A stretch of DNA of 63,639 nt, counting the filler, from Reclinomonas americana ATCC 50394 (Eukaryota): NCBI GenBank assembly GCA_048213135.1. It is 14 parts of 14 records of this genome, joined end to end, with 100 filler letters (N's around TTAATTAATTAA, not from the genome) between each part and the next. Parts side by side here need not be neighbours in the genome. Positions count along the whole stretch, not along the records: positions 6,048 to 11,989 come from AFZH01022960.1; positions 12,090 to 19,170 come from AFZH01022964.1; positions 19,271 to 21,240 come from AFZH01022966.1; positions 21,341 to 23,185 come from AFZH01022967.1; positions 23,286 to 25,483 come from AFZH01022968.1; positions 25,584 to 44,475 come from AFZH01022969.1; positions 44,576 to 47,632 come from AFZH01022970.1; positions 47,733 to 50,018 come from AFZH01022971.1; 6 more parts are not named here. One strand, 5' to 3'. This document shows positions 1-63,639 of this stretch, in pieces. Numbering within the stretch: the stretch's first letter is position 1; each line of letters opens with the position of its first letter. The notes beneath the pieces are model-generated. The model had not been told where the DNA came from. It made no database searches and saw only the letters and a program-made list of their open reading frames with translations. Position numbers and translations under genes: made by a program.

Positions 1-3000
1 GGTTGACTCGTCGTGCAACGGTGGCACGGGAAGCATGCGCTCTCGTGACTCCCGCGGCGGTGGCTGCGGTGGTGGGGCAATTCTCTCAATGTTCGCTGCT
101 CGATCCTCGCAGGTGAGCGAGTGGGGTCGACTTTGAGAGGGCGTGCGTACACCGCTGCTGACTGACGCGAGATGCAGAACATCAACGACTGCAAGTTCGT
201 GGGCAACGCAGTCACCGCCAGTGGCAACGGGGGCACGGCAGACGGTATGCATTCCAGCTTCATGCGCGCAAGAGAAGGGGAGACTCAGCAGGTGTGTGGG
301 CAGGTGCGCGAGGCAGTGCAGACTCGTGGGGCGGAAATCATGGTGGCGGGGGTTTGTGGGTCGCCTTTGCGGATGATGGAGTGCAGGTGAGCCGTGTGCG
401 CTGCGTGCAAGCGACTCGATTTCGTGTATGAACACCCCCCGGGATGTGGCTTGCAGGTGATCACACAGTGTGAGTTTACCAGCAACGAGGCACGCGCTCT
501 CGGAAGTGGAGGCACCTCTGGTGAGTAAAATCGCGTGCAAAAAATGTGACTGCACGGATACGATTCTTATTCTCGGTGCAGAGGAAGACAGTGCAAGTGC
601 CAACGCTGTGTCGCCGCATGCTGGGGGTGCTGGCGTGTTTGTCAATTTTGTGAAGAAGGGAGACCAGGTGAGAATTACATTCGTGATTCCTGTTGCGCGT
701 GCTGCTCACGTGGCGAGCGACGACGCAGACAATTACCCAGTGCCTGTTTCAGCGCAACAAGTCCAGCGACAACCTGACGGGCGGAGTCAGCGGTAATCTT
801 AGACGTGTACATTACTATGTCCCGCCCTCGCGCCTGATTGGCATCTCTCTGTTTCTCTCCCACTCCCTCTCTCCCGTCAGATGGTTTCGTCAGCACAGCT
901 GACAGCATGCGGTCGACTCTGGGAGGCGGTGGCGGTGCACTGTGGGTCTCCATGGCCGGCGCTCTCTCACGGCAGGTACTGCAGAGTCGCATGAGTAACT
1001 CCTCCGTTGCAGTCGCGCCGTCTCACAGCAAGATATGCAGGTCCTGTCGCAGTGCAATTTTGTGGCGAACGAGTCACTTCGCAACGGCCGTGGAGGAAGT
1101 GCAGGTGCGGCGCTGGTCGAACAGAACACGAGTCGTCGTCATTCCATCTTCTCTTTTCTTCTCACTTCTCCGAGGTAGGGGGCGACTATGGCAGTGCGAA
1201 TGGACTGGGAGGCTTCCACGGTGGTGGCGCGATGTGGTTTCAGGCCACGAGCAGCGCCACGCAGACGATTGATGGGTGCACGTTTTCGCAAAACCATGTC
1301 GTCGGCAATAACAATGGCGGTCTCGCTTGTTGCGTTTTATTTCGCGCGCGCGGCCCACCTGCGACAGTGCGTTATTGACGGATCTGGTCGTTGCTTTCAT
1401 GCCATCGCAGCACATGCGGGCGGTCAGGCGGTCTCTGTTGGCGGGTTCACTGGTGGTGGTGCCTTGTACGTTTTGGTGTACTATTCGACGAATTTTGTCA
1501 TGGTAAGTCGCACGTGCAATCCGCTGTCAGCGCATCAGTGTTTGCTGAACTCGATCGTCTGTACGCCAGCTTGTCAACAATTGTACGTTTGTGGAGAATT
1601 CGGTCACCGACACGGCCAATGGTGGCGTCGGAGGTAAGAAGGAGGATGAAGGACGGTTTGGATGAGAGAGTGGATCGTGGATCGCAGCCCTCGTTGCTCA
1701 CTCTCCTCAACAGGTGATGTGACTGATGGCGATGCCAGCTGTGCGGGTGCCTACTATGGTGGCGGCGCATTGTGGATGTCTATTGACTCGAAGAACAGCT
1801 TGCAGGTGGAGGGCACACACACAGACGCGTAGGAGATGCTTGTTTCTTTGCCGTGTCATGTCTCATGGCTTCGTTCTACAGACGATTAGCAACTCGCGCT
1901 TTGTGAACAATGTGGTCGAGAATGTGGCACTTGGTGGCCACGATGGATACGATGGCAAGACAGCTGCGCTGGCGAGTGGCGGCGGTGGCCTGCTGATGCA
2001 AACCGTGCAAGACTCGTCGGTGGTGTGTGTTCACCGTTTCCCCTCTCGTGTGACGCATCGTGGCGGTTGACTGATCATCACGTGGCTCGACTGTAGACCG
2101 AGATCACCAACTGTGACTTTGTCGGCAACACGGTGCGGCACACTGCGGCCGGTGGCACGCGCAACTTCAACCGTGGCGATGCCTCCGGGTTTGCCAATGG
2201 CGGTGGAGGGCTGCTGGCGGCACTGCCCGGCACACTGCGGGTATGCATGCATCCAGTGTTCTGACAAACGGCATGCTGACTGCGCGTCCGCCTTGCATTC
2301 GCAGATTTCTGGCAGCCGCTTTGCGAATAACACTGTGGCGGAGAATGGTAAGAAATGTCGCTTACCGTACTCCCTGTTCTTCCCCGCCTCATTCCCCTGT
2401 CTTCATGCGTCATCCGTCAGCCACTGGAGGCGATCACAATGGTCAGTCGGCCAACAGCGCGTCGACATACGCAGGTGGCGGTGGCCTGCTTGTGTACTCG
2501 CCACCGACGCAGTTGGCACGCTTGGTGCGGTGATGATAATCGTGTATTAGCCCCGCACAGTTCTTGCTTGCTCACCGCTTGTGCGTGCAGATCTTGCGCG
2601 ACAGCTCATTCACATTCAATGTCAGCACCCGCAACTGCGCCGGTGGCTCGTACACTGGCAGTGGGTCGTCTTTTGCTACGTTTTGCGGTGGCGGGGGGGC
2701 ACTGCTTGTGGCCCCCGTGCTCACCGCAGCACAGGTATATTCATTCGTTCTCTTGTTCGCGAGGTGCTCGCCGCGATCTCTCATATGCACGTCGCGTGTC
2801 GACAGACGACATTCACTGTCAGCAACACCACCTTCTCGCACAATGCCTCTGTGCTCGACGGCAGCGGCGGCCTGCACAACTCGCTCAACGGGCAAGGCAG
2901 TTCGCATCACGGTGGCGGAGGCCTTCTCATTGCGAACCCCCCGGCTCTGGTGACAGGCTCTCAGTTTTTCGGCAACCGCGTGGTCGATGCCGGTGCCGGC

Positions 3001-6000
3001 AACGGGCAGTTTGTTTCTGGCCAGTTGTGCGGCGGTGGCGGTGCTTTGCTGTTCAACTCGGTCTCCCTTGTCTCGTCGGCGTTGAGTGGCAACTCGGTGA
3101 CCTCGAGTGTGCCGGAGGTGATTGCTGGTCGAGCCTGCGGTGGCGGCGCTATGCTCCTCGACAGTGCCAGCACGGCGAGCGCTGTGGTGGCCTCCAACAA
3201 CGCCGTGCTTGGCGACTTGATTAGTGGAGGCGGTGTCTTGGTCGGCGCGCAGTCGTTGCTGGCGCAATCGACCATGTCCACCAACCAGGCGGACGCGGCT
3301 GGCGGTGGAGTTGCCATGAGTGGTGTCGGTAGTCGCCTTGTTGCTACGACAGTTTCCGGCAATTCCTCGCCGCACGGCTACGGTGGTGGTATCGCGCTGA
3401 ATGAGGTGGCGACGGAAGCGACACTGCAGGCGGTGGTTGTCTCCCGCAATCGTGCACGGTACGGCGGTGGAATCACCGTGCAAGCAGATCGTGCGCACCT
3501 GCTTCTCTCGGCAGCCACAGTGGTTGAGCGCAACATTGCCGATCGCAACGGCGGCGGAATCTATCTGACTGCAACCGGTGCGCTGTCGGTGACAGAGGGA
3601 TCCGCTCTGCGCAGCAACCTTGCGCACCAGTTTGGCGGCGGTCTCTTTGCCGACTCGCAATCGCAGTCGCAGTTGTTGAATGCCGTCATCAGTGACAATG
3701 TGGCGGCGTTCGGTAGCGGCATGTATGCCGGCGAAGAGAGTGTGCACGAGTTGCAGCGCACCGACATTGCCCGTAATGTGGCATCGACGGCTGACGGAGG
3801 CGGACTGTGCCTGGAGGGAGCCACCTCCATGATTCTCACTGAGTGCACGTTGACGGACAACAGCGCAGCACTCGCAGGAGGCGCCGCTTTCTTGTCTCAG
3901 TTGGCCAATGTGCACTCTGACGACTGTCAGTTTACGGGCAATCAAGCGGCAACGTCGGGTGGTCACGTGTACGCCGGTGGCCTGAGCGCATGGGCAGACG
4001 CGGGCAGTTCGCTGCGTGGGGGCCTGGCGCAGCTCCGTGGTGGTGCTGCGTACGTGGCGGGGAGCGTGCAGGCCACTCTGGAGGACACGGTGCTCACTGA
4101 CAACTCGGTTGCGGCGGGGGTTGGCGGTGGAATGTCGATTGCAGAGACTGCGAATGTGACGTTGACGCGAGCCGAATTGACGGCCAATCAAGCTCAATCG
4201 GGTGGAGCAGTGCACACCGACAGCGCACCACAACTTGTGTTGCTCGACACTGTATTGCAGGGGAATCGTGCCGTGGCTGCCGGTGGCGCTCTCTACGGCG
4301 GTGGCCATGGAGTGATTCGCAGTAGCGGCTGCCACTTTGAGGAGAACGTGGCCCTGCGTGGCGACGGCGGTGCAGCGTCGCTCAGCAACAGCACCATGGT
4401 GACACTGACGGATGCAGTATTCGACAGCAACGTGTCGGGCAGTCGCGGCGGGGCCCTTGCTCTCAACATGACTGCCGCGAGCGCGAATCAGATGGCGGCT
4501 GGTGCACATGACGCACCGCCGACTGGTATGACACTCGAACGAGTAGTACTGCGTCGCAACCGCGCCGAGGCTCCAGCGGCGCAGGAGGGTGCGCGAACGC
4601 TCGGGCAAGGTGCTGGTGGAGGCTTGTTCTGGGACGGCGGCAGTGATCCGCAGCTGCTCGCCACTGTCGCAGCCGCGTTTGAGGAGAACGGCGGATGGCG
4701 ACGCTGGCTACAGGCACGCGATGTTACAACCGAAGACAATATGGCGACCAACGCAGAAGCAAGTGATATTGGCAGCAGTTGCGTATGCTGTTGATTGACA
4801 GCGTGCGCCCAGTTCTTTTTGTTCATTTTCGTTGCATAACGTACGTGCATGTGCTGCATTGTGTGCAGCATTCTTCGACGTGGTGCTGGATGTGTCCAGC
4901 GGACTACCGTACTCGTCGCCCGAGACGCCGCGCGTCTTGCGTGTGAACGCCACCGATGTGGCCGGCCAATTCATGTCGACGTTGGACAGCACGCTGTTCA
5001 CAGTCTACTGTCCCGGTTGCAGTGCAGGCGTTGCGTGCTGCTCACCATCGCGCCAATTGCGGTATGCGTGCGTTCACTGATTGTTCCTCGAATGCATCGG
5101 CAGAGCACGAGTCAATCGCAGGCGACGCACAACGGCACCGCCGTGTATCAGTTGCTTGTCAATGTGCGCGGCGAAGACGGTGGTGGTGGTGGTGCGGTCA
5201 ACCGCACACTTCGTGCGGACGACTCGACGACAACTACCGCCACTACGTTTACCGTCTCCGTGACTACCACCGGCAGTGGCTCCTTTTCTGGTTCTTCGCC
5301 CGCCCTGGCCATGGAAGTAGAGCCGTGTCCCGCGGGCATGGAGTACACGAATGTTGGCTGCCAGCAGTGCCCGCTGGGGTTCTACTCGCTTCCTGGCCCC
5401 TCGTTCAATCAGACGTGTCAGTTGTGCCCCGAGCACGTCGAGTGTCTCGGCGGCACCGCGGTGCTCCTCAAGGCGGCCTACTGGACGTTCCCTCAGGATG
5501 CGGACTGGATAATACAGCCGGTACACGCGCGCGGTACCACGGGAGCCACCGTCCTTCCGCCAGCCAACGGCAAGCTAGTGGCCTACCCGTGTCCTTTCAA
5601 TTACTGCGAGCGACCCGACAGTGCCTCAGTGGTAGCAACTGACGACCAGCCCGCTGATTACTGCAATGAGGAGTCCGACCGGGATCCCAAGTCGCCGACC
5701 GGGATCCCAAGTCGCCGATGTGCGGTGCTTGTCGGGTGGGTGGGAGGAGAAGGGGAAGGGCGGGAAGAGGGAAGGGGAAGGGGCGGGAAGGGGAAGGGGG
5801 ACGGGGGGAAGGGGGAAGGGAGAAGGGCGGGAAGGGTGGGAAGCAGAGAGAGTGCTGGAGAAGAGAAGGAGAAGCAGGAAGAGTGGCGAAGGGAAGGAGG
5901 GAAGAGTGGTAAAGGAAGGGGAAAGCAGAAGGAGTGAAGGAGAAACCNNNNNNNNNNNNNNNNNNNNNNNNNNNNNNNNNNNNNNNNNNNNTTAATTAAT

Positions 6001-9000
6001 TAANNNNNNNNNNNNNNNNNNNNNNNNNNNNNNNNNNNNNNNNNNNNGGGGTGAGAGGAGGAACAGGGGAAGGGGGGAATGGGAAAGGAGAAAGAGGGGA
6101 AAGAACGGGGAAGACTAGTAAAGGAAGGGGAAAGCAGAAAGAGTGGGAAGACGAAGAGTCGGGAAAGGGTGAAGGGGGCGAAAGTCGATTAGTGGCGAAG
6201 TGAGGGTTGTGAGATAGAGAGCAGTGGGGTTGCGAATCTTAGAGTTGGGGTGCGGTAAAGGGTGAGAGGGAAAGAAGACGATGAGATGGTAGGTGGGTGT
6301 TCGTTGCCAAGTGACAGAGAGCTACCGTGATTGTACTGTGGCAAGAGGAGGGAGTATGGCGCGAGTGAGTTGCAGTGAAATGTTACAGAGAGTTGGAGTG
6401 CGATGAGCAAAAACGTGGAATGGCGAAGACAGAGTACGTGAGAGAGACGATGAGATTGTGGAAGAGTTAAGAACTCCGCCGTACCCGAGCAGAATGCAGG
6501 AGAGATGAGACGTGATGATGAGGCGTATGTGCGAGAGATAGAGAGTGGACAAGGGCTACGATATCAACAGCGGAGGTGCTGAGGAAGTCTTCGAGAGAGA
6601 GAAATGACGATGATGCAGGAGAAAACGTGATTCTTAGTTGTCTGTCTTCTCACTTATCCACCCTCCTTCCACCTCACGCCTCTCCTTTTCCCTCTCACTT
6701 GGCGACAGAGTCGCCTCGTCCTCCATTCACTTCTTACTCCACGAACCCTTCCTGTTCCACATCTGTCCGTAAGAGTATCACCGATTGTGTGCTCTGTTCT
6801 CATAGCTTGTGTTGCTCAGGCGGGTTTCTCACACTGGGAGGGCGAATGTGTGCCGTGTGAAAAAACCACGGCGCTGGCCCGTGTTGTCACCTTGGGGAAG
6901 ATGTGGGGCTTTGTCATTTTCATGCACATCATCTTTCAGGGTGGTGGTGGTGGTACGTTGACATCCGTTACCGCAAACGCCATGCGCCACACTGTCTCAG
7001 TCTGAGTGTGTGCCCGCAGCGTCGGCGGAGATGTTGATTTTTACGCTCCAGACGACCGCGCAGCTCTTCTACCCCAATACGGAACTTTTCTCGGTTACAA
7101 AGCTTCTGGAGTTTGTCGTGCCGGCCTTCTTCGAAGTCGGTTGTCCTTTCAACCTCGACGCTGCTTCGGACTTGGTGGGCCACACGCTTTCGGAGTTGTC
7201 GTACCTGCTGATCCTGTGGTGTACATTCTTGGTGCACCGTCTGCTCAGCTGGCTCCTGGTACGGTGCACTACCACCAAGACCAAGGCCACCGCACCGATT
7301 TCACCTGTAATACCGAGACCAATGTCGCCTGACGCGGATACGTCACTACCGGCGGCACCGCTGCCACGAATCTCGTCCATGGCGCGTTTCGCTCAGTGGG
7401 CGCGTCGGACCGCATCGGTCGACTCGTACATGACGACGACGGTGATTCTGCTCATCGGCTGCTACGAGGGTCTGGCGGAGACAGCGCTCACGTTTTTCAC
7501 GTGCACTCGAGTGGGCCAGTCGAGTGTGGTACTCTTTTCGCCCAGCATCGTCTGCTACGAGGGAGTGTGCGTCGTCTTGATTTTGCCGCGGCGTGCTTGA
7601 TACCGGACTGATCCGTTGTATGTCACACACAGATGGAACAAGCTGTTGCCGATGTATGTCATTCAGATGGCGGCCGCCGCCTCGGCGCCTGTGCTGGTGG
7701 CGATATGGACTGTGCGCCTTCGCAGTCAGCACCGCCTGCACGACCCGCAAGTATGCTTGGCCAGTGATCCGTCACACTCCTGTGTCAGTTTGATGATGGT
7801 TTGGGTGCAGGTTATGAGGCGGTATGGAGCACTTTACGATCATTTCCGACCACGAGTGGTGTGGTATCAAGGTGCGGTGAATGGCGAGAAGGGGGAAAGG
7901 GGAGAGGGGCAGGAGGTTGAAAGGCGTGTACGTGTGGGCAAGTGAGTGTGACAATTCGTGGTGAATGTGAGTGTGTGAGCGCGTGAGACACGAAGACCAT
8001 GAAGAAGACGAGAGGGAGAATAGTAAACAGACGAGATGAAACATATGCCAAGGAAGGACAGTGCAGAAGAGAAGAAGAGACTGAAGAGGACGAGGATGAG
8101 GATTATCCGTGCTGTGGGTACTGGAAGAAATAGATGAAAACTTCGTTTCGATCGTCTCTCGCTTGTCACGTTTGCTCGAGATAGGTGGTGTAGAGATCCT
8201 GTCGAGTGTTTCTCTCTCAGCGAATCTGTGTGGCAGTGAATGGTTGCAGACAAGCAGTATGTCACCACGAAACTCGAGTGGTTTCGACACTGCACTGCTT
8301 ACCGAACTAGTTCTCTCTCTCTCTCTCTCTCCCTCTCTCTTGTTCATCGCTATGCTGTGATTGACACTGGCGATTCCTTGCTGCAGGATACCAGCTCTCT
8401 CGGCGACTGATCGTACTCGGAACCCTATTCCCGATTGCCGCGATCAACGCGCTCGACGTGTTGCCGCTGGCCTTGTGGGTAGTCTGCGTGCTATTCCTGA
8501 CGGTACACCTAGCGGTGCAACCGTACGAGCACCGCCTCTGCAACATTCTCGAAGCCATTGGCTTGGGCGGCCTGGTGGCCATTGCCACCATCTTTACTTC
8601 GTCGGTGTCACTCGACTTCAAAGTACGCACCTCCATCGCTCTGCTCCTGATCGTGGGTGCCGTCCTTGCGGCACCGCTCGCGTTAGACGCACTGAAGATG
8701 CTGCGCAATGTGTGGCGGAGAATACGACGCAGGTGCTGCGCATGCGGCAGCAGGTCGGTGCAGAGCAAGCTGTCGGCGTTTGAAGGTGCGTGGTGGTGGG
8801 ATTGAGTGCTTCCTCTCGCTCAGCCGTAAAATGGGTGGCTGCAATAACAGAGGCGGACCGTGGTAGCAGCTCACTGCACGAGTTACCGCTACTAAGCGTG
8901 GCGCCCGGAACTCCGCACTCTGCACCGGCACTATTATCATTCGTGGCGCCGGAGGGCGCTTTCAGTGCAAAGAACGACGAGGACAGCTCAGAGGGTGTGG

Positions 9001-9332
9001 ACCGCGGTGATGAATTGCGGCTAGTTGCGTGTATCCTCGCAAGTGTCTGTGCGCGACAAGGATGGGGGGAATGAGTAACCCATATTGGATTACAGTTCAC
9101 ACCGAGTCGGCGAGCGCGCTTGCTCAGCGCCTACGAAATTTCGCCGTTGCACGAGTCGCTGCCTCCGGCGCCTCCGTTACCACCTCCACCACCGCCGCCT
9201 CCCGCACCGCGACGGGTGTTGATTGCTGCATTCGATGAGGAAGACGGTGTGGCCGGAGAGCGCGAGCTTGCAAGAGAGATGCAAGTCCGCCCGCAATCAG
9301 CCGCGCGGACAATGCCACATGTTGTAGAGTGA
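1..9332 (+). CDS. Large multi-exon cell-surface protein, 5' truncated: Pmp-like GGA(L/I/V)/FxxN right-handed beta-helix repeats, Cys-rich region, multi-pass (7TM-like) membrane domain, Pro-rich cytoplasmic tail
   Basis: Repeated GGGAL/GGGI..F..N motifs occur in many short GT-AG exons and in the long exon within ORF 2581-4794. Cys motifs CPAG..CQQCPLGFYS..CQLCP lie at ~5325-5450, and CGACR|AGFSHWEGECVPCE continues across the gap. Hydrophobic exons at 6.9-8.8 kb carry YGALYDHFRP..WY and QPYEHRLCNILE. The last exon (PPPPPPP) stops at 9332. A 20-bp duplication at 5675-5714 breaks the frame. Confidence 0.75.
5948..6047. other. Artificial 100-bp gap spacer N44-TTAATTAATTAA-N44; others start at 11990, 19171, 21241, 23186, 25484, 44476, 47633, 50019, 52050, 55365, 58773 and 62043
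   Basis: Identical structure 13 times; the core has stop codons in all six frames. Confidence 0.98.
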
Positions 9333-9363
9333 AGTGAGATCAGCAGAATGAATGACCTGCTAT

Positions 9364-10507
9364 TCATTGCATGGCGGAATACCACTCAGGCGCACGGCGC
9401 TCAATCACCTCCGCATCCTCCAACACAAAACACCGCAGTACGACGTCCACAAGGATCCAGTCATGGTGGTCGTCGGCAAGCAGCCCGTTGATGGCCAGCA
9501 CAGCTGATCGTGCGGCCGCAAGCTCTTGCCGCGCCAGCCCACGCGGCGAGGACCACACTCGGATCGTCTCGTCCTGACTCGCGCTTACCACATGCAGACC
9601 ATCGGGAGTGACGGCGACAGAGAACGCACCTCCAGTGTGACCCACCAAACGTCGCAATTCTTGCCCACTCGTCAGCGACCACACCCGCACCGTCTTGTCA
9701 TCGCTGCCGCTCACAACGTACTGACCATCGGGAGTGACGGCGACGGATCCCACCGCGCCAGTGTGCCCCTCCAAACGCCGCATTTCTTCACCACTCGCCA
9801 GTAACCAGACCCACACAGTCCTATCCCTGCCACTCACGATATGCAGGCCATCGGGAGTGACAGCGACAGAATTAACCCACCTGGAGAGTCCCTCCATCCG
9901 TAGTAATTCTTCTCCACTCGCCAGTGACCACACCCGCAATGTTCTGTCCTCACCCCCGCTCACAATGTGTTGGCCATTGGGAGTGACAGCAAGGGACCAC
10001 ACGGCACCAGCACATCTCGCCAACTGGCGCACTTCTTCGCCACTCGCCAGTGACCTCACGCGTACCATACCAAAATAACTCCCACTCACGATGTGTCGAC
10101 CGTCGGGAGTAACGGCGACAGAAAGCACTCCGCCGAATGTTTCATCAAACCGTCTCACCTCCTCTCCACTCGCCAGTAACCACACTCTCACTGTCTTATC
10201 CATGCCGCCAGTCACAATGTGCTGGCCGTCGGGAGTGATGTCGACAGACCACACCTTGTCAGTGTGTCCTTCCAACCGTCGCACTTCTTCGCCACTCGCC
10301 AGTGACCAAACTCGCGCCGATCCATCATAGCCGCCGCTCACAATAAATTGACCATCCGGGGTGACGGCGACACATTTCACCGCGTCTGTGTGACCCTGCA
10401 AGATCTGTGTCGACTATGGGTACAAAGAGAGAGAGACAGAGAAAGAGAAAGCAACAGCCACTAATAGAATCCTTCGCACGCGTGTGTGAGCGTACCTTAG
10501 TTGTCAT
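9364..10507 (-). CDS. WD40-only protein copy 1 (7 repeats, type-A tail)
   Basis: Exon 1 is 10496-10507 (ATG ACA ACT AAG, MTTK), followed by a GT..CAG intron at 10405-10495 and exon 2 at 9364-10404. Seven WD repeats; tail RGLARQELAAARSAVLAINGLL..DWILVDVVLRCFVLEDAEVIERRAP. Confidence 0.9.
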
Positions 10508-12089
10508 TTGGAAAGATAAATGACTCTTGTGTCTCTCTTGATAGGTTCGCTTCTGTTGACTTGCGCTCTTCGGAGAACCAGCCACTTGGTTGGTACTCTC
10601 GGTGGTAAACGAAGAGTCTGTTCTCGTGAGCGTGTATGTGTATGCGTGTGTTGCTCGCTTCTGATTGTCACCGGTTCCCGCTTTTCTTCTCCCGCCTTGC
10701 TCTGAGACGTCGTCCATCCCTCGCCAGGCTGCAGCCAGTACCCCACACAACAGACGGTAGTGTGAGCAATGTGGCTTCGTTGATGTATGTGGTCTTCGAA
10801 GACCGATTTGGACTTGTTGATGGGAAATCCGCAGAATGGACATGCAAGGTGGTGGTGACACAAGGTGAAGCTCCACTGCACCGTGCTGCTGACCAGCGAC
10901 ACTCTCTTTTGACTGACCTGCATTCTCTGTCAACGAGGACTGGCATGTCGGGCTGCTTGGATACGCAGCTGCGGCCCTGGTGTGCTGATGCCACGGCACA
11001 CCCGAGAATCCATGGAGCACCGAGTCTTCGAAACCTCACACTTCCTTGGATCGGCCCACAGCGAGGTTGACGAGGGTACGACGAAGAAAGAGAGACTCAA
11101 GGGATATGAGAGGAGCGACCAGCGCAGCAGCACAGCGGTGGAAGAGGCAGCTGCGTCGTGTGACTCGCCTCCCCTCACCCAGATCTAGATCACAATCAAT
11201 GCCTCGTGCCTTCAAAGACACTCACAGTCGGTCGGTTGAATCGTCTCATGCAGGCAACCACGTGCCGTCGACATCATGCTGCATGCATGCTAGTGGCCAA
11301 TCACTTGCCAATACGCCTGTGTTCAGATCACACAGAGAACTGCGTCAGTCAATCTCCAAGTCTCGTCAACTTGTTCCTCAACGCAGATGCAGAACGCGCG
11401 CGCACCATGTGTTGCTGGCCGAGCATGCGTCTGCAGTCTCCTGTGGCCACCAACATCATCACTCGACAGAGACAGCATCAGCCAAGGTGCACACACCATC
11501 GATCCGCTCCGACTTGCCAGCCCACCGACAAGGCCACCATCGCACATAATGGCACGCGCGCATGTGTACATCCTCTCAGCCACGTTCTCCATGATACGCA
11601 CGGCCTGCATGGATGAGGTGAGTGGGAGCGAAGGAGGAAAGAAAGATCAAGACGAACAAGGCCACACACCTGCATCGTGCATTGGTGGGATGCGAGTGGG
11701 GAGCCGACTGAGTGAGGTGACAGCCGGTAGCGGGCGATGCACAGCACGCCTGCAATCATTACGGAACAACAACGAGGAGCACGTGTTTTCGAGGTGCCTG
11801 CATATAGGTGCACTGTGAGCAAAAGGAAAAGAGGAAGGAGAGAGAAATCTGCTCTGTCTCAACGACGAACACACCGATCAGCATCTGGTATCAACACGCG
11901 TTTGGGCAAGAGGCAAGGCGAGGGATGCTTCTTCACATACATCCATCCTACAAGGGAGAGAAGGAGCAGAGTCAGTATGCAGGTATGCCNNNNNNNNNNN
12001 NNNNNNNNNNNNNNNNNNNNNNNNNNNNNNNNNTTAATTAATTAANNNNNNNNNNNNNNNNNNNNNNNNNNNNNNNNNNNNNNNNNNNN

Positions 12090-13203
12090 CTCGGGAAGGC
12101 ATCGTGAATCTACTTCCTCCTCGACTGCCCTCCTCTCCTCCTGCATCTCTTGAATAGCCTGCATGGCCGAGCGTGCGGCGTCGAGTTCGAAGCCAGCAAG
12201 GCCACGCGGAGACGACCGCACTCGCACGGTCTCGTCGTAGCCACCCGCACTCACAATGTGCTGACCATTGGGAGAGAGGGCCACAGACGACACCCAGTCA
12301 GTGTGTCCCTCCAACTGTCGCATTAGCTGTCCACTTGCCAGAGACCATACCCGAATGGAGCTGTCCCCGCTCCCGCTCACGATGTGCTGTCCATTTGGGG
12401 TGACGGCGACAGACGACACCCAGTCAGTGTGTCCCTCCAACCGTCGCACTTGGTCTCCACTCGCAAGCGACCACACTCGCATGGTGTTGTCCCGACTCCC
12501 ACTAAAAATATGCCGACAATCTGGAGTGACAGTAACAGAGTACACCCATCCAGTGTGTCCCGCCAATCGTCGCACCTCCTCCCCACTCGCCATCAACCAC
12601 ACTCGCACTGTGTTGTCGCAGCTACCACTCACAATATGCTGACTATCGGGGGTGACGGCGACAGACCGCACCGTGTCTGTGTGTCCCTCCAGCCGTCGCA
12701 CCTCCTCCCCACTCGCCAGAGACCACACTCTCACTGTGTTATCGTAGCTGCCGCTGACAATGTGCTGGTCATCGAAGGCGACGGCAACTGACCGCACCGC
12801 ATTGGCGTGCCCCTCCAGCCGTCGCTCTTCTTCCCCACTCGCCAGCGACCACACACGTACGGTACAGTCTCCACACCCACTCACTATCTGCTGGCCATCT
12901 TGGGTGACGGCGACAGAAAACACCACATCAGTGGGTCCCACCAGCCGTCGCACTTCTTTGCCACTCGCCAGTGACCACACTCGAACGGTACTGTCCAAGC
13001 ACCCACCGACAATATGCTTGTTATCGGGAGTGACGACGACGGACCACACCGCAGCGAGACTACGAATGATCTGTGCCGATCACTCGCAGTGAGACGCAAT
13101 GCACAGCGACACAAACAACAACCGCACACGATGCACAAGCACACGAATGCACGCACACACACCAACCACGCAAAAGCGCACACATTCACACCTTTGTTGC
13201 CAT
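12090..13203 (-). CDS. WD40-only protein copy 2 (7 repeats, type-B tail, 3' end in gap)
   Basis: Exon 1 is 13192-13203 (MATK), intron 13071-13191, and exon 2 starts IIRSLAAVWSV in frame with ORF 12042-13049. Tail ELDAARSAMQAIQEMQEE..VDSRCLPE runs into the gap. Confidence 0.85.
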
Positions 13204-14706
13204 TCTCCGTGTGTGTGTGTGTGATTTGCTCGCTCGGGATTGTCACTGGTTCCCGCCTTTCTTCTCCCGCCTTGCTCCGAGACGTCGTCCATCCCTCGCC
13301 AGGCTGCAACCAGCACCCCACACACATGCGGTAGTGTGTGAACGATGTGACTTCGTTGATGCGTGTGGGCTTTCGAAGACCGACATGTGACGTCGACTCG
13401 TCGATGAGAAACCGAAAGAATGGACATGCAAGGTGGTGGTTGTGACACGAGGTTGGCGCTCCATTGCATCGAGACCGGCCAGCATTCTCTGCCAACGAGG
13501 ATTGGAATGCCGGGCTGCTTGGATATGCAGCTGTGGTCCAGCTGTGCTGAAGCCACAGCACACTCGAGAATCCAATGAGCACCGAGCTCGAGTCATCGAC
13601 TCCTTGGATCGGTCCACCGCGAAGTTGAGGTGAGACAATGAAGAAAAACAGCCACAAGAGACAGGAGAGCAGCGACCAGTACAGTAGCACAGCGGTGGAA
13701 GAGGCAGCTGCGTCGTGAGACTCGCCTCCCCTCACCCAAATCACAATCAATGCCTCGCGCCTTCAATCACACTCACATTCGGTCGGTGAATCGTCTCACG
13801 CATGTACTGTGAGGCATGGAACCGCGCGCCGTCGACGTCATTCCAGTCACTTGCCAGCACGCCTGTCACACAGAATTGAGTCAGTCGATCTCCGATCTCA
13901 TCAACTTGCTCCTCAGTGCAGAAACAGAACACGCACTCACCACGTGTTGCTGGCGTCGCACGTGTTTGCAGTCTCCCATGGCCACCACCAACAAACTCAC
14001 TTGGCAGTGCCAGCAGCAACCAATATGCGCACATCATCGATCCGCCCCGATTGCCAGCCGGGACTGAAAACGATCCACCGACCAGGCCACCATCACACAT
14101 CACGGCACACATGTGCACATCCACCCAACCACGTTCTCCATGACGTGCACGGCCTGCATAATTGAGGTGAGTGGGAGGGAAGGAGGAGAGAGAGATCACG
14201 AAGAACAGGGCCACACAACTGCATCGTGCATTGGTGGGATTCAGGTGTGGAGCCGACTGAGTGAGGTGACAGCCGGCAGCGGGCAATGCACAGCACGTCT
14301 GTCATCGTACTTCCAAAGTGCCTGCATGCCAGTGTGCGATGTGAGCAAAGGAATGGAGGAAGGAGAGAGATATCTGCTCTGTCTCACTGACAAACACACT
14401 GATCAGCACCTGATACCAACACGCGGTTTCGTCAAGAGGCAAACCGAGGGATGCTTCTGTATACACGTCCATCCTGCAAAGGAGATGAGTTCGAGAGAAG
14501 AATCAGCATGCAGTCATGCCATCTCACACACTTCGGCATCGGGAAGCTCACCATGATGAACTGGCAGCATGGCAGTCGGTGCATCATGAGTAGGGAAGCA
14601 TGCTCGGCCTCTAGCGAGTGCGGGAGGGATGGGGTGGATGACTGGGGAGGCAGATGAGCGCACAAAGGAGGGAGATGGTGGGGACGAGAGAGACTCTGCA
14701 AGCTTA

Positions 14707-14803
<97 letters not shown>

Positions 14804-15308
14804 GAGAGAGAGAGAGAGCGGAATGGCAGGCGTTCTTCAGAGTCGGAAGGAGAATGTCTACGGCGCACAGGCACAATGGGAAGCAGAGCAGTGATGCCAA
14901 AGTGGTGCGCAAAAGAAGACGCGAGGAAACAAACATCGGTGACTCGCTCTCCTGAGGCACATACATGCACAGCTGAAGATGCACACACAACAGACTTCAC
15001 AACGAGACAAAAAACGCAAGAGACTCCCAGGTGATTCATCGCACTGGCACACACAAACTGAGGTGAGAAAGAGACACGCACACAGAGGGAGACATGCTTC
15101 ACGCCCGCACAATCACATTCACGTGTACATGACAGGGCAACAAGCACGCGAGAACAATTCACCACCATCAACAACGACTTCTCTCTCCTCCTCTGTCGTC
15201 CTCTCTTCCCCCACCCACACCGACATGATCACCCACTCTCCCTCGCAAGACACGAAAAACAAGTCATGCTCACTAGTAGCCATCTGTCCCTACCTCTGAC
15301 TCACCACT
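13204..15308. repeat. Spacer module Y of the WD40 arrays; other copies at 10508-11989, 16477-18645, 37766-39928, 43173-44475 and 45578-47205
   Basis: Shared blocks include cttctcccgccttgctc.gagacgtcg, ccttggatcggcccacagcga, tcaatgcctcgtgccttcaatcacactcac, cctgcataattgaggtgagtgggagg and caaacacaccgatcagca.ctgataccaac. Confidence 0.9.
14710..14818. repeat. (GACA)n then (GA)n microsatellite
   Basis: Perfect tetranucleotide run seen directly. Confidence 0.95.
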
Positions 15309-16476
15309 TCAGCACCGGAAAAGGACGACCTCGGCATCCTCGACGATGAAGCAGCGCAGAACCAGCTCGGGAAGGCATCGTGAATCTACTTCTTCCTCGT
15401 CCTCCTGCATCTCCTGCACAGCTCGTATGGCCGAGCGCGCGGCGTCGAGTTCAAGGCGAGCAAGGCCACGCGGCGTGGACCACACTCGCACCGTCCTGTC
15501 GTAGCCACCCGCACTCACAACGTGCAGACCATTGGGAGAGACGGCCACAGACGACACCCATCCGTCATGTCCCTCCAACCATCGCTCTTCCTCGCCACTC
15601 ACCAGAGACCACATCCGCACTGTGCTGTCCTTGCTCCCACTCACGACATGCTGGCCGTCGGGAGTAACAGCGACGGCGCGCACCCTTCCAGAGTGTCCCT
15701 CCAATCGTCGCACTTGGTCTCCACTTATCAGCGACCATACCCGCACGGTGCAGTCCCCGCCCCCGCTTACGATGTGCTGACCATCTGGAGTAACAGCGAC
15801 AGACTGCACCCATCCAGTATGTCCCTCTAACCGCCGCACCTCTTCCCCGCTCGCCAGCAACCACACCCGCACTGTGTTGTCTTCACCCCCACTCACTACA
15901 TGCTGACCATCAGGGGTGACAGCGACGGAGGTCACCCTTGTAGTGTGTCCCTCCAGCCGTCGCACCTCCTCCCCACTCGCCAGAGACCACACTCGTACTG
16001 TGCAGTCCCAGCTCCCACTCACGATGTGATGACCCTCAGGAGTGATGGCGACAGACATCACCGTGTCGGCGTGCCCCTCTAACCGTCGCACCTCTTCCCC
16101 ACTCGCCAGCGACCACACACACACGGTACAGTCTCCACCGCCACTGACAATAAGCTGATCATGACAATCAAGAGTGACGGCGACAGAGAACACCGCGCCA
16201 GCGTGTCCCTCCAGCCGTCGCGCCTCCTTGCCACTCGCCAGAGACCACACTCGAATCGTGTTGTCCATGCACCCACCGACAATGTGCTGACAATCGGGAG
16301 TGACGGCGACGGACCGCACCGAAGAAGCGAGACTCTGAATGATCTGTGTCGATCATTCGCGGTGAGACACACATACACAAACACACAAACAACAACCACA
16401 CACACGCACGAGCACACGAATGCACGCACAGACACCAAACACGCAAAAGTGCGCACACTTTCACCTTTGTTGTCAT
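15309..16476 (-). CDS. WD40-only protein copy 3 (7 repeats, type-B tail)
   Basis: Exon 1 is 16465-16476 (MTTK), intron 16344-16464, exon 2 is 15309-16343. Tail ..EEVDSRCLPELVLRCFIVEDAEVVLFRC*. Confidence 0.9.
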
Positions 16477-18645
16477 TCTCCTGCTCAGGATTGTCACGAG
16501 TTCCCGCCTTTCTTCTCCCGCCTTGCTCTGAGACGTCCCTCATCCCTCGCCAGGCTGCAGCCAGTACGCCACACAACATGCGGTAGTGTGTGAACGATGT
16601 GGCTTCGTTGATGCGTGTGGGCTTTCAAAGACCGACATGGGACTTGTCGGTGAGAAATCGGCAGAATGGACATGCTGGCGACACAAGGTGGCGCTCCACT
16701 GCATCGCGCTGCTGACCAGCGACACTCTCTTTCGACTGACCTGCATCATCTCTCAACAAGGACTGGCATGTCGGTCTGCTTGGATACGCAGTTGTGGCCC
16801 TGGTGTGCTGATGCCACGCCACACCCGAGAATCCATGGAGCACAAACGAGTCATGGATACCTCACACCTCCTTGGATCGGCCCACAGCGAAGCTGACGAG
16901 GTGCACGTCATGATCGTACGACGAAGAAGGAGAGTCACAGGGAACAGGAGAGGAGCGACCAGCACAGCAGCTCAGCGGTGGACGAGGCAGCTGTGTCGTG
17001 AGACTCGCCTCCCTCTCACCGAAGTCACAATCAATGCCTCGTGCCTTCAATCACACTCACAGTCTGTCGGTGAATCGTCTCATGCATGTACTGTGAGGCA
17101 CGGAACCACGTGTTGCCCAGTGGCCAATCACTTGCCAGCACGCCTGTCACACAGAATTGAGTCAGTCAATCTCCAAGTCTCACCAACTTACTCCTCAACG
17201 CAGATGCAGAACACACACGTACGCACCAGGCCACGCACGTGCCTGCAGTCTTCCATGGCCATCACCATCATTACTTGGCGGCGATAGCAGCAACCAAGAA
17301 GCGCACATCATCGATCCGCTCTGACTTGCCAACCGGGATCGAGAACGATCCACCGACCAGGCCACCCATCGGGAAACACGACACGCATGTGTCCACCCAT
17401 GAGTAGATTGCCGAGCACGCGTCTGCAGTCTTCCATGACCACCAGCATCGTCACTCGGCAGTGTGAGCAGCAACCAACGTGCGCACATCATCGATCCGCT
17501 CCGACTTGCCAGACGGGATTGAAAACGATCCACCGACCAGGCCATCCATCGCACAGCACGGCACGCATGTGTACACCCACCCAGCCACGCTCTCCATGAC
17601 GTGCACGGCCTGCATAATTGAGGTGAGTGGGAGGGAAGGAGGAGAGAGAGAGATCACGAAGAACAGGGCCACACAACTGCTGAGTGCACGGTGGGATGCG
17701 AGTGGGGAGCCGAGTGAGTGAGGTGACGGTCGACAACGGGCAATGCACATCACGCCTGTCATCGCCACGACATGCTTTCCATGGTCTCTGCATGCCGGTG
17801 TGCTGTGAGCAAAGAATGGAGGACGGGGAGAGAAATTCGCTCTGTCTCACTGACAAACACACCGATCAGCATCTGATACCAACGCGCGTTTGTCAAGAAG
17901 CAAGCCAAGGGACGCTCACACAACCATCCTGCAAGGGAGAGAAGGAGCAGAGTCAGTATACAGGTATGTCACCTCACACACTTCGGCATCGGGATACTCA
18001 CCATGATGGACTGGCAGGATGGCAATCGGAACACGGTGAGCGGACCAGAAGCTCGACCTCGAGCGTGTGCGGCAAGGAGGGGTGGATGCCTGGGGAATCA
18101 GATGAGCGCACAAAGGCAGGGAGACGGTGGAGAATGAGATAGACTCTGCAAGGGACAGAAAGGGAGAGAGAGCTGAAAGACAGGCATTCTTCGGGGCGGA
18201 AGGAGAATGTCCACGGCGCACGCGCCAATGGGAAGCAGAGTATAGCGGTGCACAAGACGCGAGGGAAACAGACAACGGTGACTCGCTCTCATGAGGCACG
18301 TATATCAGCGACGAAAGATGCACGCACAACAGACATCACAACGAGGGGAAATGAAATCACAGACTCCAATTGATTCATCGCACTTGCAACACACAAACTG
18401 AGGTGAGAAAGAGACACGCACACAGAGGGAGACATGCTCCACGCCCACCCACTCTCATTCACATGACAGGGCAACAAACACGGGAGAAGAATTCACCACC
18501 ATCAACAGCCATCTCTCGATCTCTCTCCTCTGTCATCCTCTCTTCCCCACCTGCATCCCGCATGATTACCCACTCTCCCTCGCAAGACACGAAAAAACAA
18601 CTCACGATCACCAGCAGCCACCTTCCCACCCTTTGGCTCACCTTC

Positions 18646-19170
18646 TCAGCACCGAAAAAGGACGACCTCGGCATCCTCGACGATGAAACAGCGCAGAACC
18701 AGCTCGGGAAGGCATCGTGAATCTACTTCTTCCTCCTGCATCTCCTGCACAGCCAGCATGGCCGAGCGCGGCGTCGAGCTCGACGCGAGCAAGGCCGCGC
18801 GGCGTGGACCACACTCGCACGGTCTCGTCGTGGCCACCGACGCTCACAATGTGCTGACCATCGGGAGAGACGGCCGCACACGACACCCATCCGTCATGAC
18901 CCTCCAACCGTCGCACCTCCTCGCCACTCTCCAGAGACCATACCCGCACGGTGCTGTCCTCGCTCCCACTCACGACTTGCTGGCCATCGGAGGTGACGGC
19001 CACAGACGACACCCATCCAGTGTGTCCTTCTAGTCGTCGCACTTCTTCTCCACTCGTCAGTGACCACACTCTCACCGTGTTGTCCCTACAGCCACCCACG
19101 ATGTGCTGACCGTCTGGAGTAACAGCGACTGAAATCACCCATCTAGTGTGTCCTTCCAACCGCCGCACTT
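18646..19170 (-). pseudogene. WD40-only copy 4 (type B); 5' part in gap, 2-bp deletion in tail
   Basis: Three WD repeats are visible. ggccgagcgcggcg here versus ggccgagcgcgcggcg in copy 3 shifts the tail into another frame (ORFs 18638-19168 and 18646-18837). Confidence 0.7.
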
Positions 19171-19468
19171 NNNNNNNNNNNNNNNNNNNNNNNNNNNNNN
19201 NNNNNNNNNNNNNNTTAATTAATTAANNNNNNNNNNNNNNNNNNNNNNNNNNNNNNNNNNNNNNNNNNNNCCCTTCGGCGATCGCCTTGTCCTCTCATGT
19301 ATTGTACGTGACAAGACGTGTTGCTTTCGTTCAACACGGGGGCGACGAAGTAGCACCGAACTAGACACGAGCAGTTCTACTTTCCTTTCGTCCTACGTAC
19401 CAACTACTCTCGCATCCTCCTCTCTCTCTCTCTCACCCTCTCTCTCTCTTCCCCCTTTTTATCACCAG

Positions 19469-20036
19469 ATCCATACACCAACGCCACCTCCGTGACCATC
19501 GCCTCTCCCTCCTCGGCGGCGGCTGCGGAGCCTCGCGCCCCTCTTCCACCGATGCCGACGTGCATCCACCACTCGAATCGCCGCCGGCCTCCAAGTATTC
19601 GGTGCCGGTGGCTTTCGACAATTCCCCTGCTTCTACACCCGCACCTGCGCCGTCGCCCCTCCAACAAAAGATCCACGCGCTCCACGCGGCCAACACCATG
19701 AAGGCCGTGCTCCCACTGGCCAACGATCCCAACAACCTCTCCGCTCTGGAGTGCCTCGTTTCGTCGACACTCAATGAGTTGAAAGTGTGTGGGAGGAGTC
19801 TCTCTGTCTGACGCATCCGCCTCTCCCAGGTTCCCCTATGGGCCAATCAGACGACAGCCGAGGCCGACTCGGCGGGGGGTCGTGCCACAGCGCAGATGGC
19901 AGACGACATGTTGGACAAGTTTGTCAGTCGTGAGAGGCCGACAGATAAGGTACGGCGATACTGACGATGGACCTCTCACTGGGCGCACATATACACACAC
20001 GCACGCACCGCGAGTGAGTGAGTGAGTGAGTGAGTG

Positions 20037-20096
<60 letters not shown>

Positions 20097-23000
20097 TGTC
20101 TCTACTCGTATGTGTGGCGGTCGCTTGTGGATGCCATCTCTCTCTCTCTGTGTGTGTATGTGTGTGAGTGCGTGTGTGTGTGTCTCACTCTATCTCTGTC
20201 TCACTCACATACTCACTCACTTATTCACGCACTCACTCACACATACAGAAGATAAATTGAGAATAATCCGGATGCTTATCCTCTCTCTCTCCTCCTCTCG
20301 CTCTCTCTCACTCTCCCTTTCCACCCCCCTCTTCTCTCTGCTTGTATGTGTGCGTCATGGTAACCGAGCTGCTGTGGCTGAAAGAGGGCGCTCTTGTTCC
20401 TGTTTATTTGTGCACTTAGTGCTTGAATGAGGTGATGACCTGTCCAGTTTGCCAGTACTATCTCCTTCTGAGCCCTTGTCCACATCTCAGTGTCTCTCTT
20501 CGACTGCGCGTGTCTGCACTCTCACATTCCCTTTTGCTGACGCCGCCTTCTCACGAAACATCTCCATCAGGTGCTGGTGGTGTCCGGATGGTCCGGTGGC
20601 GGCAAGTCCGTCCTGCTGCGCCAGCTGACCGCCCGCCTACACGCACGTGACGACACACTGGTGTTGTCGGCTCGCCTGCCCGGCATTCCACACCAAGAAG
20701 TGCTGCGCAGAGCAGGAGCACTATTGCCTCACCTTTTGCGCGAGGCCAATGAAGCCGTTCTGGATGAGAAGATGCACGTGACCGAGGAAGAGGTAAGCAT
20801 GTCGTTTGCGTTTTTACCCGTGCGTTATTCGTGTTGTTCTTGCTGCGATGATGAGAGCACGGATTCTGGCGTTGCATGAGTTTCTGTATGCGGTACCCGC
20901 AATACGCTGTCTCGCATTTCCTTTTGCTATATCTCATTCCATTCTGTTCGCAGCGATTCCCTCCTCTTTCTCTTGGTGACTTTTCTCACTCTCTGCCTTT
21001 ATTTCTGTGCTCATTGCTCTCAAACACTCTGCCCCGTCTCTCTCTCTCTCTCTGTAACTCCTTCACATTTCTTGCACGCACTGTCCATGGCTTATGCACT
21101 CTCTGCCTCTCTCTTTCTCCTTCCCCACTCCTTCTCTCTCAACCTTTCCACCTTTCAGCCCTTCACTTCTCTCTCCGCTCGTTTTCTCTGTCTCTCTCTC
21201 TCCACTCGTTTTCTCTGCTCCATGTGAGTCCTTGTCTCCANNNNNNNNNNNNNNNNNNNNNNNNNNNNNNNNNNNNNNNNNNNNTTAATTAATTAANNNN
21301 NNNNNNNNNNNNNNNNNNNNNNNNNNNNNNNNNNNNNNNNCTCTCTCTCTCCCCACCCCTTCTCTTTCTCTCCATTGCTGCGATTTCTCATAATTTCTCT
21401 GCATCTTCTCACCCCCTGCGCCTCACCCCCGTGCAGCTCCGACGCATCGGCACCGTCGTGCTTGTGCTCGACGGATACGACGAGTGCGGTGAGCCACCTG
21501 GCAATCTGTACGTCAACCACGAGCTGGGTGTTGCGTTTCTCTACCAAGTGATGCATCAACAACACACACACAGTGACTCTTACTCGAATCACCCAGTGCC
21601 GGCCCAACGTTCTCCTGGTGATGTCGGTGCGACGCGAGTTCATCAGCCGCATCGGCAACCTGTGGGCAGAGGGGCATTTTGTGCCAGTGGACGCAGATAT
21701 ATCACGTGCTGCGCGGCTTGAGCAGCCTGAACGGACGCTGGCGCGATGCATGCTGCGCCACTTTTCCAAGGACGACGTTGATCTCTTCCTCCAAAAGTTG
21801 CGAGCATTCCTGCCAATTTCCCCCTTTGCACATCTGACTCTTACGCTGTCTGCGCAGGTTTGTGGAGTCGCATGCGGGACATTCGCGCTCGTGGGAGCAG
21901 TACAAGCAGCAGATCAGGCGCACGCCTGGGCTGGATGGACTTGCGTCGTCGGTGAGTCGATGGCGATGGGAAAGGGAAAGGGACACATTAGTGTGCACAA
22001 AGAGAGAGTGGCAAGGCAAGCGGGCATTAGGGAACTGACGCGCTACTAAGGAAATGAGTGCCAAGAGGTTCACACAGACAGTAGTAGGACACCTGATGTG
22101 ATGTGAGGAGGGTAGTTTCCTCCGTCAGCATAGGCTTTGGTGTGTAGATACAACAGAGTGCATCAGGATGAGTACCGGCACGAATAGGGAAGAGGATCGC
22201 CGGGAACACACCAGAATCAGAAGTGCTGGAAATGTTACGGAGACGGGCTTGATGCAGAAGTACAACAGAGTGCACCAGAAAGAGTGGCGATACGGAGAGT
22301 GAAGTGGAGCGCCGGGTATCAGAAGGTCAGCGCAGAGACGGCACTCAGAATAGCAGGATAAGCGAATCAGAAGTGCACGAAGTACTCCAGAGTTGGGGCT
22401 TTGAAGCAGAAGTACAACGGTGGGCGCAGGGAAGAGTGGTGGTACGAATAGGAAAGAGAATGGCCGGGCACGGAGAGTTTAGAAGTGAGCGCCAGAAGAG
22501 ATAGGTTCGCGCCGTCAGAAAGGACGAGTGGTTACAATCGAGTTCGGCGCAGTGACGGCGCCGATAGTACAGAAGTGCAGGAATTTGTTAAAGTGCAGGG
22601 TAGTTTCATCTGTCAGCAGGGGCGCTGATCGCGGGAAGAGTGGTGGTATGAATAGGGCTGAGGAACCCCGAGTGCTCAAGGTAGAAAAATTGTGCCAGTA
22701 GAGGCTGGATTACAGCCACCACAACAGGACGTGATGCAGAATTCTGACGGGAAGTGTGGTTGTACGACAAATGGGAGGACAGAGTGTACAAGACCTGTGA
22801 CAGATGAGAGTGGTTATACGACAGGAGGGAGGACAGAGTGTACAGGAACTGTGACAGAGGAGAGTGGCTACTCTACACGTGGCTACTCGACACCTGATGC
22901 AAGTAGATTCCGAATAGTTTCAGAAGAAAATCTGAATGAGGAGAGCATAAGTGCCGACTGCTCATCCTACACGTCGAGTGTGCTGTGCGTTGTTCTCACT

Positions 23001-25973
23001 TTTTTCATCGTGCAGCCTCTGATGTTGAACATGATTGTACTGGTGATGGAGGATCTGGAGAGAATCGGACACCACCACGGTAGTGGTGATGACTCCGCAC
23101 CACGGCTGTCGCGAGTGACCCGTGCACGGTTGTATGAAGCGTTTGCCAAACGCAAACTGCGACTGGAATTCGAGCATTACCAAATNNNNNNNNNNNNNNN
23201 NNNNNNNNNNNNNNNNNNNNNNNNNNNNNTTAATTAATTAANNNNNNNNNNNNNNNNNNNNNNNNNNNNNNNNNNNNNNNNNNNNTTATCTCGTGTGTGC
23301 GTGTTTGTCCTGTGTGCCTTGTGCAAATCGCGTCGGTGGTGTGAATCACTCACATCGCTCTATTCTTCATCCTCCCCTCCCCTCCTCTCTCTCTTCTCAC
23401 TCTTCACCTACGGCTACCACTATACAGATTTCGCGCTCAGATGAAGATTTGATAGTGGGTGAGGAGAGGAGACAGCCAGCTGCACGAGAGATAAGAGAGA
23501 CTGTTGTTTCTGACTGAGACGTATGTGGGAGTGTCTGGCGTCCCTGATGGCGTGGTCAGAGATGTCAGAGAGAGATGAGAAAGAGAAGTGGAAGTATTTT
23601 TTGGTGCCACTGTCCCTTTTTTGGTGGGCTGTGTTGCGCACATCACCGTTCCGCCCAGACACCCTCGTTCATGTCTCACTCTTCTTTCATCTCTTTCCCT
23701 ACTTATCTGTGCCACTGTCCCTTTAAGTGGGCTGTGTTGCGTACATCACCGTTCCGCCCAGACACCCCCGTTCATGCCTCACTCGTCTTTCATCTCTTTC
23801 CCTACTTATTTGTGCCACTGTCCCTTTTCATCACCGTCCCACCCAGACACCCTCATTCGTGCCTCACTTTTCTTGCATCTCTTTCCCTATTTTTTGGTGC
23901 CACTGTCCCTTTTCATCACCGTTCCGCCCAGACACCCTCGTTCGTGCCTCACTTTTCTTGCATCTCTTTCCCGACTTTTTGGTGCCACTATCCTTTTCAT
24001 CACCGTCCCATCCAGACACCCTCATTCGTGCCTCACTCTTCCTTCATCTCTTTCCCCCTACGGCAGCGCACTCACCAATCCCTCGCGGAGCAAGAATTGT
24101 GGAACAAGTGGTTCGATCGCTCTGACCCGTTGCAGAACTCGCTTGTTCGCGCTGTTGCGTTGCGCTGTTGCGTTGTGCTGTGTGACCTCTCTGTGTGCGT
24201 CTTATTTGAGTTTGACGGTTCAGGCATTGTTGAAGTGGAGCCGACTTGGAGTGTCGCAGCAACGTGTCGAGTTCATGCACAAATCTGTGCTTGAATACTT
24301 TGCCGCACAGTCGTGGCTGGCGGATGTGCAGATGTTGGCCAATGACGAGGTGGAGTTGGAGGTGAGCAATGGCGCGCGTCGCTCTGCTTGTACCAACTGC
24401 ACGATTGTCATGGTGCTTCTGTTTTGTGCAGGATCGAGTCGACCGATTGTGCTACAGTTTCAGTGGACAGCGGGCGCTACTCACATCGGATGAAGTGAGC
24501 GCCTCTGTATCATCGCCGCGTGTGCTCATCTCAATCACTCACTCCTCCTTTTCCATGATCGCAGGCTCTCAACTCCATCCTGTCATTCATTGCCGAGCAA
24601 GTGCAGTCAGATCCGTCTCTCCACGACGCATTATGGAAGGCCATTGCACTCTCGCGCACAGAGGAGAGAGTCACTGCCGTGTCATCGAGTGCGGCAAGTG
24701 CGCTGTGCCTCGCAGAGGTGTCGTTCAGTGGACGCGATCTGTCGGGTGTGCGTATCCCAGGTGCGGACTTGAGGGACGCAGTGATGCATAGGTCGGTGTG
24801 GCGTGGTGCCGATCTGCGAGGGGTGAATCTGTGCATGGCCTTTGCGAAAGAGGCGGATATTCGAGGGGCGGATGTGACGGGTGTGAGGTGGCCGAGGAGG
24901 CCGATGGTGGGACACGCCGACGACGTAAACGCTGTTGCATTCACACTCGACGGTCTCCACATTGTGAGTGGCGGCCGAGACAAAACATTGCGAGTGTGGT
25001 CACTGGCGAGTGGGAAAGAGGTGCAGCGGTTGGAGGGGCACGCTGGTGAGGTGCGCTCCGTTGTCATCACTCCCGATGCGCAGCACATTGTCAGTGCCGG
25101 TGACGACAAGACCGTGCGCGTGTGGTCGCTGGCGACTGGACTAGAGGAGCGACGGTTTGAGGGACACACCGATAGAGTGTTCTCGGTCGCAGTCTCTCCC
25201 GATGGTCAGCACCTTGTCAGTGGGAGTAGAGATGCAACGGTGCGAGTGTGGTCGTTGGCGAGTGGAGAGGAAGTGCGGCGGTTGGACGGGCACACCGACT
25301 ACGTGCGGTCCGTCGCCATTACTCCGGACGGCCAGCACATTGTGAGTGGCAGTGGCGACAAGACTGTGCGTGTGTGGTCACTGTCGAGTGGAGAGGAGGT
25401 GCGACGGTTGGCAGGACACACGGATGATGTGAGGGCGGTCACGGTCACACCCGACGGCCACTTTATTGTGAGTGGGAGTAATGNNNNNNNNNNNNNNNNN
25501 NNNNNNNNNNNNNNNNNNNNNNNNNNNTTAATTAATTAANNNNNNNNNNNNNNNNNNNNNNNNNNNNNNNNNNNNNNNNNNNNTTGAGTGCGAGTCGAGA
25601 TAAGATCGTACGCATGTGGTCACTGGTGAGTGGAGAGGAGGTGCGACGGTGGGAGGGACATGCGGGCTGGGTGACCGCCATCGCCGTCACTCTCGACGGG
25701 CAGCACGTTGTGAGCGGGAGTGAGGACCAAACAGTGCGAGTGTGGTCGATGGCGAGTGGAGAAGAGTTGCGACGATTGGAGGGGCACACGGACTGGGTGC
25801 AGTGTGTTGCCGTCTCTCCTGACGGGCAGCAGATTGTCAGTGGTGGGCGTGATAACACGGTGCGAGTGTGGTCGACGTTGGTGGCGAGTGGAGACATGAA
25901 GTGGCGAGGTGCGCTGCTGCAGCGGGTCTGTGGGTCTTTTTTGCCGGATTTTGGGGGTGTGTTGTATGAGTAA
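19469..25973 (+). CDS. NLR-like protein 2: intron-rich NACHT/STAND NTPase, pentapeptide repeats, WD40 repeats (spans three gaps; N-terminus uncertain)
   Basis: Walker A exon [13 protein letters not shown] (20571-), Walker [11 protein letters not shown] (~21455-21483), sensor-like [17 protein letters not shown] (~23016) and [13 protein letters not shown] (~24270). These are followed by [19 protein letters not shown] pentapeptides and WD repeats at 24.9-25.9 kb, ending [13 protein letters not shown]. Confidence 0.8.
20014..20096. repeat. (GTGA)n/(GT)n microsatellite in an NLR2 intron
   Basis: Seen directly. Confidence 0.95.
23600..24056. repeat. Intronic minisatellite, about 5 copies of a ~85-105 bp unit
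   Basis: Recurrent gtgccactgtccctttt..catcaccgttccgcccagacaccctc..catctctttccc. Confidence 0.85.
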
Positions 25974-26341
25974 ATGCACAGGCCCGAGACGGATTGTTGA
26001 TGATGGCATGACTGCCTGATTGTGTGAAGCGTGGCGTGGTCAACAAATGCCATGCAAATGCAGCCTGGTGAAAGGACGCCTCACCCGCATACACAGATCG
26101 CTTCTCTGCACGTCACAAGGAATGCAGGCTTCTAGCTGTGTGTTGACGCTGGACATCATTTGGCACTGTGGGGGAGAAATAATTGTCGCGTTGACTGTTG
26201 TGAACGGAAGCGACGTCGGAGACCACGCCATATTATTTTTGTCCACAATCACACGGAACTGTTTCCAGAGACCGACTCGAATGAAACCGGAAAGAAAGGT
26301 CACGGAGCAACGTGATCTGCTCTTCACAAAGACGACGCCTG

Positions 26342-27723
26342 TCAGGCTGCCAGCAAGCGGAACTGCTGTCGCGTGGCGCCCGCCTCGCACCGCTCCGTGA
26401 CAATCGCTGCCCCACTTGAGGTGGATCCGGCTTTCACAGCCAGGCACAAGTACTCGGCGCTTCGAATGTACACTTGCTGGACACTGGTGCCGCGCTGTGT
26501 GTAGATGCAGCAGCACGCAAGAAGTCATTATGCACGCTGCGCATACACGACTGACTAGCTATAGAGAGTGCGACTTGCAGGAGTGAGAGACACGACGTAC
26601 CAGTTCCCACAAGTAGTATTCGTGGACTGTGCACCAGGGCTAAAGCTATCGGCTGCTGCTGAATCGGTGCCCATTCACCCAGACTGGCGTACGTAATGTA
26701 GTCCACATTCAGCGAGCCGGAGACGGCAATGTACATGTTGGAGACGTGAGTCGGCTTGATGGAGAACCATGCGTCGGTGATGACGTAGTCGACAGTGGAC
26801 CTTTCGACCAAGAATACTTGATTTGTCCCTCCATTGATTGGAGACTGCTGCAGATTAATGCCGCCGACTGTCGACGAGCTCGGCACATCCCAAACCATGC
26901 CACTTCGAAGCGACTGAATGCGGAACGCAGCATGGTCGGCCAGTGCAGTTGCGGTCAACTGCGGTCTGCATCCCAGCAAAGGAGAGAATTAGTGTTATGC
27001 AGCTGCAGCAGCAGTATCGTGAACAACGGACCCCAAATCTGGCACATCAAACGGTAGATATATCATTTCCAAGTGGAACAGTTGTCGCCTATCGCCGTAG
27101 CATGGCGCCATCCTGATACCGGTGTAGCCGACGTCTGTGCTGGTGATGGTGATGCACTTTTGCGGCGCCGACGGGGTGACTGTATCCGGTGGTGCCATGA
27201 TAACGACATGGTGCGCCGCATCGTCGTACTGCAGCATGTCTTGGAGGACCTAGTTGGGAAGGGAAAGGGAGCAGACTTTAGCGACCACAGCAAGAGGGAC
27301 ACGAAGAGAAAAACAATAGGTCGGTGCCGGGCCATGGGTGATCAATGATTGAGAGAAAGAGGGAGGTGGGAGAGTGAGAGAAAGTGAATGAAAGCGAGTG
27401 AAAAAGAGAGAGAGAGAGTGAGAGTGGGCGCAAGAGCTTGCACAAGTTCGTGCTTCATCTTCTGGAGAGGCGCTTGTGCCGATGTATGCACGTAACGAGT
27501 TGCCACGACCACGTTGCTGGCAAGTGAGGATCCTGCACAATTGTTCCATCTGTCGTTGCCACCATGTAGGACTCGCTGTAGCCGATCTGCAGAAGGCCTG
27601 TCCAGATCAACTGCTCGCCGGGTTCTGCACGATAATTCAGCGTGGGGTAATGCGCACTGCACCCAGAGAAACGTGCCCCATCCTCACATTTCGAGCATGT
27701 GTCATAGTGCAGTGATTCGTACG
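26342..27723 (-). CDS. Multi-exon ricin-B (beta-trefoil) lectin-like protein; 5' end not determined
   Basis: Subdomain motifs KCITITS..GIRMAPCYGDRRQLF, FRIQSLRSGMVWDVPSSSTVGGINLQQSPINGGTNQVF and YIRSAEYLCLAVKAGSTSSGAAIVTERCEAGATRQQFRLLAA* (stop at 26342-26344). Confidence 0.7.
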
Positions 27724-27979
27724 CTACGAGGAGGGAAAGAAAGTGCGGAGGTGTGATGGACGTGCGCACTCAACGTCACACATGCGCGGTGTACTCACAC
27801 GAATCAATGGCACGCATACATGCACGCGTGAGACGATCCTCACTCAGAAGTGGGAGAAGAGAGGGAGCGAGAGGAAGAGGACAAAGAGAGGGCGAGAATG
27901 CGACGGAGAAGGCTGCGAAAATCAATAACATCCAGAATGCAGCGCGCACACACGCACAGGCAAATCAACGAGATGCACA

Positions 27980-28019
<40 letters not shown>

Positions 28020-28158
28020 ACAATGTTCACTCGGAGGAAAAAGAAGAGAGGCGAGAGAGAAGAGAGGCGAGAGAGAGAAAGAAGGAATCATTTCTGCGAT
28101 CAATGCACGCACTGCAAGAAGAATCTCTCTCTCTCTCTTTCGCACTCACTCACTCGCC

Positions 28159-28194
<36 letters not shown>

Positions 28195-28538
28195 ACACAA
28201 CACACCTTGAATGCAACAGAATCGAGCATGAGTCCTTTTCGCCTCCGGCGTCCCTCTTTCACTTGCTCGCGGACTCTCTCACACCCCGCCCTCTCTTCCT
28301 CACCCATCCATGACACGTGACACAGCAGGCAACCATCAAACACGGCGTGCAGGCAATGAGGCAAGAAACGTCAGGTGTCCCGCGTGACATGTTATGTGGA
28401 CTACGTACTCACGCAAGCATACTTACGTAGCACAACGTACACCGCCACGAGAACAAGCCGACTGTGTGTGAGACGTGTGTGCAACAAGGTACATCCTGCT
28501 GACGATCGAGAAAAGAAGCCACGAACTGCAACGAGAAG

Positions 28539-31500
28539 ATGTCGGTGAGTTGTAGATTGAGCGGGGACGCTTGCTTCTCTCTGTCTTCTCTCTCATCGCT
28601 TGTCGCTTACTGCCTTGTGTGTGACACAGTTCTCTGTGAATGTGAGTGCGGCGCATGATTCATCGCTGTCGGTGGTGGTGGAGGGCATGACGGCCATGTC
28701 CACTCTCGCGGACTTGCTGCGCGGGGCCACACGCTTGCTGCGAGAGAAGAGTGGCGATGAGGGGGTGGAGATTGTGGGAGTGGAGAAGCCGGTGCCATAC
28801 AAGGTGGCCAAGGTCGGCGGAATGGAGCTGGCGGATCTTGGCATCAACTCATCAACACACCTTGTTGTCCGTGTGAACGTTCGCGTGGCACCGCAGGGGA
28901 GCGGGAATGGGAGGTGTGTCTGGGGTGAGTTTGTGCACCATCCTCTGTGCAAAGCATGCATCTCACTCTCACGCTCGTCCAGCAACTCGGAGCGAGTGCG
29001 TCGGTTTGTTTTGCTTGCCTTCAACAGCCTTCTCTGCCTTTCATCGTTCTTTCACTCGGAGCGAGTCTGTGCTGACTGTGCTAGTGTTCATGCACAGCAT
29101 GATCAACTCCCAGCGCATCAACATGGCCTTTGAGGTGGTGGAGGAGGCCGTGCGTTTGCGCTGCCAAAGCGCACTGGCGCAGTTCAGTCGCGATCATCCC
29201 GACTTTGATGTGCGGGCGTGGGTGCCGAGTTTCGCGCCTGCTGGCATGAATGTGCCAGCAGTGAAGGCATGGCGTGCGCGACATGTGCCGGATACTGGAT
29301 GGCAAGTTAGGTTGTATGAGGAGAAGCAGCCGGTGGTCTTGGCCTGGCGCGCTGCCTTCGACGCTGACCCCTCATCCGACCCTCCGTGTGACGGTTTCGA
29401 TACGACGGCACTCGCCTCCATCATGTCATATGGTGGCTTTGTTCTGGATGACGGTCACAAGATGCTACTGATTGACAATGTTGATGAACGAAAGGCGGTG
29501 GAAGAGCTGCACACTGTCAGGAACAAGCTCAGACACGATGAGTTGCCATTCACGCATGGCGTCGTGCAGGAGCTTCTTGGTGATGATGGCATCATCCTCT
29601 CCATCCTCTTTCGACTGCAGTTGACGGTCGACGAGTGTGCTCGATTCGTTGCTCGCATCTGCGAGGCACGTCACGCTCGCCTAATAATGGACACATTCGA
29701 GGAGCGACTGCATCGGCTGGCTGTGCGTGAGCTTTCGTTCTACCAGCACGACGAGAGTGTGCGCAAGGACATGCAGATGTATGTGCCGCTGCTGTGTTCC
29801 CGTGATCGTGACATATCTTCGAGTGACAAGATGACGGATCTGTTGTCGGAGGTGGATGTTTTTCTTTCCGACACCAACGCCACGCATCGTGTGCTGGTGC
29901 TCTTCGGCAACAGTGGCGCCGGCAAGACCACCACCATGTCGGTGCTCGCTGAGCGAGCATGGCGACAGTGGCAAGCGAGCGAGAGTCGACGAATGCCTGT
30001 CCGTGTACCTCTTGGTGCTCTGCGCAATGCCGATGAGCGGCTGCTGGAGGAGGCATTGGAGCGACTGTCACCCGAGTTGGGATTGGAGTCGGATGTGCGA
30101 CGGCTGAAGGATGAACCACTGCTGTTGTTGCTTGATGGATACGACGAGTTGTACCGTGGCGTGAATCTGTTTGTCAAGAACCAGCTGGATGTGTGTCGCG
30201 ATGTGAAGGTGATTATCACCTGTCGTGGCGACTACGCGCTGACGGCACTGGGTGGAGCGGCACAGTATCGACGGTACTTTGCACCGGTGGATGCACGAGG
30301 ACAGTTGTGCATGCAGCAGCTGATGGAGCGACACATTGCACCGTTCAACAAGGAGCAGATTGACGAGTATATTGAGCGAGTGGTGCATGTGGGTGGTGAT
30401 AATGATGAAGACGGTGGGGTGCGTTGGTCGACTGCCGAGGAGTACATCGATGCCCTGGAGAGTGTGCATGGACTGGATGCATTGGTGTCGAATCCATTCA
30501 TGCTGGCTGTGGTGGCTCGTGTGTTACCGCAGTTGGTAGCAAGTGGTGTGCAGCGACCGACTCGATGTGATGTGTTTGACCGGTTCATTCGACAGTGGAT
30601 TGTGAGGGAGCAGGAGAGGCAGACGCGTCTCGGTGCGGAGCGTGTGCCGAGTGAGGAGACGTGTCTGGCATTCTGTGAGGGACTGGCACGGTTGATGCAT
30701 GAGAGGAATGTGGTGCGTGTGTCTGTGAAGGAGAGTCCATCAAGTGAGGATGACTTTGGTGGTGCGCCACTCGCCTTGCGACGAGTGGAAGAGGGACCAT
30801 TTGACAAGTTCCTCGGTCACAAGAACCAGCATGTGCGAGTGTGCTGTCCGATTGTGCGACGGTATGGGACGACCCAGTGGGGATTTGTGCATCTGTCGTT
30901 GTTGGAGCACTGTGTGGCGCGACATGTGTTTGCGTGGGAGACGTGGCAGGAGGAGAGGCGATTGACAATCGAAGATGTGCAGCAGCATGTGCTGGGAGCG
31001 CGACTGCTGAACGACAGACCATCGTTGGTGGAGCAGATGGCTGAGGTGGTGCGACGGTCTCCTCGATTGCAAGAGAGGTTGTGGGAGGTTATTGAGATGT
31101 CACGCGAGGTGGATGAGGAGCGAGTGGTGACGGCGGCAGCGAATGCGGCGACGGTGTTGTGTGTGGCACAAGTGTCGTTCAGTGGGCGCGATCTGTCGCG
31201 TGTGCGACTGAGGGGCGCTGATTTGAGGGATGCGGTGATGCACAGGACGGTATGGAGGGGAGCGGATTTGCGTGGGGTGAATGTGTGCATGGCGTATGCG
31301 AGGGAGGCGGATTTCAGGGGAGCGGATGTGACGGGTGTGAAGTGGCCAAGGAATCCGATGACGGGACACACTGGCTGGGTGCGTGCAGTGGCAGTGACAC
31401 CCGATGGACAACACATTGTGAGTGGCAGTGATGACAAGACTGTGCGCGTGTGGTCGTTAGCAAGCGGAAAAGAAGTGCTACGATTGGAAGTGCGAATCGG

Positions 31501-33262
31501 GGGAGTGAACTCTGTAGCTGTCGCTCCAGATGGCCAGCACATTGTGAGTGGAGGTGATGACAAGATCGTGCGAATGTGGTCTCTTGTAAGTGGAGAGGAA
31601 GTGCGTCAGTTTGGGGGCCACGTTGGCGCTGTGTGGTGCGTTCTCGTCACTCTCGATGGGCAGTACATTCTCAGCGGGAGTGAAGACAGAACTCTGCGAT
31701 TGTGGTCACTGGTGAGTAGCGAGGTGCGACTGCTGGAAGGCCACACTAGTGTGGTGCGTGCAGTTGCAGTGACACCCGATGGCCAGCACATTGTGAGTGG
31801 CAGTGATGACAATACTGTACGGGTGTGGTCGGTGGCAAGTGGCGAGGAGGTGCGACGGCTGGAAGGCCACACGAGTGGGGTGCGGGCAGTGGCATTGACA
31901 CCCGATGGTAGCTGTATCGTGAGTGGAAGTGCGGACAATACAATCCGAGTGTGGTCACTGGTTAGCGGAGAGGAAGTGCGACGGCTAGTGGGGCATACTG
32001 ATGTGGTGTATACTGTCGTTGTCACTCCCGATGGTCGGCACATTATCAGCGGGAGTGCTGACTTGTCCGTGCGAGTGTGGTCAGTGGCGAGTGGGGAGGA
32101 GGTGCGAAGGTTGGAGGGACACGGTTCTGGTGTCGTAACTATCGTCACCACCCCCGATGGTCAGCACATAGTAAGTGGGAGTTGGGACAAAAACATTCGC
32201 CTGTGGAATATTTTTGGTGAGGAGGAAGTGCGCCGATTGGCCAGGCGCAGAGACGTTGTGCAGTGCGTGATCGTATCTCCCGACGGTCGACACGTTGTTA
32301 GCGGAGGTTGGGATTGTTTAGTCTCCGTGTTCTCTGTGGTGAGTGGAGAGGAGGGTCACCGATTCTGCGGGCTCAACAAATGGGTGTTGTCTGTAGCTAT
32401 GACACCCGATAGCCAGCACGTTATTAGTGGAGGCATGGATAATTCAGTGAGATTGTGGTCCATGTCGAATGGAAAAGAGCTTTTGGTGCTACATGGACAC
32501 AGGGGAGGCGTGTCCGCTGTCGCTGTTACTCCTAATGGTCGGTACATTGTGAGTGGAAGTTCAGATAATACGCTGCGTGTGTGGTCGATCGTGGATGGAC
32601 ACGAAGTGAGTCTGCTGGTGGGGCACACTTCATGGGTCAGATCCGTCGCTGTCACCCCCGACGGTCAGCATGTTGTTAGTGGTAGTGAGGACACGACAGT
32701 GCGGGTGTGGTCGCTGGCAACTGGTGAAGAAGTCTGGCGGTTGGAGGGGCACGCAGGCTGGGTATTCTGTATCGCTGTCACTCCCGATGGTCATCGCATT
32801 GTAAGTGGTAGTGCTGACTGGACAGTGCGAGTGTGGTCACTTGAGAGTAGGGAGGAAATACGACGAATTGAGGGACACGCTGGAAAGGTTTACTCTGTTG
32901 TCGCTACCCCCGACGGGCAGCACATAGTAAGCGGGGGTGAGGATAAAACTGTGAGAGTGTGGTCTCTTGCAAGTGGAGAAGAAATACTGCGACTGGAGGG
33001 ACACACTGACTGGGTGCGATCTGTTGCCATCACTCCCGATGGTCATCACATCCTAAGTGGCAGTTGGGACCGAACCATTCGAGCGTGGTCCGTGGCGAGC
33101 GAACCACATGTGCGATGTGCTGAGCATCGCACCGATCAATTCAGCGGATCTCAGGACACCAACGGTACTTCGAGTCATGGCTATCTTCGTTGGGGGGCAG
33201 GTCTTCTTGAGCGCATCAGTGGATCATTCTTGCCCGATTTCAGTGACGCTTTGAATGACTGA
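28539..33262 (+). CDS. NLR-like protein 1: ubiquitin-like domain, HEPN-like domain, NACHT, pentapeptide repeats, 14 WD40 repeats (about 1484 aa)
   Basis: Exons 28539-28544 (ATG TCG|gtgagt), 28630-28913 and 29098-33262 splice in frame. Motifs: Ubl-like ELADLGINSSTHLVVRV; FDTTALASI..VRNKLRH (RxxxxH at 29519-29536); Walker A GNSGAGKT (29906-29929); Walker B LLLLLDGYDE; ITCR; NPFML; FVHLSLLEH; AAANAATVL..FSGRDL..GADL. WD repeats span ~31364-33095. Confidence 0.9.
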
Positions 33263-33374
33263 ATATACTGTCAAGGAGTAACACTCTGTCATCGTAGTAA
33301 TGGCGAATAATTATCATGCAGTTGCATTTTGCCGCTGCGTGAAATCGCTGATTCCCCGTCGGTGGAAGAGGCCT

Positions 33375-33710
33375 AGGAGGGCTTGTCGGCCAAGTCCACT
33401 CTCACGGACTCGGTACGCGAGGTCAAACGCTTGCTTCGTGAGAAGAGTGGAGATGAGCAGATGGTGTCGGGGTGGAGAAGCCGGTGCCGTATGATATCGT
33501 AGACGGCTGTGTCACATCCCTGCGATTCCTGGGCATCAACTCATCAACACACCTTGTTGTCCGTCTGACACTTGGCGTGGCACTGTCACCGAGTGGGGGG
33601 AGTGAGAAGGGAAGGTGTGTGTTTGTGAATCATGTCTCTGCGCCAAACATGCAGCTCACTCTATGCCTTCGCCCAGCAACTCGTAGCAAGCGACTCGGTT
33701 TGCTTGCCGC
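33375..33710 (+). pseudogene. Decayed duplicate of the NLR1 ubiquitin-like exon plus the start of its intron
   Basis: Shares tccactctc.cggact, gagaagagtgg.gatgag, gtggagaagccggtgcc, ggcatcaactcatcaacacaccttgttgtccgt and the intronic cagcaactcg with 28680-29020. The 5' part has indels. Confidence 0.8.
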
Positions 33711-33759
33711 CGTGCTTCTCTCTCTCTCTCTCACACACTCTCACTCTCACTCTCCCCCC

Positions 33760-34254
33760 GGCGCCGGCCAGTCGTGCTGCAACGGCGTCTGCACCAATCT
33801 CTCCAGCAACGCCAACAACTGTGGCACCTGTGGCAAGTCGTGCGCCGCCGGTCAGGTCTGCTGCACCGGCTTGTGCGTCCTGCCCAGCAGTTTCACCAAC
33901 GACAAGAACAACTGTGGCTCTTGCGGCTTTGTGTGCCCCGCCGCTGGTCAGTCGTGCTGCAACAGCAAGTGCGTCGTATTGAGCAGCGATCCGAGCAACT
34001 GCGGCACCTGTGGCAAGACGTGCCCTACTGGCCAGTCGTGCTGCAACAGCGTCTGCGTCAATACCCAGAGCTTCGCCACGGACGCCAAGAATTGTGGCAC
34101 GTGCGGGCATGTGTGCCCGCTATCGGCACCCAATTGCTGCAGCGGATCGTGTGTGGCACCGACCAATCATCCGCTGAAATGTGGTCCGTGCGCCAATATA
34201 CAGTGCCTTCCCAATCTCAAGTGCTGCACGGGAGTGTGCAAGACCGCCTGCTGA
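33760..34254 (+). CDS. Cys-rich repeat protein (CC...C......NCGxCGxxC repeats, Stig1-like); true 5' end unclear
   Basis: ORF 33472-34254 has four to five repeats such as SCCNGVCTNLSSNANNCGTCGKSCAAGQ, with high-GC codons. Confidence 0.7.
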   Translation, partial: GAGQSCCNGVCTNLSSNANNCGTCGKSCAAGQVCCTGLCVLPSSFTNDKNNCGSCGFVCPAAGQSCCNSKCVVLSSDPSNCGTCGKTCPTGQSCCNSVCVNTQSFATDAKNCGTCGHVCPLSAPNCCSGSCVAPTNHPLKCGPCANIQCLPNLKCCTGVCKTAC

Positions 34255-34409
34255 TCTGCACCACCCAAGTGAAAACGGGCGCAAGCTGAGGATTGTTAAT
34301 GTAAAGAAGCTCTGGCCTCGAAACAGTATTGTCAATGCGAAACAGCCAGCTGGAGGGGAAGGCGATAAAGTACTAGTCATCCATCTCGTGCAGGGCATGG
34401 TTCATTGCG

Positions 34410-35584
34410 CTACCACAAAAGCGCACGGCGTTCGATCACCTCTGCATCCTCCAACACAAAGCACCGCAGCACGACATCGACCAGGATCCAGTCACGGCCA
34501 TCGTCCCTCTCGTCGAACAGCAGCTCGTCGGCGGCCAGCGCGGCCAATCGCGCGGCCGCAAGCTCCTGACCGGCAAGTCCACGCGGTGTGGACCACACTC
34601 GTATCGTCCCGTCAATGCCACCCGCACTCACAATGCGATCACTGTCAGGAGAGACGGCCACACACGACACCCATCCAGTGTGCCCCTCTATCCGTCGCAC
34701 TTCCTCGCCGCTCGCCAGAGACCACACCCGCACGGTGCAGTCCCCACTCCCGCTCACAGTGTGCTGTCCATTTGGGGTGACAGCGACAGACGTCGCGGTA
34801 CTGGCGTGTCCCTTCAACTGTCGCATGAGCTCCCCGCTTGCCAGAGACCACACTCGCACTGTGTTGTCCCTACTGCCACTCACGACGTGTTGACCATCTG
34901 GAGTAACAGCGACTGACATCACCCAGTCAGCGTGTTCCCCCAATCGTCGCACCTCCTCCCCACTCGCCAGCAACCATACCCGCACGGTGTTGTCCCCACC
35001 GCCACTCACCACATGCTGACCATCGGGAGTGACTGTGACACAATACACCACTCCAGTGCCTCCTTCCAACCGTCGCGCCTCCTCCCCACTCACCAGTGAC
35101 CACACCCGCACTGTGTTGTCATAGCCGCCGCTGGTGATGTACTGCCCATCAGGCGAGACGGCGACTGACATCACCGTACTGGCGTGTTCCTCCAGCCGTC
35201 GCACTTCTTCTCCACTCGCCAGCGACCACACACGTACGGTACAGTCTCCACTTCCACTCACTATCTGCTGGCCATCAGGAGCGACAGCGACACAATACAC
35301 CCATCCAGTGTGTCCATCCAGCCGTCGCACTTCTTCGCCACTCGCCAGCGACCACACTCGAATCGTCCTGTCCACACATCCACCGACACTGTGTCTGCCA
35401 TCGGAAGTGCGACTGTGACGGATCGCACCGAAGAAGCGCGACTACGAATGATCTGTGCCGACCATTCGCGATGAGACGCATGCACAGCAGCAACATTTGA
35501 AGACACGCACACATGCACAAGCACACGTATGCACGCACAGACACCAACCACGCAAAAGTGCACACATCACACCTTTGTTGCCAT
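34410..35584 (-). pseudogene. WD40-only copy 5: chimeric (type-B body, type-A tail) with a frameshift in repeat 1
   Basis: Exon 1 is 35573-35584 (MATK) and exon 2 starts at 35452 (IIRSRASSVRSV). An extra 2 nt at ~35410 (gtc-gc-act) puts it out of frame with ORF 34410-35375. Tail ELAAARLAAL..DWILVDVVLRCF. Confidence 0.75.
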
Positions 35585-36489
35585 TCTCCGTGGTGTGTGT
35601 GTGTGTGTGTATGTGTGTGTGTGTGAGAGAGAGAGAGTACGTGTGAGAGAGGGTGTGTGTGTGCGTTGCTATACTATACTATGCGAGAAGCAGTCTGATT
35701 CATCCGACAGAACATCGACATCCTCTTTCTCTCTCGCGCGTGTGCGTGCGCCTGTCTCTGTGTCACTACCCCTGTCTCCACGTCCTCGTCGTGGTGCTCC
35801 TTCCTCAACCAGCGATGTGAGCAAGATGTTGCGGCATTGAATGTGCATGCATGCCGAGCCTGTTCTAACTCGACACACCATGAGCATTAACTCCCTCCGA
35901 GCCGCGCGCGTGAGTCGGGTGGAGAGCAACAACAAACGGTTCAGAAAGAGAGCAACGAGGCAGCGCAACTCGTGAGTGGGTGCGTCACACAAGTTGTCAG
36001 CGCACACACGTGCAAGAAACGGGTGTGCAGGGCAAGTGCACTCTCTCTCTCTCTCCTCGTGGCGGGTGCGGCGAGAAGGGTGACCATCTGCTTGATGCGC
36101 TCACGATGTTCAAGCCATGCCAGTGTGAGGAGGGGAGGCGACCATGATGCCACTGGCCGCTGCTTCAGAGCCACAGGCTGGCGTCTCCGCCGCGTTTGAA
36201 TGACAAGGCGACATGAGCTCGAGGGCACAAGGCGTGTGTATGTGGGTGGATGAGCGAGGACTCACTCAATGCCGAGCAGCGCGTGTCTGTTCATTCCATG
36301 GTCTCACCTCAACCACCCACCATACTCTCGTCGCAAACCCACTGCACTGTGCTGCATCTGCTTTCTCGCGGCCTCGACTTGGCAATGCAACAAGGAAGCA
36401 CCAGGGCACGTGCACATTTGAGGCGGTGTGGTGGCCAACATGACAGAGTTGCGCAGTGACAGCAATCGGTCTTCGTACATTCATTGAGC
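35585..36489. repeat. Spacer module X (~0.9 kb); other copies at 41111-42013 and 48084-48976
   Basis: Shared blocks aagcagtctgattcatccgac, gatgttg.ggcattgaatgtgca, ccactggcc.ctgcttca and cccactgcactgtgctg. Confidence 0.9.
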
Positions 36490-37765
36490 TCACTCCGTCC
36501 AGCACCATCCAGGCGCACGGCGTTCAATCACCTTTCCATCCTCCAGCACGAAGCACCACAGCACGACATCGACGAGGATCCAGTCACAGTCATCTTCTTC
36601 GGCAAGCAGCTCGTTGACAGCCAGCACGGCCGATCGTGCGGCAGCAAGCTCTTGCCTCGCCAGCCCACGCGGCGTGGACCACACACGGATCGTTTTATCC
36701 TGACTGCCACACACGATGTGCTGGCCATCGGGAGCGACGGCAACAGACCAAACGGCACCAGTGTGCCCCTCCAACCGTCGCACTTCCTCTCCACTCGCCA
36801 GCGACCACATCCGCACCGTCTTGTCGGCACTTCCACTCACAACAAGTTGCTGACTATCGGGAGTGAAAGCGACGGTCAGCACTGCATTGCTGTGTCCCTC
36901 CATCCGTCGTACTTCTTCTCCAGTTGCCAGCGACCATACTCGCACCGTGTGGTCATCGCTCGCGCTCACGATGTGGTGTCCATCGGGAGAGACGGCGACA
37001 GACCGCACGGCACCGGTGTGTCCCTCTAGCCGCCACACCTCCTCACCACTCACGAGGGACCACACTCGAACAACGGCATCCTCACCCCCACTGACAATGT
37101 GCTGACTATCAGGAGTGACAGCGACAGAGAACACCCAGTGACCGTTTCTCTGCATTTGTCGCACGCGTTCCATACTCGTGAGGGGCCACTCTCGGACTGT
37201 GCCGTCCGCCCAACCAATTACAATGCGCTGACCAGCAGTGATAGCGACAGAGTATACCGCACTGAGACTTCTCAACCGCCGCACTTCTTCTCCATCTGAG
37301 GCGGCCAGTGACCACACCCGTACACTCGTATCCTCACTGCCGCTGACGATATACTGATTATCGGGAGTGACAGCGACAGACCACACCCATCCAGTGTGTC
37401 CCTCAAACCGTCGCTCTTCCTCTCCGCTCGCCAGCGACCACACTCGCACTGTCTTGTCCCTACTGCCACTCACAATGAACTGACATTCAACAGTAATCAT
37501 GACAGCGACTGTCAGCACTGTTCCGAAACCCTCTCCAAATCGTCGCACTTCTTCTCCACTCGCCAGAGACCACACACGCACCGACCCGTCGAAGCCCCCA
37601 CTCACGATAAATTGACCATCGGGGGTGATGGCGACACATCGCACAGTGTCTGTGTGACCCTGCAAGACCTATGTCGATCATCACTGTGAGATGGACAAAG
37701 AGAGCAGCAGCCACACACACGAATCCCACACGCACGCGCACGTGTGAGCGCACCTTGGTCGCCAT
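36490..37765 (-). CDS. WD40-only protein copy 6 (8 repeats, type-A tail)
   Basis: Exon 1 is 37754-37765 (MATK), intron 37669-37753 ending TAG, exon 2 is 36490-37668. Confidence 0.88.
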
Positions 37766-39928
37766 TGGAAAGATACAGGACAAGAAGGCCCAAGTGTCCT
37801 CTCTATACTGTAGGTTCCCTGTTGTTGACTACCTCTCTTCGGAGAGCAACAACCTGGTCGCAGCGGTACTCGCTCACGAAGAGTCTGTTCTCGTGTGCAC
37901 GTAACGCGTGATTTGCTCGCTCGGGATTGTCACTGTTTCCCGCCTTTCTTCTCCCGCCTTGCTCTGAGACGTCGTCCATCCCTCGCCAGACTGCAACCAG
38001 CACCCCGCACAGCATACAGCAGTATGAGAGCAATGTGGCTTTGTTGATGCTTGTGAGCTTTCGAAGACTGACATGGCACTCGTCGATGAGAAATCGGCAG
38101 AATGGACATGCAAGGTGGTGGTGACACAAGGTGGTGCTCCGTTGCACCGTGCTGCTGTCCAGCAACACTCCCTTTCGACTGACCAGCACTCTCTCTCAAT
38201 GAGGACTGGAGCGCTGGGCTGCTTGGATACGCAGCTGTGGTCCTGTCGTGCTGACGCCACAGGCATAGCACACCCGAGAATTCATTGAGCACCGAGTCAT
38301 CGAAATCTCACACCTCCTTGGATCGGCCCACAGCGAGGTTGACGAGGTGCACACGATGATGTCACCATGAAGAATGAGAGTCACAAGGAACAGGAGAGGA
38401 GCGACCACCACAGCAGCACAGCGATGGACGAGGCAGCTGTGTCGTGTGACTCGCCTCCCCTCACCCAAATCACAATCAATGCCTCGTGCCTTCAATCACA
38501 CACACAGTTGGTCGGTGAATCGTCTCGCGCATGCACTGTGAAGCACGGAACCACGTGTTGCCCAGTGGCCAATCACTTGCCAGCACGCCTGTGTTCATAT
38601 CACACGCAGAATTGAGTCAGTAAATCCCAAGACTCGCCAACTTGTTCCTCAACGCAGAAGCAGAACACGCACGCACCAGGCCACGCACACGTCTTCAATC
38701 TCCTATGACCACCACCATCGTCACTCGGCAGTGCCAGCAGCAACCAAGGTGCGCGCACGTCATCGATCTGCTTTGACTCGCCAGCCGGGACTGAAAACGA
38801 TCCACCGACAAGGCCATCATCTCACATCACGGCACGCATGTGTACATTCTCCTCTCCATGACATACATGGCCTGTACGAATGGGGTGAGTGGGAGGGAAG
38901 GAGGAAAGTGAGATCAAGACGAACAAGGCCACGCACCTGCTACGTGCATGCATGGTGGGATTCGACTGAGTGACGCAACAGCCGGCAACGGGCGATGCAC
39001 AGCACGTCTGTCATCGTCACGGCCAATGACGAGCACGTGCTTCCAAGGTGTCTGCATGCCGGTGCACCGTGAGCCAAAGGAATGGAGGAAGGAGAGAGAA
39101 ATCTGCTCTGTCTCACCTGACAAACACACCGATCAGCATCTGATACCAACACGCGGTTGGTCAAGAGGCAAGGCGAGGGATGCTTCTGTACACACAACCA
39201 TCCTACAAGGGAGAGAGAGAGAGAGAGCAGAGTCAGCATGCAGTGAGGCCATCTCACACACTTCACTATCGGGATGCTCACCATGCTGGACTGCTCAACG
39301 CGATGGCAGTATGGCAGCCGGTGCATCTCGAGCAGACCAGCATGCTCGGCCTCAAACGTGCGTGTGGAAGGAAGGGTGGACGACTGAGGAAGAAAATGAG
39401 TGTACAAAGGAGGGAGACGATGGAGAGAGACAGAGACTCCGCAAGGGACATGAAAGAGGGAGAGCGGGATGGCATGCATTCTTCAGAGCAGAAAGGAGAA
39501 TGTCCACGGCGCACATGCACGATCGGACACAAGTAGTGGAGCGAAGAAAGTGCACAGAACAAGACGCGGCGAAACAAACATCGGCGACTTGCTCTCCTGA
39601 GGCACGTACATGTGCGACGAAAGATGCACGCACAACAGACATCACAACGAGACAAAAAAGACACAACAGCCTCCCAAGTGATTCATCTCGCTCGCACACA
39701 CAAATGGAGGTGAGAAAGAGACACGCCTACAGAAAGAGACATGCTTCACACCCGCACACTCCCATTCACATGAAAGGGCAACAAACACAGAGAAGAATTC
39801 ACCACCATCATCAACGACCTCTCTCTCCTCCTCTGTCATCCTCTTCCCCCACCCACTCTCCCTCACAAGACACGAAAAAACAACTCACAATCACCAGCAG
39901 CCACCTTCCCTTCCTCCGACTCACCAAC

Positions 39929-41110
39929 TCAGCACCAGAAAAGGACGACCTCGGCATCCTCGACAATGAAGCAGCGCAGAACCAGCTCGGGAAGGCATCG
40001 TGAATTTCCCTTCTCCTCTTGCATCTCCTGCACGGCATGCATGGCCGAGCGCGCAGCGTCGAGTTCGAAGCGAGCAAGGCCACGCGGCGTGGACCACACT
40101 CGCACGGTCTCGTCGTAGCCACCCGCACTCACAATGTGCTGACCATCGGGAGAGACGGCCACAGACGATGCCCATGAAGTGTGTCCCTCCAACCGTCGCA
40201 CTTCCTCGCCACTCGCCAGAGACCACATCCGCACTGTGCTGTCCTCGCTCCCGCTAACAATGTGCTGACCATCGGGAGTGACAGCGACACAATACACCCA
40301 TCCAGTGTGTCCCTCCAACCGGCGTACTTTCTTCCCACTTACCAGTGACAATATTCGCACTGTCTCGTCCCCACCGCCACTCACAATTTGCAGTCCATCC
40401 AGGGTGACAGCGACAGAGAGCACCAAGCCAGCGTGTCCTTCCAACCGTCGCACCTCTTCACCGCTCGCCAGCAACCACACTCGAACTGTGTTGTCTTCAC
40501 CGCCACTCACAACGTACTTACCATCGGGGGTGACTGCCACAGACATCACCCTTGCAGTGTGTCCCTGCAGCCGTCGCACCTCCTTGCCACTCGCCAGCGA
40601 CCACAGCCATATTGTCCTGTCGCAGCTGCCGCTCACGATGTGATGACCATCAGGAGTGACTGCGACAGACATCACCATGTCGGTGTGGCCCTCCAGCTGT
40701 CGCACCTCTTCTCCACTCGCCAGTGACCACATTCGTACTGAATTGTCGAAGCTGCCGCTCACGATGTGCTGATTATCAGGGGTGACAGCGACAGACGTTA
40801 CCGTGTCGGTGTGTCCATCCAGCCGTCGAACCTCTTCTCCACTTGCCAGAGACCACACTCGAATCGTCTTGTTCACACATCCACCGACAATGTGCTTGCC
40901 ATCGGGAGTGATGGTGACGGACCGCACTGCAGCGAGACTACGAATGACCTGTGCACGTGTTGATCACCCGCGGGTGAGACGCACGCAGCAGCAATCAAAG
41001 ACAAGCATAACAACACAAAGAACAACAACTGCACACATGCACAAGCACACCAATGAACGCACAGACATCAACCACGCAAAGTGCGCACGAATTCACACCT
41101 TTGTTGTCAT
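39929..41110 (-). CDS. WD40-only protein copy 7 (7 repeats, type-B tail)
   Basis: Exon 1 is 41099-41110 (MTTK), intron 40949-41098, exon 2 is 39929-40948. Confidence 0.9.
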
Positions 41111-41753
41111 TCTCCGTGTGCGTGTGTGTGTGTGAGTGTGTGTGTGTGTGTTCGTGCGCGTGTGCGTGTGTGTGTAGTGAACGACAAGCAGTCTGATTCA
41201 TCCGACAGAACATCAACTTCCTCTTTACTTTCTCTCTCGCGCGTGTGTGCATGCCTCGCGATGCTGTCTCTGTGTCTCAGTGCCCCTGTCTCCCCGCAGC
41301 CTCGTCGCGGTGCTCCATTCTCAACCAGCGATGTGAGTGAGATGTTGTGGCATTGAATGTGCATGCATGCATGCCGAGCCTGTTGAACTCGACTCGCTAT
41401 GAGCAGCAACTCCCTCCGATCCACGCATGTGAGTCGGGTGGAGAGGCAGGAACACACGATTCACAAAGAGAGCAATGAGGCAGCGCAGATCGTGAGTGGG
41501 TGCGTCACACCAGGGGCACACACGCACGCGCGGAAAACGAGTGCGCAGGGCAAGTGCGCTCCCTCTCCCCGTGGCGTGTGTGGCGAGAATGGTGGCCATC
41601 TGAATCGATGCTTGATGCACTCTCCATGTTCGTGCGGTGCCAGTGTGAGAAGGGGAGGCGGAAATGACGCCACTGGCCGCTGCTTCAAAAACAACAGGCT
41701 GGCATTCGAATGACAAAGCGACATGGGGGCACAAGCACAAGGCGCGCGCGCGC

Positions 41754-41790
<37 letters not shown>

Positions 41791-42013
41791 TGAGTGGCTG
41801 AGCGAGGACTCGCTCAATGCCGAGCAGCACGTGTCTGTTCTTCCTTGGTCTCATCAACCTCCCACACACACTCTTGTTGCAATCCCACTGCACTGTGCTG
41901 TGTCTGCTTTCCGGCTGCCTCCACTTGGCAAGTGCGCGTGTAAAGCGGTGTGGCGGTCAACAAGACAGAGTTGCACACAGTGACAGCAATCGGTCTTCGT
42001 ATATTCATTGAGC

Positions 42014-43172
42014 TCACTCCGTCCAACACCATCCAGGCGCACGGTATGCAATCACCTCTGCGTCCTCCCGCACAAAACACCGCAGCACGACGTCGACCAG
42101 GATCCAGTCACAGTCATCTTCTTCGGCAAGCAGCTCGTTGATGGCCAGCACAGCTGATCGTGCGGCCGCAACCTCTTGCCGCGCCAGCCCACGCGGCGTG
42201 GACCACACACGGATCGTCTTGTCATTACTCGCACTCACGATGTGCTGACTGTCGGGAGTGACGGCGACGGAGACCACCAAGCTAGTGTGCCCATCAAACC
42301 GTCGCAATTGTTCCCCACTCGCCAGCGACCACACCCGCACCGTGTTGTCCCGACTGCCACTGACAATGTATTGGCTGTCGGGAGTGACAGCGACAGACCG
42401 CACTGCATCGGTGTGGCCGTTCAGCTGTCGCACTTCCTGGCCACTCGCCAGCGACCACAATCGTATTGTCTTGTCAGAACCTCCGCTCACAACATGCTGA
42501 CCGTCGGGAGAGATGGCGACAGACCACACTCTCTCAGTGTGCCCTTCCAGCAGCCATACTTCCTCCCCACTCGCAACAGACCACACTCGAATTGTGTCGT
42601 CCCAGCTGCCACTGACAATGTACTGGCCATTCGGCGTGAAAGCGACAGAGAACGTTAACACCACGCTAGTGTGGCCCTCCAACGGTCGCCCTTGTTCCCC
42701 ACTTGCCAAAGACCACACGCGAATGGTCTTGTGCAAGTCGCCACTCACAACGTGCAGGCCATCGGGAGAGATGGCCACACACCACACGTATGAAGTGTGT
42801 CCCTCGAGTCGTCGCACCTCCTTGCCACTCGCCAGAGACCACACTCGAACTGTCTTATCCATGCCACCGCTCACAATGTGCTGGCCATCGGGAGTGACAG
42901 CGACGGAGGTCACCCATCCAGCGTGTCTCTCCAACCGTCGCACTTGTTCTCCACTCACGAGTGACCACATTATGACCGATCCGTCAGAGCCGCCGCTCAC
43001 GATGTGCTGGCCATCGGGAGTGATGGTGACACACTTCACAGCGTCTGTGTGACTCCGCAAGACCTGTGTCACATAATGAGACGCGAAGATAGAGAGAGAG
43101 AGAGAGAGCAACAGCCACAACCACGAAATCCCTCACACACACACGCGCGTGTGAGCGCACCTTGGTTGCCAT
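42014..43172 (-). CDS. WD40-only protein copy 8 (7 repeats, type-A tail)
   Basis: Exon 1 is 43161-43172 (MATK), intron 43064-43160, exon 2 is 42014-43063. Confidence 0.9.
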
Positions 43173-44575
43173 TGGGAAAGAGGAAGGATAAATGACTCTT
43201 GTGTCCTCTCTTTACAGGTTCGCTTCTGTTGACTTTCTCTCTTCGGAGAGCAAGCCACCTGCGGTACTCTACTGCGGTGGTGGTCACCAAGAGTCTGTTC
43301 TTGTGCGCGTGTGTGTGTGCGTGATTGCTCGCTCGGGATTGTCATTGTTTCCCGCCATTCTTCTCCCGCCTTGCTCCGAGACATCGTTCATCCCTCGCCA
43401 GGCTGCAACCAGCACCCTACGCATCATGCGGTAGTGTGAGTGATGCGGTTCCGATGATGCATGTGGGCTTTTGAAGACCGTGGGACTCGTCGATGCGTAA
43501 TCGGCATGGACATGCAAGGTGGTGGTGGTGGTGGTGACACGAGGTTGGCGCTCCATTGCATCGAGACCGGCCTGCATTATCTCTCAACGAGGACTGGATT
43601 GTCGAGCTGCTTGGATACACAACTCTGGCCCTGTGCTGATGGCACAGCACAGCCGAGAATCCATTGAGCACTGAGACATCGAATCCTCACGCCTCCTTGG
43701 ATCGGACCACAGCGAGGCTGATGAAGGCACAACGAGGAAAGAGACTCAAGGGATATGAGAGGAGCGACCAGCACAGCCCATCAGAGGTGAAAGAGGCAGC
43801 TGTGTCATGAGACTCGCCTGCTCTCACCCAGATCACAGGCAATGCCTCGTGCCTTCAATCACACTCACAGTCTGTCGGTGAATCGTCTCATGCGTGTACT
43901 GCGAAGCACGGAACCACGTGTCTTCGCATGCCAGTGACGAGTCACTTGCCAGCCCGCCTGCCGCACAGAATTGAGTCAGTCAATCTTCAAGTCCCGCAAA
44001 CTTGTTCCTTAATGGAGATGCAGAACACGTACGCACCAGGCCACGCGCGCGTCTGCAGTCTCCCATGGCCATCACCATCATTACTTGGCGGCGACAGCAG
44101 CAACCAAGAAGCGCACATCATCGATCCGCTCTGACTTGCCAACCGGGATCGAGAACGATCCACCGACCAGGCCACCCATCGGGAAACACGACACGCATGT
44201 GTCCACCCATGAATAGATTGCCGAGCACGTGTCTGCAGTCTTCCATGACCACCAGCATCATCACTCGACAGAGACGGCGGCAGCCAAGGTGCGCACATCA
44301 TCAATCCGCTCCGACTCGCCAGCCGGGATTGAAAACTATCCACCGACCAGGCCATCCATCGCACATCACTGAACGAATGTGTACACCCATCCAGTCACGC
44401 ACTCCATGGCCTGCACGACCTGCATAATTGAGGTGAGTGGGAGGGAAGGAGGAGAGAGAGATCACGAAGAACAGGNNNNNNNNNNNNNNNNNNNNNNNNN
44501 NNNNNNNNNNNNNNNNNNNTTAATTAATTAANNNNNNNNNNNNNNNNNNNNNNNNNNNNNNNNNNNNNNNNNNNN

Positions 44576-45577
44576 ATCTTGACCACCCGCACTCACAATA
44601 TTAATGTGCTGACCATTGGGAGAGACGGCCACAGACGACACCCATCCAGTGTCCCTCCAACCGTCGCACCTCCTCTCCACTCGCCAGAGACCATACCCGA
44701 ACGGTGCTGTCTCCGCACCCGCTAACAATGTGCTCACTATCAGGGGTGACAGCGACTGACCACACCTTTTCGATGAGTCCGTCCAGCCGTCGCACCTCCT
44801 CCCCACTTGCCAGCGACCACACTCGCACTGTGCAGTCCCAGCTCCCACTGATAATGTGCTGACCATCGTAAGTGACGGCAACAGAGTACACCCATTCAGT
44901 GTGTCCATCCAGCCGTCGCACTTCTTCCCCGCTCGCCAGCAACCACACCCGCACGGTGTTGTCGAAACCGCCGCTCACAACGTGCTTACCATCAGGAGTG
45001 ACGACGACAGACAACACCCTAGTGTGCCCCTCCAGCCGTCGTACCTCCTCCCCGCTCGCCAGCGACCACACCCGCAATGTCTGATCGTAGCCACCGCTGA
45101 CAACGTGCTGACAATCAGGCGTGACGGCAACAGATGTCACAGTGTCGGCGTGTCCAACCAGCCGTCGTACCTCCTCCCCACTCACCAGCGACCACACTCG
45201 AACTGTGTTGTCATAGCTGCCACTGACAATGTACTGACCATCGGGGGTCACGATGACACAATACACCCATCCAGTGTGTCCCACCAGCCGTCGCACCTCT
45301 TCTCCACTTGCCAGAGACCACACTCGAATCGACTTATCCACACATCCACCAACAATGTGCTTGCCATCGGGAGTGACGGCGACCGACTGCACCACAGCGA
45401 GACTCTGAATGATCTGTGTCGATCACTCGCGGGTGAGACACACGCACACAGCATCAACTTTCGAAGACATGCACAACAACACAAAGAACAACAACTGCAC
45501 ACGATGCACAAGCACACGAATGCACGCACAGACACCAACCACGCAAAGTGCGCATGCACTCACACCTTTGTTGTCAT
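44576..45577 (-). pseudogene. WD40-only copy 9 (type B); 2-bp deletion before repeat 7, 3' end in gap
   Basis: Exon 1 is 45566-45577 (MTTK) and exon 2 starts at 45413. ccagtgtccc here versus consensus ccagtgtgtccc at ~44650 shifts the frame. Confidence 0.7.
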
Positions 45578-47205
45578 TCTCCGTGTGTGCGATTTGCTCG
45601 CTCGGGATTGTCACCGTTTCCCGCCTTTCTTCTCCCGCCTTGCTCTGAGACGTCGTTCATTCCTCGCCAGGCTACAGCCAGTACGCCACACAACATGCGG
45701 TAGTGTGTGAACGATGTGGCTTCTTTGATGCGTGTGGGCTTTTGAAGACCGACATGGGACTTGTCGATGGGAAATCGGCAGAATGGACAAGCAGGGTGGT
45801 GGCTCGAGGTGGCGCTCCACTGCATCGCGCTGCTGTCCAGCGACACACTCTTTCGACTGGCCTGCATTCTCCGCCAACGAGGACTCGCATGTCGGTCTGC
45901 TTGGATACGCAGTTGTGGCCCTGGTGTGCTGATGCCACGGCACACAAGAGAATCAATTGAGCAGCGAGTCAGCGACACCTCTCACCTCCTTGGATCGGCC
46001 CACAGCGAAGCTGACGAGGTGCACGTCATGATGGTACGACGAAAAAGGAGAGTCACAGGGAACAGGAGAGGAGCGACCAGCACAGCAGCACAGCGATGGA
46101 AGAGGCAGCTGCGTCGTGAGACTCGCCTCCGGATCCTCTCACCCAACTCACAATCAATGACTCCAATCACACTCACAGTCGGTCGGTGCATTGTCTCATG
46201 CATGCACTGTGTGGCACGGAACCACGTGTCTTCGCATGCCATGGCCAGTGACGAGTCACTGGCCATGGCGAGCCGAGTGAGTGAGGTGACGGTCGACAAC
46301 GGGCAATGCACAGCACGCCTGTCATTACCACGACATGCTTTCCATGGTCTCTGCATGCCGGTGTGCTGTGAGCAAAGAATGGAGGAATGAGAGAGAAATC
46401 TGCTCTGTCTCACTGACAAACACACCGATCAGCACCTGATACCAACACGCGTTTGGGCAAGAGGCAAGGCGAGGGATGCTCACACAACCATCCTGCAAGG
46501 GAGAGAAGGAGCAGAGTCAGCAGGCAGTCAGGCCGTCTCACACACTTCGGCATCGGGAAGCTCACCATGATGGGCTGGCAGGATGGCAGTCGACGTCGGT
46601 GCATCATGAGTAGGGAAGCATGCTCGGCCTTGAGCGAGTGCGGAAAAGAGGGGCGGATTACTGGGGAATCAGATGAGTGTACAAAGGCAGGGAGATGGCG
46701 GAGAAAGAGATAAACTCTGCAGGAGGCAGGAAAAAAGAGAGCTGAAAGACAGGCATTCTTCAGGGCGGAAGAAGAATGTCCGCAGCGCACGTGCACAATG
46801 GGAAGCAGAGTATAGCGGTGCCAAGGAGGTGCGAAAAACAAGACGCGAGGAAACAGACAACGGTGACTCGCTCTCCTGAGGCACGTATATCAGCGACGAA
46901 AGATGCACGCACAACAGACATCACAACGAGGGGAAATGAAATCACAGACTCCGCATACACAAATGGAGGTGAGAAAGAGACACGCACACAGAGGGAGACA
47001 TGCTTCACGCCCGCACAATCACATTCACATGAAAGGGCAACAAACACAGAGAACAATTCTGCATCATCCACGTCGACTTCTCTCCTCCTCTGTCGTCCTC
47101 TCTTCCCCCACCCACGCCCACATGATCACCCGCACCCCCGCGCAAGCCACGAAAAAACAACTCACGATCACCAGCAGCCACCTTCCCTCCCTTCGACTCA
47201 CCGAC

Positions 47206-48083
47206 TCAGCACCGGAAGAGGACGACCTCGGCATCCTCGACGATGAAACAGCGCAGAATCAGCTCGGGAAGGCATCGTGAATCTACTTCCTCGACGGCCC
47301 TTTCTCCTTGCATCTCCTGCACAGCCCGCATGGCCGAGCGCGCAGCGTCGAGTTCGAGACGAGCAAGGCCACGCGGCGTGGGCCACACTCTCACGGTCTT
47401 ATCTTGGCCACCCGCACTCACAATGTGCTGACCATCGGGAGAGACGGCCACAGATGACACCCATCCAGTGTGACCATCCAACCGCCGCACTTCCTCGCCA
47501 CTTGCCAGAGACCATACCCGCACGGTGCTGTCCTCGCTCCCACTCACGACATGCTGACCATCAGGGGTGACAGCGACAGACGTCACCCAGTCAGTGTGTC
47601 CCTCCAACTGTCGCACTAGGTCTCCACTCATCNNNNNNNNNNNNNNNNNNNNNNNNNNNNNNNNNNNNNNNNNNNNTTAATTAATTAANNNNNNNNNNNN
47701 NNNNNNNNNNNNNNNNNNNNNNNNNNNNNNNNACGCACGGTACAGTCTCCACCGCCACTGACAATAAGCTGACCATCAGGAGTGACGGCGACAGAGAACA
47801 CCCCGCCAGCGTGTCCCTCCAGCCGTCGCACCTCCTTGCCACTCGCCAGAGACCACACTCGAATCGTCTTGTCCATGCATCCACCAACAATGTGCTGGCA
47901 ATCGGGAGTGACGGCGACGGATCTCACCACAGAAGTGAGACTCTGAATGATCTGTATCAATCACTCGTGGTGAGACGCACATGCACAAACACACAAACGA
48001 CAACCACACATGCACAAGCACACGAATGCACGCACAGACACCAACCACGCAAAGTGCGCACAAATTCACACCTTTGTTGCCAT
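47206..48083 (-). CDS. WD40-only protein copy 10 (type B), middle in gap
   Basis: 5' part: exon 1 at 48072-48083 (MATK), exon 2 from 47951. 3' part: 47206-47632 with a type-B tail. The halves are separated by a spacer and could belong to two copies. Confidence 0.75.
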
Positions 48084-48976
48084 TCTCCGTGAGAGAGAGA
48101 GAGAGTGCGTGAGAGTGTGTGTGTGTGTGTCGTGCGCGTGTGCGTGTGTGAAGTGAACGACAAGCAGTCTGATTCATCCGACGGGACATCAACTCTTTCT
48201 CTCTCGCGTTTGTGTGCGCCTCGCGGTGCTGTCTGTGTCTCAGTGCCCCCTGTCTCTCCACGTCCCCGTCGTGGTGCTACATTCTCCAACTGCGATGTGA
48301 GCGAGATGTTGTGGCATTGAATGTGCACGCATGCATGCCGAGCCAGTTCCAACTCGACATTCCACGAGCATCAACCCCTCCGAGTCACGCATGTGAGTCG
48401 GGTGGAGAGGCAACACCACACGATTCAGAAAGAGATCAATGAGGCATCGCAATTCGTGAGTGGGCGTCACACCAGTTATCAGGGCACACACGCACGCGTG
48501 GGAAACGAGTGTGCTGCATGGCAAGTGCACTCCCTCCCCGTGGCGTGTGTAACGAGAAGAGTGGCCATCTGAATCGATGCCTGACGCGCTTTTCATGTTC
48601 ACGCGGTGCCAGTGTGAGAGGCCTAGGGGGAGGCGGAAATGATACCACTGGCCACTGCTTCAAAAAGCGACAGGCTGGCATCCCCGCCGCGTTCGAATGA
48701 CGAAGCGACATGAGGGGTGGGTGTGTGTATGAGCGAGGGCTCGCTCAACGCCGAGCAGAACGCGTGTCTTTTCATCCATGGTCTCATCTCAACCACCCAC
48801 ACACACACCTCGCACTCGGCATGCTCTTCTTGCACTCCCACTGCACTGTGCTGTGTCTGCTTTCCGGCTGCCTGCACTTGGCAAGGCAGTGGAGAAGCAC
48901 GTGTGAGGCGGTGTGGCGGTCAACAAAACAGAGTTACGCGCAGTGACAGCCATCGGTCTTCGTACATTCATCGAGC

Positions 48977-49256
48977 TCACTCCGTCCAGCACCATCCAGG
49001 CGCACGGCGTTCAATCACCTCTGCATCCTCCAGCACAAAACACCGCAGCACGACGTCGACGAGGATCCAGTCACAGTCATCTTCGGCAAGCAGCTCGTTG
49101 ACAGCCAGCACGGCCAGTCGTGCGGCAGCGAGCTCCTGCCGCGCCAGCCCACGCGGCGTGAACCCCACACGGATCGCTTTATCCGCACTCCCACTGGCCA
49201 TCGGGAGTAACGACGACAGAGTATACCCATCCAATGTGTCCCCTCCAACCGTCCAA
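48977..49256 (-). pseudogene. WD40-only copy 11, remnant (last repeat with internal deletion plus type-A tail)
   Basis: ..GWVYSVVVTPDGQ/SGSADKAIRVGFTPRGLARQELAAAR..WCWTE*. The upstream part is replaced by low-complexity DNA. Confidence 0.8.
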
Positions 49257-49689
49257 CACTGTGCGCAAGAGGAACAAAAGGAAAGAAAGAAAACAATCAG
49301 ATGAGAGAGTGGATTGCGAAGCAAGAGGGGACAGACATCGGCGAACGGGATGCAATGAGGGGAATGAGAGAGGAGTAGCGTGCTGCAATTACGTGGGTGC
49401 AAAAAGAAGAAGAGAAAGAGGGTAGGCGCAAATCGGAATGGGGAGGAAGAGGATAGCAAGCGAGGAACGCGGCACAGTGACGGGCAAGCATCCCTCAATC
49501 GACACGAAGCAGAACAATGCGAGACGAGAAGAAAGAGAGAGTGGGCGCACGGAGACATGAACAATGCAAGTGCATGACATGAAGGAAGGAGAAAAAGGGT
49601 GGATCTTGAGAAGCGGACGATGGAGAGGAGGGAGGCATTGAAAGGGAAGAAATTGAAGAGCGCTCAGCTGACACAGACGAGAACGAAAC

Positions 49690-50500
49690 GAGGTGAGGAG
49701 AAGCAGAGTGAGAGGATGCGTGACGGATGCAATTAAATCAAGGAAGGAGAAAGGGACCGAAAAGGGAAGTCCTTGAAGCACAGAGAGGTGAGGAGAGTGA
49801 GAGAGGATGGAGGCGCGAAGGATGCAAGTGAAAAAAGATCAAGGAAAAGCAACAAGAGCGGTTCACAGGAAGTGGCCAATGGAGAGAAGAGAGGCGAAGA
49901 ATGGAAGGCAATGGAAGACACAAGAAAGAGCGAAACGAGACGAGACGAGGTGAGGAAAAGGAGAGTGGGAGGAGGCGTGAAGGATACAAGTGAAAAGAGA
50001 TCAAGGAAAGAGAAAGGGNNNNNNNNNNNNNNNNNNNNNNNNNNNNNNNNNNNNNNNNNNNNTTAATTAATTAANNNNNNNNNNNNNNNNNNNNNNNNNN
50101 NNNNNNNNNNNNNNNNNNGCGTGAAGGATACAAGTGAAAAGAGATCAAGGAAAGAGAAAGGGACCGAAAAGGGAGGCCCTTGAAGCACAGAGAGGTGAGG
50201 AGAGTGAGAGAGGATGGAGGCGCGAAGGATGCAAGTGAAAAAAGATCAAGGAAGGAGAAAGGGACCGAAAAGGGAGGCCCTTGAAGCACAGAGAGGTGAA
50301 GGAGAGTGAGAGAGGATGGAGGCGCGAAGGATGCAAGTGAAAAGAGACCAAGGAAGGAGAGAGGGACCGAAAAGGGAAGGGGACAACGGAGAGAAGAGAG
50401 GCCAAGAAAGGAAGGCAATGGAAGACACAAGAAAGAGCGAAACGAGACGAGACGAGGTGAGGAAAAGGAGAGTGGGAGTAGTCGTGAAGGGTGCAAGTGA
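49690..50500. repeat. Purine-rich tandem repeat (~100 bp unit)
   Basis: Recurrent ggatggaggcgcgaaggatgcaagtgaaaa..gggaccgaaaaggg..ccttgaagcacagagaggtga. Confidence 0.85.
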
Positions 50501-51429
50501 TCGTGACCAATTGGACGATGGAGGTGAGGAAGAACGAGAAACAGAAGTGACGTGAATCGCTCACCTGCTCAGCGAGTGAGACACAAGAACACAGTCAGCG
50601 TAGCGTGTACTCGCTCCGCGTCATTGGTGCCGCACAAGGCGGGCAAGGAGAGATCTGAATGTGATGCTGGAGCGCGCCATTGCGAGGCACATGCACACAT
50701 CTCGTCGCCACGGCGCTCCGTCTCGCACAACAAGATGGACAGATGGTGCATGGCAGGCCTCACTCCCCTGCGACATGAGAGCGCATGTGTGAGCAACGAA
50801 AAAAGGCAGAGCAGCCGGCGCTCGTGTTGCACCACCACAAGCACACACCGATCGACAGAAAATGTGTGTGGGCATTCGAGCATTCAAGGGACACATCGAA
50901 GCAGCACCTGCTGCAGTACAGCATGTGGACCAGGCGAGTCGAAATGCGTCCCGCACCTGTCGCAGAAGTGGCATCATGCGTGTCAGTGCATGACCATGCT
51001 GGTCGCCGGCGCCCTCCCTTCAACCTCAAATCGCACACGATCCTCTTCTCTCTCTATCCACTCCTCTCACCGCTCCCGTCAACTCACCCCGCACGTGTGT
51101 ATCGTCGAACGCCACCAGCATCACCAGCTGCTGTGGAGGAGTGCGTGACGGTCAATCAACGCAGAGCCACCAACAGGAAGAACAAGATGCGCCACATTAA
51201 TTGCGAATCCGGCGGTGGCCGACGACTGGCTCACACGAGCTCCCATCGATATCACGCCGGCTGACAAGCGACGGTCGAATGGCACCGCTCTCACACAGAA
51301 TCATCGCCTGCAGGCGGAGAGCGCGATAAAGTGAGTGTGGGCGCAGAATTGGGCGAAGAAGGAGGGCGTAGAGAGTGAATCGGTGAATCTGAAGCGAGAG
51401 GGAGACAGAAGAAGCAACGGTGGCATGGC

Positions 51430-52049
51430 GGACAAGGGGGAGAGGGGGGAGAGGGGTACAGAGACAGGCAGAGTACAGGATGAAGACGGAAGGGGAGAGG
51501 GAAGATGCAAAGGAAGAGAAAGCAGGAAGTAGAAGAGAAGGAAGAGGCGTGAAGACGGAAGGGAAAGAGAAGACGAGAAGGAAGAGAAAGCAGAAAGCAG
51601 AAGAGAAGGGAGAGGCAGAGACAACAGAGCAATGATTCAATGAGGGTGAAGACGGAAGGGAAAGAGAAGACGAGAAGGAAGGGAAAGGGAAAGAGAAGGA
51701 AGAGAAAGAGACAACAACAGAGCGATGATTCAACGAGGGTGAAAAGGAGGGGAAAGGGAAGACGCGACGGAAGAGAGAGCGAAAGAGAAGGAAGAGGCAG
51801 AGACAACAACAGAGCGATGATTCAACGAGGGTGAAGACGGAAGGGAAAGGAAAGATGCGAAGGAAGAGAAAGCAGAAGCAGAATGAAGAGGCAGAGACAA
51901 CAACAGAGCAATGATTCAACGAGGGTGGAGAGGAGAGAGAGAGAGAGAGGCGACTGCATGAACGCACAGATGCACATCCATCTGTCACTCTGACCAGAGC
52001 CAAGGATGAGAAGGGAATTCGAAGGCAGAAAGAGAGAGAGGAGGAAGAA
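51430..52049. repeat. Purine-rich low-complexity tandem repeat
   Basis: Recurrent gtgaagacggaagggaaag..gagacaacaacagagc.atgattcaa. Confidence 0.8.
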
Positions 52050-52149
52050 NNNNNNNNNNNNNNNNNNNNNNNNNNNNNNNNNNNNNNNNNNNNTTAATTA
52101 ATTAANNNNNNNNNNNNNNNNNNNNNNNNNNNNNNNNNNNNNNNNNNNN

Positions 52150-55100
52150 TGTCTTTTCGCACATCAAGAGTCACTCGGACACGCAGATGCGCAACCTGGA
52201 CCGCAAGATTGTTGCGTCAACACTGACACACGCGCAGTTTCTCCGTCTCTCTTACAATGGGTGGGGGCACAGGCCGATTCGGTGATCCGGCAGCTGCAGA
52301 AAATGGCCGATGCCATGCGCAACGATGCTCTCTCGCGCGAGTGCGACGACTTCCGCCTGGATCTCATCTACCGGTGAACGCACGTGGTGAACGCCTGCGA
52401 GAAAATGTCATGCTGGCTGCCTGACTGATCGTGTGCGTGTGCGACGCAGGTACTTTTCGTCGGAGGCGTTGGATGTGCGCCTCGGCGGTCTGCAGCAGAT
52501 CCAGGACTTGCTGATTCACGTGTGTGCGCCGCCAAATCGACGCTCACCCAACCTTGGCTTCTCGTGGATGCAAAAAACCGAGTTGCGCAGTGTTGTCGCC
52601 AGCCACCGTGCTCTCTTCTGTGTCCGTCTCATTTATCTTTGGTGGTGCCGCGCGCAGCTTCCTCGTGCAGTGGATCAAGAGCAAGGACATTCTCGATCGC
52701 ATTTTTGACAGTGGCAATGCCGAGCTGGTGCGCCAAAGTGAACTCATTTGGCACTTCCTGGCCCGCGAGAAGGCCCTCACCCCCGAAGAGTACCGCACAC
52801 TGTGGTCGGCGTGCATTGTTGAGTATTTGTGGGGCAGCACGCAAGAGTCTTGTTCTGGCATGCTGACCGTGTGTGCCGCACCGCAGGAGAAACACCCGAG
52901 TGTGCAGCGCATCGCCTGCCGCCACGTCATTGGCATGATGAAGTTCCTGGGTGTGCCGGACGTGGAGCAATTCTTCGAGACCCGAGTGCGCGGCTTGCTG
53001 CAGGATCGTGTGCAGCTGGCCAAGCTCGACGCTTTCCATGTGGACTTTATGGTCGACTACACCAGGGCGGCCCTCGAGAAGTCCTCCAATGTTACGACTG
53101 CACAAGGGGGGAAAGCACGTCTCGTGTGTGCGCGCGTGTGCTTAGTGGTGCACGCAGATTCGTGATCGCGACCGCCAGCATTGGTACGCCTACGACTTGC
53201 TGTGGGATTTGGTGCAGGATGGCACGTGCGAGCCCATTGCTCCGAAAGTGTGCCGCTACGCCTTTGACGCGTTGCGCGGTCTGCTGGTCGACCCGGCGGG
53301 CGAGTATCGCCGAGTCACCATTCTCGAAAAGTGCATGGTCAACCTGCAACAGAAGCGTACCATGACGCGGTCGATGAAGATGACTACGGCCATCATTGGT
53401 ACATTTTTCCTCTCTCTCCATCCTTTTACCTCTCTGCGTGCTCACTTCTCTAACACAGAGACATATCCGGCCAGCAAGCGTCGGAGACGCGGTACTGCCG
53501 TGACGGTGGTGGAGCAGTTGCAGTTGAAGTACAATGTGTTGAACGAGTTCTTTGCGGACCTGGAGGCGTTCGGGGCCCGTCTCGCCCGCCAGAGGCTCGA
53601 GCCGGATCAGGAAGCCGATGGGGTTTGTCACAATTGATTGCGCACGCTCGCCGTACTCGGGTGTGCTCACTGCCCGCCGCAGGAGTTCACTGCGGAGGAG
53701 GAGATTGAGATCCGCCTCGTGTTCCTCGAGAATCTCGTGATGAGCTCCGGCCTCATCCTCACTTACGACAAGCTGCGCGACATTTGGCGCAGCCTGTACG
53801 TGCACGCCGTTTCGCCGCGTGCACGTGAGATCACGGTCTTGTGGATCCTCAAGTGCCGCGCAGCGGCCAAGGACGGCGTGTTGGCCTTCCCGGAAGATGC
53901 GCTGGTTCGCTTCTTTGAGGAGGAGTTGTGCAGCGACGACTACGCCAGTACTGTGGAATCGCTGGCTGCGCTGGAGCTGTTCGAGTCTCTGTTCGTCGAC
54001 TTGAATGTGAAGAATAAGTCGGTGACGCAGGAGAAGATGGGCGACGTGGAGGACACGTCGCTGCTCCCCGACGACATGGATCCTGGTGAGCTGGCGCATG
54101 CGCGCGCTCGCCTGGTTGTTGAGTTGCTGATTGATGATGATGTGTGTGTCAGATGAATTGGTCATTGTCGTGCACCGTGGCGGCGACATTCGCGGCGTGG
54201 ATGCGCTGTGGAAGGTGGTGCTGCGGTCGCCGTCGGATCAGGTGGCGGCCAAGGCCATGGATCTGCTGCATGCCACTCGCTTCCATGTTCGTGACGCTGT
54301 GCCCTCTTTTTCCTTGCCATTGCTTGCTTGCTCACTGTAGTGACGGATGTAGTTTGCTCCGGGCATGGAGCGCCACGCGGCTTCAATGCGCGAAGAGTTT
54401 GTCGACATGTGCATTGAGCGGCTGCACCGTTGCGTGCATTCGTCCGCGGAGGACGGTGATGTGCCGATGCGACGGTGCTCGATTGTGCTGCGAGTTGCGT
54501 GCCTCGATCATGTGCTTATCGTCGAAGGCGGGGGTGTTCACTTTGCTGCTTTCGTTGCCCATCCCAGCGCTTCATTGCCAAGTTTGGCGAGTATCCGGCT
54601 CGCCACGGTGCCACCATGTCCGGTGCGGTGACGCGTGCAGTATCCCGCCTCGCAGTCTTGTTCATTTGCGTCTCTCTATTGACGTTGGGGTGGTGTGCAG
54701 GAGTCGGCATTGTGCTGCGTGCCGTCATTGTGTCCGAGGCCGAAACTGCGCACGTGGAAAAGTCTGTCGAGTACCGCGTCGTGGCCAAGCCGCAGAGCAC
54801 CGTCGGCGGTACGTCATTTTACGTGCACGAGTTGTCGGACTTCTTTTTGACAGCGATGACAAACAGATTTGCGCCGGAGCATTGGTTCGCGCATTCAGCG
54901 ACCTGCACAGAATCTGCGTCTCATTAGCCATGGTGAGGAGCTGAAGGACGACGGCGTGCTGCTGTCCACGGCGCAGCTGCAGGACCGACAGATTCTGTGG
55001 GTGTCCGTGCGAGAGATCAAGGTTTGGCACCGTGCTCGCCTTCTCCTCTGTGTTGTTGTTGTGCACTGACGCACTCGCGCTCGCAGGACGCCGTCCTTGA

Positions 55101-55364
55101 CACACTCCAATTCCACCTGCGCGCATTCGGTCTGGAGAAATTTGCCAGCATGGCGCGGGAGCGCACTATGCGTTTCCGACCAGAGGCCTCTCTCGGGGCG
55201 GAGCCTTCGGTGGAGGCGCGCTTTGCGTTGGACACGGTGGCGGTGCGTTTGGTGTCAGTGTCTTCAAATATTGCACCATGCGCGACAGCTCATGTCTTTG
55301 TGTGTGTTTGTCGCGACAGGTCGATGAACAACAGCGACGCAGCGATCAAGTGTTTGCGCGGCCG
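52150..55364 (+). CDS. Partial multi-exon gene resembling the N-terminal helical and Ubl region of USP9X/USP24/USP34-type deubiquitinases (no catalytic domain seen)
   Basis: FRLDLIYR|YFSSEALDVRLGGLQQI, FLVQWIKSKDILDRIFDSGNAELVRQS..FL..TLWS, WYAYDLLWDLVQD, IRGVDALWKVVL and Ubl-like NLRLISHGEELKDDGVLLSTAQL. Both ends lie at spacers. Confidence 0.6.
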
Positions 55365-55464
55365 NNNNNNNNNNNNNNNNNNNNNNNNNNNNNNNNNNNN
55401 NNNNNNNNTTAATTAATTAANNNNNNNNNNNNNNNNNNNNNNNNNNNNNNNNNNNNNNNNNNNN

Positions 55465-56882
55465 TTTGCCCAGCGAGTACTCGACTGCTGTGACGGATCT
55501 GTTGCGTATGCTGCTGCTCGTTAGTTATGCAGATGTATGCTCACAGTCGTGCGACAGCGACGATGTGTTTGAGTCGGTGGTTGTGGAGTTCCGCAACGGA
55601 CTGGTGACCTTCCCGGTGCACACCATTGGCGAGTTCTCACGCTACGCGGACTGCGACTCGGCGGTGAGCTTGTCGGCCACCAATGCGGCGGGCTGGAAAG
55701 TGCGCACCAATCGCCTCATCAACCAGGTTCAGCGTGTGTGTCCGTCAGTCAAGTGTGCGATGTGTGTCGTCTTCCTCATGCGCTTCGACAGTTGGATCAA
55801 ACGGCGTATCGCATGGTGCGTGAGGCAGCGAAGATTGCGCTGGTGCGCTGTGAACCGCTGGTGGTGCCGGTGGAGGGAGCGGAGACGCCGCCGGATGATT
55901 TGTTGTCGCGCTCCGACACGAGCGTGTCGGCCATCTCCAACATGATGTGCGAGGAGATTGAGGGCATTGGCCCTGCATATGCACGCAGTTTGGCTCTCAG
56001 TGGCTACCTCACGGTCGGGCACATTTGCATGGCGCTCCGAGAGAAGAGTGCGGTGGACATTGCGAACGAGGCACTGGCCTCCTCCGGCGGTTTCGGGTGG
56101 TACGAGCGCAGCAACACGCACGCCACGATGATGGCCAAGGCCATCAGTCGGAATGTGGACAAGCTGCTGGCGAAGCACAAGGTGACGCTCGAACAGCTGG
56201 AGGATCGACTGCGTCCACTGCCGGTGCCTGTGCCGTCGCAGTATCGCAAGTACTTTTACGATCGCTTCTGTGCCGGCTTTCACCACGAACTGACACCTGT
56301 GAGGCTTGACAGTCGCAGTGTAGGAGAGAAAGTAGAGGTGATGCTCATTGCTGTGCATGTGGAACTGCAGGATCAATCCAAGTGCATCGACGAGGTGCTG
56401 AATGACATGGCGTCCGGGCGACCCATGCAGAGATTACTGGTTGGTGACGTCGGTTTTGGCAAGACCGAAATTGCTCTCCGTGCCGCCGCCGTGGCAGTGC
56501 TCAACGGCAAGCAGGTACTCCCTCGACAGGCAGTTCCCTTGTGCTTGGCGTTTTTCCCCGTCGAGTGTGTATTCATCGGAGTTTCCCCTCAGGTGATCGT
56601 GCTAGCACCGACCACACTACTGTGTCGACAGCACTACCAGGTGTTTACGGAGAGGTTTGCGCGCATCTCGCCCTCCATTCGTGTCGGACAGCTGTCGCGT
56701 TTTGCCACCAAGACGGAGCAGCTGCGACTGCGACGGTCACTGGAGGTGTGTAAAACTGCTTTGTGTTTCTGTCGCCACTGATGGGTCCCTCACGCGATGC
56801 TGTCTGTGTGCGCAGAATGGTCACACACATGTCGTGATTGGTACGCACTCATTGGTGCGTGCACGCATCGGATTTCAGAACT

Positions 56883-56916
<34 letters not shown>

Positions 56917-58772
56917 TGGCGTGCTGCAAAAAGAGCGCTTCCGAGGTCAGGCTGTGTTTGTTTTTCATTGTCGTCTCTGCACTCCCCGTGATGACAGTGC
57001 GAGGTGCATGTAGATTTGCGTCTCGACGTGCACGAGCTGACAATGACGGCCACGCCCATTCCACGCACACTGGAGATGGCGTTTCAGGGTCTGCGCTCTC
57101 TCTCAGTGATCAGCACGGCGCCGGTCGACAGAAGACCCATTCAGAACATTGTCACGCCGTGGAGCTCGGATGTGCGTACCTGGTGAACGGAGCATTGCAC
57201 TGATCCACGATAACAGACCACATCTCCTGCAGGTTTTGAAACGCGCCCTCGAATACGAATTCAGCCGCGGTGGCCAGTCATTTGTGGTCACGCCTCGCAT
57301 CGCACACACGGCGGAACTGATGGAAGTTTAGTCCGTGTGTGATGCCGATCACGCTCTGCATCCTCCCTCACGCAGTCGTGCAGGAGGTCACGACGCTGGT
57401 TCCCAACGCCCGTGTCGGTTGCGCGCATGGCTCTCTCCGACCGGCACAGCTCGCCGATACGGTCTCCAAGTTTGTCGACGGCGAGCTCGATGTGCTGGTG
57501 TGCACGCCGATTATCGAGAGCGGTCTGCACATTCCCAACGCGAACACCATTGTGGTGCATCGACCGGATCTGTTTGGTCTCGCGCAGCTGCACCAACTGC
57601 GTGGACGAGTTGGTTAGTTTGTCAAGCGACTCTTAGTTTCTCTCTCTTCTCCCTCCCTCACTGACCGCGTTGTCCCTTGCAGGTCGCAGTTCCATTCAAG
57701 CCTACTCGTACCTGCTCACCGATCCAGCCAAGATGCAACATGAAAAGTCGGGCCGGTCTCTCATGGTACGCCTGCGCTGTCGCCGTCACGCATGCGAGAG
57801 CACTTAACTGATGTGGGGAACGAACTGCAGACACTAAAAGCCATGACTCGCCTGGGTGATGGCTTTCAGCTGGCCAACTTGGATTTGCACATTCGAGGCG
57901 CCGGCAATCTCCTCGGCCTCGGTCAGACTGGCGAGCGCGTAGCAGGTGATCGCTTGTACAAGCAGTTGCTGCAGGCGGCACTGCGAAAGGCCCGCAGTTC
58001 GTACGAGACCAATGTCGTGCTGCAGCAAAAACTGCAGGAGGAGATTGAAGAGTTGCGTATTCTTTTTTTGTCGTGGTTGTTGTGTGTTTGCGCCGTGCTG
58101 ATGAATTGTGTGTGCTGCAGCAACTTTCGAGAGGCGCGCTCCTCCGATGTGGACTTTATCTCCAAGCATCGCTACGGAGACGGGCGCCCGCGACCGGCCA
58201 CGACACACGGTCGCATTCTGCCGTCCATTGACTACGATTCGGCACGCATGCGGTCGGTCATGCTCGGTGGCGGCGATGGCGCTGAAGGGCCAGGTGGCGC
58301 TGGTGTGGAGGACTTTGAGGGCGCCGTGGACGGCGTGCGGCGAAGCGAGAGCTTGGCCGGCGACGAGGACGAAGTGGACGACGACGGCGAGTGGGGTTTG
58401 GAGGATGTCGATGACATGGAGGACCAGGTGGAGGATGCGGAGAGCGAGGGAGTCGGTGCCGCGGAGAGCGATCCGGGAGTTTTTGATGCCGAGTTGGGCC
58501 ACGTAGTGACGCGACCGGTGGCCGCCGTCATGTTCCAACCGGACTTTCTCGAGTACCTGCCCGAGTTGCACGATGTGCGAGAGTCGGTCGCGGCCGTGGA
58601 GGCCTCGATGAAACATGCTCGCCAGAGTCGTGCGGAGCGGCAGTCGCTGTTCACGCAAGTGATTGCCGATGTGGCGTCGGATGCGAAAGACAATAACGGG
58701 GACGAGGTGCGTGCGCTCGTGCTTACTTGCCTGCAAAAGTGCATGTGTGTGCTAAAGGGCTTGAATTCCTTT
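55465..58772 (+). CDS. mfd: Mfd/TRCF-like SF2 DNA translocase with spliceosomal introns (partial)
   Basis: [91 protein letters not shown] and [20 protein letters not shown] CarD/RID-like segment lies upstream. Confidence 0.85.
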
Positions 58773-58872
58773 NNNNNNNNNNNNNNNNNNNNNNNNNNNN
58801 NNNNNNNNNNNNNNNNTTAATTAATTAANNNNNNNNNNNNNNNNNNNNNNNNNNNNNNNNNNNNNNNNNNNN

Positions 58873-59334
58873 GTCGTCGTCATCGTCGTCGTTGGGTTTG
58901 CGAGCCCGACGAGCTCGTCGTTTCTTTGGTTGCGGCACCTGCGGTCGCACCGGCTGCGCTGCTGCAGGCGGACGCCGATCCTTCACCTGACCCACTCGCC
59001 CACCCGGCGTGTGGTCCTCAAACAACAACAGCGTCCCCAGTGTTCCACGCAGTGGTCCACCCACACCACGCATGGGCTCCGCACCACCACCCTCTGCCGC
59101 CGGTCGCACCAACACAATCCACTCTCCACTGTGCTCATCACCAGTGCCACGCACCACCGTCACACGCTGACCCGCCAGTGAGCCAGGCGCGTCGGAGAAC
59201 GGCACAGTCACATACTCAGTCTCCCATTGCTCATCTTCGTCTTCCTCTTCCCCCTCTTCCTCATCGTCCTCGTCGTCCTCCTCCTCTCCGTCTCTCTCTT
59301 CCTCCTCTTCTTCCACGTGGTCCTCTTGTTCCAT
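58873..59334 (-). CDS. Small acidic protein, 3' end in gap; weak resemblance to the TFIIIC subunit 6 (GTF3C6) domain
   Basis: ATG at 59334 gives MEQEDH, an acidic run, WETEYVTVPF...GTLGTLLLFED and a basic KKRRARR stretch. The family call is tentative. Confidence 0.4.
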
Positions 59335-59417
59335 GTGTGCGTGTGTGAGAAAGGGCGCGAGCGGCCGCGAGCGACTGCAATTTCGTTCAATCACGAAGAC
59401 ACGTGACACCTGTGCGA

Positions 59418-61683
59418 ATGGTGGTCTTGTCTGCGGCCGTGTGCACCAAGGACGGCAAGGGTGAGTGAGCAGTGTGCTTCTGTCTCTTGCGTGTGCGCGC
59501 GTGCGTGCGTGCTGGTGTGTGTGCGCGACATTTTCGCGCCATGACCGCGCGCTCACTCTTTTCCTCCTTGTCGTCGCTGCATGTCCAGTGCTGTTGAGTC
59601 GGCAGTTTGTGGAGATGACTCGTGCACGCATTGAGAGTCTGCTCTCTGCGTTTCCCAAGTTGATTGATGGGGTCGGCGCCGAGCGACAGCATGCAGCCAG
59701 GTATCATCCTTCTTCTATCGCTTCCTCCTCCACTCGTCTCACCTCGCACCAGTGGCAGTGGTGCTCCCAGCTCTGGCGTGCCTCACCGACAGCACACGTA
59801 CGTGGAGACAGAGACTGTGCGGTACTTGTACCAGCCACTCGACACGTTGATGGTGCTGCTGATCACCAATCTCTCGTCGAACATCATCGAGGACCTCGAC
59901 ACACTGCGCCTACTGGCACGACTGGTGCGTGTGTGTAGAGAGAGGGAGAGTCTGCTATGCTGCGGTCTCACACACTCACTGTCTGTGCGTGTGTGTCGTG
60001 GCAGATTCGTGAAAAGTGCCAGTCGCTGGAGGAGCGCGATGTGACCGAGTGTGCGTTGGACTTGATCTTTGGCTTTGACGAGGCCGTGTCGATGGGCTAC
60101 CGCGAGTACCTGTCGCTGGAGCAGGTGGCCACCATTCTCGAGGCCGATTCACAAGAGGAGCGCATGTTCAAGGCCCGCAAGGAGGTGTGTTGTTGACGAA
60201 CACGTGTTTCCTCTTCACAACAACCACCACGTGTGAGCCTGACTTTTGTGTGCTTGCTGCAGAGCCGTATGCGCGATGCAGAGGCAGAGATGCAGCGGCA
60301 ACAGAAGCGCATCGAGCAGGAGAAGAAGACCAACATGGGCCGCATGGGGCGCGGCATCTCCTCGGCGGATGCACGCACCGGTATCGGCAGCAACACGGGC
60401 GGCGGCAACACCGACTTTACGTACACACCAAAGGCGTCGGCGTCGTCGGGCATCTCGTCCGCCACCTACAAGCCGGAGGCGGCAAGTGGCAGTGCTGCGT
60501 CGTCCGGCGCTGGTGCGTCGGGAGCGTCGTCGGCAGGAGCGACTTCCGGTGGCCGCAAGGGCATGCGCCTCGGCGGCAAGCGTGACGATTCGTCGACACT
60601 GCTGGCACAAGTGGCGCGGGAAGGCGAGAACATCTCGTTCGGTGGCGATGCCCCTGCGGGTGGTGGTGCTTCATCAACGGTCGGTCACAGCGCAGCAGAA
60701 CTGGCTGCAGGCATTGGTGGCGGCGACAGCGCCGGACCGTTGCGTTTTTTCATTGTCAAACCCATCATCATGCGTGCAGCGCGTACTCATGTCGATTGTC
60801 TCTCTGTGTGTGATGATGCAGAGTGCACATTGTTATCGAAGAGTCGCTGTCGGCTGCGCTGGAGCAAGATGGCACATTTGAGAGCGCCGAAATCAAGGGC
60901 TCTCTGAACATTCGCATCAGTGATCCGCAATACGCCGCCATTCGTGTGCAGATTGACGCCTCGAGCTGCCCGTTCAGCCTGCAGGCATTCCCTGGCTGCA
61001 ACAAGGAGCTGTTTGCGAGCGACGGCGTGCTGTGCAACAAGGATCAGACCAAGCCATTCGCCACTGGCAAGCAAGTACAGTTGGCCAGGTGGCGCATGAC
61101 TACGCGCGACGATCCAAACGTGCTACCTGTCACTTGTGCGTCTGCGCGTGGCTTTCGAGGATTCCGCCACCATTTGTGCTGACTTTGTGTGTGCGTGTGC
61201 ATGACAGTCGAGTGCTGGTTCACCAACGACGGCGGCGAGTTGAGTGTGACGTTGGAGTACCACATTTCCAGCGGCGTGATGCTCGACGAGCTGAATGTCG
61301 CCATTCCGTTGCGTCTTTGTTGTCGCTGCTGGTAGGTACCTCTGCGACGCTGTCCCTCACGCATGCACGCGCAACACACACGCAGAGTCGGCGGTGCACC
61401 GAGCACATGCGACACGGAGCAGGGAGCTGCGGCACTTGAGGGCGCCTTTGTCATGTGGCGCGTGGGTCGAGTAGGCGGCCAGTTCGGAAACACAAATGGC
61501 ACACTGGAGTTGGTGGCGCCATCACCACCGGCGCAGCGCGACCCGATTGCCGTGCAAATCATCTCATCTCGTGTGCTGGCCAATATCCGCGTGCTGGATG
61601 TCACGTCGATCGAGAATGGTGCGCCTGTAGAATTCTCGCAAGAACAACGGCTAGTCACCGAGGCCTTCACAATCGGTGCATGA
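59418..61683 (+). CDS. ARCN1: Coatomer subunit delta (delta-COP), multi-exon
   Basis: [86 protein letters not shown] and GMRLG, then a C-terminal mu-homology domain. Confidence 0.95.
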
Positions 61684-63551
61684 TTTGTCGATCAGTCGTG
61701 GTGTCTCTCGCTGTACTCTTGTGCGCGGAAACGAGATGTCTGTTTGTCATGTGGGGCGCGGGTGAGAAGTGTATGCAGCGGATGGGAGTTGGTGTTGCGA
61801 TGTATCACTATACACTTTTTTCTTCTCTCACCACACTTGCGTGGATGAAGCCAAACAAACAACAATATTTTCTCGTTTTCCTGTTCTTTTTTTACGTCGG
61901 CAGTGCCGACCCTCTGCGTTCGGAAAACAGTGGTGATTGTGCCACCTACAGAAGAATTCATGAGGCATGGGGAGAACAAACGGAACAGAGCAAAAGGAGA
62001 AATAGCAAACCAGTGCAGGCAACTCTCGGTCCTCGGCTTCGGNNNNNNNNNNNNNNNNNNNNNNNNNNNNNNNNNNNNNNNNNNNNTTAATTAATTAANN
62101 NNNNNNNNNNNNNNNNNNNNNNNNNNNNNNNNNNNNNNNNNNTATATGGTGTGCGCGGTGACAATGGCACTCGATGATGATCATGCAGCGAGTTGAATGC
62201 GAATGTGAAAGAGAAGGGAGAGAGTGAGGCAACGTATGACGTTGTTTTGATAGATAAGGTGTTTGCTAGTGTTGTTGTTTTTGTGTGCACGTGTGATTGC
62301 AAATTGGATGAGTGCATGTTTGTGTAGGTGCATGTGTGTATGCATGAATGGATATATGTGGATAACTGACTTGCATTTGGCGCGACGACAACGGCGACAA
62401 ATGTATGATCATTCAGGGTGTGGAGTACGCGTGTGCATGTGACGAAGAGAAAGGGGAGAGCAAGACGGAAAGTGAAGAAGAGAAAGCCAAAGCTGTTATT
62501 CCGTGTGAACGAAGATACAGTATAGTGAGAGTTAGAGTCCACTGTTTGTGTGCGTTCGTGCGTGTTGTTATCGGCGTTGTTGTTGTTTTTGTGTCTTCGT
62601 TTTACAGCTTACTGCAGTAGCTGAGTTGAGTTATGCTTGTGTTCCGGTATGTGTATGATGAGAGAGTGCGAGAGTCAGTATCTCCTTTCACGTATGTGAA
62701 TGCGTATGTACGTGTTCTGAGAACAGTGCAGATATCTCGCGCTGTTGTTGTCGTTTTCGCGTCTATTTTTTTACCGGGATGTAGGTGCTTGGTGTGCATG
62801 TGAGTGTGTGATGTCCCCGACTGACTGTGCATTTGGCTCGTATGTAATCGACGACGTTGGTATCGGTATATACTGATGCAGGAGGTCTGTGTTGTAATAT
62901 AACGCTTTGCCAGGAGTTGAATGCCACGTACAGTTGACTGACTGATTGTGTGGTCTGCCATTGTGTGACTGCGATTCTCATCTGGAGCAGTCGGTGAGCT
63001 TTCTTGTTTGTGGAGCGTCTGCTTATTATTGATTTTTGCGATTCTGGTGAGTGAGTGTTTATGTTAGGTCGACTGAACTTTCACGAGTCTTATGCCTCAC
63101 CAATTCACTTCGGTGCAGTGCAAAGCATGCATGAGGCAATTTTCGGTTGCTGTGCGGACTGCGGTGCGTGATATCAAGTGTTCGCGAGGAGAGAGATTGT
63201 GTGTTGATCTTTACTGCCGGTCGGTGTCATGACATGATCGCTAAAACTTGTTGTTAACTTATTCTTCTTGTGTTGTGCGTTCTTCAAAGTAGGCGAGAAG
63301 AAATGCAGTCACTGGATATCTATGCGCTCATTCATTGTTTTGTTTTGTTCTGCACCAGGTGTCTGCTGCTGCTCTTTTTGCTGGTATTGTTTGAATGGAA
63401 AGCTGCTGATTTTTTCGGGTGTTAAGTGTGTCTCAATCTGTTGTGTGCTACCGTTTCGTAGCTGCCCTTGTCAACTTGGCCGCAACGACCACGGTAGGAT
63501 ACGCATTGATTGACGTACTCACACACGCACATGGATCAGAGAGTTTGACGG

Positions 63552-63639
63552 AGGGTGGAGGGAGGGAGGGAGGGAGGGAGGGAGGGAGGGAGGGAGGGAG
63601 GGAAGGAGGGAGGGAGGAGGAGGGAAGGAGGGAGGGAGG
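63552..63639. repeat. (GGGA)n simple repeat
   Basis: Seen directly. Confidence 0.9.

Follow-up and report, generated by a model that had tools for sequence, protein, structure and literature searches.

The window analysed here, a 63,639-nucleotide stretch of Reclinomonas americana DNA (spacers included), contains two plus-strand NACHT-pentapeptide-WD40 genes (NLR1 and NLR2) between two arrays of minus-strand WD40-only genes, referred to below as satellites. On balance, we take the locus to be a lineage-specific cluster of two divergent STAND/NLR-like genes and ten tandemly duplicated, stand-alone seven-bladed propeller genes with a private tail, and we hold this reading with moderate confidence. 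An earlier inspection of the same DNA (the original prediction) had proposed an NLR-like locus in which propeller paralogues without an NTPase follow a single repeat framework, and this description is borne out by the gene anatomy and the shared repeat consensus. The NLR genes comprise the following features:

20541-25970, plus strand: NLR1, NACHT-pentapeptide-WD40 gene with several exons on four contigs; the true start lies further upstream
20541-20879, plus strand: NLR1 Walker A exon (Walker A at 20553-20801)
21455-21532, plus strand: NLR1 Walker B exon (LVLDGYDE)
21675-21800 and 24272-24346, plus strand: further pieces of NLR1, colinear with NLR2
24559-24906, plus strand: NLR1 pentapeptide region (34.3 bits)
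24907-25483 and 25584-25904, plus strand: NLR1 blades, at least 8
28907-33262, plus strand: NLR2, one ORF of 1451 aa, probably starting at 29123 (MAFEVV)
29888-30382, plus strand: NLR2 NACHT domain (34.4 bits versus a cut-off of 26.7)
31172-31276, plus strand: NLR2 pentapeptide repeats (Pfam)
31361-33121, plus strand: NLR2 WD blades, 14 in number

The pieces of NLR1 occur in the same order as in NLR2, and its blades (8 different ones, 6 whole and 2 partial) flank an assembly gap. No NACHT-like sequence other than that of the NLRs was found in the window by tblastn. The closest sequence relatives of NLR2 have the same domain order and are NACHT-pentapeptide-WD40 proteins of Mortierellomycota (Linnemannia, Mortierella) and TIR-NACHT-pentapeptide-WD40 proteins of actinobacteria; the best of them (P0001) is 33.6% identical over 1194 aa, the others 26-31% over ~900-1200 aa. 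These proteins contain nothing that matches the first ~270 residues of NLR2, and a dedicated search with this region yielded 0 matches among 1272 candidates. The N-terminal domain of NLR2 is an orphan, with a VRNKLRH motif and no Pfam match. At its other end the protein terminates in ...GSFLPDFSDALND, and the tails of the NLRs have the motif GSFLPDF in common, which is absent from the satellites.

The satellites are ten WD40-only genes and one 3' remnant, all on the minus strand, of which four lie to the left of the NLRs and six plus the remnant to the right:

9364-10507, minus strand: S1, type A tail; exon 1 ATGACAACTAAG at 10496-10507, 91-nt intron, exon 2 with 7 blades and tail, stop at 9364-9366
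12090-13203, minus strand: S2, type B; MATK exon 1, 121-nt intron, 7 blades; end of the tail lost in the gap 11990-12089
15309-16476, minus strand: S3, type B, complete; MTTK exon 1, 121-nt intron, 7 blades, tail
18641-19170, minus strand: S4, type B, 3' part; 3 blades and tail, one frameshift with the tail intact in the next frame; 5' part in a gap
34410-35584, minus strand: S5, B/A chimera; type-B 5' region and blades, type-A tail; frameshift in blade 1, stop at codon 63 of the splice frame
36490-37765, minus strand: S6, type A; MATK exon 1, 85-nt intron, 8 blades (two degenerate), tail
39929-41110, minus strand: S7, type B, complete; MTTK exon 1, 150-nt intron, 7 blades, tail
42014-43172, minus strand: S8, type A, complete; MATK exon 1 at 43161-43172, 97-nt intron, 7 blades, tail
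44576-45577, minus strand: S9, type B; MTTK exon 1, 152-nt intron, 7 blades; blade 7 frameshifted close to the end of the contig, tail lost in a gap
47209-48083, minus strand: S10/S11, type B, a single gene interrupted by the spacer 47633-47732; blades 6-7 and tail at 47209-47632, exon 1, intron and blades 1-2 at 47733-48083
48977-49253, minus strand: 3' remnant, type A; frameshifted piece of the last blade, tail intact

Family homology stops at 49253, which is the right edge of the array. Seven satellites have 7 blades and S6 has 8, while S4 and S10/S11 are interrupted by gaps. A hidden Markov model built from the NLR2 repeats and run against six-frame ORFs gave 87 blade-sized matches (i-E 1e-5 to 1e-28), all within 9538-49244, and zero in the flanking contigs; Pfam WD40 (PF00400) matched all 10 of the tested WD ORFs (E 2e-55 to 5e-143). 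The consensus blade unit is 42 aa (126 nt), and NLRs and satellites are in the same register. The original prediction had described two plus-strand NACHT-pentapeptide-WD40 genes and a shared 42-aa/126-bp framework; the former were confirmed by the NACHT score of NLR2 and by the Walker A and B exons and pentapeptides of NLR1, and the latter by the computed consensus. Its two WD40-only arrays and the four left copies were also recovered, with the right array, given as about seven genes, amounting to six and a remnant; seven repeats proved correct for most satellites, but the 14-blade gene is NLR2 and not NLR1.

The anatomy of the 5' region was the same in 9 of 9 assembled 5' ends (excluding S4, the tenth copy, whose 5' end is missing): ATG-(G/A)C(A/G)-AC(A/C/T)-AAG is followed directly by the GT of an 85-152-nt GT-AG intron, whose YAG acceptor is in phase with the WD ORF. 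The first exon has four conserved codons (MATK or MTTK), and this conservation suggests that exon 1 is used and the intron spliced. The C-terminus is formed by a helical tail of ~55 aa that is private to the satellites. The satellites are complete genes. Single frameshifts are present in 3 of the 10 (S4, S5 and S9); they may be sequencing errors, because the downstream frames are open and conserved, or these copies could be young pseudogenes.

Scaffold codons have a dN/dS of 0.23 (13 non-overlapping positional blade pairs), and the blade scaffold is under purifying selection. The variable positions of a blade are 5, 6 and 8 (the latter two around a conserved V7) and 24 and 26 (around a conserved D25). 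For these five codons dN divided by scaffold dS was 1.00 (bootstrap 0.68-1.41), so that they change at a roughly neutral pace; as the interval includes 1, positive selection at the five positions is not supported. The combination of residues at these positions is unique in 59 of 59 complete blades. An AF2 model of S8 (pLDDT 89.7) has seven blades followed by a helix (residues 290-314), and in this model the variable codons map to the d-a loop or the start of strand a and to the b-c turn, the elements that form the top binding face of WD40 propellers. The best solved match of the model is the Thermomonospora PkwA propeller (5yzv; TM 0.96, rmsd 1.0 Å, 42% identity), which, like 2ymu, is a highly repetitive WD40 propeller of the bacterial type. 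Database searches with S8 yielded mostly WD40 proteins from cyanobacteria or metagenomes (up to 55% identity); matches to bacterial-type WD40 proteins span only the propeller (~286 columns, ~80% of the query) and leave the helical tail unmatched.

The Podospora NWD/HNWD family (HET-D, HET-E, HET-R), with which the original prediction had compared the locus, resembles the NLRs in having a NACHT domain followed by 42-aa WD repeats with a strongly kept scaffold. Variable residue pairs flank a conserved residue on the propeller's top face in both; in the accessible part of Paoletti (2007) the selected Podospora codons, which also fall in the d-a loop and b-c turn, are 7 and 9 (flanking 8) and 25 and 27 (flanking 26), compared to 6 and 8 and 24 and 26, plus 5, in the present family. 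Unlike HNWD proteins, the NLRs have a pentapeptide linker, and a HET domain was not found (NLR2 N-terminus, Pfam). Within a gene, blades are 63-69% identical in DNA and 55-70% in protein, whereas the portions of the literature available give 'up to 100%' for Podospora and a threshold of 85% in Dyrka (2014); no exchange tracts were found here. The parallel holds in a single respect, the placement of the variable positions, and the repeats are not homogenised. The NWD/NLR literature, in the portions available, contained no description of NTPase-less propeller genes that lie in tandem arrays and have their own tail.

The satellite tail has no detectable similarity to NLR regions (z ≤0 in 8 of 8 comparisons), and a profile of the tail alone matched 2 proteins among 1.84 billion representatives (E 5e-16 and 3e-11). 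The first, P0156, is an ORF derived from an EST of the jakobid Reclinomonas americana, and a homologue is therefore transcribed; it shares the blade scaffold of the satellites, and its tail is type-B-like (64-68% identity to type-B satellites, tail included), but unlike the satellites it is known as a 116-aa 3' fragment only. As the sole named relative of the tail, it lends indirect support to the 'protist' of the original prediction. The second, P0157, is a 394-aa stand-alone propeller without NTPase that also carries the tail at its C-terminus, but it differs from the satellites in its irregular blades and its identity of 27-30%. A stand-alone relative elsewhere, a transcribed copy in Reclinomonas, the dissimilarity of the tails and the lack of GSFLPDF in the satellites are what would be expected if the satellites were an independent propeller-and-tail family with a cellular role, as scaffold or substrate adaptor, that expanded in tandem and whose link to the NLRs is historical (a borrowed propeller) or positional; the presence of a Stig1-like gene and a RicinB-like ORF inside the cluster also fits. 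However, the satellite blades are built on the NLR-type scaffold, as opposed to the irregular blades of the distant relative P0157, and the arrays flank both sides of the NLR pair. Moreover, variability confined to binding-face positions, with every combination unique, is the pattern of a recognition family rather than of housekeeping adaptors. We regard such an independent family as possible but rather unlikely.

The mode of duplication was deduced from comparisons between blades. Those of the same position and type are 77% identical, versus 68.5% within a gene, and wherever the blade tree resolves into clades, the satellites are grouped by blade position (u1, u2, u4, u7); blades thus cluster by position, which points to whole-gene duplication. 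Whole satellite units with their spacers align at 72-82%, and the B/A chimera S5 shows that family members have recombined in the past. As part of the cluster reading, and with the same moderate confidence for the two together, we propose that the arrays grew by whole-gene tandem duplication and occasional unequal crossing-over (birth and death), and not by continuing repeat homogenisation.

In the original prediction the satellites could be a donor pool, that is, blade cassettes copied by gene conversion into the WD exons of the NLRs to change their specificity, much like lamprey VLR cassettes or the exchange of repeats between Podospora NWD loci. The common 126-nt unit and register and the recombinant nature of S5 agree with this, as does the blade tree, which is too poorly resolved to show separate NLR and satellite clades and in which the blades of the two are interleaved (14 label changes versus 17.9 after shuffling; a value as low in 3 of 500 shuffles). 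In Podospora, pseudogenes of the NWD family retain intact repeats via exchange (Paoletti 2007, accessible part). In addition, WD exons have diverged more (70-81% identity) than the tails of the same genes (80-91%) or the non-coding DNA upstream (77-84%), and synonymous divergence is higher in WD exons than in tails; this excess, which old exchanges could cause, could mean past blade exchange with other family members, and exchange is therefore excluded only for the recent past and within this window. Against a donor role, NLR and satellite blades are at best 81% identical in DNA (mean 65.7%), and their longest common exact run of 26 nt does not exceed chance (permutation mean 26.9, 95% point 32); a lack of shared tracts is an outcome that the original prediction had itself listed as counting against it. 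The NLR blades are on long terminal branches (0.2-0.96), homogenisation is seen nowhere in the family, and both NLR genes already possess complete WD domains. A silent cassette would need no start codon, intron, stop, conserved tail or constrained scaffold codons, yet all of these are present in the satellites. There has been no recent blade exchange between NLRs and satellites within the window, and the donor pool is very improbable. Donors in known cassette systems (lamprey VLR, silent vls or VSG cassettes, chicken pseudo-V genes) are unexpressed, incomplete copies whose use leaves tracts of identical sequence in the acceptor. Like these systems, the present locus places many tandem copies of a recognition module next to its putatively expressed receptor genes, but here each copy is a complete gene, purifying selection acts on the copies, and they share no tracts with the NLRs.

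The window consists of 14 contigs with 13 joins, each a 100-bp spacer of the form N44-TTAATTAATTAA-N44. Since 5 of the 13 joins are inside or adjacent to WD exons, the number and order of the satellites may be incomplete. Of the genes at the locus, only NLR2, the Stig1-like gene and S5-S8 are together on a single uninterrupted contig (25584-44475, 18.9 kb). The contig order is backed by the exons of NLR1, which are in sequence across contigs 4-7, and by S10 (blades 6-7 and tail) facing S11 (blades 1-2) across a gap; the join between S4 and NLR1 (19.2 kb) lacks such an internal check. Pfam matches were obtained for 2 of 142 non-WD ORFs of ≥100 aa at positions 1-49838, namely the NLR1 P-loop exon and the RicinB ORF, and none of these ORFs in the inter-satellite spacers matched. 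The Stig1-like gene and the RicinB-like ORF are unrelated genes within the cluster. That the satellites are decaying NLR fragments, or that the arrays arose by mis-scaffolding or from uncollapsed haplotypes, would be in line with three frameshifted copies, the 3' remnant and the many spacer joins, but is highly unlikely in view of the purifying selection, the ATG, donor and acceptor kept in all nine copies, the open frames downstream of every frameshift, the gap-free contig with NLR2 and four satellites, the ordered NLR1 exons, and the scarcity of near-identical sequence, with a single pair of stretches (≥150 bp) in the locus at ≥88% identity (89.9%, 365 bp long), so that the copies are not haplotigs.

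For a lineage-specific cluster of NLR-like and propeller genes, we envisage that the NLR propellers would act as ligand sensors gating NACHT oligomerisation, by analogy with other STAND proteins, and that the satellites would be expressed as free, diversified binding modules. A functional link between the two would have adjacency and the shared repeat scaffold as its only basis. As adaptors, decoys or modulators, the satellites may take part in one recognition network with the NLRs; free sensors or decoys on the one hand and adaptors on the other, both raised in the original prediction, are each compatible with the sequence data, and the cluster may have a role in immunity. The satellites would then not be silent donors for rewriting NLR sensors; overall, they give the impression of old genes that evolve separately, and not of a cassette bank.

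WD40 units were located with a repeat profile built from 13 of the 14 repeats of NLR2, run on the six-frame ORF set. This yielded 87 blade-sized matches (i-E 1e-5 to 1e-28), all within 9538–49244; the consensus unit (blade) is 42 protein letters long, and the Pfam WD40 domain was found in 10 of 10 WD ORFs tested. The following genes are discussed below.

Genes of the WD40 cluster.
S1–S4, left of the NLRs, minus strand: WD-only genes (satellites)
20541–25970, plus strand: NLR1, intron-rich, spread over four contigs, 8 different blades around a gap
28907–33262, plus strand: NLR2, a single 1451-aa ORF with NACHT, pentapeptide repeats and exactly 14 blades
S5–S9 and S10/S11, right of the NLRs, minus strand: six WD-only genes
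48977–49253, minus strand: 3' remnant of a satellite, after the right-hand genes

The original prediction of an NLR-like cluster with WD-only arrays on both sides thus proved real, with 4 genes on the left and 6 plus the remnant on the right. A fourteen-blade NLR exists as well, but it is NLR2 and not NLR1, to which the repeats had been assigned.

The window (63,639 bases) is discontinuous: 26 runs of 44 N make up 13 spacers, each N44-TTAATTAATTAA-N44, between which lie 14 contigs of 1.5–18.9 kb. The spacers (13 sites over 5948–62142) are identical, 100 bp long and contain stops in all six frames, so that any ORF or repeat seemingly crossing one is not real sequence. The G+C content is 49–61%. 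Fragmented ORFs and genes with GT-AG introns place the source among the eukaryotes. NLR2, a Stig1-like gene and S5–S8 are carried by one gap-free contig of 18.9 kb. The exons of NLR1 are collinear in order over contigs 4–7, S10 (blades 6–7 and tail) lies opposite S11 (exon 1 and blades 1–2) over one spacer, and family members are cut in register by five joins. The three observations show the spacers to be genuine gaps of a scaffold; the S4/NLR1 join is without such an internal check. Among stretches of at least 150 bp within the locus a single pair is 88% identical or more (89.9% across 365 bp), and the copies are therefore not haplotigs.

Other genes and repeats were seen in the window. The Stig1-like cysteine-rich ORF (33457–34254, plus strand; PF04885, E 1.9e-31) has a hydrophobic N-terminus and lies between NLR2 and S5, and the interval from NLR1 to NLR2 has a ricin-B-type lectin ORF (26437–26988, minus strand; PF14200, E 5.6e-8). 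Away from the WD cluster, in the first contig, a 737-aa ORF (2581–4794, plus strand) contains repeats of the right-handed beta-helix and NosD types (PF13229, E 8e-19). To the right of the cluster, purine-rich tandem repeats (50119–51931; units of 101, 68 and 92 bp, 86–94% matches) occupy much of one short contig. A gene fragment with apparent introns at 55573–56778 (plus strand) resembles the transcription-repair coupling factor Mfd (NCBIfam mfd, E 1.5e-32, partial match); an Atlas search with this ORF for its taxon gave no usable match. Jakobid mitochondria use a bacterial-type RNA polymerase, and a nuclear Mfd gene would be of interest if the window comes from a jakobid.

A NACHT domain was taken to be a profile match above the curated cut-off together with Walker A (GxxGxGK[ST]) and Walker B (hhhhD[GD]xDE) motifs. 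NLR2 scored 34.4 bits against PF05729 (cut-off 26.7) at residues 328–492, with GNSGAGKT as Walker A and LLLLLDGYDE as Walker B. In NLR1, GWSGGGKS and LVLDGYDE were found in colinear exons, the individual exons yielding sub-threshold AAA matches only; the order is that of NLR2, i.e. Walker A exon, Walker B exon, two more pieces and a pentapeptide-WD exon. Both genes have pentapeptide repeats (PF00805; E 8e-8 for NLR2, and E 1.7e-8 or 34.3 bits for NLR1), which link the NOD module to the WD40 repeats, as in a NACHT-pentapeptide-WD40 architecture. NLR1 is intron-rich, whereas NLR2 is intronless, and the two are 64% identical in the pentapeptide region but only 31–46% in the P-loop exons, which suggests module exchange or very uneven constraint. 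A C-terminal GSFLPDF motif is common to NLR1 and NLR2 and absent from the satellites.

The closest relatives of NLR2 are likewise NACHT-pentapeptide-WD40 proteins, among them one of 1712 aa with 33.6% identity over 1194 aa and, at 26–31%, proteins of Linnemannia and Mortierella, a EukProt protein and actinobacterial TIR-bearing forms. The first ~270 residues of NLR2 had no relative among these proteins or in a dedicated search. At their N-terminus, Podospora HNWD/NWD proteins carry HET or another of the known fungal effector domains, whereas residues 73–320 of NLR2 matched no Pfam family above threshold. RNKLRH, within VRNKLRH at residues 193–217 (29483–29557), fits the Rx4-6H motif of HEPN domains, for which we required the motif in a four-helix fold and a profile match above threshold. 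The match of the N-terminus to Pfam HEPN_Swt1 was weak (E 0.036; 14.8 bits against a cut-off of 27.5), Atlas feature matches to HEPN_Swt1 (0.81) and HEPN_DZIP3 (0.78) were both below the lead level of 0.9, and an AF2 single-sequence model (pLDDT 40.8) was too poor for a structure search. The N-terminus of NLR2 may thus be a candidate HEPN, RNase-type effector domain, which we treat as a weak lead.

The WD ORFs of the satellites begin right after a stop codon, without an ATG. All copies that keep their 5' end in the assembly (9 of 9) have, upstream, a first exon of the form ATG-(G/A)C(A/G)-AC(A/C/T)-AAG (MATK/MTTK), followed by a GT donor, an intron of 85–152 nt and a YAG acceptor in the phase of the ORF. 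From this arrangement the satellite protein is predicted to have four residues ahead of seven blades (S6 has eight) and to end in a ~55-aa tail, which contains DWILVDVVLRCFVLEDAEVIERRAP in type A and SRCLPELVLRCFIVEDAEVVLF in type B. S4, S5 and S9 have one frameshift each, downstream of which the conserved frame carries on; either sequencing error or very recent damage may be the cause. The intergenic spacers of the arrays measure 1.05 or ~2.2 kb, and copies align at 72–82%. No Pfam domain (ORFs of at least 100 aa) and no NACHT-like sequence was found in them; of the 211 non-WD ORFs of this length in the window, the Pfam scan took in 142, namely the first 150 less 8 that contained N, had been scanned already or lay beyond 50 kb, together with some of the 61 at 50.2–63 kb. 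A 180-bp unit, repeated 1.9 times at 17235–17579 and 44051–44390 (81–83% matches), is part of the duplicated inter-satellite spacer.

The structure of S8 was modelled by AF2 with a 16-row alignment. The model (pLDDT 89.7) is a seven-bladed propeller with 27 strands of at least 3 residues arranged in the seven blades, followed by a helix (290–314) and a low-confidence helical end. The best solved structures in Foldseek were bacterial-type repetitive propellers (5yzv: TM 0.96, 42% identity), and the matches span the propeller only. Sequence searches gave a similar picture: S8 retrieved 2519 WD40 proteins at E ≤1e-30 (best 55% identity), with a typical coverage of ~80%, which is the propeller alone. 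A profile of the tail only retrieved 2 proteins among 1.84 billion representatives. One, P0156 (EukProt), is an EST-derived ORF of Reclinomonas americana, 64–68% identical to type-B satellites over 105–107 aa including the tail; the other, P0157, is a stand-alone propeller of 394 aa that ends in the tail, with 27–30% identity over the whole length. The satellites are therefore of a type that forms a transcribed, stand-alone family in at least one jakobid, and the window probably derives from the same region of the eukaryotes.

The tail was also compared with other sequences and structures. Homology to the NLR tails or to the N-terminus of NLR2 was rejected (local alignment z ≤0 in 8 of 8 comparisons), a MAFFT alignment of satellite and NLR tails being suggestive at most. 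Solved structures gave chance-level matches alone (E >0.4), and of 72 pattern matches to the tail motifs in metagenome contigs 0 were confirmed as relatives. The jakobid WD40 proteins Gcp1–3, which are Pex7-like (Horvathova 2021), were rejected as members of the satellite family.

Variation among the blades is concentrated in five hypervariable codons, at unit positions 5, 6, 8, 24 and 26 (entropy 2.3–3.4 bits), while V7 and D25, which lie between them, are nearly invariant. In the S8 model the variable codons map to the d-a loop and the start of strand a, and to the b-c turn. The five-residue combination is unique in 59 of 59 complete blades, with G, W, R and D the most frequent at these positions. 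The dN/dS of the scaffold codons was 0.23 (13 non-overlapping positional blade pairs) and the ratio of variable-codon dN to scaffold dS was 1.00 (bootstrap 0.68–1.41); neither significant positive selection nor a dN/dS above 1 emerged. With the scaffold at 0.23 and the variable codons at the synonymous rate, the propellers are proteins under constraint whose face is either unconstrained or diversifying.

DNA identity between blades.
Within a satellite gene: 68.5%
Within an NLR: 63%
Same position, same-type satellites: 77%
NLR versus satellite, mean: 65.7%
NLR versus satellite, maximum: 81%
Best pair overall: 92%

At the protein level, identity between blades of one gene averaged 0.60 (0.55–0.70 per gene, maximum 0.83). 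Most of the blade tree lacks resolution (of 78 inner branches, 50 are open), but its resolved clades group the satellites by blade position (u1, u2, u4 and u7) and not by gene, with the final blades of both NLRs falling among those of the satellites. Such a pattern marks whole-gene duplication. Recombination has occurred, since S5 combines a type-B 5' half with a type-A tail. Between satellites, the longest exact run (47 nt; 95% point, 46) is borderline. The WD exons of the satellites are 70–81% identical, versus 80–91% for their own tails and 77–84% for the upstream DNA (example: 15465–16343 versus 40079–40948), and synonymous divergence (pS) is higher in WD exons (0.33–0.50) than in tails (0.21–0.44). 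This excess could stem from a mutational bias of the region, or from blades exchanged long ago with family members that are not seen here.

These data bear on the roles that the original prediction had offered for the satellites. A function as a donor pool for gene conversion into the NLRs is unsupported: donors in cassette systems are incomplete, silent and have identical tracts in the acceptor, whereas the satellites are complete spliced ORFs, and the exact-run test on this one genome copy detected no donor-identical tracts in the NLR blades, the longest run common to NLRs and satellites (26 nt) being at chance level (column-permutation mean 26.9, 95% point 32).

The proposed parallel with Podospora HNWD/NWD holds in part. 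In Paoletti 2007, the variable codons are 7/9 and 25/27, in loops of the top interaction face; here too the variable codons (5/6/8 and 24/26) sit on either side of conserved residues, within the d-a loop and the b-c turn. The parallel does not extend to HET (as judged from NLR2), homogenisation or exchange. Dyrka 2014 sets high internal repeat conservation at protein identities above 85% across 100 aa or more, and Paoletti 2007 describes HNWD/NWD repeat units that are up to 100% identical, whereas the blades studied here share 55–70% protein and 63–68.5% DNA identity within a gene. Concerted evolution of the Podospora type is likewise absent, as the blades group by position and NLR–satellite runs are at chance.

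Overall, we find a genuine NLR-like cluster accompanied by arrays of complete genes that encode a propeller only, for which a role as free binders would be the best fit. A functional link between satellites and NLRs draws solely on their adjacency and shared scaffold. We consider it unlikely, though worth stating, that the locus is a split NLR system of a deep-branching protist, in which the ten tailed propellers would be trans-acting sensors or decoys, each having a binding face of its own, docked via their tails on the two NACHT proteins or a shared partner. In such a system a few NTPase switches would serve many recognition modules, encoded by separate genes in a panel that could be expanded.

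Animals, plants, fungi and bacteria have NLR-like STAND receptors whose repeat sensors vary; to our knowledge, how sensor repertoires are built outside these groups is poorly known. No description of satellite propeller arrays beside NLRs was found in the passages of the literature searched, and those of Kaur 2020 contain nothing on stand-alone propeller arrays. The feature in question, arrayed next to the NLRs, is a set of complete propeller genes that lack the NTPase and have their own tail. The locus has a variable propeller face of the Podospora type without repeat homogenisation of the Podospora type, and thus ordinary birth-and-death evolution can maintain such a face. If the satellites act with the NLRs, they would offer a modular route to wider recognition; if they are independent of the NLRs, they would be a clear recognition-type propeller family on a scaffold common to the NLR sensors.

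Follow-up and report, generated by a model that had tools for sequence, protein, structure and literature searches.

A gene on the plus strand of the Reclinomonas americana ATCC 50394 assembly GCA_048213135.1 encodes a STAND/NLR-type protein, in which a NACHT NTPase is followed by pentapeptide repeats and 14 WD40 repeats. It lies in a joined stretch of 63,639 nucleotides, which was analysed as a whole and which we refer to as the window. The head that precedes the NACHT is, most probably, a highly diverged Swt1-like HEPN domain with an intact R-N-x3-H motif, as judged from profile and language-model comparisons of the protein sequence. We rate the whole reading, a cytoplasmic STAND/NLR-type receptor bearing such a head, at slightly better than an even chance. 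The features of the locus are the following.

28539..28544, + strand: proposed exon 1, ATG TCG, with a GTGAGT donor directly after it (prediction)
28545..28629, + strand: proposed intron 1, 85 nt, GTGAGT...pyrimidine-rich tract...ACAG (prediction)
28630..28913, + strand: proposed exon 2, a 94-residue coding-like module with an alternative end at 28924 (codon score)
28914..29097, + strand: proposed intron 2, 184 nt, GTGTGT...CACAG (flat GC, open frame)
28925-29027, + strand: alternative intron 2, 103 nt, GTGAGT...AACAG, also in frame (open frame)
29099-33259, + strand: main open frame, uninterrupted, 1387 codons, 4.2 kb
29099..29803, + strand: mostly helical N-terminal domain of about 235-250 aa, candidate diverged Swt1-like HEPN (sub-threshold profile matches)
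29396-29413, + strand: FDTTAL segment (sequence read)
29519-29536, + strand: R141-N-K-L-R-H146 motif (sequence read)
29888..30382, + strand: NACHT NTPase (Pfam, motifs and BLASTP)
29906-29929, + strand: Walker A, GNSGAGKT, residue 270 (motif scan)
30122-30148, + strand: Walker B, LLLLDGYDE, residue 342 (motif scan)
31142..31342, + strand: pentapeptide-repeat linker from the NACHT-associated helical region to the WD40 array (Pfam)
31364..33124, + strand: 14 WD40 repeats of 41-42 aa each (Pfam and regular-expression count)
33260..33262, + strand: stop codon of the NLR-like gene (sequence read)
33377..33721, + strand: partial duplicate of 28681-29020 (tblastn and DNA alignment)

The body of the gene agrees with what the preliminary description had read from it, since all three repeat and NTPase families exceed their Pfam cut-offs. 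For NACHT (PF05729) the score is 34.7 bits, with a cut-off of 26.7 (E 2e-08), and the match covers profile positions 1-163 of 167; Walker A and Walker B are both intact. The pentapeptide family (PF00805) reaches 33.6 bits against 20.2 (E 2.8e-08) in two stretches, and WD40 is found in 14 stretches (E 2.3e-143), the same number of units that the regular expression returned. The layout is thus tripartite, with a head of ~250 aa, a central NACHT NTPase and C-terminal repeats of pentapeptide and WD40 type, which is the STAND/NLR plan. Tandem repeat finder gives the WD40 array a period of 126; its units share a mean pairwise identity of 54%, and they vary mostly at repeat positions 3, 5, 7, 23 and 25. 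Two seven-bladed propellers are expected from the 14 repeats; with the NACHT and the pentapeptide repeats they would make up a chassis of bacterial style.

The best relative retrieved by BLASTP is a NACHT-pentapeptide-WD40 protein of Entomortierella lignicola (30% identity, E 5e-145), which aligns from residue 247 on. Other close relatives include proteins from metagenome sources and one from Actinomadura fibrosa, and the NACHT-pentapeptide-WD40 order is common to them; the pentapeptide linker aligns to the corresponding segment of one relative (P0004). These STAND proteins of bacteria and Mortierellaceae (P0004-P0008 and P0011) show the same domain order at 25-30% identity over ~1100 residues, but they bear other heads, of TIR, kinase, ankyrin or caspase type according to source names and precomputed Pfam lists, and none of them aligns to the N-terminal domain described here. 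The scaffold that carries this gene, in contrast, is eukaryotic and has spliceosomal introns close by. Fungal HET-E/HNWD receptors also combine a NACHT with similar WD40 repeats. The variation of HET-E repeats centres on a few positions, and here it is confined mainly to five. However, the fungal heads differ, and the present protein has only moderate repeat identity (the 54% mean) and a pentapeptide linker. The word HEPN has no occurrence in five fungal NLR surveys, namely PMC4986451, PMC9815663, PMC12258605, the preprint of the latter (10.1101/2024.11.26.625400) and PMC13449251.

Where the protein begins is less clear-cut. It had been proposed that the gene starts upstream of the main frame, and an exon model of 28539-28544, 28630-28913 and 29098-33262 is indeed in frame and open, encoding 1484 aa with GTGAGT and GTGTGT as donors and ACAG at both acceptors. 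The peptide FSVNVS...THLVVRV ascribed to the second exon was recovered as the translation of 28630-28911. In codon usage this 284-nt exon resembles the gene body: its 94 codons score +24.2 bits, a value matched by 0 of 5000 shuffles, and its GC at the three codon positions is 0.67/0.44/0.72. The stretch 28907-29098 is flat and intron-like (0.50/0.56/0.55, +4.6 bits), and intron 2 scores near zero in all frames. Within the exon-2 frame, no ATG lies between the stop codon (28558-28560) and 28630; if all of exon 2 is coding, translation would therefore have to begin in a spliced exon further upstream. The splice in frame and the coding-like exon 2 were borne out, but not the choice of junctions. 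Of the 144 GT..AG pairs that could join exon 2 to the main frame, 49 give an open, in-frame junction, and an in-frame splice is therefore no evidence; a second model, with its GTGAGT donor at 28925 and its acceptor at 29027, is at least equal to the first. Elsewhere in the window, an Mfd-like gene has five mapped introns of about 60-80 nt as counted on the sequence, a size that the 85-nt intron 1 fits, and also uses a GTGTGT donor.

From these sequence features, we give about even odds that splicing adds the 94-residue module to the N-terminus of the protein. Nearly as probable, though just short of even, is that its frame lies outside the receptor protein, as a duplicated relic, a pseudo-exon or a 5' leader, and that translation starts at the methionine at 29099 or at that of 29123. 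The latter (M9) has a good start context, with A at -3 and G at +4, and the N-terminal helix of the HEPN-like domain starts just past it. The second copy of the block, 115 nt past the stop of the NLR-like gene and ahead of the next, Stig1-like gene, argues in the same direction. It comprises the 3' two-thirds of exon 2 and the first 107 nt of intron 2, its 5' part is missing, and a 4-nt gap shifts its frame, so that tblastn returns two matches in different frames (59-67% amino acid identity). The copies diverge alike in the exon part, where 64 of 229 positions differ (28%; 21/19/24 by codon position, with no third-position excess), and in the intron part (28 of 107, 26%). The frameshifted duplicate still looks coding-like by GC periodicity, which means that such periodicity persists in a dead copy. 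On the other hand, the exon 2 of the NLR-like gene is intact, its codon score exceeds every one of the shuffles, and it lies just 185 nt upstream on the same strand, where a separate promoter has little space. Moreover, ATG-TCG followed by GTGAGT, with a pyrimidine tract before the acceptor, makes a plausible genuine first intron. In neither copy is the module soon followed by the end of its frame, and exon 2 is thus unlike a separate small gene.

The beta-grasp-like, ubiquitin-like nature attributed to this module is unsupported. Only the order of strands and helices agrees: the AF2 model (pLDDT 61.7) contains E2-8, E12-18, H26-41, E46-51, E55-57, H67-70, E77-79 and E82-86, that is, b-b-a-b-b-(a)-b-b, an order compatible with a beta-grasp. 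The 94 residues matched no Pfam family (E<=1), no NCBIfam family and no PADLOC model, and a PDB sequence search (E<=10) returned no ubiquitin-like chain. Foldseek gave no match at E<=0.001, and the best VIA-align Z, 5.4, went to ribosomal and RNA-polymerase alpha/beta domains; the matches listed included no ubiquitin-like chain. This shortage of family and fold matches also favours a frame that lies outside the protein.

Regarding the head itself, the peptides quoted in the preliminary description are where it had placed them, with FDTTALASI at residues 100-108 and VEELHTVRNKLRH at residues 134-146 of the frame from 29099. When the N-terminal 254 aa were compared with 24,736 Pfam families, the list at E<=10 contained HEPN_Swt1 (PF18731) and no other. 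Its match (E 0.038, 14.7 bits against a cut-off of 27.5) does not reach the gathering score, and it places residues 129-153, the motif region, on profile positions 74-97 of 115. HEPN_Swt1 is also the top cluster in Atlas, a protein-language-model search, with 0.82 for the whole domain and 0.81 for residues 90-240, values that are below the trust level and in a range (>=0.8) that one third of shuffled proteins also attain. When compared by hhalign with 12 bacterial HEPN_Swt1 domains, residues 97-149 align with a P of 0.0035 and a probability of only 9%; FDTTALASIM pairs with LDxxALLRIL and VEELHTVRNKLRH with KELxTIRNRWAH, and the distance between the two segments is similar. An HMM made from these 12 domains ranks the query 1 of 2001 with 8.2 bits, the best of 2000 shuffles having 7.7. 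All these HEPN scores are interdependent, as they are drawn from one segment of ~50 residues. Altogether, the N-terminal domain is likely a HEPN domain on sequence grounds, and the proposed effector is plausible in that HEPN_Swt1 is the sole family that any method put forward, but with every score below threshold.

The match plausibly points to the Swt1-like clade. Of the DZIP3/Swt1-type head originally envisaged, the Swt1 side was thus matched, sub-threshold, but HEPN_DZIP3 (PF18738) does not appear in the E<=10 list obtained with the N-terminal 254 aa, a search in which HMMER filters discard most matches above about 0.1. The 12 bacterial members of PF18731 carry, as predicted here, R-N-x3-H at a helix end and a D...LL helix ~40 residues earlier. 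Unlike them, the query falls below the family cut-off, has longer inserts and offers no counterpart to an arginine that is invariant after the motif in 12 of 12 domains (YRDLD). The D-x-T-x-L string does not serve as the family signature it had been taken for: the consensus of this region in 12 Swt1-like HEPN domains is LDxAALLRI, the D is present in 8 of 12 (as read from the printed alignment) and the T is not conserved. The motif R141-N-K-L-R-H146 fits Rx4-6H with a polar N after the R, and the published criterion for HEPN domains is Rx4-6H at a helix end with a polar residue (N/D/H) after the R (PMC3710099, excerpts). By itself this motif is weak evidence; the first 260 residues hold four generic Rx4-6H strings, the RN...H copy included, which counts through its profile context only. 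The HEPN fold, an up-down bundle of four helices whose third helix ends in the motif, could not be confidently recognised in the AF2 single-sequence model of the head, whose pLDDT of 40.3 is too poor for a fold search. In this low-confidence model the motif ends a helix at 128-145, followed by a loop and another helix, and beta strands appear at 68-85 and 114-125.

Alternatively, the head could be a helical domain peculiar to this lineage and unrelated to HEPN, which acts as an adaptor or as an effector of another kind, RNKLRH and the neighbouring resemblance being due to chance; we consider this reading rather unlikely. It would account for similarity scores that all stay under accepted thresholds, for the several Rx4-6H strings, for the missing arginine and for the model strands, which do not belong in a plain HEPN bundle. 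The head is also an orphan: among 1.84 billion representative proteins it has no homologue, the single match being a tandem-repeat artefact, and none was found among 1961 candidates, in metagenome contigs or elsewhere in the window, nor did any PADLOC model match it. Yet three different methods agree on HEPN_Swt1 and on no other family, the alignment extends beyond the motif to two separate conserved helices at the correct spacing, and the N-terminal position on NACHT proteins is where HEPN effectors occur elsewhere. It is very improbable that the domain is HEPN-derived but works as an RNA-binding or signalling module instead of a nuclease: eukaryotic Swt1 HEPN is described as probably inactive and RNA-sensing, and the query lacks the arginine of the bacterial set, but the R, N and H of its motif are all present and the inactive versions cited are without the motif (PMC3710099, excerpts).

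The combination of HEPN and NACHT is not new and has been in print since 2013 (PMC3710099, PMC9646362 and PMC8260672, excerpts). According to the portions available of these sources, N-terminal HEPN domains occur on NACHT proteins of bacteria (Anantharaman 2013, PMC3710099), of oysters such as the pearl oyster (PMC9646362) and of cnidarians including corals (PMC8260672), and a preprint by Kibby et al. (in part) names HEPN as one of several enzymatic effectors that bacterial NACHT (bNACHT) defence proteins carry. The metazoan proteins (DZIP3/hRUL138-like and CXorf38/Swt1-clade; pearl oyster, cnidarians, amphioxus) resemble ours, as far as those excerpts describe them, in an RN...H head before the NACHT and in C-terminal repeats that can be WD40; we also count as a likeness that their genes form paralogue clusters. 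In contrast, here HEPN_DZIP3 is unlisted and HEPN_Swt1 attains 14.7 bits only, there is a pentapeptide linker and possibly an extra N-terminal exon, and the chassis has its nearest counterparts in a Mortierellaceae fungus, an actinobacterium and, among other sources, metagenomes, in a host that is an intron-bearing eukaryote. An RNase role of the metazoan HEPN-NACHT proteins is predicted, not demonstrated, in the available text of PMC9646362, PMC8260672 and PMC3710099, where the RNase chemistry of the HEPN motif is given as metal-independent (PMC3710099).

A receptor with a Swt1-like HEPN head would work as follows. The variable face of the WD40 propellers would bind a ligand, and this binding would free the NACHT ATPase to oligomerise. 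HEPN RNases, among them RNase L/Ire1 KEN, Cas13 and Csm6, are activated by dimerisation. Oligomerisation may thus bring the HEPN heads together as dimers, the active state of these enzymes, and RNA cleavage would then arrest or kill the cell, or destroy the RNA of an invader. By analogy, a sensor-driven oligomerisation that joins HEPN domains can reasonably be inferred. A more elaborate version, which strikes us as decidedly unlikely, is that this non-metazoan eukaryote unites a bacterial-type NACHT-pentapeptide-WD40 receptor, a new, orphan HEPN branch and an accreted, mobile beta-grasp-like 5' exon that gates the RNase. On this view the module would move as a 5' block inside a receptor cluster, and its copy ahead of the Stig1-like gene next door would be one such landing; if true, this would be head-domain shuffling through exon-sized duplications, caught mid-process, and the head would have three parts.

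In sum, this is an ordinary gene of NLR type, to which a plausible but still putative effector can be assigned. So far, the HEPN-NLR design is recorded by domain annotation only, in animals and bacteria, and no biochemical test of it is described in the excerpts available of PMC3710099, PMC9646362, PMC8260672 and the Kibby et al. preprint. The intact, intron-free 4.2-kb frame with its short head makes this gene a handy candidate for biochemical work of that kind. Should the head prove to be a functional HEPN RNase, the HEPN-NLR design would extend to a eukaryote with no evident place among the animals, and this would bear on the movement of immune receptor modules between bacteria and eukaryotes.

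The gene under study, referred to here as the receptor, lies inside the gap-free stretch 25584-44475 of the window, whose base composition is 55% G+C. A single open frame on the + strand runs from 28877 to 33259, with its first ATG at 28907 and its stop at 33260-33262; counted from the methionine at 29099, the receptor is 1387 residues long. The preliminary description had read it as an NLR/STAND protein with NACHT, pentapeptides and 14 WD repeats. This reading is confirmed by Pfam matches to NACHT (34.7 bits vs a cut-off of 26.7), pentapeptide repeats (33.6 vs 20.2 bits) and WD40 (E 2.3e-143, 14 stretches), as well as by intact Walker A (GNSGAGKT, residue 270) and Walker B (LLLLDGYDE, residue 342) motifs. 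The 14 WD units are 41-42 aa each, share a mean pairwise identity of 54% and show their greatest variation at repeat positions 3, 5, 7, 23 and 25. The receptor is a genuine, intact NLR-type gene. The other features of the window are as follows.

Features of the window outside the receptor (coordinates, strand, description)
2551-4791, +, right-handed beta-helix (NosD/PMP-like) ORF, 747 aa
9490-10428, -, WD40 array
12153-13073, -, WD40 array
15417-16346, -, WD40 array
18752-19168, -, WD40 array
20541-20876, +, second STAND-type P-loop, upstream paralogue of the receptor (AAA_16/nSTAND5, E ~3e-05)
24574-25970, +, WD40 array with pentapeptide, upstream paralogue of the receptor
26437-26988, -, ricin-B lectin-like ORF
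33377-34254, +, Stig1-type cysteine-rich protein gene, 5' region formed by a duplicated block (copy B; Pfam Stig1, 1.9e-31)
34578-35408, -, WD40 array
36616-37668, -, WD40 array
40031-40951, -, WD40 array
42140-43090, -, WD40 array
44603-45398, -, WD40 array
47320-47996, -, WD40 array
~55573-58100, +, transcription-repair coupling factor (Mfd/TRCF) gene, alphaproteobacterial best matches, ~45% identity

The N-terminal region of the receptor, or head (residues 1-254), contains FDTTALASI (100-108) and VEELHTVRNKLRH (134-146), and had been proposed to be an HEPN RNase effector. Among 24,736 Pfam families searched, HEPN_Swt1 is the only one listed for these residues at E<=10 (E 0.038, 14.7 bits vs a cut-off of 27.5), and its match spans only residues 129-153, on profile positions 74-97 of 115. 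HEPN_DZIP3 is absent from the matches listed at that threshold. In NCBIfam the head piece showed weak P-loop matches at its end and nothing else, and PADLOC models gave no match to the head. The top ESM Atlas cluster is also HEPN_Swt1, at 0.82 for the whole domain and 0.81 for residues 90-240, values that are leads only by the calibration of the tool itself. For a direct comparison, we aligned 12 bacterial HEPN_Swt1 domains, taken from 12 of 401 genomes with an above-cut-off match; their consensus reads LDxAALLRIxDxNW ... KELxTIRNRWAH ... YRDLDT. Using hhalign, residues 97-149 of the head fall onto both conserved segments with similar spacing (P 0.0035, probability 9%). Moreover, an HMM built from the 12 domains scored the head at 8.2 bits, first of 2001 when ranked with 2000 shuffles, the best of which reached 7.7. 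The arginine that follows the motif in 12/12 of these domains has no equivalent in the head. The D-x-T-x-L signature invoked earlier does not hold for this group: in the printed alignment, 8 of the 12 domains have the D, and the T is unconserved.

The first 260 residues hold four generic Rx4-6H strings, so that only the RN...H copy is meaningful, by its context. It has been described that the HEPN motif terminates helix 3, that its R is mostly followed by N, D or H, and that helices 2 and 3 often have inserts between them (Anantharaman et al., 2013, PMC3710099). In a low-confidence model of the head (pLDDT 40.3, too poor for a fold search), the motif ends a helix at 128-145, a predicted position compatible with the HEPN layout. 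Homologues of the head were found neither by a word-based protein search nor elsewhere in the window; an exhaustive phmmer search returned one match, a tandem-repeat artefact, and of 124 pattern matches in a scan of metagenome contigs, none was confirmed. Among PDB sequences, the head matched only a quinone reductase (E 0.19). Altogether, HEPN is the sole family named by Pfam, ESM Atlas and hhalign, yet the scores are sub-threshold and a conserved arginine is missing. The HEPN effector is the best available reading, though still sub-threshold, and we judge it somewhat probable that the head is an HEPN domain.

The exon proposed upstream of the main frame (exon 2, 28630-28913, encoding a 94-residue module) has real coding character. 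In the proposed frame its 94 codons score +24.2 bits, a value reached by 0 of 5000 shuffles, vs -70 and -17 in the other frames, and its GC content by codon position (0.67/0.44/0.72) is like that of the gene body (0.65/0.39/0.65). Microsatellites, namely (CA)17, a 16-nt repeat and (TC)28, lie at 27982-28179, preceding the proposed start codon by 360-560 nt. The segment 28681-29020 (copy A), which covers exon 2 except for its 5' third and continues 107 nt into the proposed intron 2, is repeated at 33377-33721 (copy B), 115 nt past the receptor stop and before the Stig1-type gene. Copy B lacks the 5' part and is frameshifted by a 4-nt gap. Divergence between the copies is neutral, with differences at 64 of 229 positions in the exon part (21/19/24 by codon position) and at 28 of 107 in the intron part. 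Coding-like periodicity is still present in the frameshifted copy B, which indicates that the module is coding now or was so recently and does not imply its use in the receptor. The module frame does not end soon after it in either copy, which speaks against the module being a small gene of its own. Of note, a signal-peptide-like stretch of the Stig1-type gene (MQLTLCL...LLAAVLLSLSL) starts in the part homologous to the receptor intron and passes through a (TC)n(CA)n microsatellite.

How exon 2 would connect to the main frame can be modelled in several ways. The preliminary description joined ATG TCG, an 85-nt intron, the 284-nt exon and a 184-nt intron. This model is indeed in frame and open, giving 1484 aa, but such a junction proves little and a rival model fits at least as well. 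In the region, 49 of 144 GT..AG pairs are in frame and open. Moreover, the Mfd-like gene, 23 kb downstream in the window and mapped against a bacterial homologue, has at least five short spliceosomal introns, five of them within about 0.9 kb (56515-57384). They measure about 60-80 nt, as counted from the printed sequence, and occur one per 100-300 nt, with weak donors (GTACTC, GTGTGT, GTCAGG, GTGCGT and GTTTAG) and CAG or TAG acceptors. Since short introns with weak donors are spliced in this genome, an in-frame junction is weak proof. The rival places intron 2 between a GTGAGT donor at 28925 and an acceptor at 29027 (103 nt), adding 23 codons worth +9.4 bits for a predicted protein of 1511 aa, and it matches the splice signals at least as well. 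We also considered that a frameshift or assembly error, and no intron, connects exon 2 to the main frame. The linker of copy A has two 1-nt gaps relative to copy B, and this is draft sequence with 13 gap pairs; however, the coding signal at 28907-29098 is flat in all frames, and this makes an intron the simpler reading. For the same reason, translation is unlikely to start from the ATG at 28907. Trypanosomatid-style trans-splicing, raised by a pyrimidine tract and AG, was rejected in view of the short cis-introns of the Mfd-like gene and the presence of genes on both strands. The chances that exon 2 belongs to the receptor protein are about even.

The ubiquitin-like, beta-grasp label given to the module found no support beyond the order of its predicted elements. 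Pfam, NCBIfam and PADLOC name no family, no ubiquitin-like chain was found by PDB sequence search, and Foldseek returned no match at E<=0.001 for a single-sequence model (pLDDT 61.7). The top VIA-align matches (Z 5.4), to ribosomal and polymerase alpha/beta domains, are at background level. The elements are predicted in the order b-b-a-b-b-(a)-b-b, which a beta-grasp would allow. Because family, sequence and fold matches are all lacking, the label is a guess; neither the ubiquitin-like fold nor the place of the exon in the receptor is proven.

HEPN domains on NACHT proteins are already published. Animals have DZIP3-type and CXorf38 (Swt1-clade) HEPN fused to NACHT, and bacterial STAND NTPases can carry an N-terminal HEPN (Anantharaman et al., 2013, PMC3710099). 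In the pearl oyster, more than 50 NACHT proteins bear a DZIP3-type HEPN at the N terminus, and some NACHT proteins of this species have WD40 or TPR tails (PMC9646362). Anthozoans have 17-83 HEPN-NACHT proteins each (PMC8260672), and the enzymatic effectors listed for bacterial NACHT proteins include HEPN (Kibby et al., preprint). In the accessible portions of the fungal NLR surveys PMC4986451, PMC9815663, PMC12258605 (with its preprint, 10.1101/2024.11.26.625400) and PMC13449251, the word HEPN occurs 0 times. Likewise, in the accessible portions of the literature we found no description of a ubiquitin-like module before an HEPN-NACHT protein or of an HEPN-NLR outside animals and bacteria. If the head is HEPN, the receptor is a variant of the published HEPN-NACHT design.

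As for mechanism, the NTPase of the receptor is intact, and its large repeat array is of the sensor type, with variation concentrated at a few positions. HEPN RNases require dimerisation. By analogy with STAND proteins, a ligand bound by the WD40 propellers would trigger NACHT oligomerisation; this would bring the heads together and, as in HEPN RNases, allow the HEPN domains to pair. The paired domains might then cleave RNA, so that growth stops, the cell dies or invader RNA is destroyed. The chemistry of the motif has been described (PMC3710099).

Beyond the receptor, the window holds 13 WD40 stretches on both strands, about 11 arrays after rejoining gap-split pieces. The arrays are clustered, mostly of about seven repeats and one per 2-3 kb. 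No Pfam match was obtained among the ORFs scanned upstream of the minus-strand arrays. The upstream paralogue, which is interrupted by gaps, has a pentapeptide-WD40 segment 4 kb past its P-loop that is 63% identical to that of the receptor, and its head region (19271-20540) bears no resemblance to the HEPN-like domain or the upstream module. The beta-helix and ricin-B lectin-like ORFs are both typical of secreted or surface proteins, and no Rfam RNA genes were found in the window. All 13 gap sites have the identical form 44 N + 12 bases + 44 N (e.g., 5948-6047, 25484-25583 and 44476-44575). The window strings together contigs of 2-19 kb, so one should expect some pieces to be missing and single bases to be wrong.

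Relatives of the NACHT-pentapeptide-WD40 body were sought with residues 240-760, and 10 of 7999 scored candidates matched at E<=0.001. The closest, from the fungus Entomortierella lignicola, is a hypothetical protein of 1751 aa (BLASTP, 30% identity, E 5e-145); the alignment begins at query residue 247, and the head is not common to both proteins. For the NACHT region, the highest identity is 28-30%, with a Mortierellaceae protein. Four further relatives keep the NACHT-pentapeptide-WD40 order, one from Actinomadura fibrosa and the others from metagenome or unnamed sources, and according to source names and precomputed Pfam lists their heads are ankyrin, kinase, caspase-type and TIR. The other matches cover the pentapeptide part only. 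Within 29099-33259 (4.2 kb), the receptor body has no intron. Taken with the sources of its relatives (a fungus of the Mortierellaceae, an actinobacterium, and metagenome or unnamed sources), this absence points to acquisition from bacteria or to a retro-copy. The Mfd-like gene is a bacterial-type gene residing in eukaryotic nuclear DNA. The intron-free receptor body, set against this intron-rich gene, would fit a family gained from bacteria and later expanded.
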